From Azolla caroliniana (taxonomy: Eukaryota > Plantae > Polypodiophyta), in the NCBI GenBank assembly GCA_043228905.1, contig JBHGNT010000013.1, forward strand, positions 4,836,001-4,900,000: a DNA stretch of 64,000 nucleotides, given 5' to 3'. The position numbers and the translations under genes are program-made. Positions 1-64,000 of the stretch are shown here, one piece after another; within the stretch, counting starts at the first letter, position 1, and each line of letters opens with the position of its first letter. Below the pieces are notes generated by a model that had not been told where the DNA came from, did no database searches, and worked only from the letters and a program-made list of their open reading frames with translations.

Positions 1-1815
1 CGACACAATACCCCAAAGTTCCCGCTTGACTTGGGCATATCTTTGTTGCCGTTCGCTGAGAACCTTTGCTCCGAACCGGACGGCATATCGCGCATTATCT
101 TCACCTTCTTGATTGATGACCCACCCGATTCCGGTTGGGCTCCTATCTACGGTCACGTAAATTGGTTTCCCTTCAGCATAGTCGGCCTTCCTTAGTGCCG
201 GAGCTTCAAGAAGCAGTTTCTTTAATCTTCGCATCGCCTCTGTGTGCTCTTCTCGCCATTCGAACTTTATTCTTTTCTTTAGTAGTCCATATAACGGTTC
301 AGCGACATGAGCGTAGTGAGGAATCCATATATGATAAAACGCGCACGCTCCAAGGAACCTTCGAACCTCCGTTTGGTTTTCGCATTCTTCTTTCATGTCT
401 TGGATTGCATTCACTTTGGATGGCGAGGGCTTTCGGCCATATGCTCCACACAAGTGACCTACCACCAAGATCTCTGGTTGCCCGAATGCGGATTTTTCTC
501 CCGAAAATGTCAAATTCGCATCTTCGAGCCTTTGAAGCACCTTGTCGCAATCTTTCATATGATCCGCAACGAACTTTCTACAACCTTCCTTATCTTTCGA
601 TTCATCTTTCTCCTCATCTGAACATCCTTTTATCGGAATATCATCCAAGAATGGCATCGTGATGTCCGGAATGCAATCCTTCAAGACTTTATTCATGGCA
701 TTCACCATATGAGCCACCGAGTTCGTTGCGCCTTGGGGTAAGGTACACATCCGCACAAGCCCGATCGGAGTCCTCATGGTTGTAATGTCCCGACTGTCGA
801 TCGCCAATTGGAATTGGTCATATCTGGAGTAGAGATCGCCAATGGAGTAGATGGACCGGCCCGCAAACGCTTCGGCAAATTCATCCACGCTCGGACCGAT
901 TTCGGCATTTCGAATTGTCACCTTGTTGACGGGTTGAAGATCTTGGATGAATCGCAATGATCCATTCTTCTTCGGCACCGTGAACCACCTATTGGAATAA
1001 GGAGCATTCGACGGTTCTAGAATTCCCATACTCACCTTTTCTTTTAAGAGCTCGATCAGCTTCGGAAGGTGTGCTCTCGGAACCGGTATCGGTTTCAAAT
1101 TCCAAGGCACATGGGGCACCGTGAAGATCACCATTGGCTCTATAACCTTTGGGTCGGCGCATCCAATTTCTCGTGGGAAGAATGCGAAAGCCTTCCCATG
1201 TCTCTCAAGCATATCGCGAAACATTCGCTCCTCTTCAGGGAGAAGGAAATCCTCCTTTCCAACTCGTAGCTTCCCCTTCGTCTCTTTGGTGAAGTCATGA
1301 CCTATCTTCTTCGGATCTCTTAAGCTTGGATCATTAGCGACTTCCTTCATCTTTTGCCAGCTATCTTCCGGTAGCGGAACCGCAACTGGCTTGATCTTCT
1401 TATCCACTGTTTTATATTTCGTGTTGATGTCAGCTTCCTTCATCGAGATGCCACGACGGTATTCATCGATGATAGCGTACATGTTGACGGAGTTAACCGA
1501 AATCACGCATTGGTTGTGAAGATAGCTCAAGTCCACAACGTCCTCGATTTCGCCGATGGTGTCGTTAAATGAGGCTTCTTCCATAATATGAGTCACGAAC
1601 TCCCCTTCTTCTATTATGTTCTCTTCTTTCAGCATCTTCTCGAATTCTTGTATCCGGTGCTTGTGCTTCATGTCGGGTAGTACTAGTTTACATGCGCCAC
1701 TAGGTGTGACACATGTTGCTTCTCCTTGCAATCCATGCGCTCTTCTTTCTTGTGGGGTCTTGTGATTGCTCGGACTATTTGTGCCCCATGCTTCAATAGT
1801 CCGCTCTAAAAATCC
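1..1815 (-). CDS. Pol (RT, start of RNase H region), partial; -1 frame relative to gag-PR
   Basis: Manual translation gives KYKTVDKKIKPVA...LEPSNAPYSNRWFTVPKKNGSLRFIQDLQPVNKVTIRN...LPQGATNSVAHM...PFLDDI. The frame appears open to the window edge, which is why the ORF track omits it. Confidence 0.85.
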
Positions 1816-4010
1816 GAGGATTCGCCTCCGAGACTATCTCGATTCCTTTCATGATTGGCTCGCACTGTTAGGAATTGGACCGATCTTTGGTTGTCAAGAC
1901 TCTTTATTCGTGCGAAGGCTGCTCCATTATCGAACACTTTGGTCTCCATCCGAGATGATGTGATATAAGGTTGCCCTAGGATGACAGGATGCGACGCCGA
2001 TTCTTGTACGAAGAAGTGTTGATCCATCTCCACATCCCCGATCGTGACTTTGACATTGGGACAAGCTCCGTACAAGTCCTCCGTAGACTTTGTTGCCGCG
2101 CGAATCTTCCATCCGTGGTTTGTATTGATTGGCCATCTTCCCTTTTTATAGAAGTCGGTTGACATGAGGTTGATCTCCGAGCCGTGGTCGATCAAGGCTA
2201 CGACGGTCTCTTTCTTCTCCCCGATCTTCACCGGCGTCTCCGTTGTCGCTCGTGCCCAATGAGGTCGAGTGTAGTGGCTGTCCACCATATCTTCATCGAT
2301 TTCGTCTCTTTCCATCGTTATGGCATTCGTTTTTGCTTTTTGCGGCTTCTCTTCTTCCTCGTCCGATTGTTGTCTCTTTCTCTTTACAAGGTCCACGATC
2401 GTGTCATGGAACTCCTTCTTCGTAATGCCAAGCAATTCCCTCAAGGACAAAGTTACGTGGCTATCAAGAACTCGTTCTTCGAGAATCTTCTTTAGGTCCG
2501 TCGTCTGCTCTATGTCCGACCTTAGCTTATAGGTAGGTATGGTCCTTGTCCTCCGAGCGGGGTCTTCGACACCAACCTTCACGGGCCGAACCGTTTCTTC
2601 AACTCGTATGCTCGGCTCCCCTTTTCGGCTTGATTCTCGTTCCTCCGTTTGTAAAGGTTGACTCGTCTCCGCATCGTCCTTCTTTTTCGCGTTCCTTGTT
2701 TCATGTCTTTTCGATGGTCCTTGCTCTTCTATTCTCTTTCTCTTTTCTTCGACGAACACCTCGTGGTTGTCGCACATCACCTCCGCGAGTATGGTGTTGT
2801 CGTCCACCGGATCCGACCACCCGGTTATGTTTTGCACGCTTCGGTCCGCAAGCTCTACCTCGTTCGATGTGATTTTTCCCTTCTTCTCATATTCGAGAAC
2901 GGAAGTCCAAAACTTTGCTCCCGCTCTAGCAGCTTCAGTCTTGTCTTTCCCGACTCTTATTCCGGCCGACGCAGCATAGTGCATCGCATCCACATGAGTC
3001 GCATCGGCATCCTCCATAGATCTCTTCATTCCTCCTCTTCCGAAATTCACCCATAGGGGTCTTCTAGTCTCGCTTGAGCAGATTATGTTGTCCTCTATGT
3101 ATACGATATTTTGTCGAATCGCCTCTCGGAGGCTCGCACAATCCCTTCTCATGTGGTCCATGCTATCGCACCACACGCATCTAAAGGGTTCTTTTCCTTT
3201 AGGGCCCCGACGATTCATGTTGGCTAGCGTGACCTTCTCGAACTTCTTCGCTAGCTCTTCAATGATGTCGTCATCAATCTTCTTTTCTTCCACATTACTT
3301 TGTCTCGGCGGCTCAGCTACTTTCGGCGGTCTTGCTTTCTCCGTGGTAGTCGGTCCCGTCAAGTTGGTGTCATCAACCCATTGGCGATGCTTGTCGAGCC
3401 TATTGCATGCCCGCTTCACCGCGATCCAGTCCGCTACGAGCCCATTTGCTTGGGTATCATCTTCGAGAAGAGTCCCCAACTCCCGTTTATCCTTTATGTC
3501 CACGGCCTTCAAGAAGTACAAAGTCTTGTCCTCTTCAAGCAACACTTGGTCCGTATTGGGGAGACAACTAAACATCTGGTCGAATTCGTCGTACACCCTT
3601 GAGACGCTCATCTTCTTATTCTTCTTCTCTATCCACTTCATCAGGGCATGTTGAGTCATCCTCGTTGAGTCTTCAGTCACGAACTCAGCTAGTATCGTTT
3701 TCTCGAACTCGGACCATGTTGTCTTTCCTTCTTGAAGCTCGATGACGCGTCTTTGGATGTTGTTGGCGACAACTCTCTTGAAGCTTGCGATTTGACGTGC
3801 CTCGGACACGTCCCTTTGATTCATCTCCCTCTTATATGCATCAAGGAACTTCGTAACGTTCCTTCCATCGAATTGGCCCTCGAGCTCTACGACACGATCG
3901 ACAGCCTTCTCCACGCTCGCGTCGTTGTCCCGAGATCTCATCATTTGCTCGACGATTAGCATCATCCTTTCGAGCTCTCCTGCTTGGTTGCTTGAGGACG
4001 CCATCTCCAA
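1806..4010 (-). CDS. Gag-protease polyprotein
   Basis: 734 aa ORF with a zinc knuckle CVWCDSMDHMRRDC, an aspartic protease motif LIDHGSEINLM and a VILGQP motif. Confidence 0.9.
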   Translation of the reverse strand: MEMASSSNQAGELERMMLIVEQMMRSRDNDASVEKAVDRVVELEGQFDGRNVTKFLDAYKREMNQRDVSEARQIASFKRVVANNIQRRVIELQEGKTTWSEFEKTILAEFVTEDSTRMTQHALMKWIEKKNKKMSVSRVYDEFDQMFSCLPNTDQVLLEEDKTLYFLKAVDIKDKRELGTLLEDDTQANGLVADWIAVKRACNRLDKHRQWVDDTNLTGPTTTEKARPPKVAEPPRQSNVEEKKIDDDIIEELAKKFEKVTLANMNRRGPKGKEPFRCVWCDSMDHMRRDCASLREAIRQNIVYIEDNIICSSETRRPLWVNFGRGGMKRSMEDADATHVDAMHYAASAGIRVGKDKTEAARAGAKFWTSVLEYEKKGKITSNEVELADRSVQNITGWSDPVDDNTILAEVMCDNHEVFVEEKRKRIEEQGPSKRHETRNAKKKDDAETSQPLQTEERESSRKGEPSIRVEETVRPVKVGVEDPARRTRTIPTYKLRSDIEQTTDLKKILEERVLDSHVTLSLRELLGITKKEFHDTIVDLVKRKRQQSDEEEEKPQKAKTNAITMERDEIDEDMVDSHYTRPHWARATTETPVKIGEKKETVVALIDHGSEINLMSTDFYKKGRWPINTNHGWKIRAATKSTEDLYGACPNVKVTIGDVEMDQHFFVQESASHPVILGQPYITSSRMETKVFDNGAAFARIKSLDNQRSVQFLTVRANHERNRDSLGGESSDF

Positions 4011-4045
4011 GTATTAATCTCGACTTGATCCTTCCTACCGCCTCT

Positions 4046-4062
4046 TCACGTCGGGTTCACCA
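4046..4062 (-). promoter_or_regulatory. Primer binding site complementary to tRNA-Trp
   Basis: Minus-strand TGGTGAACCCGACGTGA lies 8 nt from the LTR end and matches the 3' end of plant tRNA-Trp (...TCACGTCGGGTTCACCA, from memory). Confidence 0.85.
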
Positions 4063-4070
4063 CTTAATTA

Positions 4071-4632
4071 TGTCGTGAAGATCCGTCACTACGCGCGGAT
4101 CGTGAGGCGGAACCGCCGGGGTTCTGGACCAGAAGGATTTAGAGTCGTTTGGCGAGAAAGTACTTAAGAAAGATTGGGAAAGAGAGAAGATGAGATTACA
4201 CGATTGCTTTGATAACGAATTTCTCCTTCTTAATTTTCATAAAAAAAAACCCGTGTTTTTCTCCTCCCCCTTCCCTCTTTTATAGATGCTCTCATGCATA
4301 TGATGCATGTGAGGGTACAAGACATGCATAAATTGCATGTTTGCCATTTGGCGCTTAAGTATTACATGTGGTGCATGCTAACCATGTCACACATTTTAGC
4401 ACTCATGGATGAGAATTTACATGTAAAAGTACAATGATAGAAATATAAGTTCAACTAAATATTATGGCTTAATGGTAAGCCATTTGACTCCTAACTTGGA
4501 GGTGCAAGGTTCGAATCCATACTTGCCTTCCTTGTATATGTAAATATGTATATATTTTTATATATTTATTTTATCTAGTCGTCGGTTCGCCAGATACCGT
4601 CGCCGGATGCCGCCGCCGGATACCGGTGCCGC
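4071..4632 (-). repeat. 5' LTR of the Trp-primed Gypsy, inner part; continues at 10321-10729
   Basis: TG terminus next to the PBS, minus-strand TATA-like box near 4280, split by an insertion with TSD GCCGC. Confidence 0.85.
4465..4518 (+). promoter_or_regulatory. tRNA-like Pol III internal promoter (A box + B box) inside the LTR, antisense to the element
   Basis: A box TGGCTTAATGG at 4465-4475 with a GGCTT/AAGCC D-arm hairpin; perfect B box GGTTCGAATCC at 4508-4518; tRNA spacing. Confidence 0.7.
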
Positions 4633-4930
4633 TATCATGATATGGCAAGACTCGAACCCATGACCTTAGGTTATATGGGTCGAGCTCTTGACCATTAGAC
4701 CATCTATTGTAATACGTAGGATATTATTTTCATTTACATTTTATTATAGGAAATTAGTGTATATTCCAGATTTCTCTAGAACATTCTAGAAGCTTCAGGA
4801 TTACTCCTGAAAACACTATAAAAGAGGGCACTAGGCATTATGTTGAACCAAATTGGTTCAACGCCAGTCTTAAGCCTTTTAGCCACCGTTGTATATTCTC
4901 TTCATATAATAAATATCTTTCTTATCATCA

Positions 4931-4964
<34 letters not shown>

Positions 4965-5068
4965 GTCTCGCTCACTTCTTCCTTCTCTCGAAGAAGTTCC
5001 ACACCTCTCATAGTACTAATCCTTCGTTTAGTACTAATTCCTTCTCTGTCTCAGTACTGTTCATGACA
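4633..5068 (+). repeat. 5' LTR of chromovirus copy 1
   Basis: TA(TG)TCATGA...TCATGACA termini, TATAAAA at 4817, direct repeat of 9868-10315. Confidence 0.95.
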
Positions 5069-5070
5069 GT

Positions 5071-5081
5071 TTGAACCAATT
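5071..5081 (+). promoter_or_regulatory. Self-priming PBS (Tf1 type)
   Basis: TTGAACCAATT is the exact reverse complement of LTR 4851-4861 (AATTGGTTCAA), about 30 nt after the TATA box. No TGG-type tRNA PBS is present. Confidence 0.75.
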
Positions 5082-5142
5082 TTCCCTACCTTCTGTCTCT
5101 CTCATTTCCTACTAATCTTTTATTCCTCTTTTCTTTCATCCC

Positions 5143-6294
5143 ATGGCCACTGTTAGCGCTGAAGAATATCAATCTGTTTTCTCGGAATTCCAATGCTTGA
5201 AGGAGAAGTTCCATGCTTTGGAACAAGAAAACCAACGGTTGCTGGGGGATCTTCAGCAAATCTCCTTAGAAAAGCAGCAAACGCAACAACAACATGGGGA
5301 ACTTGCGTTACGCGTGCAACAACTCGAAGCCACCATCGTAGCGATGCAACAACATGGGCCCGGAACACAAGGGATTCATAAAGAACCTAAGATTGGCCTT
5401 CCCACGAAGTTCGATGGAACGCGATCGCAGTTTAGAGGGTTCCTTAACCAGGTACGATTAGTTATTCAAATGCATCCTTCCCGATATCCCACCGATGCAT
5501 CACGAGTGGGTTTAGTAGGCACTTTGTTAAGTGGCTCAGCGTTGTCATGGTTCGCTCCACTATTAGAAAAGGAATCTCCGTTACTCAACAATTTTGAAGA
5601 GTTTCTAGGTGAGTTTAAAGCATGTTTCGGAGATACTGACAGCATCAGGACCGCAATCAACAAAATCCGGCGATTACACCAAGGTGACCATCCAGCCTCC
5701 GCATACGCTGCAGATTTTCGCCTACTCGCCGCCGATATCCCTTGGGATGATCAAGCGTTATTGGAGCAATTCCGTTATGGTTTACGCAACGACGTCAAGG
5801 ATTTACTCTTGACCTTCCCCGAAGAGCCAAAGTCCTTAACAAAAGCAATAAGTCGCGCGGTGAGATGTGACAACCGCCTCTTTGAGCGACGTTCGGAACG
5901 ACAGCTACAGATGCCGAGGGCAAGATCAGAGCCCACCTACGCCTCAGTGGTAGCAAGACCTTTTCCGAGGGAGTCATATAATGCGTCTCCAGCGAATACT
6001 CCGACTCCGATGGAGATTGACACTACACGTCGTCGAGGGCCATTATCCGAAGAAGAAAAGCAGCGACGCCGTACAAATCGACTATGTCTTTACTGCGGTG
6101 GACCAGGACATATCGCAATAAATTGCCCCCATAGGCCAAGAAGACAGGTAAACCAAATAGTCGCTAGTTCTAATTGTACTAAATCCGAACCTATTTCAGT
6201 AGGGATATCTGATAGTCCTAATAGTACTAATATCCCAGATCTAGCAAACAAATTTGATGTCCTTAGTCAGTTAGAAGAAGAGTTAAACGACTAA
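5143..6294 (+). CDS. Gag of chromovirus (capsid of the PEG10/sushi-like type, CCHC knuckle)
   Basis: N-terminal coiled coil, LPTKFDGTRSQFRGFLNQ, F..GL...VKD.L, PMEID and RLCLYCGGPGHIAINCP. Confidence 0.95.
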   Translation: MATVSAEEYQSVFSEFQCLKEKFHALEQENQRLLGDLQQISLEKQQTQQQHGELALRVQQLEATIVAMQQHGPGTQGIHKEPKIGLPTKFDGTRSQFRGFLNQVRLVIQMHPSRYPTDASRVGLVGTLLSGSALSWFAPLLEKESPLLNNFEEFLGEFKACFGDTDSIRTAINKIRRLHQGDHPASAYAADFRLLAADIPWDDQALLEQFRYGLRNDVKDLLLTFPEEPKSLTKAISRAVRCDNRLFERRSERQLQMPRARSEPTYASVVARPFPRESYNASPANTPTPMEIDTTRRRGPLSEEEKQRRRTNRLCLYCGGPGHIAINCPHRPRRQVNQIVASSNCTKSEPISVGISDSPNSTNIPDLANKFDVLSQLEEELND

Positions 6295-9200
6295 GTCCAG
6301 CCAAAATAGGAGCCGTTTGGTTGGACAGCCCTAGATCTGTGCAGCCCATTAGTGGTTCCATTCCCTCTAAGCAAGTTAGTGATGTGTTCGTAGCCCAAGT
6401 AATAGTTAGTACTAAAAGTACCCCTCCAGTACATGTCCTAGCACTCCTAGATTCCGGAGCTAACTCTTGCTTTATGGATAAGAAATTTGCTCAAGCTCAT
6501 AAGATATCCCTAAGAAAACTCCAGTGTCCAGCCTCTGTAATAGTCATTGATGGACGTCCCATTGCTTCCGGAAATATCCTAGAAGAGTCAGAGCCCATTA
6601 ATATTGTCCTAGATAACTTAGTATGTGTAGTATCATTTAATATTATTAGTATCCCAGAACATCCTATAGTTTTAGGACTACCGTGGTTCGAGTTACATAA
6701 CCCTGACATAGATTGGAGAACAAGAGAAATCCGGTGTAGAAAAACCCAAGGGTCAACTCAGAAGATGGCAACCATTTCGCTACGTCAGTTGCGTAAAGAA
6801 GGGCACGAGGAAATGTTCCTCTTTGCAATATCAGTAAACCCCTCCAACACCACTAAAGAAGAATCCACCGTTCAACTTCCCGAGAAGTATCGCCATTACA
6901 CCGATGTGTTCGATAAAGTACAAGCCAACACACTTCCTCATCATCGACCGTACGATTGCCCCATCGATTTACAACCGGGAAAAGAGCCGCCATGGGGACC
7001 GATCAACAATTTGTCACCAACCGAGCTGGAAGTCCTTCGGGCCTATATAGAGGAGAATTTGGAAAATGGTTTCATTCGGCATTCGAAATCTCCAGCCGGT
7101 GCGCCCATTTTCTTCGTCAAGAAAAAAGATGGATCGCTTCGTCTCGTTGTAGATTACCGTGGCTTGAATAAGGTTACAATCAGGAATAGGTATGCTCTTC
7201 CCCTTATCTCAAGTCTTTTAGAACGGATCAATGGTGCCAGGTTCTTCACGAAGATCGACTTACGGGGAGCATATAACCTCGTACGGATCCGACCAGGAGA
7301 CGAATGGAAGACCGCGTTTCGCACCAGATATGGGCACTTCGAGTATACTGTCATGCCGTTCGGCCTCACTAATGCGCCGGCAGTCTTCCAGCACATGGCT
7401 AATGATATATTCCGAGATCTATTGGATGATTGTTTGATCATCTATTTGGATGATCTACTGGTTTATTCAAAGACCCAAGAAGAACATGATTCTTATGTAC
7501 TATTAGTACTAAAACGACTTCGAGAACATGGTCTGTATGCAAAGCTAGAAAAATGTAGTTTCGGGTGCAACCAAGTGGAATTTCTCGGCTACATCATTTC
7601 GTCAGAAGGCATCTCCATGGACCCAGCTAAGGTCAGAACAGTGGTAGAATGGTAGACTCCGCGTTCGGTACGGGATGTGCAATGCTTCTTAGGCTTTGCC
7701 AATTTTTACCGGAAGTTCATACAGGATTACTCAAAGATCGTTCTACCTCTCACACAACTTACCGGGAAGGGACAACCGTTCACCTGGTCTGAAGAAACGG
7801 ACATGGCTTTCGAGAGTCTTAAAAAAGCATTTACATCGGCTCCAATTCTAGCTCATGTCGATCCGGAGAAACCATTCATTATCGAAGCTGACGCATCGGA
7901 TTTTGCATTGGGGAGCATTCTGTCACAACAGGGGAATGATGAAAAGCTACATCCTGTGGCTTTTCACTCACGCAAGTTTGATGCCGCCGAAATCAACTAC
8001 AAAATCCATGATAAGGAGCTATTGGCAATAGTGGATTCTTTTATGCAATGGAGGCATTTTCTGGAGGGATCCTCTCATCCAGTCACCGTATTTAGTGACC
8101 ACAAGAATCTTGCCTACTTTCAGGATGCTCGTGTGTTGAATCGACGTCAAGCTCGGTGGGCCCACTTCCTCACGCGTTTCGACTTCAAAATTACATATCG
8201 TCCGGGGAGGCACCAAGGGAAGGCAGATGCATTATCATGGCGTTCGTATCTAACACCCCGTCCCGGCGAGCCAGCTTTCGATAACCAAAAACAAGTCATC
8301 TTGGGACCGGCACGATTACAAGCAACACAAATCTTTGACATGCCTATGGATTCCCGCGTTATCGATACCATACGTGAAGACTTGAAGACAGATGCGTTCG
8401 CCCAAGCTATACTAGCACAAATTGATCCCTCTCAAGCGTCGTGTTCACAGTCGCAACCACCAGGTATGGACTATCGGCAATTCAAATACCATGATGGATT
8501 ACTCTTCTTTAAAGAACTTTTGTATGTTCCTAATGGTTCTTGCCGCCTTCGAGTAGTACAAAACTGTCATGACACATATACAGCTGGGCATTTTGGTAGT
8601 ACTAAAACATTACATTTAGTACAACGATCATTCTGGTGGCCCTGTATGCGACAATTTGTCGAGGATTTTGTTCGGACTTGTGATACATGTTGTAGAGCGA
8701 AAATGCCAAGGCATCATCCATATGGTTTATTAGAACCATTATCAATTCCAAGCAAGCCGTGGCAATCCATTGCTCTAGACTTCATCACAGATCTTCCAGT
8801 CTCTAAGGGGTTCAATGCGATTCTAACGGTGGTCGATCGATATACGAAGATGGCTCATTTCTTGCCATGTACTAAGGAGATCTCCAGTGAAGACACTGCC
8901 GAAATTGTCATGCGTGAAGTATGTCGGCATCATGGACTCCCCGATAGTATCATCAGCGACCGTGGACCCCAGTTCGTGTCAAAATTCTGGAAGCACCTTT
9001 TTAACATGCTCAAGGTCACTTGTAACCTCTCTTCCGGCTACCACCCACAAACTGACGGCCAAGCTGAACGAACAAATCAAACGTTGGAGCAGTATCTGCG
9101 GTGCTTTCTCAGCTATCATCAGGACGACTGGGCAGATATTCTCCACTTCGCCGAATTTGCCTATAACAACTCTATCCACGCATCCACTAAAGTTACGCCA

Positions 9201-9875
9201 TTTTATGCTTATACGGGATGTCACCCCCGGTGGAGTGTACTTGAAACCCTAGAGGTGTCCACAAATCCGTGCGCGGAGGATCGTTTGGAGCGGTTACGCA
9301 AGATACAAGCGGATTTATCTACTCATCTCCAGCAAGCTCAACAAACACACAAGGTCTACGCGGATCGTCATCGACTTCCATCTAGTTTTAATATTGGAGA
9401 TCGGGTGTGGTTGCTACGACGACATATCAAGACTACTCGCCCATGTGAGAAGTTGGATTATCGGCGATTAGGTCCTTTCCGTATTATTGGAAAGATTAAT
9501 GATGTTGCTTTTCGTCTCGATCTACCTCCTCAACTTCGGATACATCCAGTGTTTCATAGTTCTCTCTTCGAACCCTACCACGAGAGCACCATCCCAGAAC
9601 GTCTTATCCAACCTCCACCCCCGATCGAGCTTGAAGATGGGCCGGAGTACGAGGTTGCCGCCATTCTTGATTCCAAGATTGTTCGCAACAAGCTCTACTA
9701 TCTAGTCGATTGGCTAGGCTATAGTCCCAGCGAACGTACTTGGGAACCGATCGAGAATGTAACCAATGCTCGTGCTCTTCTTGAAGACTTCCATCGTCAA
9801 TATCCACACAAACCGGGTCCTCAATCCAAGACGACTCGTGACACTCGTCGTTTTAAAGGGGGGATAGTGTCATGA
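6282..9875 (+). pseudogene. Chromovirus Pol (PR-RT-RNaseH-IN-chromodomain) with one in-frame stop at 7653-7655
   Basis: Motifs LLDSGA, YLDD, EADASDFALG, HDTYTAGHFG...CDTC, SDRGPQF, GPF and a chromodomain EYEVAAILDSK...YLVDWLGY...TWEP. The ORFs starting at 6321 and 7677 share a frame; the TAG corresponds to CAG in copy 2. Confidence 0.93.
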
Positions 9876-10162
9876 TATGGCAAGACTCGAACCCATGACC
9901 TTAGGTTATATGGGTCGAGCTCTTGACCATTAGACCATCTATTGTAATACGTAGGATATTATTTTCATTTACATTTTATTATAGGAAATTAGTGTATATT
10001 CCAGATTTCTCTGGAACATTCTAGAAGCTTCAGGATTACTCCTGAAAACACTATAAAAGAGGGCACTAGGCATTATGTTGAACCAAATTGGTTCAACGCC
10101 AGTCTTAAGCCTTTTAGCCACCGTTGTATATTTTCTTCATATAATAAATATCTTTCTTATCA

Positions 10163-10211
<49 letters not shown>

Positions 10212-10315
10212 GTCTCGCTCACTTCTTCCTTCTCTCGAAGAAGTTCCACACCTCTCATAGTACTAATCCTTCGTTTAGTACTAATTCCTTCTCTGTCTCA
10301 GTACTGTTCATGACA
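9868..10315 (+). repeat. 3' LTR of chromovirus copy 1
   Basis: TGTCATGA...TCATGACA after the PPT; near-identical to the 5' LTR. Confidence 0.95.
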
Positions 10316-10729
10316 GCCGCATGCCGTCGGATCACCGGCTCCATCGCCGGTCCGGTTTTGGTTAGCCAAAACCCTTTACGAGTAGCTAGCCACCTCCACT
10401 CTAAGTTCAAGTTACCTTGAACTCTCTATGCTCCACACATATACACAAAGATAATATCTTTTGCTCCTCCTTATATATGATGAGAGCCGTATTTGTCGTG
10501 CCTATGTGGGATATCTCACAATTTTCTCTTTTCTTTTCACAAACTTTATACCCTTATATCTTGACATTTAGTTGTCCATTTCTCGTGTAATAAAGTGCAT
10601 TCGAAACCTCCATCATTTTGTACTTAGATATTAAAAATGTTATCTTCACAATTATTGTATTACATGATTCATACTCGATTTTGTACGTTTTATGGGATTT
10701 TCACACTATTGCCGAAAATCTTCACGACA

Positions 10730-13348
10730 CCGTAGAGGCTCTTCTTCAACCGAAAAACCAGGTGCTCCTTCCCTTTCTCCACGAATCCTTCCGGTTGCTG
10801 CATGTAGATCTCCTCTTCGAGGTCACCGTGAAGGAATGTCGTCTTCACGTCCAACTGCTCTACCTCGAGGTCCATGCTTGCCGCTATACTCAGCACCGTC
10901 CGAATGGAGGTCATCTTTACTACCGGGGCAAATATCTCGTCGAAGTCCACACCCTTCTTCTGCTGGAACCCCTTCACCACGATCCTGGATTTGTATCTCG
11001 GGGGGTTGCCGGCATCCCGCGGTTTCAACTTGTACACCCACTCGTTTTGGAGTGCCCACTTTCCTTTCGCCAACTCCACCAATTCGTATGTATGGTTCTC
11101 GTGCAGGGAATCCATCTCATCCTGCATGGCACGTAACCATTTGCAGCTGTGGGTGTCATCCTTCGCTTCTTCGAAGCTTTCTGGCTCCCCCTCATTGGTT
11201 AGCAGCACATGCTCTGCATCCGGAAATCTCTGGGGGGCCCTTGTCTCTTTGAGAGGATATCCCCGTCTTTGGACTTTGGTAACCGGCTCCTCCATTTGCT
11301 CTTCATCCGAATCCGATTCGGGGTATTGGCCGGTTCCGGTTTCAGCTTCCTCTACTTCTTCTTCTGCCGGTTCGGTATCCTCACCGTAACCGGCCGGTTC
11401 CTCGAGTGCTAACCGGTCTCTTGCCGGTTGGGTCTGCTCATCGTAGAATCGATCCTTACCGGTCAACTCGGAGTTCATTATCTTCTTCTCTGACTCCCAG
11501 TCGGCGAGTGTCTTGTCCTCCATGAAGATAATATCTCGACTCCGGAATACCTTCTTGTTGACCAGGTCCCACACTTGGTAGCCGAACTCATCTCGTCGTA
11601 ACCGAGGAATATGCATGGCCGGGTCTTCGGATCTAGTTTTCCTCTCCGGTCCTTCAGATGCACGTACGCAAGACACCCGAATACCTTCAGATGCTGGTAG
11701 GACACTTCCTTACCGGTCCAGACTCTTTGTGGCGTGTCTCCGTCCAAGGGTACTGAGGGTGATCTGTTTATCACATATGTCGCCGTCGATAGTGCCTCAA
11801 CCCAAAACTTCTTGGGTAGTTTTGCATGCGCCAGCATACTCCGGACCCTCTCCATTATGGTCCAGTTCATCCTCTTGGCCAGCCCGTTTAGTTCCGGCGT
11901 TTTCGGCACGGTAAATTCGAGTCGGATTCCCTTCGAGCGACAATACTCCTCGAATTGCCCCCGGTATTCCCCTTCATTATCTGCTCGAACCGCCTTCAGC
12001 TTCCGGCCGGTTTCTCTTTCCACTCTCGTGTGGAGCTCTTTGAAGACGGATAACACCTGATCCTTCGTCTTCAACGGTGTGTCCCAAAGCTTCTGGCTAT
12101 GGTCATCTATGAACGTCACGAGGTACTGCGATCCGGCATGTGACTTCGTGTCCACTTGACATACATAAGTATGCACCAACTCCAATGGTGCATTATGTCT
12201 CATCGGTGGCCTCGATCAGAAGGAGGTCCGGTTTTGTTTACCGGCCAGACAATCAGTGTACTTCTCCAAGTGCATATTCTTCACTGGAATGAGGTTGTCG
12301 TCTGCAAGCCTCTTCATCCCCTTCTCGCTCATGTCACACAGTCTTTTGTGGCATAGCTCACGAGCAGTGTCGGATGCCACGTTCACTTCCTCCGGACATA
12401 ACCGGGCATTCATCAGGTACAACGTGTTTACCTTCTGGGCCCAAGCCACAATCAGGCTTCCTTTGCTGAACTTCATAACACCGTTCCGGATGCTACCCAT
12501 GTAGCCTTCATCATCTATCCTACCGGCTAATATCAGGTTCAGACGAACCTCCGGAACGTGTCGGACATCCTTCAGCAGCATGTTGCATCCGGTTGGTGTT
12601 GTCAGCCACACGTCTCCTATGCCGACCATCTGGAGCCGGTGAGCTTGAACATGCCTCCCAACGAATCGTCCATTTTTCTGTGTTGCCTCGCTCTGATACC
12701 ACTTGATAGGAACTACACGCTCCTTATGCATAATGCTCGGCCACAACCAAGCTTAGAATCAAACTCAGAAAACGGGTAATGAATGCATGACACAGTGAAG
12801 AGAAGAGAACACAAGATGTTATCGTGGAAAACCCAAACTGGGGAAAAAACCACGGCAGCCCACAGACTGCAAACTATCACTATATTAGAATGTACAATAG
12901 TAAAGCACCGAGGCAACGACTAATCTCTCTCACACTCTCTGTACACTGTTGCGCTCTAATCTTGCGCCAACAAGAATGACAACAACATTACACTAAGTTT
13001 GCGCTAAGTCATATTTATACTAATATGACTTTTCGGCTATTTACAAATATAGCCCCGATGGACTCTCAGAAACATATTTACGAATATGTCCCTTCATCCG
13101 GTGAGCACTCCTCACCGAGCCTGCATCATCCGGCGCTTGCTGGGTACTCTTCATCCGGCGCTTGCCGGGTACTTCTCATCGGTTTAGGGTTTAGGGTCTC
13201 TCGTTTTCGGGTACTCCTCATCCGGTTCTCATCGGGTCTTTCGTTTTCGGGTACTCCTCTTTCGGTTCTCACCGGGTCTTCCGTTGCCGGGTACTCCTTA
13301 TCCGGTTCTCACCAGGTCATCCTATCCGGAGGGACCTATTTCCTAACA
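10730..13348 (-). mobile_element. Ty1/Copia element (Tnt1/Tork-like), 5' part, gag internally deleted and frameshifted
   Basis: LTR 12704-13348 (TGATAGGA/TCCTAACA), Met PBS TGGTATCAGAGCG at about 12689-12701. GAG-pre-integrase, integrase (VRADNEGEY, TPELNG) and RT (QLDVKTTFLHGDLEEEIYM...LKKSLYG) are present; RT is cut by the Gypsy insertion. Confidence 0.9.
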
Positions 13349-14689
13349 CTTAGTCAGTTAGAAGAAGAGTTAAACGACTAAGTCCAGCCAAAATAGGAGC
13401 CGTTTGGTTGGACAGCCTTAGATCTGTGCAGCCCATTAGTGGTTCCATTCCCTCTAAGCAAGTTAGCAATGTGTTCGTAGCCCAAGTAACAGTTAGTACT
13501 AAAAGTACCCCTCTAGTACACGTCTTAGCACTTCTAGACTCCGGAGCTAATTCTTGCTTTATGGATAGGAATTTTGCCCAAGCTCATCAAATATCTCTTA
13601 GAAAACTCCCGTGTCCAGCCTCTGTAGTCGTCATTGATGGTCGTCCCATTGCTTCCGGAAATATCATAGAAGAGTCAGAACCCATTAATATTGTCCTAGA
13701 TAACTTAGCATGTGTAGTATCATTTAACATTATTAGTATCCCAGAACATCCCATCGTTTTGGGATTACCATGGTTCGAGTTACATAACCCAGACATAGAT
13801 TGGAGAACAAGAGAAATCCGGTGTCGACAAACCCGAGAATCTACTTAGAAGATTGCCACCATTTCACTACATCAGTTGTGGGAAGAAGGACGCAAGGAAG
13901 AAATGTTTCTCTTCGCAATATCACTAAAACCCTCTGACACCATTAAAGAGGAGTCCACCGTTTAGCTTCCAAAGAAGTATCATCATTATGCCGATGTATT
14001 CGATAAAGTACGAGCCAATACGCTTCCTCACCATCGACCATATGATTGCCCCATCGATTTAGAACCGAGGAAAGAGCCACCATGGGGACTGATCTACAAT
14101 TTGTCAACAACCGAGCTAGAAGTCCTTTGAGCCTATATAGAGGAGAATTTGGAGAATGGATTCATTCGACATTCGAAATCTCCAGCCGGCGCACCCATTT
14201 TCTTCGTCAAGAAAAAGGATGGCTCACTTCTTCTGGTGGTAGATTACCGTGGCTTGAATAAAGTTATAATCCGCAATAGGTATGCACTTCCCCTTATCTC
14301 AAGTCTTTTAGAACGGATCAATGGTGCCAGGTTCTTCACAAAGAACGACTTACGGGGGGGGGGGGGGCTATAACCTCGTACGGATCCGACCAGGAGATGA
14401 ATGGAAGATCGCGTTCCGCACTAGATATGGGCACTTCGATTATACGGTCATGCCGTTCGGCCTCACTAATGCGCCAACAGTCTTCCAGCACATGGCAAAT
14501 GATATACTGAGATCTCTTGGATGTGTGTCTGATCATCTACTTGGATGATCTACTGGTCTATTCAAAGACCGAAGAAGAGCATGATTCTCATGTACTATAA
14601 GTACTAAAACGACTTTGAGAACATGGTCTTTATGCAAAGCTAGAAAAATGTAGTTTTGGGTACAACCAGGTGGAATTTCTCGGCTACAT

Positions 14690-15436
14690 TGTCGTGCCTT
14701 TCGGCGTCAGATCGTTTGCGTGGGTCGGGTGGGAACCGCTGGGGTTTTGGACTAGGAAGAGGAGAGTTTTAAGGCTAATAAGAATATAAATATGTTGTAA
14801 GAAAGAGTTATAGCAAATTAGTGAATCCCACGAGTGTATTGTATTAGATTAATCAATATGAATATAATAATATAAATTTGGGTTGAAAGAGAATGATATA
14901 GAATCCTCGTGAATCCCACGAGTATAGTTTATTAATTGCTGTTTTTTAGAAACATATCCAGTTTCCAAATATTTTTCACCCCCATTACATTGTGCTCCTC
15001 ATCCTTATATAGAGCTGAGAGAATCTATTCCAACCCATTCGTTTTCTCTAACTATAGACTCCATGCTTTTTCTATACATAGACTATATGCTTTATCTAAA
15101 GTAATCATGTTTTTTCTAACTTGTGCGTTTTTTATAAACTATAGCGTTCATACACGCTAGAGGTGCATGCGTAGTTTTTTTTTCTTTTAGCATGCGTTTT
15201 CTTTTAACTAAAGTTTATCCTAGGTGAAGTTAGCTTTCTATGTGGGACATCTACTTTTTAATATTAATTAAATGCTAGTGTAATGGTAAGGTTTCACATT
15301 ATTAACATGGAGGTGCAAGGTTTGAATTTTGCCCTATGCATGTTATATATATTTTAATATTTTCTACTATTTATTCATATTTATTAAATCGGTAGTTTAT
15401 AAGTTTTTCACGTAGTGTACGAAATACACTATGACA
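14690..15436 (-). mobile_element. Solo LTR (Gypsy, probably Trp-primed group), 4-bp TSD
   Basis: TGTCGTG...TATGACA termini, flanked by ACAT/ACGT where copy 1 has a single ACAT; homologous to the LTR at 53673-54842. Confidence 0.85.
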
Positions 15437-16220
15437 ACGTCATTTCATCAGAAGGCATCTCCATGGACGTAGCTAAGGTCAAGACGGTGGTAGAATGGCA
15501 GACTCCGCGCTCGGTGCAGGATGTGCAATGCTTTTTTGGCTTTGTCAATTTCTACCGGAAGTTTATACAAGATTACTCAAAGCTCGTTCTGCCTCTCACA
15601 CAGCTTACCAGGAAGGGACATCGTTCATTTGGTCTGAAGAAGCAAATATGACTTTCGAGAGTCTTAAAAAGGCATTTACATCGGCTCCAATTCTAGCTCA
15701 TGTCGATCCGGAAAAACCAATCATCATCGAAGCTGACGCATCGGATTTCGCATCGGGGAGCATTCTGTCACAACGGGGTAATGATGAGAAGCTACATTCT
15801 ATGGCTTTTAACTCACGCAAGTTTGACGCCGCTGAAATCAACTACGAAATTCATGATAAGGAGCTATTGGCAATAGTGGACTCGTTTATGCAATGGAGGC
15901 ATCTTTTAGAGGGATCCTCTCATCAAGTCACCATATTCAGTGACCATAAAAACCTTGCCTACTTTCAGGATGCTCGTGTGTTAAATCGACGTCAAGCTCG
16001 GTGGGCCCACTTCCTCACGCGTTTCGACTTCAAAATTACATATCATCCGGGGAAGCACCAAGGGAAGGCAAATGCATTATCACGGCGTTCGTATCTAACA
16101 CCACGTCCCGGCGAGCCAGCTTTCGATAACCAAAAGCAAGTAATCTTCGGACCGGCACGACTGCAAGCAACACAAGTTTTTGGCATGCCCATGGATTCCC
16201 ACGTTATCAATATCATACGT

Positions 16221-18111
16221 TGTCACGAAGTTTCGCGCACGTGTGTTACTTGGGCGGGACCACGGGGGTCTTGGACTAGGGAGTACTCAAGGGATAGAGA
16301 AGAACCGAGGTTTGCTTTACGACAATACTACTTCCCGACCCCTTCCTGACCAAGGTCTCGTTGCCCTTTGTTTTGTGAGGCCGGTGGCTCTCATTGATCA
16401 CGACTCGTCGACCTTTCGAGATCACCGCACGAGCCAAGTGACCAAACGGGTACGAGCAAGATGAGCACGCAACATGAACGCACAAGGGGACGATAACACA
16501 AACACGAATGTCCGTACGTCTTTATGAGGAGGGGAGGTGCATGGGCACGCCCGAACACTCCCTCGTTACAAGACGTTGAGCATACGAGGAAGACACAAAA
16601 CACATGCACAAATGCTCGTACGCCTTTATGAGGAGGAGAGGTGCATGGGCAAGCCCGAACGCTCCCTCGTCACGAGACGGCCAAACGTACAAGGAAGACA
16701 CAAACACACGCACAAAATGCTCGTATGCCTTTATGAGGAGGAGAGGTGCATGGGCAAGCCCGAAATGGTCCCTCGTCATGAGACGGCCGAACGTACAAGG
16801 AAGACACAAACACACGCACAAAATGCTCGTACGTCTTTATGAGGAGGAGAGGTGCATGGGCACGCCCGAAACGCTCCCTCGTCACAAGACGACCGAACGT
16901 ACAAGGAAGACACAAAAACACACACAAATGCTCGTACGCCTTTATGAGGAGGAGAGGTGCATGGGCAAGCCCGAACGGTCCCCTCGTCACAAGACGACCG
17001 AACGTACAAGGAAGACACAAACACACACACAAATACTCGTACGCCTTTATGAGGAGGAGAGGTGCATGGGCAAGCCCGAACGGTCCCCTCGTCACAAGAC
17101 GACCGAACGTACATGGAAGACACAAACACACACACAAATGCTCGTACGCCTTTATGAGGAGGAGAGGTGCATGGGCAAGCCCGAACAGTCCCCTCGTCAC
17201 AAGAAGGCTGAACGTACAAGATAGACACGAATAAAGAAAGAAGGAGAGAAAGAAACACGAATGATATCGACCAAAGAGATAAATACGTGTTCTATTCCAA
17301 CACAGGTGGACCCTTTATAAAATAGGGTTTTGTTTACAATGGCAACTTATAGTTAACCACAAGCTCAATCAAAATGTAAATATTAAATGCCCTTAGAGAC
17401 AAAAGCAAATCCGATCACGGCGAAGATGAACACACGAGCACCACCAAAATGCCAATCCCAACGAACCATGACCACCCGAATGGCGAGCACACGGGCTCGC
17501 AACGACGAACGGGGCGGAGCAACGTTGAACCAATGAAGCTTGGGCTCACGAGCACTTTGAGTGCTGACGCGAAGAATACGAGCACGTGGCGATGGGGGGA
17601 TGAAGGGGTATGAGATGAAGAGAAGTGCTGAATAAGGAGATGAAGAGCTTCAAAGGAAAATTGGCAATAGTCTCCTCCTCCCAAAACCTCCTCCCGAATG
17701 AGCCCCCCCTTGACCTCTTTTTATAGGGAAAAAAGAAGGGGGGGTCGCCAAATTTGTCTTGAATGAAAAAGGAATAAAATTCCTTAAATAACACTACATT
17801 GTAAGTCCAAATTTGAACCATGCACCTCTAGCTAATAGTCAATGTGACTATCCACTAGGCCACTAACTCTCTCTTATATAATATATAATTCTATCTCTAT
17901 AAATTCATAACCTGTCTCCCCTGTACCTTTTATCTCTCCTCTCTCTTACTTTTTGCACGAGCTTCTATACCTCCTTTTCACCCTTTCTTTTCCTTTTTAT
18001 TTTGCATATGCACAATTAATCGCTTTTGTGTGCACACACATTGCACATGCACATTTTTGACCCCCCCTTTTCGCCGGTTTTTCCCACTCTCGAGCACGCC
18101 ACATCACGACA
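16221..18111 (-). mobile_element. Large solo LTR with an internal tandem array, 4-bp TSD ACGT
   Basis: TGTCACG...CACGACA termini, ACGT at 16217-16220 and 18112-18115; shares the end-proximal hairpin motif of the Trp-primed LTRs. Confidence 0.85.
16495..17230. repeat. Tandem array, about 7 units of about 105 bp
   Basis: Repeating unit CACAAATGCTCGTACGCCTTTATGAGGAGGAGAGGTGCATGGGCAAGCCCGAAC...CGTACAAGGAAGACACAAAC. Confidence 0.95.
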
Positions 18112-19873
18112 ACGTGCAGACCTGAAGACAGATGCTTTCACCCAAGCTATACTAGCACAAATTGATCCCTCTCGAGTGTCGTGTTCACAGTCGCAACCAC
18201 TAGGTATGGACTATCGGCAATTCAAATACCATGATGGATTACTCTTCTTTAAAGAACTTTTGTATGTTCCTTATGGTTCTTGCCGCCTTCGAGTAGTACA
18301 AAACTGTCATGACACATATACAACTAGGCATTTTGGTAGTATTAAAACATTAGATTTAGTACAACGATCATTCTGGTGGCCCCATATGCGACATTTTGTC
18401 AAAGATTTTGTTCAGACTTGTCATACATGTTGTAGAGCGAAAATGCCAAGGAATCATCCATATGGTTTATTAGAACCATTACCAATTCCAAGCAAGCCGT
18501 GGCAATCCATTGCTCTAGACTTCATCACAAATTTTCCAATCTCTAAGGGGTTCAATGCGATTCTAACAATGGTAGATCGATATATGAAGATGGCTCATTT
18601 CTTTCCATGTACTAAGGAAATCTCCAGTGAAGACACCGCCAAAATTGTCATGCGTGAAGTATGTCGGCATCATGGACTTCCCAACAGTATCGTCAGCGAC
18701 CATGGACCCCAGTTCGTGTCAAAATTCTAGAAGCACCTTTTTAAAATGCTCAAGGTCACTTGTAACCTCTCCTCCGGCTACCACCCACAAATTGACAGCC
18801 AAGCCGAACGAACAAATCAAACACTGGAGCAGTATTTGTGGTGCTTTCTCCGCTCTCATCAGGATAATTGGGCAAATATTCTCCACTTCGCCGAATTTTC
18901 CTATAATAACTCTATCCACGCATCGACTAAAGTTACGTCATTTTATGCTTATACGGGATGTCACCCTCGGTGGAGAGTACTTGAAACCCCAGAGGTGTCC
19001 ACAAATCCTTGCGTGGAGGATCGTTTGGAGCAGTTATGCAAGATACAAGCAGATTTATCTACTCATCTCCAGCAAGCTCAACAAACACACAAGGTCTACG
19101 CTGATCTTCATCGACTTCCATCTAGTTTTAACATTGGAGATCGGGTGTGGCTGCTACGACGCCACATCAAGACTACTTGCCCATGTGAGAAGTTGGATTA
19201 TCGGCGATTAGGTCCTTTCCGTATTATCATAAAGATTAATGATGTCGCTTTTCGTCTCGATCTACCCCCTCAACTTCGGATACGTCCAGTGTTTCATAGT
19301 TCTCTCCTCCAACCCTATCACGAGAGCACCATGCCAGGACTTATTATACAACCTCCACCCCTAATCGAGCTTGAAGATGGACCAGAGTATGAGGTTGCCT
19401 CCATCCTTGATTCCAAGATTGTTCGCAACAAGCTCTACTATCTAGTCGATTGGCTAGGCTATAGTCCCAACGAACGTACTTGGGAACCGATCGAGAATGT
19501 GATCAATGCTCGTGTGCTTCTTGAAGACTTCCATTGTCAATATCCACACAAACCGGGTCCTCCATCCAAAATGACTCGTGACACTCGTCGAAAGGGGGAT
19601 AGTGTCATGATATGGCAAGACTCGAACCCATGACCTTAGGTTATATGGGTCGAGCTTTTGACCATTATATCATCTATTGTAATACACAAAATATTATTTT
19701 CATTTACATTTTATTATAGGAAATTAATGTATATTCCAGATTGCTCTGGAACATTCTAGAAGCTTCAGGATTACTCCTGAGAACACTATAAAAGAGGGCA
19801 CTAGGCATTATGTTGAACCATAGCCTCATAGCCCTTTTGTACTTACTCTTCTTATAATATATAATCTATTATC

Positions 19874-19926
<53 letters not shown>

Positions 19927-20077
19927 CTCACTATCTCTCTCTCTCCTCTTCTCTCTTCCTCTCTCAGGAGTCTTACGCAGTCCCGTCCTCTTAGTACTAA
20001 TAGTACTTCCCTTCTCTAGTACTAATTCTCTCTCTGTTTAGTACTAATCCTCTCTCTGTTTAGTACTATTCTTGACA

Positions 20078-23000
20078 CCAACCCTCATGTTTCAAACTCA
20101 ACTCAGCTCGATGCCAGGAACGCTCCGTTTTCGATGGACAGGGCCCTTCTCAATTATCGATGAATTTAACGGAACATTCCAACTCGGTACATTGGTCGTC
20201 AACGTCGTGCGAAAGTGGGTCAATGGGTTTCGGTTAAAACTATACTTCGACCATACCCCATCCAACCCTTTTGTTGGTAAACAACACAGTCAAGACCCGC
20301 CCACAGTAGGTGAAACAGAGGATTTCGGGGGTCACTGGCCCCAATCCCAGTAATTAGTCTACCTACCGCCGGAATTGTATACTATGTGAAAAAAAATGAA
20401 GAAAAAAAGAAAAGAAAAAGAGACCCACTAAGTAAGTATTTAAGGAGCATGCACGACTCACGAGAAAAGAAAGTACAAATGGTTTTTCGCCGCATGGTCT
20501 TTACACCTTATTATGGTTGCCAAGATTCTGAATCTAGGGCACAAGGCCACATCTCCAGAACCAAGGTACCTACAAAAAGGAGGGCACCACAGGTATAACA
20601 CTCACTCATGCACAGACGCGCGAAGCCCTCAAGCTCTCTCGCCTTCTACACAAACGTTATCCCACTTCAGACTTTCTACATAGAAGCTTCTTCACAATCC
20701 CTATCTCCTTACCCCCCTATTCACTCTTCCTCTTCCAAAAGGATCATGTTGCTCGAAGTGTCCAAAGAACTCCGCACTTGGCTGAAAAGGCACAGTTTGG
20801 GTGGATGCACTTCCCCACCCCGAGGCATAGGAGATCGCACGTTGAGTGCATACCGACACCATCACCAACAATCAGAACCGGTCAGTGTTGGGCCTGCAGG
20901 GAGGAGGAGAACATGACATCAAGGCTCAGCCTCAGAACATCCTCGAAGAATATTTCAGGGGTTACTCGTTGTCCACCAAGGCATATCGAACACATGGTAG
21001 GCCTAACAAGTTCATTGGCGATCTCGCCAAAATTCTTTTGGAGTTTGGCTACGTACACGCTAACGCGTACAACATGCAACAGAAAAAGGTTGACATCATC
21101 ATCACGGCATATAGAGGCGGCGCCCTCGATTGGGCATCATCACTGGGGACAGAGTTTGTGCCGCCTTGTCGGCTTTTCAGGCAGGTAAAAGGTTCTTGCC
21201 TGCTTTAGCACATTCCTTAGTTGTGCTTTACCCCCCCTAATCCTTGACCACACCTCGTCAAACTCTTGCCCTCCTCGCCACATCCACGCATGCGAAATGC
21301 CAATGAGCTCTTTAGTTAGCTCAAGAGGAATGGCAAGATGACACATCGGTTTGAACCCCTACATCATCGTGACCGATAATTGACTCCAAGACCTAGGAAA
21401 CTGAAGACAATATCACCATAAGACGGCACAAAAAACCTAAATCATCTGCCTTGGTGGATAAACCAAACTAAAAATGGCCAGCATGCGACCGGACCATTAG
21501 GAGGACACTCGGACAACCACGGGAAATAGCAGACAATCCTCCGGGGAGCAACCCAAAAGGCTCAGAGATGGATCTGTGGACACGCAAAGGAGCCCTGCCA
21601 AGAAACGCCGCAGGTTGCAACACCACAATGAAGAAAAAACTCAAAGGGGATTCTTCGTCTGAGAAATGGCAACTAGTCATTGCTCCCGCCAAAACCGTCG
21701 CAGTCATCACGGACAAGGCCTTGTCCTTAACAGGAAATATGAAGCAAGGACAACATTCTCGTTTCTTGAAGGAGGAAGTAATGACCTTTAAGGACTTGCC
21801 TGTCGAGTCCTACGAGCTCAACGCGATCTTAAAACACGACACGGCGTACGAGTTAATCGACTTCCTCACTCGCTTCCACATTGTTGCTACGGCACGCATG
21901 GCTCAAGACCATGCCGAACAACAGATGGTCCTACGGGCGTTAGGCAATGGGCTCGAATCCGACGAGGAGCCGCAGCTACAGAAGATCAACCGGAAACGCA
22001 TAACCAAAAACCGTTCCGCTCGGATCGAGCTACCGAACCTCAACACGGCTTTGATCGAGGTTTTCGGCGAATTGGAGAAAAGGACCCGCACTACCAAGGA
22101 CATGGCGGTTAGTAGAAAAAAAGTGCGCAAACAAGCCAAAATGGCCACGGAGTTATGGCAGGCCTCGGAAAGCCGCCTGACCGAGCTTCAACACCGGCTC
22201 CGCAAATCCGGAGAACCCAAACTTCTCACCTTACCAACCCTTGATTCCAATCTGGCTGAGGTGTCCACACAAATGGATGAGCCCAACCCTCCCAAGCTAG
22301 TGGAGGTGTCCACCCAAATGGATGAGCCAAGCAACTCGGTAACAACCACGGTAACGGCCGAGGCTCCAACCTGTGATTGCGACGAAGAGCTTGCGGTGCA
22401 AACGGCAATTGCCCAGAAAGCCAAGGGGCGCTACGAAACGGCCAAAGAAGAAGTTTACCAACTACGAGCGCAAGTAGCGAAACACGAAGTAGCACTCCCA
22501 CAGCTACTCGACGCACAGACGGCTCAACTTCAGGAGACTGAAAAGAATGTCGTTGCATCCCTTAAGGACACTAACAAACTCGCGGTAGCAAAATTAGTGG
22601 AAGTAGAGGAAGAGCATCCACGGGCATCTCACCAAAAAACCAAAGAACTCGTAACTCCGTAGAATGAACTCTCGGAACTCCAGGTTCGTGCAAGTCGGGA
22701 CCTTCACAAGCTAGACGAAACCAAGAAGCAGCGAGTGGCATTGTCGGAGTCACTTCACCAGCTGCAAATATTTGTGACCGTAGAACTCAAACAGCAACAA
22801 CACCATTATATGTAGGAGTTAGCCGATAATTCGGATCGACTCCTCTAACGTTACGACATGTATACGAAGAAGCTGGAGGCACAACTCGTCAACGCTATAG
22901 TATCGTGTGACATCCTCAAAGCCAAGCTCAAACGGGACGCTGAGAAAGCTCAAGACAAACTGAAAACCCTCCAAGCCAAATATGAAATGGGCGAAGCACA

Positions 23001-24291
23001 AATCAAAGCCCTAGTGGCCAAGCACCGTCTAAAGCTAAACCAAAAATTCAAGGAGACACTCGCTCGAGCCTCGAATGAATGGTTGGCTAAAGCAGCCGAA
23101 TTATAGGTCTTCCGAGTAGACGCAGAAAATCGGGAAAAAGCGAGCCGTGGATTCTAAAAAATGAATGAGAACAGCATCCAGATTCTCTGTGAAGATTTCA
23201 CTAAGGAATTCCACCCCCTCGCGCATATGCACACAACAGCCATCGGTAACCTCCTCGAATAATTCAACGATGATTAGTTGTTGCTCATGCTAGAAACGAA
23301 AGGCTATGAAAAAGTGTGCATCCTAGCTAAAAAGGAAGCAAAATCCACCGCGCAGGAATCAACAACCCATGTAACTGAGGAAGCAGCCAAGAGTAGAAAG
23401 AAGAAGAGGACACACGGCTGAAGTAGAAACAAAGCAAGGGGCTGAACAAACCACAGAACCCCAACAGGACGCACCGACTCCAGCATCCACGATGGAGACT
23501 CTAGATCAACAGCTCGACGTATCGGCCAAGTTACACACCGAGTTTCCAAATTAAGAGTCATCTCAAGCACAGACGAAACCACCTGCCCTTGTGAGTACCA
23601 TGCCAAGGGTCAAAGAGACGACCAATCTCCAAATCGGATCATCACAACAATCGGAGGACACCCTTGCCATTTTGGAAGAAGAATGAGGGCACTATAGCGA
23701 AGTTTTTTTCGGCTAACTATCATTTCGATTTTTTTCGGTCTATGTTTTTTTTTAGAAACTTTTTGAGGATTCAGGTTCATCGTGCAAGGCATTGTCCCAC
23801 GGGTGTGCCAAGTGTTATCCGTGGAACAAAAGACACAAAGTGTGAAACGAACCTAAAGGGACGACTAGGTAAATTAGGTGAAAAGAGAAACGACCAAACG
23901 TGAAGGAGTAGCTGAACGTAATACACACAGCCAAGAATAGAGGCCGAAAATCAGAGGATTGGTTGGAAGCATGCTGAGGGGATACAAAAGCTATATAAAG
24001 TGGGGAGCAGCAACAGAATAGAGGAGAGGGATAGAGAGATATACTTGTTATGCTAGAAAGAGGGGATTTTATGTCTATTTTTCTGTGAGAAAGTGAACAA
24101 TAATATCGTTTATGAACCGTGTAACCAATTTATAAAGTAATTCTATAATACATACGTGGTTTCAGGTCAATTTCCAGTGTCCTTCAATATTCATCTATAC
24201 GGTTGGGTTTTATTCCTACTCATAAAACGTAAGTCATAAGACCAGTTGTGGCCAGCCACTTCATAACTAATCGGCTTGATCAGCCCTAACA
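20078..24291 (+). mobile_element. 3' part of a non-chromoviral Gypsy (element A): integrase C-terminus, decayed extra ORF, 3' LTR
   Basis: LRFRWTGPF...VNGFRLK matches the integrase end at 37225-37788; putative LTR 23813-24291 (TGTTA...TAACA). Confidence 0.8.
20746..23600 (+). pseudogene. Extra ORF after pol in element A, frameshifted
   Basis: Fragments WLKRHSL, VLGL...EEYF.GYSLSTKAYRTHG, IITAYRG..LDW, a coiled coil and AAEL..FRVDAENR...KMNENSI align by eye with the extra ORFs of elements B and C. Confidence 0.75.
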
Positions 24292-25021
24292 TTCTCTCCT
24301 ACATAACCACGATCCCTTGACCCGATTACCCAAGGAAGTAATCGAAGGTGTATCTCTGAAAGAAGAGATAACACATTCGTCGAGTATGAAGGGGGTTGCT
24401 CGAGCAAAGGAAAGGGAGCTACGACAACCGATCGGTGATTCGAAGAGCGAGCGAAGGTTATGATAGATCAGATGGTGATGACAATCAGATGAAGGGGCAT
24501 GTTTGTAATGAAGAACAAATATGGACGGGACCAAAACGACAACGAGGATGACGAGGCAGATGACAACGGACAAAGGGACCCCTCCACACCGGTTTGTGAG
24601 ACATCGACGGTTGCGGATCAACATAAGACCGGAGAGATGGACGGTTGTAGCGAGGAGATGAGGGTCGAAGCCAACGCATATGGAGGGAAGGTGGCCAAGC
24701 ATAAAGCCACACAAAAATTCAATGGAGAAGCGGAGGGTGGAAAGAAAGGAAGAGTCGGGAATCGGTCCGATCGGAAGACGATCCGTCCAGTAATCCGACC
24801 TGGAGGAAAGCCGACTCCGTCGAAACCAACTCGGTCGAACCTAATTCGGAATAAGCCCGACACGGTCGGGGTGGTAGGGACGTATAGCGACATGTATGGA
24901 GGACAAAAGATGGACGGGCTGACGAGGGCGTGGAGGAAGCCGGTTGATCGTCGTTGCCGAAATCTCACTTATTCCCCTTTCTTGGCACATACCGGAGGAT
25001 GTGTGATTTGGTGAGGGTGGA

Positions 25022-25979
25022 TGTCATGAAGATTTCCTGCAACAGTTAGAAAATCTAGTACGGCGAATAAAATGGGGATGTGCAACAACTTGCACATGGA
25101 CATCAGACAATGTGTATAGGAATAAGAAAGAGGGAAAAATAAATGGGAAGGGTCACCACTCCCCTGGGGCTATAAATGGGGAGGGGTGCTCACAAGAGAA
25201 GGGTCACCCATTTTGGTGAGGGGGGGTGCATTATGTCGATCTAGGGTTTCTCTTTCTTCTCCTTCTTTAGGGTTTGGTATTTTTCTTCTTCTTCTTCTTC
25301 TTTCTTTGGCTTTCTTTTTTGAGTGAACTTTTAGGGTTTCTTTTGGTTCTCCTCTCTCTTCTTGGTTAGAGTTTCGGTTGCTCTAGGGTTCTTCTTCTCC
25401 CTATTTCGGTTTTAGGGTTTCGGGTTTCTTCTTCCTTGTCGTCTTGGTGAGTAGATTTAGGGTTTCTTTTTCTAGGTTTTGGGTTCTTCATTTTCATGTG
25501 AGTTAGGGTCATGGTAGGGTTTCAGGTGTTACTCTCTTCTTCTTCTTCGTGTGAGAGTTTGGTTTAGTTTGGGGATTTCTACAATGGCGGCTCTTTCAGC
25601 ATTCCAGTGGTGGCCTTCTCAGTGGTTCAAGCGTCCTCTCCTAGACGGAAAGCGTTTGGTGCGGTGGCGGTTTCGACAAAGGCGGATTAACTCGGCGGCT
25701 GGTCATCGAAGGGAGACCAAAGTGACACAAGAACACTCCACCGTCTTCGGAGTTTGACCAACGGTCGGAGTCGTGGTCCGGTGGCTCACTCGACTTGCCT
25801 TCACCACTCGTTTTGTATCTCGTTTTGCCCTTTGTTGTACCTTAGCTTATTATTTGTAAAAACCACCGCAATCGTGGCGTTAAGCTAGTTCATTGTAACC
25901 CATTTTTCTTGTATCATAAATCGTGTATATTTTTTTCCCAAAAAGTTTGTCTAATCTTGTGCTTGATCCGTAACCGCGA
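25022..25979 (+). repeat. Probable 3' LTR (truncated or interrupted) rich in telo-box motifs
   Basis: Purine tract, then a TGTCATGAAGATT start, TATAAAT near 25171 and many TAGGGTTT motifs; interrupted at 25980. Confidence 0.6.
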
Positions 25980-27775
25980 TGTTGTGAAGATTTTTGGCAA
26001 TGGTGTGAAAATCGCGTGTAACGGAGAAAACAAGAAGGTGCAATGTGCACACGTATGAAAGGGGGGACACTCGTATGTTAGCACGTTAATTGTAATGAAG
26101 TGGATGGATTTTGTGTAGCGGAAGAATTGTGTGTGTGTGTGTGTGTGGAGAGAGAGAGATCACAAAAAAAATAAAAAAATTGTATTACAAGGAAACAAGA
26201 ATGACCAATGCATTACAAAGAGAAGGAGACGTACTTATGTAGTCACCTTCTCTGTAAGTTCTCTCACTAGTACCGCCTCTTCAGAAAGAGGTCGTGTCTT
26301 AACTACTTAAAGCATATGTGTTCACTCACTTGAGTATCCTAGAGTGAGTTCCCACACACGGGAAGTTGAGTTTGATTCTCAACCCACCCCTTCAACCACA
26401 ACTTCTGGATGTTGGATGGTTGGTTTGGACTGGTCTCTGGGTTGGCTTTGAGTCAACTCCGGCTTCGGCTTTGAATGACCGGTTCACTCCTGCTGGTCTT
26501 TACTCCTACTGGTGTTTACTCCCACTCAAGCTCGGCTGGTTGACGGTCGAAAGACCCACATTCGTCGTGAACTGCCACAACTTGTTGACTCCCAGGTCCT
26601 TGGTGAAAATGTTGGTCGTCTGTAGGTTCGTGTTGGCGTGTTGCCTATCGACATCTCCAGCCAGGACACGTTCTCAGATGAAATGGTAGTGCATCTCAAT
26701 GTGCTTAGTTCGAGCGTGGAAGACTGGGTTGCAGGTCCGGTGGATGTTTCTCATGTTGTTGCAATACAGGAGAATCGGACCTTGATGGGAACGTCCAGAT
26801 CCTTCAATATTCTCTTGAGCCAAACGGCTTCACATGCGGCGACAGCCACGCCCTTGTATTCGACTTTGGTGCTCGATAGTGCAACTGTCGTCTGCTTTTG
26901 TTCTGCTCTAGGAGATGGCTCCACTGCCGAGGGAGAAGACGACCCTGAGGTTGATCATCTGTTGGCTTTGTAGCCGGCCCAGTCGGCATCTGTGTACCAT
27001 TTGAGTCATATCTGTGGGACCGATTTGTAGAGGATGCCGAAATCCATGGTTCCACTCACATACCTTAGCACTCGAGATGGATGTCTCGCGGAGTTTGCAT
27101 GAACTAGCTAAGGAGGCCAACAGGGTAACTCAGGTTAGGTCAGGTAATTGTGAGGTAGATGAGGCTTCTGACTAGCTTACGATAGAGAATCGGCTGAAGA
27201 GTTGCCTTTTGGTATGTTCGATGTCTCGGAGGTACTCTCCTCCAATGACCAAGTTGTTCACATAAATTATGATCAATAGTTGTCCTCTGGAGTCATTTCG
27301 GATGAACAGACAATTGTCAGACTTAGACATTTGAAAGTTGATTTGGTGAAGATATTGCATTATCTTCGAATCTCATGCTCTTGGTGCCTACTTGAGACCG
27401 TAGAGAGGCTTTTTGAGTCAGCAAAAAACAGTTGGATGCGTAGTTGACCCAAATCCGGGCGTTTGTATCATGTACACATCCTCTTCTAACTCGCCTTGGA
27501 GGAAGGCATTCTTCACGTCCATTTGGTGGAGGTGCCACCCTTTTGTTGCTGCAAGCGTTATCATGGTTCGAATGGTTGTCATCTTTGCCAATGGCACAAA
27601 GGTCTCTTCATAATCAACATCGTGCATCTGTGTGTAGGCCTTGTACCGATTGATAGTGTCGACAGCATTGTGCTTCACTTTGAAGATCCACCGGCATCCA
27701 ATTGCCTTTTGGTGGTGTAAGGGACGAGACCCATGTCTCGTTCTTGGAGAGTGCTTGCATATGCTCATTCATTGC

Positions 27776-28212
27776 TATAAGGAATCGGGTATGATTCTTG
27801 TGTAGCAGAGCAGATGTGTGTTATGTGTATGTGTCAAAGGAATTAGAGGAGAGAAGAGAGAACACAAGATAGATAGAGAAAGGAATACTCAAGAAGAAGG
27901 TGTATATTCACAAGTAGAATAGCAAATACAAAATGTAGCATTACAAGGAGTCACAACTGACTTAATATGAAGTATGAGGAGGGTCCTTTATATATAGTCA
28001 CCCTCTCTCTTCATTAACTAACAACCACTCTCTTTTGGGGAATGTGAAGACTCATAGTCATGGGGAATATGTAACTCATTAGTTATGTGTCATAGAATAT
28101 GACACATAGTGAATGTGTAGAGAGTAGTGGGGTGACTCTTGACCTTTGAGTAATCATCGATTCTCAAAAGGTGTGTTCACACGTTGCACTATGTTGAGCT
28201 TGATTCTCAACA
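27776..28212 (-). mobile_element. Copia-type solo LTR
   Basis: Interrupts the RT N-terminal region, ends TGTTGAGCTTGATTCTCAACA, degenerate TSD ATTGC/ATCGT. Confidence 0.75.
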
Positions 28213-30479
28213 ATCGTTTTGACCCATCTAGGGTACTTTGCGGCTTCGAAAAAGGTTTCCGGTTCTTGGATTGGTGCCACCTTCATCATGAATGCATAAT
28301 GATATGCCATGTAGTCATTGTAGCTGAATCAGTTGACTACATTCTTCTCTCAGTTGGAGCGACGAGGTTCTCCTAGTGTCCTCATGATGGGCACGTCTAG
28401 TCCATCATGCTCACTATCAGGTGAGTGGTTTGATTCATTTCTATCTGAGTCTTCGTACTCAGGCATTTTGGCTTTTCCTTTGTCCTGTTTCAAACTCGGT
28501 CGCTCAGAGGCTCTTGTAGTCCACTCAACCTAGTTGAGATTGTACTTTCCTCTAATGTGAGCCCCGTTCGATCATCCTCTGTGTCGAACTCGGTTTCGAC
28601 TGTGTTAGATGGAGTTGAGTCAACCATGTACCAGGATGTTGATTCGTCGTATACGACATCCCTACTCACTCGTACCTTTTTGGTAGAGAGTTTGAAGCAC
28701 TTATACCCCTTTTGCATGTACCCCACGAGGATGCTTTTCTCCAACATGGGATCTAGGTTTTGTTGCTTCTCCATCGGGAATATGTACATATGCAATCGAG
28801 CGGAATATCCTGACATGGGATAGGTTCGGCTTCTTACTGTAGAACTTCTCCTGAGGGGTGAGATCGTGCACTCCAGATGTTGTGCAATGATTCAACCCAA
28901 TATGATTTTGGCAAATGTTTCTCGTTCATCATTGCCCTTGCCACCTCGAACATGTGCCGGTTCTTGCGTTCGGCTACTCTGTTCTATTGATGTGTGTGTC
29001 CGTAGGTGAACTCCCTCCGAATTCCTTCTTGTCGAAGGTATGTGGTAAAGGCATCAAAGAAGCACTCTTTGTTGTCGTCCAATCGAAGGCATTGTACATG
29101 CCGATTGGTTTCCTTCTCGACTTCGTTCTTGAATTTCTGGAAGTGCGAGAACACTTCACTCTTTTGGCGCATGGGATAAGTCTAGGTATGTCTAGAGAAG
29201 TCGTCGATGAATGTTAGGTTATACAGGCAACCACCAAATGTTGTCGTCTGGGCTGGTCCCCATACATCTGAATGCATTACATCCAGGATCCCTTTGCTTA
29301 CATTCCTCGTGGGATGTCATGTGGTTGGATGCACCAAATTGACAAACCATACATCTTCTGGTTTGGAGGTGTTGGTCAGGTTTGATGTTGTCATCGAGTT
29401 CACTCTATGCCTCATCACAAACATTCCACCACGATTGTCGTAGTTTGTGAGTTGTCGGCTTGTGGAGGTCGACTCACCCTTCTTTTGCCGACACTGCCTC
29501 ATAGTGGCCGAATTTACCACAGTATCTGCACTGGGTAGGATTGTTTTTTTGGTTGGGTTCGACATGATTGCTCCCCCTTCTTCCGAACGCTCCACCTCGT
29601 GCACTCGAAATGTCTTGTCGGTAGTAGAAGTTATGTTCGCGGGCTTGTTCTTGGTTGTCTCGGCCTTGGCCGAATCAGCCTCCTCTTCACGACCTTGTCC
29701 TCTTCCTCCATCAAATTTCGAATAGAGCATTTTTCCTTCTTGCACATTGCCACATGTTCGAACATGATTCTCCTCAACCAGCAGCATCAACTGGAGATCG
29801 AAGGAGGGAGGATTCTCCCTCGTGAGGACTTCCGACCTAATGTCTCCGAACCAAGGTGCTAAGCCTTCGAGGCAAATCTACACCATTTCATCGTTGTCAA
29901 TGCTTACATTGATTGACTTGAGGGCATCGCATAGTTCCTTGATCTCCAAGGTGTGGTTGTCGATTAACATGTCCCTCTGTTGTATATCGTTCAACTCTTG
30001 ACATAGTTGAAGCTTTCTTGCGGTCGTATTGGCCGCGAAGATCTTCTTGAGGTTCCCCCACGCCTCCTTCGGCATTCTGGCCTCTCGGATGTAACTGAGC
30101 ATGTGATCATTGACGCATGATGCAAGGTAGTACAACACACGACTCGTCGGCATGTGTTGGGTTGGGTTGATTTTCGTGTGCTCCCTCGACATAGCTCCAA
30201 TAACCTTGGCCGACAAGGTATTGGTGCATCTTGTACTCCCAAGATGAAAAATTGTTTCTGTCGAGCTTCTCAGTAGGAAGGGTGCTTCCCATCCAAGTAT
30301 TCATGTCAAGCTTCTTCTTCGCTTTGATACGAACTATTTAGGTTGCTGCTACATTGATCAGTTGGTTCTTTCCAAACTCGGGATTGGGCATAACACACGC
30401 AGAGGCGATGGACCTAGATCAAGCAACCACGCGCTCTAATACCATGTAAAGAAGCGGATGGATTCTATGTAGTGGAAGA

Positions 30480-30558
<79 letters not shown>

Positions 30559-30659
30559 AGAGAGAGAGAGAGAGAGAGAACTCAAGATTACAGAAAAAAC
30601 AAAAAAATTGTATTACAAGGAAACAAGAATGACCAAATCATTACAAAGATAAGAAGAAG

Positions 30660-31050
30660 GTGCTTTGCATCCCTCTCACTCTTAGAGAGACAATGCCACC
30701 AAGCATACTTTCAAGATCCATGGACTAAGGGATGGCTCTTCGACTCATTAGTGACCCCTTCCCTCATGTATGCATCAGTAGTATGGGCTCCAGGTCTACC
30801 ATCTTTCATGTGGGCACAATTAGAGAGACCTTTGGTGATGATGTTATCATGTCAACTCCGAAGCAAATCGACAGTACCACATGACCTTATTAGAGCAGAG
30901 TTTAGTCTACCCCCGATGTTAGTAGAAGCACTCTTTCACGTGGTAGTTTTTATTCATCGGATACATAGCCAGCCACAAGATAGGATACCCCATCGAGCCT
31001 TTGAGGCATCCCGATCCCTACATGCGTCTGGAGACACTAGCTCTTGGTAT
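30660..31050 (+). mobile_element. Non-LTR retrotransposon (LINE) post-RT fragment captured inside an LTR
   Basis: TKGWLFDSLVTPSLMYASVVW...VPHDLIRAEFSLPP is typical of the region C-terminal to LINE RT; the segment is absent from the sister LTR. Confidence 0.7.
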
Positions 31051-31526
31051 AGCCTCTTGGGAAAGAGGTCGTGTCTTAACTACTTAAAGTATATGTGTCA
31101 TAGAACATTAACCTCTATGACACACTAGTTACTATACAAGGAGGTGGGGTGTTCACACACTTGAGTATACTAGAGTGTGTTCCCACACACGGAAAGTTGA
31201 GTTTGATTCTCAACATTAATGTGCATGTGAGATGTGTGTTTAGGTGCTCATAACACAAAATATAAAAAATAAGCGTAGGGCCTAGTGGCATTCAAAGAGG
31301 TGCAAGTAAAGTTTTGAACCTTACATATCCAAGATAGGAGACAATTGACATACCATTAAATTACGTTATTTCTTTAAAGTTAGTTTTCGTCATTGTATTT
31401 TTCACATGTAAATTCTCATACATGAGAGCTTGAATGAGTGACATGGTTATCATGCATCGCATGCCTTTCATGCATGTCTTACACCCTCACTTGCATCATA
31501 TGCATGGGGGCATCTATATAAGAAAG

Positions 31527-31979
31527 TGTTGAGAGACAAGCTCAACATCGGCCGAATCGGCTAAAGAAGCCGAGGACCGGATCGGCTGGGACTGATCGGT
31601 TAGGCCGTTAGGAAAGATATTCCGTGAGGAATATATTTGGGAGTTAGTGTAGGAGCTCTTAATGAGCATTGAAGTACTGTCAATACTCCAGTCAGTCCTT
31701 CTAGGGCTTGTACAAAGTGTTCATTGAACACATATATGTATAGTTTTTGTCTTTCATAATATATTCTCCCTTTGGTGTCTTCTCTCAAACTCTCTCGGTC
31801 TCTCCCGCGTATATTGTGTAAGCTCAAGCTCTCCATTAAACCTGAGTGTTCTCCCTTCTGTTCTGTCTTTATACTTGCTTCCGCACGCTACTTTTTACAT
31901 GGTATCAGAGCGCGAAGGTTGAGAACCTCTCTGCAGCCGACACAGCTTGACGAAGAAGAACAAGAAGAACGATGGATAG
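31527..31979 (+). mobile_element. Copia 5' LTR, Met PBS and gag start, truncated by an insertion
   Basis: TGTTGAGAGACAAGCTCAACA...TTTACA (31899), then TGGTATCAGAGCGCG; related to the LTR at 51307-51676. Confidence 0.8.
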
Positions 31980-34910
31980 TGTTGGCCGGTCAGAAGAGCA
32001 AGGACAAGTGGAAAGGCGGAGTCGGATCGGATAATAGGAAGTAAATAATAGTATAATTATTATTCGGAGGGACGGATCCGGTACAGTTGTACCGATCCGG
32101 ATCCGGACCGATTCGGATGCCGGTTGCCTAAGCGCACCGATTGTAACCTTGTCGGATGCCTATAAAAGGATCCGATGATTTGTAAATGCTTTACGGAAGT
32201 AATACAATTTTACTTATTGCGTGTTTATCTTTATCTTTGTATTGTTTTACCGTCTGTGCTTAGTGTAATCATCTTACGCGTGTAACCTAGCATCCAATCC
32301 TTACCACCCCTTTGGAGAAGTGTCGGATAGACACCTGTGTTGAGGCTAGTCCAGCCAGGCAGACAACACCTTTTGGCGACCACGACCGGGATTCTTGTCC
32401 CCCGGCCATAGCCAGGTACCGGGCAGCGTTCCTAATTGCAACGTACGAAGGATTACAAGTGGACTGGCTCCATTTCATAACCGAAGGATTGAAGGAGGCC
32501 ATCAAGAACCTTGTGAAAGGAAAAAAGCCATGGGCCGGGATAGCACAATGGCTAACGGTGTTAGTCCCACCGGTGCTCCCCATCAAACAAAAGAAAAGAG
32601 GTCGGCAGGAGACGACGCCGAAAAAGGTCACAAAGCGCCGACATATCCTGGAGAAACACACCCCCGGATGGACCCAGGAAGAAGCAGAACAGCGGGAGGA
32701 AGGACCATCCCGACAGTAACAGGAACCGGCAACAAAGGCAAAACCGGCAGGAAAAGGCAAAGGAAAACCGGCCGAGGAAGAACCGGTAGCGCTCAAACCA
32801 ATCAATATAACGTTGCGACGGCCGGAACCGAAACCAAAGGACTTTATACAAAAGGTCCGTTTGGTAGCCGCACCGGAGGAGGAAGCTGAAGCAGAAGACT
32901 CATCCGAACCACTGGTAAGACTCCCAGCAAGACAAGGTCGGGAGAGACGGGCGAGAGGACCAGCTCCACCAGTTGACAGAACTCAGCAGAGGGCACAAGG
33001 ACCACCTCCAGTAGCCGGGGCGGAAGCAGTACCAGAACCCGCACCAAGGGAAGCAGTACCGGCACCGGTTTTGCCGGAATTCAGAGAACCGGTCATTCCA
33101 AAGAAGAGGAATGAACAAGCGCCAGAGCCAGAGAAAAGGCCGGAAAAACAGCCTGAGTTAAGGAGTAGAAGTGAGCAATGCTACTCCGACACAGGAAGCA
33201 CAAAGCCACAATGGCTGAGATGGCTTTCGGAGCAGGTATCGGGAGTAGCGGACCAGTTAGAGGAAGAAGAAACGTGTAGGCAACACCTGACGCATACAAC
33301 AACCCAGGAGTTGGTCGCGTTCCGAACACAGATCCATGAGTTGCAAGGGGAGCTGTTGCAGGCGAGGGAAGGAATTCAACAAGCACAAGTTGTCACCGAT
33401 CCGGTCGGGACAACAAGGAAGCAACCAGAACCAGAACCAGAACCGGTAACCTTGCAAACTGGCCCTGAGACCGAAAAAATAATAGAAACCTTGCGAGAGG
33501 AGTTAAAAGCTCAGGAGGCATTAAGGGAAAAAGAAAGGGAGCAGCGGAAAGCGGTGGAGGACGATAGACGAAGAATGGAAGAAGGCCTCCGGAAAGGCCG
33601 AGCCACTAATGACCGACTGCAAGAAGAAAAAGAGAAGCTGCAAAAGGAGAAGGACCGACTGCGTCGACAGGCCGAGCAGGAGATAGAGAGACTGCAGGAA
33701 GAACTCCGACAATAGAAGGACCGAGACGACCGGTTAAGAGCTCAGGTAAGCAGACGCCTGAAGCAGAAGACGGAGGACTTCGACCGACTCTACCGAGATC
33801 ACAAGCAGGCCGAGTCGGACAACAAGAAACGGGCAGCGGACTACGACCGGCAAATAGAGAAGCTGAAAGAACAGCTCAAAGAGACCCGATTAGACCTGGC
33901 TAAGACAATGGACGAGGTCAGTGCCAAAAAGGAAGCATTGTCGGCGGAAATAACCCAAGCGACGGAGAGAAGGAAGGAATTAGAGGCGCTAATGCGGGAA
34001 AAGCTGGATCTGACCAAGATCAGGAATGAAGAAAAGGAAAGATCGACCTTCACGATCAACAAACTGCAAAGTGCCTATGAAAAGCAGAAAGCGGATTACG
34101 AAGCCCAGGCTCAGATAATGGCCGACATTATAAAACGGGCAAGGAAGGAAAAGCAAGAAGCTTATGCGCATGCTAAAGCGGGGGTTGACCGGATCAAGCT
34201 CATCATGTCATGTTGGAGTACCCGAGCTCAGGCAAGCATCAACGAAAGTACGGAAAAGCTATGGAAGGAGTGGTCACAACAGGCAGCCGAGCTGCAGACA
34301 CTCCGAGCTGATGCCGAGAATCGGAGGAAGACCGGTGACAAGTTCTACAAGATGGATGAAGAAAGTATCGTCGCCGTTCGGGAAGAATTGTCAGAGGATT
34401 TCTACGCTTTAGCGGAAGAACATCTCAAAGAAATTCGAGGGTTGGTAGAGAGGTTGGATGACGGGCAACTCGCAACTCAGTTGGAGTTGGAGAAATACGA
34501 GCAGGACCGGTTACGACAGGAAGCTGAGGGAAGAACGACACCAATCACTATAAGTGAGGGAGAGCGACCGGCTGAAGCTGAACCAACCGACACCGAACAA
34601 CCCCGACAAGGAATACCCGAAGAAGAACTTCCGTTCCAAGAAAATCAAGAAGAGCAGGTGCAGACCGATGCCGGAGAAGAAGAAGAGCTGAGACCAGAAA
34701 ACACCGGAGCAGAGGAAGAAGGCGCACCGAACCGACCAGTCAAGACCGGAGAAAGCGACACTGGTAACAAAACAGAGCCTGGAACGGAGGAAGAACAGGA
34801 AGAACCCGGACGGAGCGGTGAGGAAGCACCGGCACCACAGAATCAAGCAGAGCCGGAGCAGCAAATTTTTACGGAATAGCCAACCCAACCGGAGGGTTTT
34901 GTATTTTCCG
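31980..34910 (+). mobile_element. Gypsy element C: 5' LTR and Arg-type PBS fused directly to the extra ORF; gag-pol absent
   Basis: The LTR at 31980-32368 resembles the LTR at 43094-43530. PBS TGGCGACCACGA at 32374-32385 is followed immediately by the extra-ORF sequence. Confidence 0.8.
32395..34879 (+). pseudogene. Extra ORF of element C (coiled-coil protein), 5'-truncated, two in-frame stops
   Basis: ORFs starting at 32312, 32813 and 33908 share one frame; homologous to 34911-36837 (IATYEG, WLTVLVPPV.P...KKRGR, WLRW, L.EEL.AQEALR). Confidence 0.82.
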
Positions 34911-36837
34911 CACGTTCGTCGGCGATCGCCATCGCGGCCCGATCAACTTCCTGCTAGAGCTCGGCCATCCGTTCCTTATGCTCCGTTTCCAGCCGTTTGT
35001 AGTCCCAGTGCAGGTGCTCAAAATCATCTGTCTTTTGCTTGAGCCGTGCGTTGATCTGTCGACGGGCCCGGTCCTCGCGGTCCTTCTTCTGGCGGAGCTC
35101 TTCCTTTAGCCGTTCAATTTCCGTTTCCGTCGTCTTCCGCAGCTTGTCCTTTTCTTGCAGCACTTTGTCTTTTTCCTCCCTTAGCCGGTCATACGCTTCA
35201 TGGCCTTTCCGGAGGCTCTCCTCTGCCCGGCGGAGGTTCTCAATAGTCTTCTTTAATTCTGCTTCGGCCGTTGTCTTTAATTCCCGTTCCCGGCTCCTTA
35301 GCGCTTCTTGTGCGGCAAGTTCATCTCTCAATTCCACAAGCTCCTAGGCTTGTGCCGCATCTCTCTCTGGAACGGTTTCCGTTGCCGGGGTCTTATTGGT
35401 ATGTACAGGTTGATCTGTTTCTTTATTCTGTACACTTACCGGAGTCACCGGGGATTGGATCTGTGTTGCCGTTAAGGCCATTTTGGCCATCTCTGCCGTG
35501 ACCTGATCCAAGTCTTTTTCAAGGCACCGGATTCTGGACCGGGCCGTCTCTAGTTGTTTGGTTGTGACGAGCAACCGTTCGTTTTGCACTCTTTCTTCCG
35601 TCTCAATATACCCTACTGCTCCGGCAATCTGTTCGCCTATCCACCGGAGCCACAGGCTACCGGTGCATTGTTGTTGTGCTTGCATGGAGGTTTGACAGAT
35701 GGGCTCGCTTGTAGATGGGTGGTCCCGCCTGATTGCGCCGAGTTGTAATTCCGTTCCTGCCCGTGGACCACCCTGCTGTCCTGGTTCCCCTTGCGCTTCT
35801 TCTTGGTTGGCCGAGGGAGGCTGTATTGACCTTTCCGGTTCTGGCGGAATGGGACTTGCCGGTGCTGTCGGTGGTGCAAGGGCTTCTGATTCTGGTGTCG
35901 TGCGCACTGGTTCCGGTTCCTCCCTTGGCGTGGGAGTCTCAGTATGGGGAGTCGATGTTCCCTCCGTCTGAGGGTCCGAACGTTTCCCGGCTGCCTCAAC
36001 GGTCCTTGCCAACGACCGTCGCTGGAGGTGCTCCGTAGGCTCCTCCTCTATTTCCTCTTCCTAAGTCCCGGCATTGAGTTCTGCCGCCAAGGGGTCCGCT
36101 TCTCTATTCACCGGTCGGCGGAGTGTAACCTTTACGGGCTGTACCGGTGGTTTCTCCTGCGCATCCGTTGGCCGCTTCCGGCTGGCGCTCTCCTTTCCCG
36201 CTTGTTCTGCGTCTGCCGCCTTCCCCTTAGTGGCCTTAGAGGCCAACAGCTGTTGTCTTTTGGAAGCCGTCTTTGGGGTGCCGTCCGCCACTCTTCCCCG
36301 CTTCTTGGGCTCGACGGGCTCGACGGGTGGCACAAGCAAGGTGAGCCACTGCGTTACTGTGTGCCATATCCTCCGTCCTTCTCGGGCTTCTTTGTCGTCT
36401 TTTCCTCTGATGATCTCGATCACCGCACACAAACCGTCTGCGATCCCTTCATAGGTGGCGATGATCATCCCTGCCCGGTTCTGCGGCATGACAGGGGGTC
36501 TGGGGTACATATGGCCGTATTCGTGGAGCACACGGGCAATCTCGCGGAACAACATATCTCCGCCACCCTGTGTCCAGTAGCCCTTGCTGGCTAGGGAATA
36601 CTCACCAAAATACTTGATGAGTTGCTCCGAGGTCGGATTGTCAATCGTGAATATGTCTCCCTCCGGAAGGCCTGTTAACGCACGGATCGCCTCATCCGTT
36701 ATGACCTCTGTGTCGATTTCTTTGATCACCTTGTCGGCTTCTTTCTGTGGCGGTACCTCCATAATCGTCAAGAAGCCCTCGAGCCCGTGTTGCTTTAGCC
36801 ATTTCTTAGCGGCTTCCGACGGCGTTTGCGAGTCCAT
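34911..36837 (-). pseudogene. Extra ORF after pol in element B, in-frame TAG stops, truncated
   Basis: ORFs 36061-37065, 35344-36012 and 34954-35337 share one frame; probable start MDSQTPSEAAKKWLKQHGL at 36837. Confidence 0.85.
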
Positions 36838-37224
36838 GTCTGTGTCAAGGTCGGATTGTGGTGGCGAGGTTGGCTGGTGATGAGAGTGAGAGTGAGAGTG
36901 AGAGAGAGAGAGTTCAGAAGGGGGGGGTTCTCTGTGCGTAGGTTCTCGTCTGATGATCTTCCAGCGCCTTGGTGCTTCTGTGCTCTTGGGTTCGCGAAAG
37001 TAGAGGGTCTCCACGCGCAGTGGTTTTTCTCTGTGCATTCTGGCGCCTTTTTCGAGTGTGTGCACGTCGTGTACTAAAATAGCATTATGTCTTGTGGTGG
37101 CGCTTAAATGCCCACTACGTACCTTTTCGCTCCTCGCTCTCTCTCATACCTCGCTTTTGCCTGATTACTTCACTCTTCTTCTTTTTTCTTCTTTTTTTTC
37201 TTTTTTTTTTAATGTGGTGTGAGG

Positions 37225-40200
37225 TTAGTTTTCCGTTGGTCCTATCGGACCCTTACCGGCCTCATTACGGTTTGTCGTCGCCTCATTCTCCCCTGTTACC
37301 GGCTTGCCGTCTCCTCCGTCTTGGTGGTTGTCGTTCCCCTCACAGGTTGCCGTTTCCTCACCGGTGTCGGTCCTTTGCTCAAATGGGTTCTTGGGCATTG
37401 GTCCTCTATATGGCTTCAATCGGAATCCGTTGACCCATTTGCCTAGCACTTTGCCGGCAAGTGTCCCTAACTGGTACGGCCCATTATACTCACGTGTTAG
37501 CCAATACGGACCGGTCGATCTAAACCGTAGTTTACCCGGCATCTTGCCCATCCGGGTCTGAAATACTAACACCGGCTTGCCGATTGCGAACACTTTTTCA
37601 TTTCCTTTCCTGTGCCGGTCGACAAATGCTTTCCGTCGCCGTTGTTCCAATTCTAAGTGCAAGATGCTTGCCAGTCGTTGTTCCTCGAGTTCACACAGCG
37701 TTGTTAACCATATTGCCTCCGATTCCTTCTTGTTCAGCCGTTCCCGTAGCTGGATCCGTAAGCTTGGTACTTGGAATTCCACCGGCATGACCGACCGCCT
37801 CTAGTCCGAAAGCTAACCGGAATGGTGTTGTCCGGATGCTCGTTTTGTATGTTGTCCAGTATGCCCAAAGCGCGCTATGTAGCTTGGTATCCCAATCCGT
37901 TCGGTTTTCGTTGACGATCTTCCGGAGGATATTCTGGATCGTTTTGTTCGTCGATTCAGCTAACCCGTTCGCTTGCGGATAGTATGGTGTGCTCCGTTTA
38001 CGAACAACGACATAGAATGTCGTCAGGCTTTCAACTACTTGGCCGAGAAAGTGTCCCCCTTGGTCGCTTATTAATTCGATTGGGCATCCGTAACGGCACC
38101 AGATGTACTCGTATAGAAATTTTGCCGTTGACGCAGTGGTGTTGTCTCTTAAGGCTTTGGCCTCCACCCATTTCGTGCAGTAATCCGTCGTGACGATGAC
38201 GTACCGATTACCTGTTCTTATTACAGGTGGTTTGAACGGTCCAACAAAGTCCAGCCCCCACTTCTGGAATGGTTCGAGTGGTAGTACAGGCTGGTGTGGC
38301 ATCCGAGCCTGCTCTGTTGGCTGGCCCATTCGCTGGCATAGGTCACATTCTTTTGCGTACCGTACAGCATCTCTTAATGTCGTTGGCCACCATAGGCCAC
38401 TTTGCCATATTTTCCTGGCCGTCGCATCTCCGGCATAGTGACCTCCGGCAACTCCACAGTGGGCTTCCCTCAGTATGAGGTCCTTTTCATCGTTGCGCAC
38501 AGCCCGTCTCCATATGCCGCCCGCGCCCTTGTGGTAAAGTGTGTCTCGCAATAAACAGAAATGTCGGTTTTGCACCGCCAGGCGTTTCCTTTCGTCCCGG
38601 TTCATCTCTTCCGGAGGCAATCTTGTGCTCAGAAACTGGTGCATATTTGTGAGCCACTTGTCTTCCTGTGCCACCGTCTCATCTGTTGTCGTTTCCATAG
38701 TGACTCGAAACAGCTCCGCATCCAGAAACTCGTCCGCTACTCCGTCACCCATCTCTCCGGACTCTAGTCGGCTTAAGTAATCCGCCACGGCATGCTGTAT
38801 ACCGGGTCGGTGGAATATTTCAAACTCGAATTCTTGTAACAGTAAGGTCCACCGGGCCAACTTACCGGTGAGTGACGCCTTGGACACCAGGTAAAGGAGT
38901 GTTGAATGATCTACATGGAAGGAAAACTTCCTTCCCAATAAATAATACCGAAACTTTGTCACACTGTAGATCATCCCTAGAGCTTCCCGTTCTGTGGTAG
39001 AGTAGTTCCGTTCCGCTTGGGATAGCTTTCAGCTGGCATAGTACACTGGCCGGTACCACTTTGGCTCCGTAAGTTGCATCAGTACGCTTCCGATTGCGAT
39101 GTCGGAGGCATCCACGAACACATGAAATTCTTTACTCCAATCCGGAGGTTGCACTACCGGTGCTTGCGACAATAGTACCTTGAGGGCCCTATACGCCCTA
39201 TCCTCGGTGTCGGTCCACTAGAATGGTGTCCGATGTACGGCGGCATGCAACGGTGTAGCCAGGTCGGCCAAGTATCGGAGCATCCGGCTGTGCCACCGGA
39301 TCTGGCCTAAGAACCGGCTCAATTCCTTTGCCGTTGCCGGCGTTGGTGCTTCTAATATGGCTTTCACTTTGTCTGGGTCGACTGCAATGCCTTCCTGGCT
39401 CACAATATGTCCTAGTAAGGTTCCATTGGACACGCCAAATACACACTTCGCCGGATTCAAACTTACCCGGTACGCTCTACACTTTTCTAGACAAAGACGG
39501 AGGTGCTGAAAATGGTCCTCCTCCCGGCTATAGACGGCGAAATCGTCAAGGAAAACCTGCATAAAAGCCGGGATATATTCACCAAAGATTTCCATCATGA
39601 TTCGTTGAAATGTTGCCGGTGCCGTTTTGAGTCTGAACATCATCACCACGGCCACAAACACCCCCCATTCGTTGACGAAAGCCATTTTCTCTTGGTCGTC
39701 GGGGTGCATCCGGATCTGATTATACCCGCTGAATCCGTCTAGAAAGCTATAGACCTCATGGCCGGCGACGGCATCCAACACTCCATCTGTGAACGGAAGT
39801 GGAAACGCATCCGTTACCGTAGCCACATTGAGTTTCCGGTAGTCCACACAAACTCGAATTTTTCCGTTATTCTTCAGTACGACTACGATCGGGCTCAACC
39901 ATGTCGCTTTCTTTACCGAACGGATAAAGCCAACTCTTAGCAGTTTGTCGATTTCCTCCTTGACTTTGGCGGCATAATTGGGATTCATCCGGTACCATCT
40001 TTGTGCCACTGGTTTTGTGTCCTTGCTCAAGTGAATCTGATGCTGGTATAACTGAGGGTCGAGTCCTCGCATGTCTTCGTATGACCAGGCAAACACGTCG
40101 CGAAATTCCGTGAGAAGTCTGATCATCGCCGTTTTGTCTTCGGACTTCATCTCCTTGGCGATGTGCACCGGTTTTGCTTCGTCCGTGGTCCCTAGGTTCA

Positions 40201-43127
40201 CCTCTTCAAGTTGCGACGCTTTTACGCACTGTGAAACGGCCATTTCCCGTTCCAACGCTTCCTGCGCTTGCCGTAACTCTCGGATTGCGTCTTTATCCGG
40301 TTCTGCTTCAGTCTCTTCCGACTGCGGTAAGTATGGTGCTACGGCTTCGGCAATGTCAATTTCGAAGAGGGGTACGATCTTCGGGTTTTCCTGCAAGTAC
40401 TGAGCTTCTTCTTCGTCAGCTAACCCTTCTAGCATGTTGACGCACTCTACATACAACGGTGTACATTCCTTGCCAGTGCTCGTCCTTGGCTGTGTTGGTA
40501 CCCGTACCTTGGCTTTTCCTCGCCGGAAGGTAATTATATTTTTCCTCCAATTCTGTTTGATATGTGCCGTTTTCAACCACGGCCGCCCCAGCAATAGCGG
40601 GTATGCGCCTTGTGCCTGTAATTGTAGCACTACTGCCAAGATGTGAAATGTATGACCGCCAACGGTGACTTCTAATTTTCGTATTAATCCTGTCGGCCGC
40701 ACTGAGCTTGTATCGGCCATCCGTAACTAGAATGGACACGGCTCCCACTCGTGGATTCCTAGGGCATCACACGTTCGGAGGCTTATTACATTCACCCCGG
40801 AGCCTCCGTCTATTACTGTACTGGGGAGTTCTTTCCCTTTTACAATCACCGTAATTACCGGACTGTTGGTGTCCACCACCGTTGGTCCCTCCTCCGGATT
40901 CGAGAAGAGTATCGGTGCCGGTGATGATTCTCCTTCCGTCATCGCTGTCTTCAGTCCTTCCGTGAATCTCGGCACGAGCTGAAGGAGTCTTCCTAGTGGC
41001 AGCGTAATCTAGTATTCTTGCAACGCCTGCCATGTCTCGTTTCCGGCGTGACTGCCGCCGGCAAGCCCTACGGTGTTCTCCTTTTGCCGCTGTAAGTCTA
41101 TTACGTTTTGCTCGTTTGCTTTCTTCACTCATTTTGTCGCTTGCTTCCGAATGGTCTCCTGCGTCTCCCATTCCTTGGCCATGCCCTTCGAACTTGTGGT
41201 CACCTGCTGCAGATCTGCCACTTCAGGGACTACCATATTTACTGTCGGTCGTTTGTCATAGCTCTTCGCCGGGCCTTGATTACTATAATGGCCTTCCTGT
41301 CGGCAGTAGTAGCAGTAGGCTTTCCGGGTATTGTTGGATTCGGCATTGTCTGTTGTACCCGAGGCCGTTCCTGTGGTAAGCGCGGGGTTTTGGGCCAGTT
41401 GGCTGCTTGAAGCTCCTTGTTCCGGATCCCGTGGGTAGCCAGCCGCCTTTTTTGAAATGCCGTTTTTTGTTATAGTTCTTCTTATTGCGGTACTCTTGAC
41501 GAGGTTGGTCGTTATATCTGTCGTGTTCCTCCCATTGCTGACGATACCCGGGGGAGTGCTCCCGGTCGTAATGTTCGTATCGTCTATTGTAATCCCGGTA
41601 CCGATCATATCTATCATGCCGGTCGTAGTTATCCCGCCGATCACTGTACCGGACATCATTCTCTCGTCGATCGCCATACCGAACATCCTGTGCCAGTCGG
41701 TCGCGGTCCATTCGCCGCCAGCGTTCCTCTTCTTCATCCCGGCTGCTGCGTGGCTCTATTTGTCGGACGGGCGGTGCTTGCCGGTTCAATAGATTATACT
41801 CGCACCTATCCGTCGTATGGCCCTTGGATTGACAGATTACACATTGCATCCTCATAGTGCATTCTAGTGCCGAGTGTCCGGAATTCAAGCAGGTTGTGCA
41901 CTGTATTGCTTGCCGAAACCGGAGGTCTTCATCGGACGGTAACACCCGTTGGAGTACTCCCAGTGTGAGCCAGGAGCTTGTCTTTTCCATCTCTCTCACT
42001 CGGTCAATGACTTGGTCGATGGTACTTGCGCGGAAGTCAATTACCGTGCACACCGTGCGTAGGGGTTCCCGGAGCGCATTCAGAAATATAGACCGTAATT
42101 CCTCCTCCGGGGGTGCGCGGGTAAGCTGACTATGCATCCGTTGAAACCAGATGACAAACTGGGGAATGCTCTCCCCTGCCTCCTGTCGGATGGTATAAAA
42201 CAAGCCCACCATTACTGTCTGGTCCACCTCCTTTTGGAAAAAATGCAAGAATTTAGCTTTTAAATCTGCGAAGGTGGTGATGGTAGACGGATCCTACGTC
42301 TGGCGCCATCTCACTACCGGTCCTTCCAATGTGACGCCAAATTCCGCTATCTTAGAGCGTTCCTCTTCCTCCGGGGTCAATCGCTGGGACACATGGTTTT
42401 CTTCCCATGTCTGTTCAAAGGCGTGAACATGAGCTTCTGCGTCCGGATCATCTCTATACTTGGAGTATTGGAACGGCATGTCGTCGTCCGGTATCGGTGC
42501 GCGGGCTGGCGGTGTTGGTGGTCGTTCCTGGTTTCTCTCCGGCGTCGGTGGTCTTTCCTCTTCTTTTGGTGACGGAGGCCTCTTCTCCTCAACTTCCGGT
42601 GTCGGAGGTCGTTCTTCCTCTGCTGGTTTCGGAGGTTCCAGCCTTAGCACTTCCAGTTCCGGTGTCGGTAAGGTGTCCAATCCTTTGTCCTCCGGTCCGG
42701 CCGGGGTTTCGTTGCTGCAACGGTAGTTCGTGTGCACGTTGTATTCCCCTTCGGAATCCGATTCATATGCTGAAAAGGCTTCTGCTTCGCCTTCCCCGCT
42801 TGCCAACGCCTGGAGAAGGGATTCGGTTTCCCGGAGGCTGCTTAGGTTGTTGTCGTCGTCGTCAGGGTGCGATGTTTGCGGTAACCAGAGGGACTCCTCC
42901 GCTACTCTCCGGATTACGTTGGAAAACGAGCGATCCGCTCTAATTTCCTGCGCCGCTTGCTGGAAAGCTTGACGTCTCCTTTGCCTTTCGGCAAGGCGTC
43001 GAGTTCGATCTGTAACCAGGTCGTGCGTTGATCTAGTCATCCATTCGTGCCGTCGTTCGCTGCAAAAACAGGAATCGTGGTCGCCAAAAACTGTGTTAAC
43101 TCTTAGGGCCGGACAATGGCCTAACAC
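37225..43127 (-). pseudogene. gag-pol of element B
   Basis: ORF fragments 42294-43127, 41283-42248, 41129-41737, 40727-40975, 39218-40720, 37691-38974 and 37225-37788 occur in Gypsy domain order. Confidence 0.9.
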
Positions 43128-43530
43128 AGGGTGTCTACGGAAGACACTTCACCAAAGGGGTGTTACGGCAACAGGATTAGACTCAACGATTAATCCGACT
43201 TAATTAGGTTACTTAGGAAGATTGTCCTTAATATTCACACGCGTAAGATATAACAATGAATGCAAAACGGCAATTAACACAGAGAGATAACAACACTAAG
43301 CTTTATTAATTAACCGCTCCTCATTACATTGTCTCCGGGCTTTTAAATAGGTTTCCGGTCTGTAGTACAAAATGGTGCCATCCGCACCTGTTCGGGATCG
43401 GTCCGGATCCGGAACGGCATACCGATTCCGGTCCGTCCGTCCACACTACTAATAGCTTACATACAACCATTCCTAATAATTAAATAACTCCTTCGTTTCA
43501 CACTCTAGACTCCTTTGCCGGCCGGTAACA

Positions 43531-43727
43531 CAATATCCCGACTAGTGTCCGAATTACTTCAATACCAAGGAAGTAATGGAGCTCGTGCATATCTTTCATT
43601 TCGAATCTGCCGGATAGGAGTGGTTTTACCTTATTAATCTCAATGAGATCCTTTCCTCTGATGACCATATCATCCACATATAGGATAATGACAATCAGGT
43701 TGTTCGACTCATTTCAGATGTACAGGG
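43531..43727 (-). pseudogene. Copia RT fragment
   Basis: Similar to 45361-45555 (ILYVDD region). Confidence 0.75.
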
Positions 43728-44054
43728 TGTTGAGAACGGAGCCGTGTCGTGCAGAACAAATCAAGGCTCTCCTAAAGTGAGGATCATAAGGGGATGCAAG
43801 GAAGGTAGATTGATGGCAACTAGAGACAGAATCAAGCAACAAGATCAAACAAGAATGCAAGAGAGAGAAATGATTAGGCACAAGATAAACTATATTTCAA
43901 CCAACCACCAAACTAGGTTACAAAGTCAATTTATATATTGACTGACTTAGGACAACTGCCCTTCTCACTATTTACAGAAATAAGCTAAACCTAATGTGTA
44001 CAAAAGGAGACAATGTGAATACGTTCATTAGACACCCGCATTCCACACTCCCCC
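43728..44054 (-). repeat. Probable 3' LTR plus PPT of another element
   Basis: TGTTGAG...TTCCACA (44047), followed by CTCCCCC (minus-strand PPT). Confidence 0.55.
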
Positions 44055-44068
44055 GTAATGGGCATATA

Positions 44069-47000
44069 TGTAAAGAATCAAAAGTGATTCTATGCAGTAG
44101 AAGGACTCTGTGTGTGTATGTGCACGTAATAGAAGAGAGAGAATGAGGGAGAGAGAGAGTTCTAAAACAAGAAACTGTATATTACATCCAACAGTAATTA
44201 AGTTACAAAGGGTTGGTTTAAATACCAACTAATCTAGGGCAAGTAACCAAGCTTCTACTAATTACAAAAATATCCTAGTACGGTGTCCACTGACTAGTGT
44301 GAACACTATCTCTATGGGAATTTGAGTTCGATTCTCAACACGCCCCTTCGAACACAACTTTCGTATGTCAAAAAGTCATTTCGGTTCGGCCTTTGGAATA
44401 CATCGATTCGGATGAATCGGCTTCCTTCTTTCGAAATCTTCGAACTGGGTTGTTCAGCTTTTCGACTTCATGCTTGTTGTTCGTCGTACTTCGTTTCCTC
44501 TGGTTGGTTACTTCTGCTTCTCGGCTACTTCCGTGTCACCTGTTGTACTCCCCTCCAGCTTGGCAATGTAGAGATCCTGAGACCAAGGTCCGATGCGAAT
44601 TGCCCAAGTTGGTCAACTCCTAAGGCCTTCGTAAAGATGTTAGCAATTTGAAAGTTTGTATTGATGTGTTGGAGATCGATTTCGCCGGCCTGAATGTGTT
44701 CGCGAATGAAGTGGTAGTGCACTTTGATGTGTTTAGTCTATGCGTGGAATATCGGGTTCCGAGCGAGGTAGTGTTTGCTCATGTTGTCGCAGAAGAGGCG
44801 AATTGGATCCATGATGGGAACACCCAGGTCCTTCAAGATGTGTTTAAGCCAGACAGCTTCGCACACGATGATTGTCGCGCCCCTGTATTCGGCCTCCGTG
44901 CTGGACATTGCGACTATCGGTTGTTTCTTGCTACTCCAGGAGATTTCTCCGTTGCTGAGGGAGAAGAAGAATCCGTAAGTGAACCATCTATCGGCCTTAT
45001 AACCAATCCAGTCTGTGTCCGTGTATCCTTCGAGTCGAATAAGCACATTTGACTTATACATGATGTCGTAATCCATCGTACCACTGACATACTGAAGTAT
45101 CCTCTTAGCGCAATCGAGATGGAGATTGCGTGGGTTCTGCATGAATTGGCTAAGTAGGCCGACAGAATAGTTGAGGTCGAGTCGTGTGATGGCCAGATAA
45201 ATTAGGTTGCTGATCAATTGTCGATACTGACTCGGATCGCACTTGGATGTGCCCGAATCGACATCAAGCCTAAGATTTCGGTTGAGAGGGGTAGCCACAG
45301 ATTTGCACTTGGTCATTCCGAACTTGTAGAGTAAATTGAGAACGTAGTGCCATTGAGAGATCAATATCCCGACTGGTGTTCGAATTACTTCGATGGCAAG
45401 GAAGTAATGGAGCTCGTACATATCTTTCATGTCAAATCTGCCGGATAGGTGTGATTTCACCGTATTGACTTCGGCTAGATTTAGTCCTCTGATTACCAAA
45501 TCATCCACGTATAGGATGATGACAATCGGGTTGTTCAACTCGTTTTGGATGTACAAGGAGTTGTCCAATTTCGACATTCGAAATCCGATTTGGTGAGGAT
45601 ACTGCGTGATCTTCGAATGCCAAGCATGCAGTGCTTACTTGAGGTCATACATCGGCTTCTTGAGTTGGCACACGGCTTCCGGATGAGTACGCGATTAGAA
45701 GCCAGGTGGTTGTACCATATACACCTCTTTCAATTAGCCTTGAAGAAAGGCGTTCTTGACATCCATTTGGTGGAGATGCCACCCTTCCGCGGCTGCAAGT
45801 GCAATTACGGTCCGCACAGTCGTCATCTTTGCCACAAGGGCAAAGGTCTCCTCGTAATCAACTCCATGCGTTTGTGTGTATCCCTTGGCTACAAGTTATG
45901 CTTTGAAGTGATTTATGGAGCCGTCGCCATTGTGTTTCACTTTGTAAATCCATCTGCAACCAATTGCTTTCTTGCGCGGAGATTGAGGAACGAGATTTCA
46001 TGTCTCGTTTTTGCATAAGGCTTGCATTTCTTCATTCATCACGTCGACCCATTGGGGTTCCTTCACGGCTTTGGAAAGTGTTTCCAGCTCTCGGACATTC
46101 GTTACCTTCATCATAAAGGTGCAATGATATGCCATGTACTCGTCGTAGCCGAATCGGCTTACGGGGTTCTTTTCACTGGTGGACTGGCGTAGCTTCTCGT
46201 TCGCGCAGACTAATGCTTTCTTCGCTCCTTTTTTTTGGATACTTAGGATTTCTAGGCCTTCGAACCCACTGTCAAGGGAGTGAGTTGACTCATTGTCGAT
46301 TGGATATTCGTATTCGGACATCTTGGCCTTCCCTTTGTTGAGTTTTGGACTCAGCCGAGATGTGCTTTGGTCACTCGGGGGCTCCTGTGGTCCACTAAGC
46401 CTTGTTGTAATCGGACTTTCTTCGAACATGTGTCAGAGTCGAAATTCATCTTCTATCTCTCGTTCGGCCGATTCCAGGTCGATTGGAGTAGAAATTGGAG
46501 TCGTCTCTAGATCGCACCATGCCGATTGTTAATGTGAACATGCGGAAGCGTATTACAAACCGGCTCTACTGGATAGCAACAGTTAGAGAGGAAGGTTCAA
46601 TGGAAGCTTAACACAGAGAATATGCGTGGGAGAGACAGAGATAGACAGACAGACAGACAGAACGTAAAAGTAGATTCAAAACAATAGTTCCCTATACACA
46701 TACAATGTGCTTACAGAGCACTATTTATACAAGTCCTTAGAGAACTAACAAAAGTACAGTCTACTTCAATGCTCCTACGAGCGACTAACACTAACTCCCA
46801 AAACATATGCCTACGTACTAGGCTGGATCCGTAGGCCTCTAACAGCCTACCGGTTTCAATCCGATTCGGCTCTTGGTTTCCGGATATCATCCGAACACTG
46901 ATCCGGTTCTCCAATCCGGATACCAATCCGGCCCTGGCTTTTTCAATCGATCTGGATCCGGTTGACTTTGCTCGCTCAACTCTCCTCCTCAAGCTCAACT

Positions 47001-50000
47001 TGAGGTCGGATCGTAGTGTCAATTTTTGTGGTAGTTGGTTCTTCCATCCGACTCCTTCTGGCGTCCTCCTGGCTTGCTCGCGCTCCTCGTCCTATCCGGT
47101 TCCGCCTCCCGCAACCTTTCTAGTTCCGCACACCTTGACCTCCTCAGTCAGCTTGTCTACTCAGCGGGCCCATCTCAGCTCCTTCGCTGCTACGACTTCG
47201 ACTCTTGTCGACCCATTGGTTCCTCCGTTTCGATGTCGAATTCCGATGCCTTCTCGTACACTTGACCTTCAGTTGATCTGGCTTCCTCCAATTCGTTCCA
47301 ACTCTTGTCTGAGTTGGTAGTCTCCAACTCTTCTTCCATTTTTAGACCCTTCACCACATCGAACCACGTCCGGGTCTTGGCCTTCTTCCGGTGGGCTCTG
47401 TCCTTCTTGACTCTGCCGCCACTGCCGCTTGCTCCAACTTGTTCGGATGTGCCGACTCCTTTGGTCGGCTCAGCTTCCTTTATCTGCTCATCTCCCCCCT
47501 TGGTTCTTTCTTCCTCTCCGGCTCCTTGACTAGTGCCATCTGTTCCTATTCTTGTTCTCCCGCTCAAGTGTGGCACATCGAGATGTTGAATACGGAGCAT
47601 CTCCGAAAAATGTTGCAACTTCTCCCTAAGCGGCTTGGTGAAGATGTTGGCAACCTGCCAATCTGTGTGAACATACCGAAGTTCAACTTCACCGCTCAGG
47701 ACCCGCTCATGAACAAAGTGATAATGCACTTCTATGTGCTTTGTCCGAGCATGGAATACAGGGTTCTTGGTGAGCTGTATGTTGCTTATGTTGTCACAAT
47801 AGATCAGGATCGGGAGGTTTCGCAGCAGTCATCGAAGCTAGATGGCTTCACATGTGGCAATGGTAGCACCCCGGTATTCAACCTCAATGCTCGACAAAGC
47901 CACTATTGGCTGCTTTTTGCTGCTCCTGCAACAACCACGCTACCTAGAGAAAACATGTAACCGGAGGTGGATCGGCGATCCGATACATCATCAGCCTAGT
48001 CGGCATCGGTATACCCAACCAGCTTCCCAGCTATACTGTGTTGGTATAACAGTCCCCGGTCCTCCGTGCCGCTAACATACCGAAGTATCCGGTGTGCGCA
48101 CTGAAGGTGCTCGACGGTCGGCTTCGGCATGAATTGGTTGATCACTCCGACCGGGTAATTGATGTCAAGTCGAGTGATTGACAAGTATATGAGGCTTCCG
48201 ACAATTTTTAGGAACTGTTTGTCATCGCAGGCTAGTCAGGAGTCGAGACGTAGCTTCAGGTTTCGGTCCAAGGGTGTGGAGATCAGTCAGCATTCTGTCA
48301 TGCCGAATTTGTACAGCATATTCAACACATAGTGTCTTTGTGAGAGCAATATGCCATCGGGGGTCCGGATCACCTCGATCCCATAAAAATAATGAAGGTC
48401 CCCCAAGTCCTTCATTTAAATGCATCCGACAACTGGGACTTCACTCGGCCAATTTCATCGAGTCTGGGTCTAGTGATGACTAAATCATCTACATAAAGCA
48501 AGATGCACACCGGACCACCTGGACTGTTCCGGATGAACAATGAAGAGTCAGACTTTGAGGCCGCAAACGCCATCTTACGCAACTGATGCGAGATCTTCTC
48601 ATTCCAAGCTCAGGGGCTTGCTTCAGACTGTAAAGCAACTTCTTGAGTTGGCATACTGCCGACTTGTTCATCTCCGATTGGAATACAGGGGGTTGGATCA
48701 TATAGACCCGTTCTTCAAGGTCACCTTGAAGAAATGCATTCTTCATGTCCATTTGGTGAAGATGTCATCCCCTTGCCACAGCAACATCTAGTTCCACACG
48801 AACCGTCGTCATCTTTGCTACCGGGGCGAAGGTCTCGTCGTAGTCGATTCCGTGGGTTTGTACATATCCCTTTGCCACTAACCGGGCCTTGTACCGGTTG
48901 ACCGAACCATCGGCATTGTACTTTACCTTGTACACCCATTTGCAACCGATCGTTTTACACTGTCGGGGTGGGTCAACCAAGTCCCATGTGTCGTTGGCAT
49001 CAAGTGCCCACATTTCTTCCTCCATAGCAGCATGCCACTTTGTGTCTTTTGCTGCTTCTGTGTAGCTCTCCGGCTCACGCACTTCCACCACCTTAGTCAT
49101 GTACGTATAGTGATGCGCCATGTACTCATTATACCCGTACCTCTTGACAGTGTTCTTCTGGCGGGTTGACCGGCGTAACTTGTCATTACCCGGTTTGAGG
49201 CCCTTCTTGGCCGGTTCGGACTTCATTTCAAAAGGTATGCCTACTTCCTTTCCGGAGTTGGATTCGCTCTGATCCGACTCATCGGTGTTGGTTTCGTATT
49301 CCAACATCTTCTTCTTCCCCTTCTCCTTGCACATGACTCGTCTCCTTGGTTCCTTGCGCGGGGAGAGGATGGTATAGTCTCCACTACTCGCCGGTTCTTC
49401 ATCTGGTTGGTCATTTCGACCCAGTCGCTCATTCGGCCCACTTAGCTAGAATGAGATCGGACTCTCATCTAGAGTACTAAATCCTTCATCTTCTACTTGA
49501 ACCTCTCCGGGTTCACTAGCTTCATCCTTCGGAATCGGGTCTTCGTCGGGAGTTGGAGTCGGTAGGGAGTACCATGATGCCGACTCATCAAACTCGACAT
49601 CTCCACTCACTCGAACCTACTTAGTCGGGGCATTATAGCACTTATACCCCTTCTGCTCATGCGAGTAATAGACTAGGATGCACTTCTCTGCTTCTTCCGC
49701 TTCTCATACGGTACATGCTCATATGCTATGCTACCGAATATCCGAAGGTGCCTCAAATTCGGCTTGCGCCTGAATCACAACTCGTGTGCAGAAACCTTGT
49801 CTCCGATCCAGTTTTGGATGTAGACGGCCATCCGGACCGCCTCAACCCAGTAGAATTGGGGCATGCTCTTCTCCTCCAGCATTGCCCTTGCCGCATCAAC
49901 AATCGACCGGTTCTTCCTTTCGGCCACACTGTTTTGCTCCGGTGTGTATCTGCAGCTAAATTCTGTCTGAATTCCCTTTTGCCGCAGATAACTGATGAAT

Positions 50001-52084
50001 TAGCCAGAAAAGTATTCTTTTCCACCATCCGACCGCAGGCACTTGATCTTCCTCTCCGTTTCCTGTTCAACTAAGTTTTGAGGGTTCCGGAAACATTCTA
50101 AGACTTCGCTCTTCCTCTCAATGAGGTAGATCCATGTGTGTCGGTTGTAGTCGTCGATGAAGGAGACGAAATACCGACTCCCACAAAGACTAACGTTTTG
50201 TTCTGGTCCCCATACATCCGAATGGATTAAATTGAGCTTGTTACGGCTCCTATTTCATTCGGTGGGGAATGGAAGACGGTGTTGCTTCCCGAGTTGGCAG
50301 GCTTCACATATTTGGGACTTTCGGCCACTAAACTTTGGCAATCTGAACACAACCTGTTTCGATTGCAGATCATGAAGCCTCCGGTTGTTGACATGGCCGA
50401 TCCCCGTGACTCGTCATATGATTTGACGCTCCGGAGTCAACATACCACATCTTGTTCGGTTTCAAGGTGTTCACTGCCATTGAATTAGCCGTGTGCTTCA
50501 TTGCGAAGGCTGGGCCCGATCCATTTTCGGCTTGTTTAGAGTTGATTTCCTTGTTCGGTCCGCTTGGATCCAGATGCGGTTTTCTCCGAATCAGCGCGTT
50601 TCTTCCAGCACTCGCTCTCCCTATGGCCTTTCTTGCCACAGTACCAGCATTCTACTTGGCATTAGGACCATGCCTTCCATCTTTCTCCTGTCGGCCACCT
50701 CCATTGCACACCAACTTGCCTCGTCCGCCATGACCATCAGAATGCTCCGAACTTCGACGCTAGCCCTCCTAGGTAGACCTGCACCATTTCGTCCTCCTCA
50801 ATGTTTACATTGACAAAGGCAAGAGAGTCGCAGATGTCCTTGATCTTGGAGGTGTAATCAGCCACCAGCATATCTCGTTGTCGAATATTACTCAACTCTT
50901 GCCTGAGTTGGAGCTTTCTGGCTGTGGTGCTCGCGGCGAAGATCTTTTTCAGATTTCCCCAAGCATCCTTCGGCATCTTTGCATCCCGAATGTAGCTCAA
51001 AAGTTGATCGCTCACACAAAGCAGTAGAGAACTCTACTTGCCGCCTGTTCCCAAGCCGAGAAATCTCTGTGTGTCGATTTGGGTGTTGCTTCATTAGCTC
51101 CATCGACATAAATCTAGTAGCCATGCCCGAGCAGGTACTGGTGCATCTTGTACGACCAAGATGTGTAGTTGCTTCTGTCGAGCTTCTCCGTCAGAAGCGA
51201 GCTAGCCATTCCTCTATCCATTCTTTCCTTCTTCTATTCTTCACCGTGATTAGGGTTTATCTGTTTGTCAATAGCAGAGGATCTCAACCCTCGCGCTCTA
51301 ATACCATGTAAAAGAATACATGCGGAAGCTTAACAGGCACAACCAGATAACCACATAAAGGAAAGACAAAGAAGGTTCAATGGAAAATTTAATCAACACA
51401 GGGTATGTGAGAGAGACAGAGTGAGCAGAACACAGAAAACTCTATTCCAAAACAATACTCTAAAACTTTGTACATGAGATGTGCTCAGAGAGCACTTTTA
51501 TATAGGTCCATAAGGACTGACAGAAGTACTGACAAGTACTTCAATGATCATCAATAAGCCCCTACACTAACTCTCAAAATATATTCCTCCACGGTTTATG
51601 CACCGCTACGGCCTCTCGTTGCGCACCCAGTCTACGCACTGGTTTACGCACCCAATGTTGAGCTTGTATCTCAACACTTCTATCGAGCTTCTCGATGGGA
51701 AGAGCGCTTCCCATCTGGGTGTTCATTGTCAAACTTCTTCTACCCTTGATGCAAGCTTGAGCACAACACACGTAAAGGCGATGGGCTTGGATCAAGCTAT
51801 CACACGCTCTGATACCATGTAAACAATCAAGAGTGATTTTGTGCAACGGCTATGTGTGTGTGTATGTGAGACAAGAGAGAATGTGAGAGAGAGAGGGAGG
51901 GAAAGAGCTCTAGACAAGAAACTGTATATTACATCCAACAATAACTAAGCTACAAAAGGTTGGTCTAAATACCAACTGATCTAGGGCGAGTGCCCTTTCT
52001 ACTAATTACAAATCTAGCCTACTATGACGTCCACTAGTTAGTGTGAACATTGTCTCTGTGGGAAGTTGAGTTCGATTCTCAACA
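44069..52084 (-). mobile_element. Decayed Copia D: 3' LTR, RNase H and RT at 44069-46526; gag start, PBS and 5' LTR at 51677-52084
   Basis: Related LTRs at 44069-44340 and 51818-52084, Met PBS at 51803-51817, motifs YVDD, SWSSKKQ, EAEY and KHI. No matching TSD. Confidence 0.8.
46527..51676 (-). mobile_element. Decayed Copia E nested in D
   Basis: Diverged LTRs at 46527-46981 and 51307-51676, Met PBS at about 51292-51306, gag, PR (WYVDSGASNHMT), IN, RT ([10 protein letters not shown]) and RNase H remnants. Confidence 0.85.
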
Positions 52085-54842
52085 CCCATAAACACAAGAC
52101 CTTCCCCCCCACCGACTCCCTAGTCCAAGAACCTAGTGGTCCCGTCCAAGCCGCGGACTTCCACGACATCTTTGGTGAACCCGACGTGAAGTCCGTCACC
52201 AACCAAGATCCATGCGATTCAAGCCATGAAAGACATACGCGAGTCACAATCTGAAGTCCGCAAATTTCTCAGAGCATGTGTGTTCTACCATATATGGATT
52301 CCACACTATGCGCACATTGCAGACCCCCTCTACCAATTACTACGGAAGGGGAAAAGGTTCAAATAAAATCTAGAGCACACCGAAGCCATGAAAAAAACAT
52401 TGCAAGTAGCAAAGTCACTAAAGAAACTAGACTATACTCAACCGATCATAGTCACAGTTGATACAAGTCCAACCGGGCTCAGATGGGTCATCAACCAAGA
52501 AGATGTGGAAAGAACACGACATCCGGTCCGGTTCGGTTCGGTGCAAAGGTTCTCAACGCATGTCAATGAGGATACGCACAGATTAAAAGAGAATTATGGG
52601 GAGTCATGTCGGCGATAAAATCAGATCGGGATTATTTGATCGGAGCCGAAGTGGTGATCGAAATGGATTGTCTTCCAATACTTGGAATGATGCGATGTTG
52701 CATTGTATCAAATATGGCTATGCTAAGATGGATTGCATACGTGAAGTCACTTAATCTGGAGGTACGACACGTTTCGGGAAAAGACAATGCGACAGCAAAT
52801 ATGCTATCAAGGGCACGGTTCGGAGACAGCATAGTCAAATCGGATAATGAAGAAGTTTTGGAAGACTACTTTACTTCGGAGCATACATGCCGGATCAATG
52901 TAATCGGGGAATTTCGGGAAGACGAATACAAAGGAGAAATCTTGTTGATCGGAAGAACACTACAAGAGATCGAGGAATCATCAGATAATAAAGAAAATAG
53001 AGCCGAGATTCAGAAGAAGAAGCGATAAGTCCGGAAGTTCTTCCTGAACAATGGATTAATTTAGAGGGAGCCAAAAAGACCAAATGGTATACCACTACGG
53101 GTAGTCGGCACAAAGGAACAACAGAAACTGATAATATCTTAATTTCACGAATCCAATTAGGCTAGGCATCGGGATACGTGGGTGACATTTTCAAAGATCA
53201 AGAAAAAATATTGGTGGAAGAATATCTACAAGGACGTAGTGGAGTTCACAGAAAGCTATGGGAAATGTCAAATCTACTTTGGAGTTCAACACCGGGACAA
53301 ACTACATCCGACATTCTCACTGGCAATCAACTTCAAATGGATGGTCGACATCATGGCAATGCCCACCAAGATCAGACAAAAGATGTTCTTGGTGCTGGCT
53401 CGGCAGGATCTGACGAACCAAGTAGAAGGTCAGGCACTACGAACGAAAACAAGTTCTGCAGTTTGCTAATTTCTCTTGGAAGAAGTGTTATGCAAGCGCA
53501 GGTGTGTAGGTCAAGTGATTGCGGATCAGGGAGAACTTAACTCCGATGAAGCTAAGGAACTCTTCACCAAACACGAGGTACGGTTGACACTAACCATAGC
53601 ATACAATCCAAAAGCCAACGAGAAGATTGGGCGAGGACATACCAAAGGATGTGCAGGTTCTGAGGGGGCGAGTGTCGTAGTGTATTTCATACACTACGTG
53701 AAAAACGTACCAAGTACTCGATTGAATAAGTATGAAGAAAAAAGGAGAAAAATGTTAAACCATTGTTACATGCATAGGGCAAGATTCAAACCTTGTAACT
53801 CCATGTTAATAATTTGAAGCCTTACCATTATACTAACTTATCATAAGTAATATAATTATTAGATTTAGCTATATATAAGAGCTTTTCTTCTTCTTCTTCC
53901 AAAATGAAGCTACTTTCCCATTAGTTAGGAAGGATTATTACAAAGAGATTGTACAAGGAGGCTTATACAAAAATCGGGGAATCTCCCTCCAATCAAGTTC
54001 AAGAAAAGGAGACTACTTACCTAGCCTTTCGGACTAACTACTTAATGTAAGTAGATACCTATAACTAAAAACGGTGCCCTTCAGTGTTGGCTAGTACGAG
54101 CCAACTCCTAGGGCCTACAACAAAGGGAGGGTGGCATGTGAGTAGGAAACAACCATCATGGGGTCTGGTAGTTCCACCTTGGGCCACTTTCTCCTTGCCT
54201 CACCATAGGTGTGTTCCGTCATTTATGCCAAAAGCGCAAACAGGCAGTGGCCACGTCGTTGGAATGGCTGCAAACCTCATCCAATTAGCCGCGTAGGCAA
54301 CTGATAAGCGCAAACCATATGTCCATGATTACTTCCTCTGGGAGTTGTACCAGATCTTGGAAGACCTTTAGGCAATAGCTTATCCTCATGTGCATGAGTA
54401 CTATAATGAGAAAAGGCACGTGATGTCTATAATTAGAAGAAAAAAAAAACATGAATTCCATTGTTAGAAAAAGTATGAATACTATAGTTAGAGAAATTAT
54501 TCTAGGAAAAAGCTACTCATGCACATCTAGTGTGCATGAACACTTTAATTAGAAGAAAAATCATGATACTTGTCATGTGGTAAGTTATACTTAGCCTCTC
54601 CCATCACTATATAAGGAGGGGAAGCAAAATGTAATTGGTTGTTGAATCTTTGAGAATTTATTAGGGTTCAAAAGGGTTTATTAATATATTATACTATACT
54701 CGTGGAATTAACGAGTTTTCTATTTCTCTCTCTTTTAATCTATTCTTGATCCTATCTATCTAAATTTCCTTCTCCTCCTAGTCCAAAACCTCGGTGGTTT
54801 CCACCTAACTCGCGCAACAATCCGGCGCCGAAAGGCATGATA
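52085..54842 (+). mobile_element. Heavily deleted Trp-primed Gypsy: U5 remnant, PBS, RNase H/IN fragments, PPT, 3' LTR
   Basis: ...CACGACA (52168), PBS TGGTGAACCCGACGTGA at 52173-52189, motifs VTVDTSPTG, RWIAYVK and IADQGE, PPT GAGGGGGCGAG, LTR 53673-54842. Confidence 0.82.
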
Positions 54843-55719
54843 GCATGCTTAGCTAACAAGAGCCATAACCACATTGTCATAGTGTCAACATAAATCAAGG
54901 CTCCCCTGATAAGAAGGTAACTAGCCTCCTTATATAAGCAAAAATCCTAGGCCCTAATGTGTTCACACTTGACTACTTTACTTGAAGTGGTCAAAGGATA
55001 ATACACTTGATAGTTATCCCACACTGTTGAATTGAATATTATAATTCATACCCTTGTTCCTTTCAGAATTAACCCACACGTACTCATCATAATATTAGGA
55101 AAAACTACAGAGAACCTATCTCATAATCAGTTATGGTTATGCACGTACTGGTATCACTTTGATAAAATGCTCTGCATTGATCACATTCGACTATACCTTC
55201 CACATATCTATGACCAAACCCAATCCTTGCACGAATTTCTCTCAAAGTCTCAATTGCATTAATCATTAGTATAATTCTTGAACATCAAGAATCATTACTC
55301 ACTTTCACATGTATTATGTGAAATATAATATTTTTTTCTATGTTATAGGATATTTGTAAGACATCATAATGCTTTGTTTTGTTATGAGTTTATATATTTT
55401 GAATATGTGGCAAGTAAATAGTTACAGAAGTAAATACATGCATTATCTTATAATGATTACACCCCTAACAATGTTACAAAATTGTAAAACAAGCTATGTC
55501 TACTTTGTGAGCTTTACATTTTCATCGATTCTTAACATATTTATTTCCACAATGGTTCATAGCGTAAGAGGATCTCAATGATGTGGACGAGCAACACACA
55601 TTAGTACAATATTTAGATCATAACGAGTCTCCCTTTACACAACAACATTTATAATTATGAAATATGCATGAAATGATAAGATTTAGAATATGTAAAAGCT
55701 ATTGTATCTCAATATGATG

Positions 55720-56800
55720 TTTTTTTTCCAAATGATTTCCTTCATTAGTATTAAGAAAAGCGCCGAAAGGCTACAAAATGTACAATCAGAGAGTATTATA
55801 TACAAAAGAGATGTTCTGGGCAAGGACCAGGGGTGATGATATTTCTATATCAGTCCTTAAGAGGAGAATGTGAACAGAGGCAGCTTCCTCCATAACTACA
55901 GTAGTTTTTTCCTTTTCTTAAGAACAACTTCCGAAGAGCCTAGCATATTGTCATATTGCCCATGCACTACCACCAATAAGCTCTCCCATAATTCTAGCAA
56001 TATATCTGACAGAATGGAATCATATCGTCTTTTACAATGATACTTCCATAAGATCCAAAATGTAACCATTGATATTGTTTTCCATACATGGGTTGCACGC
56101 ATTTGCTTGCGAGGTTGCAGAAAAGGGGAGACAAAAATTAGATGCTTGTTGATGACTGTCATTGCCTCTAGAGCATCATCTACCTCATACAACAAGAGAC
56201 TGGAATGGAGAACCCCCAATACCGTTGATCCCTAGGAGAAGAGGCAACCTGCATTAATTGTCAGGAATAAAGAAAGAACTTTATTCCATACTTGTTGGGC
56301 TAATGAGCATGACCAGAGAGCATGCTTGGTAGTTTCCTGCATGTCGCCACAATAACAACATTGTCTAAGAATGGTTGCCATGTCTCCTTTCAATGACTAA
56401 CCTATTGGTAGTGTTGCATGTAGTAAAAGCCATCTGAAGAGAATATATTTAGTTGGCCCCCTAAAAGACCAAATCCATTTCCAATAAGCCTTCAAATGAA
56501 TGTGTGAAATACCCCACTTATTCCAGTGCTTTTGAGTTGTAAGAGTTGGAATATTCTTAGACATGAGTAAGGTTCTACCAAATTTCATAGTGTACCGAAA
56601 GAATGGAACCTTCTACAATGGATTCATCATGGGACTGGTCCAGAAACATCCCCCTAGGTCCCACATCAACCTACTAACTGGCTATCGTGCATATAATCAG
56701 AGCATATCCCACAAATGAGCTACTCACGGTTGTGGATCCAATATCCATTTCTTACTAGATTTGGCAATCACCCTAACTGGAATAGCGAGTAGGTTCTGTA
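55720..56800 (-). mobile_element. 5'-truncated L1-like LINE (zf-RVT C-terminus and poly-A)
   Basis: WKWIWSF..PTK...FRWLLLH..LP...C.LC...ETTKHALWSCSLAQQVW and W.LWK motifs; a T run at about 55720-55727 is the minus-strand poly-A tail. Confidence 0.8.
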
Positions 56801-59800
56801 GTAAATTATCTAAGGGTGTAAGTCTGCAATTTATTGTCTTGTTGAATATGGAAATAAAAAATACATCTATTTACAAAAATTCCTTCAACAAAAAGCATCA
56901 TGCCATTCATAAGGTAACCTAACCACATATGCTCCTGCATTGGCTGAAGTTTCGCCAAGCCAATGATAACGCCACTGAAATATCCACTCTCGATATAATG
57001 ATTATTACATTTAGACAAATAAGTGATTGCTCCAAATATCTCTAAGAGTGTTTGTGTAATGCATCGGGATTCATTTAAAACTTTGGACAAGCCCATGAAA
57101 TTGACGGTTACAAATTTCTTCAACTTTGTGGGTTTTAACCCATTTTTATAAGAAAATTTATTTTTTCATATTATCCTTCGATTAGAAATTATATAAATTT
57201 ATGATATCGAGTAACGTTTCAAGAATTAGAAAATTTATGAGGTGGCACTCTATACCGGAGAATGGCCAAAATCCATGAGTTATACACATTTCAATAATAT
57301 TGAATCAAGTCGTTCAATGTCCAAACTATTTATACAGAGGTTAGCATCCAAAACCATCATGGCTCAACCAATTAGCAAAATGTTTCTCAACAATTTATTA
57401 CAAACAGAATGTACATTTTTTTCTTCAGTTAAATTGTGTGTGGAGGTTCCCTTCAATTTTGGGGGTTGTATTACACCATCAACTTTATATATTTGAGTTT
57501 AGAATTTCTACAAGATAGCCCTCTAGATCTACAACCAGTCATGTAGGATATTCCAAGACTCTCTGATGTAATGCACAAGGGCAATAATGATTTTTCCAAT
57601 AATGCTTTCCACTAGTAAAGGCTATAATTACAGTGTGCTTGACTTTAAAAGCCTATTTCCATTATTTTTTGGAATTTGAATATTGATTGCAAACACATGT
57701 AGAGAAGAGATCGGATTTGAGACGAGAATATTAATTTAATGATTAGATTCAAGATATATCATCTTCATTTCTTAAGATAAACATGGGAACCTAAAAGATT
57801 TATGAAGGTGATGCCTCGTTGGGTGCAAACCGATGCATAAACGAAATGGCAGTATCTTTTTACAATGTTTTGGTATCAAGCACTTGCTTTTATTATAATT
57901 TATAAATTTACATAAATACATCCGAAGGAAATCTGCCCAATATTGGGTCACACACCGATGTTACGTCTTTCTATTGTTTGCTTTGTTTGTGCAGAAAAAT
58001 CCTAAATATCCTTCTGGTTATCATAACCAAATAAAAGTATGCTTGCTTGTTTTCAAACTACTTACCTATGCCTAGTGAAATTAGAAAGAAAAAAAACTGA
58101 AAAATGTGGTTCCTAACTTCAACACAATAATGTCACATATAAATCTTTTAAGTTGCATGTATGTGCGTAATGTTAATTTTTATGTGATTGGCAAAGCTTG
58201 GTGTTAGTTGGCCAAGCATGAATGGGTGATTCTGAAAATAAGCAAGTTTTGAAACAAATGAGTACATTTTATTAATTTTCCATTCATTTTATCCCTCTCT
58301 ATTGATGTGTTCATTTTAAGCATTTAAAACTAAATGTTTCCTGCATCATTTCAAGCCAAATATTTGTTTCGGTCTTTTAGGAGAACATAATTGTGTACTA
58401 AGGAAAAAAATCCTTTATCACTTACACGAGCCTTTAAATAAGCTTGATAATAATTTCTTCAACATTCCATAGCCTAGCCCTAGATATCCTCTTGAACATT
58501 ATTTTTGTAAGTTTTGGTTCCCTCGAACATTAATAAACAAAATTATTATTCAAAACTTACGTACATGTAAATCGTTATGTTAAAATCACAAAACTATTAT
58601 TAAATGCAGTGCCTTTTGGAATGATGCTTTCTCCATATGGTTTTTGTCTTTGAGAAATTATTAAAGGAAGTGACAGATGCATGATCTCTTTAATTGAAAA
58701 CCAGACAAACTGTTAGTCCTTCATAAGCAAAATGAAGTCATAAATAAATAAATGATAAAATGCCCACCCTTTATCGTGTGTACATCATACTCACATCATT
58801 GAGATTCTTGAATCACTCAATTTGAGCAACACAACAACTCTCCCTCCCTTTTGATGGTTCCTCTTACAAGAATTACCCTAAGTAACAAACCACACCAAAA
58901 ATGGCTGAACAAATTATGAAAATGTCTTAAGGTGAAATCACCAACCAAACCTACAAGCATTGGTGCATTTTCATTTCAATATTGTTAATAGGTATTAGAT
59001 TCCATATCCAATATGGAAGCAAAAAATAAGAAATTATTTTAGAAGAAGGTTAAAAATAGGGCCTAGATTTGCCTAACCATCCCCCAACGATGGTGAGAGA
59101 GGAACCCACATGCCCATCACTGTCCCATACTACCTCATATGGACATGAGATTGCCAACTAGAGCCTTGTCTCGACGTAGAATTGTTTTTTCCCATAAGGA
59201 GTTTACTAGCCTAGCCTACTTATATGGTCTTAAGCCCTAAGTCCTTGGCCTATTCATACTTTATTGCTTCACATGAAGTGATCAAGTGGCAAGTCAATTA
59301 TTGGTTACCTCTCATTGTAGAATTGAATATCTTCAATTTTCTTCTTCTTTCTAATGTGAATTAACACGCATGAACTCACCATGGGTTAGATCAAACTATC
59401 GTGGAAGAACCTCGTGGTCTATCATGGCCATGCTCGTAACAAAGAGTTCTCAAAGGGAATGTGTTGGTATATGTTATTAAGTGAGCTATGTTGTTGTCAT
59501 GGAGTATCCTAAGTGTCCCTCAATATATGAAGTTTGTATGTGTATAGTAGGCTTAATGAATGGATACTTATGACAAAAACCTTTGTGTGGCTATGGTTGT
59601 CATGGATTAATTGTGCACGTGTTAGGTTGAGGGCTTTGAGTCAGCCCAAAAGCACACCATATTTCAAAAAGTTTAGAATATGCAGGTAATAGATATCTTA
59701 AATCATTTGATGTTAATAAGACAAGCATACACCTACTCTTTTTGTTACATTGTGCCATATACGTATTGCGATAATGTATTGTATATTTTATAGAGAGACC

Positions 59801-62732
59801 CATAATAGTTTATCGTGATGCATAGGAGCGAATAGAAGAGCCAAATCGAACAACATTTATAGATCATGCAACCTTTGAACTATCTTGACTAGTCTCAATA
59901 ACTCAATCACTTTGTTGATAAGGAAAAATGAAGATTTGGGGTCTTCAAATGTGAGGGTTCTTCAAGGTGTGTGGATAAATATTGTTATATTATATTGCCA
60001 TAAGCTTATTGCACTCTTTTATACATGTGGCCTTAGGAAACACGATCAATTTATTGTTGTAACACACTTCATGTGAACACTACTAGTATATATATTGATA
60101 TAATAACAAGACCAAAGAGAAGATTATGATTCATATTATAAATTCATTAAAGTGATGCATGTCTTTTACATATATGGCCAATTTGAATGTGAAGGAGTTC
60201 ATGTAGTCTACCAAAGGCACTATAATATTCGAATTTGGTTCATCACACGGTTGACTAATAACTATGACAAAGGTCTAAATGTAAATGCCTCGACGGTAAG
60301 TACCTCGGTCGAGGACAATTGCATCTAACTTGTGCCAAGGCCATCAATTTTGAGAATATTATATACCATATCAATGTGGGCAAAGTCCAATCCAACCCAA
60401 TAACACATTATTATATTGTAGTGTGCACAAGGACTAAGTCTACACCAACACAACAACACTTCACTTTGAATTAAGTTTCCTTATAAATCTCATCAGTTTG
60501 TGTTAATTACAGTGAATCACCATCTCTATACTAAGCAATTTGAGTGCAATCACATGAATATGGCCCTTTTATAATACGATCAAGACAACATGCGTAGATT
60601 CATGGAATAGTGGCTTGTCAAGTGAGGGAGGGTCATTAGGAAAAGAAAACGATTTTTAAGACTTCTATTGAAAGGGACGCTTAGAAGATAATGCCTCCAA
60701 GTATATCTTGGACTGATATGCCCCAATGGCCTCAACTTGCGAGGGCCATAATGTCCATTATTTTATTATGGTGCTTTGAGTAACACATAAAAGAAACCAT
60801 AACAATTATCCCATTAGAATTATTGCTCTTTACATAATCCATTATTGGGTTAGAACACATTGTAATCACTTCCTTTCATGAACATATAAACATATGCCTT
60901 GCCACAAACTTTGACGATTCTCAATGGGGCCCAACCATAACGTGCCTATAACAAACCAGGAGGAACACATCTACATCTATCTGGCAACATGTTTGGCAAA
61001 CGAAAAACACACGCACGCGCATTATTGTAGATTATTATTAAGTTGTCTTCATTTCGTCATATAATGAATATAGAATATGATAGGTCTCCCATTATTTTAA
61101 ACTTATTTATTGCTCGATGTTTACAGTGTTCAAAGACTTCTACACATCAACAAAAAACCATCATTTATCTCATAAAATGTTGTCTTATTGCATTTCACAA
61201 ACATTGCAAGGAATTGCATGCTCGTCATCCTTCTATATTGTCTCTCTTACTCTCTTCTTATCTCTACCTATAAACAACCAACCAATGGCTCCAAACAAGG
61301 ATCTTCCTACAATTCCAAAAATAGTGAACTTGAATGGAGAAGGAATAATATAGAGTATTCCTTTGTTATACGAGAGTTGAGACTATCCATTTGACCAACC
61401 ACAAGGAAATATATCAAACACATCCGTATTTTTACTGCACCAACAAAGTCCTTTCATTTACCTTTAAGCACATGGTAAATTTGGCAGGACTTCTTTGAAT
61501 AGGGGAAAGGTTTCAAGGATGCTATATTTCCGAAAAACACGCATTCATTTAATTTATCACTTTACTCGTAAAAATGCAAAGTAGAAGGAAAGGGGTAGAA
61601 AGGCGGTGAAGATTGATGGGAGCATATAAATATATATTATATACATCTCTTTATGTTAAAAAATACATTGATCGATAAGTTCGACATGTCAGAAAGCGAA
61701 AAAGCACAATGTGACGCACTTCATGCCTTTTTTCCGGTTTCTTGTTTCTATGGAATAGACCGGCATCATCTCCTTTCTCTCCCGCACCAACAATATTTAC
61801 AACACCACTGAGGATGCATGAATTTGGAGATCTTCAATTTAAAGAGCATCATTGACTCAAAACGACCTCAACGTTACAATGTACATAAGAAAATAGGTGT
61901 GAAAGGAACATATCAAGGGAAATATGAGGGTTTTTTTTTGTTGCATATATGATGAATGCCACTCTTTCCGCTGACAAAGACAAAGAAAAAAGATTCACAT
62001 TGTGCCTCGAAACAAATACAATTGAATGTTTGATGTATCTACAAATGCATGTATGGCCAATGTTAACTTGCTCGGAGTTCTTATACTGAGCAGTCTATGT
62101 GGTATTCTAAGACAAATCAAGCTTCCTAGAATGGTTTTCTGTTAGCACCTCTACCAAGGCTTCAACCTCCACAAACTTGACTTGCAAATAACTAGGGCAT
62201 GACTCGCAAAGGAGAGGCCACCGGGACACATCTCATGGCTTGTGCCTCCAAAAGCAATTGAACATGGATGGTGACAAATCCACACTTATACTATGCCAAC
62301 AAAGAAGAAGAATTTTTATACCTGTTGTGAACACAAACTATGTGTAGGGCCATGGGGGGCTTTCGTTAAGCCAACCTTATGAATGAAATCAATAATATTA
62401 GATATGTTATTAGATAGATAGTTAGTTGTCTTTGTGTCTTTTTCTGTTTGTTTATGTGTATGTAGTAATTGGTCGTTGGTTTGACGTCCCTTCGTATAGG
62501 TTCCAGAATCTTTCAATGAGCGAGTTATGGTCTTTTCATTCTTATGTGAAATGTTTCGTCATTAGTTGTGTGGCATTTCATGAATGAGAATCGAAGCACA
62601 CACGTATATGTACATATGATCGCTGCACGTTCCGTTTTTTAAAAGAAAATTCATCGTGTAGACCTAGGCCAGGTCGGCCGCCCAAAATGCCCCTTTTGTT
62701 TTTACCTACGGACACCAACCATACTGCTCACA

Positions 62733-62912
62733 ATAAGTAAGTGATTAACTAAATAAGTGTGTAATTAAGTGAGTAAGTAAGTAAGTAAGACAGTAATTAA
62801 AAAACAAACTTAATAAGTAATTAAGCAAGTACTTAAGAAAGTAAGTGAGTAATTAAGTAGGTAAAAACAAGCAAAGAAACTTATATAAGTATGTAAGTAC
62901 GTATTTAAACAA
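62733..62912. repeat. Degenerate (TAAG)n / AAGT-rich low-complexity repeat
   Basis: Recurrent TAAGTAAGT and TAATTAAG units. Confidence 0.7.
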
Positions 62913-62968
62913 GCAAACAACCTTCTATATAAATAAATTAGAGAGAAGAAAAAAAAGAACTAATTTAG

Positions 62969-62969
<1 letters not shown>

Positions 62970-63010
<41 letters not shown>

Positions 63011-63080
63011 TCCATCCCTGATACACCTGCTCTTCCCATACCTGCCCTAACCCTAACCCTAACCCTAACCCTAACCCTAA
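62970..63080 (+). promoter_or_regulatory. (CT)n tract and (CCCTAA)6 telomere-like array in a probable promoter or 5' UTR
   Basis: TATA-like sequence near 62925, CT repeat up to about 63005, six CCCTAA units at 63045-63080, upstream of the ATG at 63360. Confidence 0.65.
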
Positions 63081-63359
63081 ATCTCCATAGCCTCCGCTGC
63101 CTCAGAAACCCGCCATCGCCGCCGTTTCTTGCTTCCCCTCCTCTCCACACTTCTTTGTTCTGCTCTCCTCCACGCCCGCGCGGCTTCACACACAGATGTG
63201 ATTCGATCACGCCAATTCTCGGTGAATCTGTCTCTGCCAATTCTCGCAATCCTTACCCGATCTTCGTTCCGAATCCTCCAACCCTATCTACAATTTAACC
63301 TGCATTCTGCTCGCACACCTGAATCCCTTCTTCCGTCTTTTTGCTTCTTTTCTCCTGTC

Positions 63360-64000
63360 ATGGCGTCCCCTACTCCACATCTCCACCACGTTCCTGATTC
63401 CTCTCCGCAGACTGCTTCCGTTGTTGTTCTTCCGTCATCTTCTCCTCCACATACCGTCAAGGATTCAGAGCCGTCTATGGATTCTTCCTCTGCCTGTTCT
63501 TGCTCGGCGTCGGAAACGTCCTCCTCCAATGCCGACCAACGCCTCAATCAGAGATCAAGATGCAGGGAAACGGAGGCGCGAAATGGCGTACGAACAGGCA
63601 ATCCGAGAGGTGGACAAACAGAAAGAAATAATGGGACAGAGGACAGGAGGAAGGAGAAGACTCAAAGCGAAGGCAAGTGTAAGGTGAAGAAGGAGATTGA
63701 TGCTGATGATACCAAGGAGGTCTTAGGGATGCGAAGGTTCCATGGCAATTTATGTTTTAAATGCGCTGCTGGCTTTACTGCAGACTGTGCAGCTGTCTGT
63801 TGCTGCCCCCTGGCTTTGCTTCACCTTGCAGCTATGGCGTTCATCAGGCTCCCCTCTGCAATGGTGTGGAAGATGCTGCTAAATCTGAAGAACAAATCTT
63901 GTCTGAAGAAGAAGACGATGAAAAAGAAGAAAACCAAGCAGAAACAGAAGAAGGAAAGAACAGGAGAAATAGAAGAAGAAGAAGAAGAAGAAGTTAACGA
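63360..64000 (+). CDS. Host gene, partial: uncharacterised plant protein with an ADCAAVCCCP-type motif
   Basis: Manual translation is open from ATG 63360 to the window end: MASPTPHL...AGFTADCAAVCCCPLALLHLAAMAFIRLPSAMVWKMLLNLKNK followed by K-rich and E-rich tracts. I recognise the motif from a small land-plant protein family. The ORF track omits it because there is no stop in the window. Confidence 0.8.
   Translation, partial: MASPTPHLHHVPDSSPQTASVVVLPSSSPPHTVKDSEPSMDSSSACSCSASETSSSNADQRLNQRSRCRETEARNGVRTGNPRGGQTERNNGTEDRRKEKTQSEGKCKVKKEIDADDTKEVLGMRRFHGNLCFKCAAGFTADCAAVCCCPLALLHLAAMAFIRLPSAMVWKMLLNLKNKSCLKKKTMKKKKTKQKQKKERTGEIEEEEEEEVN

Follow-up and report, generated by a model that had tools for sequence, protein, structure and literature searches.

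A tRNA-type pair of A and B boxes is present across the Tcn1 clade of Gypsy chromoviruses, inside the LTRs, where both boxes and their spacing are kept against flanks that stay at the level of shuffled sequence. The pair is also carried by a second, Phygy-like Gypsy lineage. What appears to be new here is a tRNA-type box pair in autonomous, coding LTR elements; LTR-borne Pol III promoters were already known from TRIMs. The window is a stretch of 64,000 nt of Azolla caroliniana DNA (GCA_043228905.1 JBHGNT010000013.1:4836001-4900000), and its features are collected in Table 1.

Scanning the window with type-2 box patterns returned 11 matches, and the eight that passed the cut-off of at most two mismatches in total were exactly the eight pairs listed in the first-pass annotation, with coordinates and strands confirmed and a span of 54-55 nt throughout; 30 block shuffles gave a mean of 0.1 and a maximum of 2. 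As that annotation had also claimed, all eight cassettes are placed between the outer LTR end and the TATA, that is, in U3, and all except the copy at 17.8 kb are antisense to their element (7/8). The features of a type-2 Pol III promoter, tRNA box spacing and AT-rich upstream sequence, are present, with 73-87% AT in the 45 nt upstream of the cassette at 8/8 sites.

Table 1. Cassettes and associated features of the window (positions in nt from its first letter).
Feature	Position	Strand	Remarks
Element B, Phygy-like	1..4627	-	LTR from 4071, split by A
B pol	1-1833	-	open; runs off window
B gag-protease with DUF4100	1806-4013	-	open
B tRNA-type PBS	starts 4062
B TATA	4284	-
Cassette in B LTR	4465..4518	+	antisense to B; T5 run 37 nt past box B
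Element A, young Tcn1-type chromovirus	4633..10315	+	5.7 kb; 5-bp TSD GCCGC
A LTRs	4633-5068 and 9868-10315	+
Cassette in A 5' LTR	4648..4702	-	antisense; 15 nt from LTR start
Four alternating GAA/TTC units	4778..4797	+	between A's cassette and TATA 4817
A TATA	4817	+
A self-priming PBS	5071..5082	+	complementary to LTR 4850-4861
A gag	5116-6294	+
A pol	6267-9875	+	one in-frame stop 7653-7655; C-terminal chromodomain
Cassette in A 3' LTR	9883..9937	-	identical to 5' LTR cassette
C, Phygy-like solo LTR	14690..15436	-	within pol of A'; 4-bp TSD ACAT/ACGT
C TATA	15011	-
Cassette in C	15276..15329	+	antisense; box B has C-to-T change
D, 1.9-kb Phygy-like solo LTR	16221..18111	-	105-bp tandem array; TSD ACGT/ACGT
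D TATA	17725	-
Cassette in D	17809..17862	-	sense; TATA 17725 lies 84 nt downstream; T4 at +30
A', older A-family copy	3' LTR 19603-~20077		~90% identical to A
Cassette in A' 3' LTR	19618..19672	-
E, truncated LTR fragment	~31212-31526		~70% identical to B LTR
Cassette in E	31310..31363	-	antisense, decayed
E TATA	31515	+
F flank	PPT 53662-53672, then LTR	+	decayed pol upstream
F, Phygy-like 3' LTR	53673..54842	+	homologous to C; ~520-bp insert
Cassette in F	53782..53835	-	antisense; T5 at +30
F TATA	54608	+

The carriers belong to two Gypsy lineages, the Tcn1 chromoviruses (A, A') and Phygy-like elements (B, C, D, E, F). The first count of at least four Gypsy families was right for LTR families, of which there are four (B/E and C/F being homologous pairs, with the same cassette in B and C), but these fall into only two lineages. 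Sharing of the module between chromoviral and non-chromoviral lineages was borne out, the reverse transcriptase of the Phygy-like lineage being 27% identical to that of A. The two LTRs of A differ by three substitutions and a 12-nt microsatellite indel, and both contain the cassette, which accordingly replicates with this young chromovirus, as had been proposed. A PBS starting with TGG, possibly of tRNA-Trp type, follows the LTR at 4062 and at 52173, and the 3' end of D is similar to the LTR end preceding the latter. Element A matches Tcn1 as characterized in the accessible text of Neumann et al. 2019 (PMC6317226), with a 5-bp TSD, a self-priming PBS, overlapping gag and pol, and a chromodomain with an aromatic cage. 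Likewise, B, C and D match the Phygy features given in the accessible text of PMC6317226, namely a 4-bp NCGN-type TSD (C and D in Table 1), a PBS of apparent tRNA type and no chromodomain seen. The best named matches for the Phygy-like elements were Riccia proteins (up to 66%), and relatives of A and B were not found in viral and prokaryote collections. No RNA data set was listed among the sequencing runs with matches, a result that does not bear on expression.

Among 27 Tcn1 LTR heads obtained by protein homology and anchored on PPT+TG, an antisense cassette was found in 25 at no more than four mismatches and in 20 at no more than two, compared with 9/540 shuffles and 3/27 on the sense strand at the looser threshold. 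The A-B span was 54-55 in 22/26, with the distance to the LTR end ranging from 10 to 59 nt. Pairwise identity across 10 divergent families (coding DNA 60-89% identical) reached 0.58 for box A and 0.69 for box B against 0.26 in shuffles for each, values inflated because each row had been anchored at its best match; the 11 nt preceding box B, outside the search pattern, gave 0.62 against 0.25, and the flanks remained at shuffle level (0.33/0.31, 0.57/0.53 and 0.29/0.24). With a matrix trained only on six window cassettes, 7/9 of the remaining family representatives exceeded the null maximum of 18.2, and 2/10 representatives were weak (L016 under the matrix threshold, L018 at null level). The box-B core was intact in 7/7 high-coverage contigs versus 12/18 low-coverage ones; C61 is missing from L010 and L011 (both high coverage), the A boxes of L012 and L022 are damaged, and L013, a locus outside the 27-head set, has no cassette in its 67 nt of LTR. 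In a tree of the loci fetched in this analysis only, none of the 13 rows outside the cassette clade had a matrix score above null, their LTRs mostly not being located.

From sequencing runs, family-level variation was obtained for the D cassette only. This cassette was recovered family-wide, on 259 and 290 contigs in sequencing runs X1 and X4, and in X1 the majority has box-B C61 restored (1136/1676 depth), with depth over the cassette below that over the TATA-side flank. A diverged D-like LTR in L036 keeps 11/11 positions of box A, and its flanks are about 0.6 identical. In the old B/E pair each box matches at 8/11 positions and the flanks at 0.68-0.78, so that the boxes are not conserved beyond their surroundings. 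The expectation of the first-pass annotation that boxes are more conserved than flanks thus holds for the Tcn1 families and D and not for B/E, and the case it had named against itself, a copy-specific SINE insertion, is rejected for the Tcn1 families and D because the cassette has the same position in sister LTRs and there is no depth spike over the D cassette. Within a 229,524-nt sample in which LTR elements are over-represented, the matrix scored no free cassette copy above null.

A functional tRNA gene was rejected on the grounds that ARAGORN and Rfam made no call on the window cassettes, as had been anticipated, and that cloverleaf covariation was absent, 238/500 shuffles scoring as high; the single ARAGORN call in the 27 loci was a separate tRNA-Arg gene in L051. 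The earlier description of decayed stems and kept boxes is correct for the boxes and spacing, but the A-family cassette forms a single rod hairpin on either strand (z -4.1 and -4.6), and three stem-loops remain in the B cassette (z -2.5). Neither is general: the rod is strong in one Tcn1 subclade (z -2.6 to -5.9; 70.7% paired, 0/500 shuffles), six other families have z values from +0.4 to -1.5, and one RNA fold for all cassettes was rejected from these folds and the covariation test. The first T4 downstream of the cassette is found anywhere from 1 to 899 nt, the latter for the A 3' LTR cassette, whose first same-strand T4 lies inside the integrase gene; T4 runs occur at 23-41 nt in 5/5 Phygy-like sites and within 88 nt in 23/26 Tcn1 heads. 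Orientation, T-runs and self-priming led us to reject a Cassandra/Helenus-type promoter for genomic RNA.

Judged from sequence, selection may well maintain the cassette as DNA on which TFIIIC/TFIIIB dock and which would thereby shield the adjacent Pol II promoter. A tRNA gene or tRNA-SINE head would have been captured, probably separately in each lineage, and TFIIIC would bind the box pair. The effect would be independent of any product, for instance a nucleosome-poor patch or a barrier that keeps out silencing or transcription entering from the flank, by analogy with yeast tDNA/ETC sites. The genomic RNA would remain a Pol II transcript, because the self-priming PBS of A pairs with the LTR at the predicted Pol II start, about 33 nt beyond the TATA. 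The unconserved cloverleaf and terminator position and the flipped orientation in D speak for such a DNA-level role rather than for an RNA product or for a promoter of the Cassandra type, although the nearby T4 runs at most sites fit a transcribed unit equally well. A broader proposal, which we offer only tentatively, is that in each of two deep autonomous Gypsy lineages a tRNA promoter was turned into a portable TFIIIC insulator at the outer U3 edge, so that the elements would stay transcribable inside targeted heterochromatin while solo LTRs would seed thousands of boundary elements. Several observations run against docking. A complex sitting stably in the 3' LTR would lie in the way of Pol II as it transcribes the element, B/E conservation is not in excess and cassettes are weak, damaged or missing in some loci, and Copia and Athila-like LTRs in the window have no cassette and persist without it.

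It is somewhat unlikely that the cassette is instead a working Pol III gene, selected for a short, mostly antisense RNA that serves as a self-limiting small-RNA trigger, a decoy or a means of Pol II interference. The AT-rich upstream sequence at every window site and the close T-runs at most of them agree with such a gene, as do the preservation of both boxes and their spacing, rather than box B alone, the strong rod in one Tcn1 subclade, and the CAA triplet that precedes box A by 6-7 nt in 13/26 Tcn1 heads, CAA being a plant Pol III feature according to the accessible text of PMC13578239. However, the rod model was itself obtained from that subclade and has no counterpart in the six other families, the first T4 is scattered, orientation is reversed in D, and a transcript started in the 5' LTR of A would largely represent host sequence next to the element.

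An ancestral SINE or tRNA fragment carried in U3 without function is improbable. The B/E comparison, the boxes decayed in C, E, F and 6/18 low-coverage loci, and the cassette-free L013 are what such a passenger predicts, but boxes and spacing persist across 10 families whose flanks are at shuffle level, and the decay is mostly in single old copies, at CpG, with family-level sequences intact. We consider it similarly improbable that the conserved letters are read in the sense direction of the element, by Pol II factors or as a signal in RNA or cDNA near the PPT/U3 end, with an inherited Pol III look that is no longer used. The nine columns before box B are lineage-specific and conserved like the boxes within Tcn1 (0.72, falling to only 0.42 between Tcn1 and Phygy), and the Tcn1 cassette lies close to the cDNA end at the 10-59 nt given above. 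Against this, the boxes (0.67 and 0.73) are the sole parts shared between the lineages, at tRNA spacing, and in Phygy-like elements about 100-250 nt separate the cassette from the LTR end and both orientations occur. Least probable is a role in integration, in which the cassette would either receive Pol III-targeting elements, as a portable landing pad, or tether the cDNA to Pol III sites: F has a LINE-like insert 50-70 nt upstream of box A, but LTR-element insertions occupy the 45 nt upstream of box A at 0/8 window cassettes, the insertion point of A is 110 nt downstream of the B cassette, and C and D inserted into coding DNA.

The closest known counterparts of the cassette are the Helenus TRIMs/TRIMp3 (Kojima 2024, PMC10886601), in which, according to the accessible text, tRNA-like A/B boxes are likewise present in both LTRs, conservation is centered on the two boxes, a functional tRNA is not encoded and SINE capture is the proposed origin. 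The same text mentions tRNA-like parts in "not a few" Repbase LTRs and argues that autonomous elements need Pol II, with TRIMs alone analyzed and one plant case, Selaginella. As described there, Helenus elements lack coding capacity and measure 311-1263 bp; their box pair, which reads in the sense direction in the LTR consensus sequences compared, is proposed to drive template RNA. Here, in contrast, A has gag-pol and B has open gag and pol, the TATA is kept, the cassettes are mostly antisense, and the sense D copy soon meets a T4. The first-pass statement that no description was known therefore fails for tRNA-like boxes in LTRs and stands for autonomous plant elements and for antisense U3 cassettes, for which none was found in the open-access literature searched; the accessible text of PMC6317226, PMC2864245 and PMC7466625 makes no mention of Pol III boxes in Tcn1 or Phygy LTRs. 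Cassandra and Ajax TRIMs also have a Pol III internal promoter in their LTRs, conserved above its surroundings, but according to the accessible text (PMC10886601, PMC10946416) theirs is a 5S-derived type-1 promoter that initiates genomic RNA in non-autonomous elements, whereas ours is a tRNA type-2 promoter that in most families faces outward. Yeast tDNA/ETC sites, which similarly place A/B-box DNA next to a Pol II promoter, have barrier, insulator, roadblock and nucleosome-phasing effects and can also repress nearby Pol II promoters (PMC4228148, accessible text); they are fixed host loci with experimental support, whereas the present cassettes are mobile and LTR-borne.

Chromodomains target elements to heterochromatin (PMC7466625, accessible text), and how such chromoviruses remain active at their landing sites is an open question for which the cassette offers a candidate in the form of a concrete, mutable 55-bp element. 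Should it be bound, capture of Pol III promoters would no longer be limited to parasitic mini-elements but would include autonomous retrotransposons, where its purpose would not be the synthesis of genomic RNA, and abundant Gypsy LTRs would be a large source of TFIIIC sites in such genomes.

A further motif adjoins the cassette of A, where four alternating GAA/TTC units precede the TATA, a number reached in 0/2000 shuffles. We take this array to be heat-shock-element-like, and at least three such units occur in 14/22 LTR heads having at least 200 nt.

Scanning the window with type-2 Pol III box patterns, and allowing ≤3 mismatches per pair, revealed 11 A/B-box pairs, eight of them with ≤2 mismatches, compared with a chance level of 0.1 in 30 block shuffles of the window. 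These eight, each spanning 54-55 nt, are exactly the tRNA-like cassettes proposed in the first-pass annotation, and tRNA calling returned no tRNA for any, as it had expected. In 13 further stretches, comprising LTRs of Copia and Athila-like elements as well as intergenic DNA, the best box pair had ≥5 mismatches. The window consists of nested LTR retrotransposons. Where the cassette occurs, its constant trait is a position inside the outer LTR edge and on the outer side of the TATA, at a distance of 84-264 nt from the TATA in elements A to E. Its orientation is divergent from the Pol II promoter in A, B, C, E, and F and tandem in D alone (17.8 kb), as already annotated.

Cassettes and other features (window coordinates unless a metagenome locus is named)
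Feature	Position	Strand	Remarks
Element A	4633-10315		LTRs 99% identical; 5-bp TSD; gag-pol with chromodomain
Cassette	4465-4518	+	
Cassette, A	4648-4702	-	
Cassette, A	9883-9937	-	Near-perfect inverted repeat including box B; z -4.1 to -5.9; stable on both strands
Same, L004 (same Tcn1 subclade)	3080-3133		As preceding row
Cassette	15276-15329	+	
Cassette, D	17809-17862	-	
Cassette, A family	19618-19672	-	
Cassette	31310-31363	-	
Cassette, F	53782-53835	-	
GAA/TTC units, A-family U3	4778-4797, 10013-10032, 19748-19767		Four alternating units between cassette and TATA
LTR complement of A PBS	4850-4861		About 33 nt past TATA
Tandem array, D	16476-17231		105 bp, about 7 copies; inside solo LTR, downstream of TATA
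Insert, F	~53885-54420		~520 bp, not in C; resembles a truncated LINE; its end with TTC repeats lies 50-70 nt upstream of box A
Athila-like LTR end	~32060-32385	+	Followed by TGGCGACCAC site
Athila-like LTR end	~43075-43520	-	Followed by TGGCGACCAC site
Probable host gene start	~62990-63920		Preceded by repeats of CT and of CCCTAAA; ORF 63226-63687 and following
tRNA-Arg(ACG) gene, L051	1046-1118		ARAGORN; cassette-matrix score 24.2, inside range of LTR cassettes

The carriers had been described as at least four Gypsy families; four LTR families were indeed found, but these make only two lineages. Element A has no tRNA PBS, its PBS being complementary to its own LTR, and this trait, the TSD, and the chromodomain match those of Tcn1, a group confined among plants to mosses and club-mosses (PMC6317226). 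A' is an older copy of the A family. In element B, gag (DUF4100) and pol are both open and the PBS is of the tRNA type; its closest named relatives are Riccia proteins (up to 66%), and its RT is 27% identical to that of A. The solo LTRs C and D have 4-bp TSDs (ACAT/ACGT and ACGT, respectively) matching the NCGN rule of Phygy, and E and F are homologous to B and C, respectively. These affinities suggest a bryophyte host, likely a moss.

The integrase end of A retrieved 66 metagenome loci, of which 26, with the window copy, gave 27 Tcn1 LTR heads (start placed at the polypurine tract followed by TG); omitted were L002 (a duplicate), loci that stop at the LTR or short of it, distant loci in which no LTR could be placed, three loci with a damaged LTR start and the cassette sequence still seen (L024, L026, L036), and L013 (67 nt of LTR, cassette absent). 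The antisense cassette was present at ≤4 mismatches in 25/27 heads (≤2 in 20/27), against 9/540 shuffles and 3/27 sense strands at ≤4; the most distant head, L052, was without it. Carriers came from 9 assemblies, probably from one study. In the 42-row protein tree, all 21 cassette rows fell within one 29-row clade (98/93, bootstrap not fully settled), whose other eight rows comprise seven untestable for the cassette and L013. D-family contigs numbered 259 and 290 in two runs, with another 28 and 32 from two other organisms. They cross the cassette starting in the flank on the TATA side, with no depth spike over it, and, among the variants listed, the majority sequence of run X1 restores C61 of the D box B. 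A diverged D-like LTR in L036 bears the same sense-oriented cassette. Collectively, the LTR heads, the tree, and the D contigs show that the cassette is part of U3 at family and clade level and, for the Tcn1 families and D, not the copy-specific SINE insertion that had been named as one refuting case.

In 10 Tcn1 families so divergent that their coding DNA is 60-89% identical, boxes and spacing were more conserved than flanking U3, with the flanks at shuffle level. Identities kept versus shuffle were 0.58/0.26 for box A and 0.69/0.26 for box B, both inflated by anchoring, and 0.62/0.25 for the 11 nt before box B, which anchoring does not affect; the span was 54-55 in 10/10 families, and the LTR-end distance varied from 15 to 59. 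A matrix from six window cassettes exceeded the null maximum in 7/9 other families, leaving L018 at null level and L016 missed. The box-B core was intact in 7/7 high-coverage and 12/18 low-coverage contigs. Evidence against selection is that B versus E showed no excess conservation of the boxes and that C61 was absent from L010 and L011. We consider it likely that selection has kept the cassette as a Pol III promoter signature; the cassette is real, extends across the lineage, and is probably under selection. Between Tcn1 and Phygy-like elements, identity was 0.67 and 0.73 in the boxes and 0.28-0.42 in the spacer, so that the boxes alone are shared. Separate captures in the two lineages would fit, and a very old common origin is conceivable.

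Cloverleaf pairs showed no covariation while boxes and spacing persist. Values of z from -2.6 to -5.9 mark a strong rod hairpin in the A subclade (its alignment score is biased by the way the rod was derived) but not in six other families, and the first T4 after box B lies 1-899 nt downstream; the conserved features thus point to DNA. We read the cassette as a candidate TFIIIC/TFIIIB docking site acting independently of any product, by likeness to yeast tDNAs and ETC sites, where such effects are shown (PMC4228148). Docking would benefit elements integrating into heterochromatin (PMC7466625). We give DNA-level shielding an even chance; the main rival, a transcribed antisense unit, seems unlikely. 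A landing pad for integration has no support here beyond the one LINE-like insert in F. T4 directly follows box B in eight loci (L006, L012, L014, L020, L022, L033, L005, L048), most with a CpG-free box B, possibly resistant to methylation.

A Cassandra-style promoter for genomic RNA was rejected, as the cassette points outward or has a T-run within 30 nt. Helenus TRIMs likewise carry tRNA-like boxes in their LTRs but are short and non-coding; their author set longer LTR hits aside and argued for Pol II as the polymerase of autonomous elements (PMC10886601). Our carriers fall outside Helenus in coding capacity, length, and orientation. Searches of openly accessible papers, including PMC2864245, PMC7466625, PMC6911290, PMC13570524, and PMC10946416, returned no description of cassettes of this kind in Tcn1 or Phygy LTRs.

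Elsewhere in the window, the two related Athila-like LTR ends face each other, enclosing a minus-strand gag-pol and inverted-related coiled-coil ORFs, and the ORF region of the probable host gene start had no Pfam match. The alternating GAA/TTC units of the A-family U3, which we take to be heat-shock-element-like, number at least three in 14/22 related LTR heads (four reached in 0/2000 shuffles) and predict a heat-inducible chromovirus.

What the first reader, a model, noticed from the sequence alone, without database searches (positions are those of the whole stretch)
20746..36837. Conserved large extra ORF in three diverged Gypsy elements, downstream of pol where pol survives
Seen in the sequence: elements A (20746-23600 +), C (32395-34879 +) and B (36837-34911 -) carry a homologous sense-strand ORF, located about 390 bp after the integrase stop in A and B. 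The architecture is a globular N-domain (WLK.H.L, GLP.G, YF..YSL..K.Y.T.G, II..Y.G...DW), a basic NLS-like KKRGR in B and C, a P/E-rich linker, a long coiled coil, a conserved C-domain (AAEL..R.DAENR.K....F.KM.E.SI, shared by A and C) and an acidic tail. That totals roughly 900+ aa with no obvious signal peptide or transmembrane helix, so it is not env-like. Amino-acid motifs persist across strongly diverged DNA, which implies selection. Known: Athila/Tat/Ogre elements carry extra ORFs, and some TE accessory proteins counter silencing. Inference: an uncharacterised, probably nuclear accessory protein family of this lineage.
Basis: partly seen in the sequence, partly recalled or inferred. Interest (0 to 1): 0.75.

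Follow-up and report, generated by a model that had tools for sequence, protein, structure and literature searches.

The report
VANC-fold accessory gene in plant retrotransposons
A large family of plant jumping genes carries an extra, conserved gene whose first domain is predicted to fold like a known transposon anti-silencing protein, so it likely helps each family keep its own DNA switched on; the same elements also likely start their second DNA strand from a tRNA.

The parts
20078..20353 (+). Element A: surviving integrase C-terminus and pol stop; the rest of this pol is not in the window (a chromovirus LTR lies directly upstream)
20437..20443 (+). TATA-like box in the pol-eORF spacer of A; the same box occurs in the C and D subfamilies; putative internal promoter
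   Evidence: function inferred
20746..23686 (+). Element A extra ORF, broken by stops and frameshifts: N-domain ~20746-21290, A/D-type middle domain ~21640-22280, coil, C-domain ~22975-23385, acidic tail
23774..23812 (+). tRNA-Arg(UCU)-like 3' site with a small hairpin in place of a polypurine tract; its CCA ends 2 nt before A's 3' LTR (starts 23813; end not mapped)
31980..32368 (+). Element C 5' LTR (~390 bp)
32374..32384 (+). Element C primer binding site, 5 nt after the LTR; its tRNA was not identified
32397..34894 (+). Element C extra ORF from codon ~111 into the acidic tail; gag-pol and the first part of the N-domain are deleted; 3' end cut
34893..36837 (-). Element B extra ORF: N-domain (36837-~36325), basic NLS-like stretch, P/E-rich linker, coiled coil; cut before the C-domain
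37103..37110 (-). Weaker TATA-like box in B's pol-eORF spacer
37225..43088 (-). Element B gag-pol (gag, protease, RT, RNase H, integrase; no chromodomain, no aRH seen)
43076..43086 (-). Element B primer binding site (same as C)
43094..43530 (-). Element B 5' LTR (~440 bp)

Best explanation
The extra ORF is a conserved accessory gene of an Athila-like Gypsy lineage, and its protein is likely a nuclear factor whose N-domain, predicted to have the VANC21 fold, would bind the family's own DNA and counter host silencing. SHOWN: position, conservation, purifying selection, co-variation with integrase, no membrane segment. PREDICTED: a compact all-alpha fold that matches VANC21 over the whole domain. 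INFERRED: an internal TATA promoter gives a subgenomic mRNA ending in the 3' LTR; the basic bipartite stretch takes the protein to the nucleus; the coiled coil and C-domain oligomerise it; the acidic tail, with its conserved terminal amphipathic motif, recruits a host chromatin or transcription factor; it acts in trans on all copies of its family.
Confidence: 0.4

Rival explanations
1. Same fold, different job: a chromatin tether or nuclear-import factor for the pre-integration complex, standing in for the chromodomain these elements lack.
For: No chromodomain in pol; NLS-like stretch and long coil; N-domain distances track integrase distances (Mantel r 0.80 on 29 rows); PMC7264820 proposes such roles for extra ORFs.
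Against: A host-chromatin reader would not need to diverge about five times faster than integrase between sister families (pN 0.33 vs 0.056). Non-targeting is not tested.
Confidence: 0.2
2. A particle or reverse-transcription cofactor, for example one that loads or anneals the second tRNA primer at the PPT-less site, or binds the element RNA.
For: The ORF and the tRNA-like site co-occur: an ORF match lies upstream in 23 of 30 genomic motif loci and 55 of 80 metagenome rows. The ORF ends ~50-130 nt before the site.
Against: The tRNA-like site is nearly invariant across families while the N-domain diverges fast. The only fold match is a DNA-bound nuclear protein. Co-occurrence in one lineage is expected from descent alone.
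Confidence: 0.15
3. The VANC21 match is a chance all-alpha resemblance; the N-domain is a new fold and the protein is a nuclear scaffold or transcriptional activator unrelated to PMD/VANC.
Against: Near full-length coverage with a 3.7 Z gap to rank 2. A structure search and an embedding search each point to plant-transposon accessory domains out of all proteins.
Confidence: 0.2
4. An env-like movement or fusion protein.
For: Sense position between pol and the 3' LTR, as for Athila 'env-like' ORFs (PMC7264820); long coiled coil.
Against: Highest 19-residue hydropathy is 1.1-1.4 in 5 of 5 proteins tested, with no hydrophobic N-terminus.
Confidence: 0.05

Closest known systems
VANC21 anti-silencing protein of VANDAL21 (Mutator-like DNA transposon; PDB 9LNK; PMC5735166)
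   Same: Predicted N-domain fold matches residues 307-525; conserved domain plus variable low-complexity regions; coiled coil; fast divergence between families.
   Different: Encoded by an LTR retrotransposon, 8-10% identity, no tandem arrays of a short target motif found, DNA binding and demethylation untested.
Athila 3' sense extra ORF (ATHILA ORF-1 PF03078 / Transposase_32 PF20167; PMC6317226 Additional file 4, PMC11728184)
   Same: Same position and orientation; host element has no aRH and no chromodomain; embedding neighbours are these two families; a sunflower Athila ORF with PF20167 has a predicted NLS (PMC11728184).
   Different: No HMM match; ~950 aa with long coil, conserved C-domain and acidic tail; element has an Arg-type PBS in the D family and no PPT.
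PMD-CC and Tr28-CC extra ORFs of Tat/Ogre/Retand (PMC4408406; PMD-A, PMC5418596)
   Same: Globular plant-transposon domain followed by a coiled coil; PMD is reported to resemble VANC's DUF1985.
   Different: Those elements carry aRH and have the ORF antisense at 3' or sense at 5'; PF10536 does not match here; PMC4408406 reported no extra ORFs in early Tat lineages or moss Tat-like elements.
Canonical LTR-retrotransposon priming (tRNA at the PBS, PPT for the plus strand; PMC7264820)
   Same: Normal 5' PBS, TG...CA LTRs, 5-bp target duplication where tested.
   Different: No PPT; a sense copy of a tRNA-Arg(UCU) 3' half with a covarying hairpin ends 2 nt (longer in one family) before the 3' LTR.

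Membership tests
Athila (non-chromovirus|OTA|Athila, REXdb) | No chromodomain and no aRH in the polyprotein | tested here: met
   Pfam on B pol; domain order read in a natural C-family polyprotein
Athila (non-chromovirus|OTA|Athila, REXdb) | Sense extra ORF 3' of pol | tested here: met
   Athila CDD hits are 3'F in Additional file 4
Athila (non-chromovirus|OTA|Athila, REXdb) | 5-bp target-site duplication | tested here: inconclusive
   Of 6 C elements looked at, 1 perfect, 2 with one mismatch, 1 without, 2 with boundaries not resolved
Athila (non-chromovirus|OTA|Athila, REXdb) | Dominant PBS tRNA-Asp (72%), Asn or Ala | tested here: not met
   PBS matches tRNA-Arg(UCU) in a D element; the B/C PBS does not match the genomic tRNA-Asp seen and its tRNA was not found; REXdb table
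Athila (non-chromovirus|OTA|Athila, REXdb) | RT/RH/INT phylogenetic placement among reference sequences | not testable with these tools
   REXdb fasta too large to read; hence 'Athila-like', not a member call
ATHILA ORF-1 (PF03078) / Transposase_32 (PF20167) | HMM match above the curated cut-off | tested here: not met
   0 of 8, 0 of 67, none listed for 143 members; genome search with PF20167 gave 0 candidates, without a positive control
ATHILA ORF-1 (PF03078) / Transposase_32 (PF20167) | Remote homology by profile-profile or embedding comparison | tested here: inconclusive
   Atlas 0.84-0.86, 117-121 of 256 features shared; no family member sequences were available for hhalign
Plant mobile domain (PF10536) | HMM match | tested here: not met
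   genome search 3 candidates, 0 matches, no positive control
VANC (DUF1985-type anti-silencing proteins) | Shared fold with the VANC21 DNA-bound domain | tested here: inconclusive
VANC (DUF1985-type anti-silencing proteins) | Encoded by a VANDAL/Mutator-like DNA transposon | tested here: not met
   Lies inside LTR retrotransposons
VANC (DUF1985-type anti-silencing proteins) | Short target motifs multiplied as tandem repeats in the element's non-coding regions | tested here: inconclusive
   No 7-mer above 3 copies among the top listed in one B, one C and one D element; no shuffle control; non-coding parts are only 0.9-1.5 kb
VANC (DUF1985-type anti-silencing proteins) | Sequence-specific DNA binding and family-specific loss of DNA methylation | not testable with these tools
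   needs experiment
env-like ORF | Transmembrane helix or signal peptide | tested here: not met
   hydropathy proxy, 5 of 5 proteins below 1.5

The most novel reading that the evidence does not exclude
This lineage encodes the first VANC-type, family-specific anti-silencing protein of an LTR retrotransposon. The VANC/PMD/Athila-ORF1 domains would then be one old transposon fold already present outside flowering plants, with the long-unexplained 'env-like' 3' ORFs of Athila as its retrotransposon branch. The same elements prime both DNA strands with host tRNA.
Probability: 0.28. Interest if true: 0.88.

Novelty: new variant of a known kind. Interest (0 to 1): 0.66.

Why it matters
The function of the extra ORFs of Athila/Tat elements has been open for two decades (PMC7264820, PMC6317226). 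A full-domain structural link to VANC21 turns it into a direct test: family-specific DNA binding and loss of methylation. Here young families with many intact copies and sharply diverged N-domains give natural specificity pairs. If the host is a seed-free plant (likely, from earlier scan notes; not tested here), the fold in a retrotransposon bears on the open ancestry question of PMD-A versus genic PMD (PMC5418596) and on the proposal that VANC arose from host MAIN (PMC13547354). Separately, tRNA priming of the plus strand would be an exception to a near-universal rule of LTR retroelement replication.

Tried and rejected
Pfam on single proteins and on 143 aligned members: no relevant family. 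Own-genome searches with PF20167 and PF10536 were empty and had no positive control, so they are uninformative. PDB sequence search: ribosomal uS19 matched the 26-row profile at E=1e-4 but fell to E=0.16 with the 143-row profile and is not supported by the fold searches; rejected. Foldseek against PDB and BFVD: no match at E<=0.001; VIA second look at Foldseek's own hits empty. C-domain: Atlas best 0.78 and PDB profile best E=0.11, no lead; it was not modelled, and the oligomer prediction was not run, so oligomerisation remains inferred. Three word-index protein searches returned only unnamed ENA/JGI proteins among those listed, none with Pfam (120 of 189 listed in 109). No match in viral contigs. 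No RNA holder listed; laying three contig runs gave nothing usable on expression, start sites or splicing. The A2-versus-A4 profile comparison is circular because the alignments share members, and was ignored. The first integrase-versus-N-domain correlation (r 0.23) was spoiled by 3 rows that had picked up another element's integrase (L033, L283, L060); these were dropped, leaving 29 of 32. My first reading of all 27 exact tRNA+CCA sites as plus-strand primer relics was wrong: many are ordinary 5' PBSs of related families read on the other strand. The tRNA for the B/C PBS was not found with one guessed pattern. The VANC21 structure paper (10.1266/ggs.25-00096) is not held, so DNA-contact residues could not be mapped.

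Full report
1. Observation. Six-frame translation shows the described ORF in A (+), C (+) and B (-). A and B align at E=3e-14. tblastx links all three pairs while blastn finds no A-B or A-C match. The ATG lies about 390 nt after the pol stop in A and B. Mapping against natural relatives shows what each copy is. B is 5' LTR (43094-43530), PBS, gag-pol and the ORF, cut at 34893. C is 5' LTR (31980-32368) and PBS joined to codon ~111 of the ORF, cut at 34894, so B and C meet tail to tail. A keeps only the integrase C-terminus, the ORF to 23686 and the start of a 3' LTR. C therefore lacks the first N-domain motifs, and window B lacks the DW motif.

2. Family. Own-genome searches gave 4084, 3859 and 4479 first-look candidates for the B N-domain, A N-domain and C C-domain. 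Only 150 were scored in each and all 150 matched, so copy numbers are lower bounds. I fetched 50 elements chosen mainly for long open frames. They fall into B, C and A/D subfamilies. Uninterrupted natural ORFs exist: 916 aa in L033 and 944-980 aa from the domain Met in 10 of 10 C elements chosen for an open frame. In 7 of those 10, a repeat pair of ~390 bp at 97.4-99.7% identity, or a 427-bp pair at 93%, marks the LTRs, giving elements of about 10 kb in most; the ORF stops ~50 nt before the 3' LTR. It is thus an internal gene of young elements. The N-domain profile found 336 clusters at 50% identity (150 listed). The 10 looked up were unnamed ENA or JGI records. A second, distant group (JGI, ~20-29% identical) matches at E 1e-13 to 1e-21 with no hit on reversed controls, and it starts with Met at the same place; its genomic context is unknown.

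3. Selection. Pooled dN/dS in the C family (10 copies): N 0.18, coil 0.22, C-domain 0.21, tail 0.32, linker 0.59. In the B family (6 copies): N 0.16, coil 0.27, linker 0.47. All 95% intervals exclude 1; integrase is 0.14-0.17 and RT 0.26-0.36. The copies were chosen for open frames, which may bias the values slightly down. Between B and C, pS is saturated and pN is 0.33 for the N-domain against 0.056-0.067 for integrase and RT. N-domain and integrase distances correlate (Mantel r 0.80, 0 of 2000 permutations; 29 rows after dropping 3 mis-picked ones; relatives share history, so this shows co-inheritance, not co-evolution) and both trees separate B, C and A/D.

5. Expression. A TATA-like box lies 260-380 nt before the domain Met in A, C and D and more weakly in B, and resembles the box seen in the LTRs. 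In-frame upstream ATGs exist; in C the 67 upstream codons vary mostly at third positions (11/9/18), like the start of the N-domain (9/6/17), so a longer N-terminus is possible. An internal promoter is inferred; no RNA data were usable.

6. Mechanism. Shown: a conserved, selected, co-inherited, soluble protein. Predicted: a VANC21-like N-domain. Inferred: nuclear import, coiled-coil oligomerisation, binding to the family's own DNA, and recruitment of a host factor by the acidic tail to keep the family active (0.4). The pattern of constraint within families and fast change between them, together with divergent LTRs, fits a family-specific recogniser. Against it are the modest Z, a net acidic domain and no tandem target motifs. 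Rivals: integration tether (0.2), chance fold (0.2), particle or priming cofactor (0.15), env-like (0.05).

7. The 3' end. None of the elements examined has a PPT, whereas the window's chromovirus does. Instead a ~40-nt site reads like the 3' half of the host tRNA-Arg(UCU), one C shorter and with a hairpin inserted after the T-loop; its CCA usually ends 2 nt before the LTR. The 16-nt core occurs 2101 times against 0 for the control. Of 30 sampled loci, 23 follow the ORF and 0 have the PBS pattern searched for within 900 nt downstream. The hairpin covaries (5 of 6 pairs change on both sides; 0 of 500 shuffles reach the covariation score; slid controls are far lower), while the T-stem pairs show no covariation (structure derived from these sequences). 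The site also occurs in 126 metagenome stretches, with the ORF upstream in 55 of the 80 rows tested; 2 look like chance, and the other listed loci come from one assembly series. Of 45 distinct tRNA-type junctions, many are ordinary PBSs of related families. Five (L124, L127, L130, L190, L196; L198 borderline) join true tRNA sequence with CCA to an LTR start. In two, 51-57 nt of tRNA, including anticodon-arm sequence the element lacks, sit at the outer edge of the 5' LTR of an element whose 3' LTR has the usual site. CCA is not encoded in the clean tRNA genes seen (L095, L108, L112), so these were copied from mature tRNA, as expected for unremoved plus-strand primers. B and C keep the site although their PBS differs, which argues against simple PBS-to-3' pairing. 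I put tRNA priming at about 0.65; self-priming by a tRNA mimic with occasional template switching is the rival. Three full-text searches found no description (the last two listed 2 and 0 papers, none opened). I reached this before consulting the scan's notes, which record it many times.

8. Comparison. The host element is Athila-like by make-up (no chromodomain, no aRH, sense 3' ORF), but its PBS type differs and no reference phylogeny could be run. The ORF fails the HMM tests for PF03078, PF20167 and PF10536, so it is not filed under them. It probably works like VANC/PMD-type proteins but is not a VANC by definition. Papers seen: PMC6317226 (abstract, passages, Additional files 4 and 5; files 1 and 3 unreadable and could bear on classification); PMC11728184, PMC5735166, PMC4408406, PMC5418596 and bioRxiv 2024.09.27.615353 (passages; its supplements are closed); PMC13547354 (section 10 and passages); PMC7264820 (parts 1-2 of 3, the main text); bioRxiv 2026.03.20.713144 (abstract and outline). 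The VANC21 structure paper was not available. Searches for a published link between Athila-type ORFs and VANC/DUF1985 or fern Athila extra ORFs listed no paper that makes it, judged from listings and the passages read.

9. Verdict. Real and selected. A new variant of a known kind (OTA extra ORF with a globular domain plus coiled coil), made interesting by a testable structural link to an anti-silencing factor and by the PPT-less, probably tRNA-primed 3' end. Interest 0.66.

Noticed in passing
window 23774-23812 (+) and 2101 exact cores in G000: PPT replaced by a tRNA-Arg(UCU)-like site with a covarying hairpin; true tRNA+CCA copies fused to LTR starts (L124-126, L127, L130, L190, L196). Likely tRNA-primed plus-strand synthesis.
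   Followed up: yes
window 34893-34895: C (+) and B (-) are joined tail to tail with a 2-3 nt overlap and both 3' LTRs missing; a deletion or an assembly join, not tested with reads.
   Followed up: partly
G000 C3:8.087-8.095 Mb (L211-L212): Two 552-bp direct repeats (99% identical) of one LTR family flank a B-type pol plus extra ORF in inverted orientation, joined at the tRNA-like site: a chimera apparently made by pairing of a PBS copy with that site.
   Followed up: partly
G000 C2:12.743 Mb (L209): A ~2.5-kb-internal non-coding LTR family carries the same PBS type and 3' tRNA-like site without detected gag-pol or extra ORF: a non-autonomous partner.
   Followed up: partly
L144-146, L191, L197, L200: LTR end plus the start of a PBS followed by an 18-nt sense tRNA copy; these resemble end-to-end cDNA junctions with retained primer.
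   Followed up: no
window 4635-10316 (+) and 13349-20070 (+): Chromovirus with 99% identical LTRs, a chromodomain and a normal PPT; a second, disrupted copy sits directly upstream of element A's integrase remnant.
   Followed up: partly
window 16495-17228: Array of seven 105-bp units (91% matches) inside the second chromovirus copy.
   Followed up: no
window 1-4013 (-): Another Gypsy type with a DUF4100-like gag region and divergent RT; relatives occur as insertions in fetched loci (L059).
   Followed up: no
window 63045-63080: Six perfect CCCTAA units, a telomere-like repeat at an internal position.
   Followed up: no
G000 C2:25.15 Mb, C4:19.5-19.7 Mb, C5:17.9-18.0 Mb, C7:17.26 Mb: Dense clusters of tRNA-like copies: Leu-CAA type at C2, Arg-UCU type at C4, others not typed; many look degenerate.
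   Followed up: no
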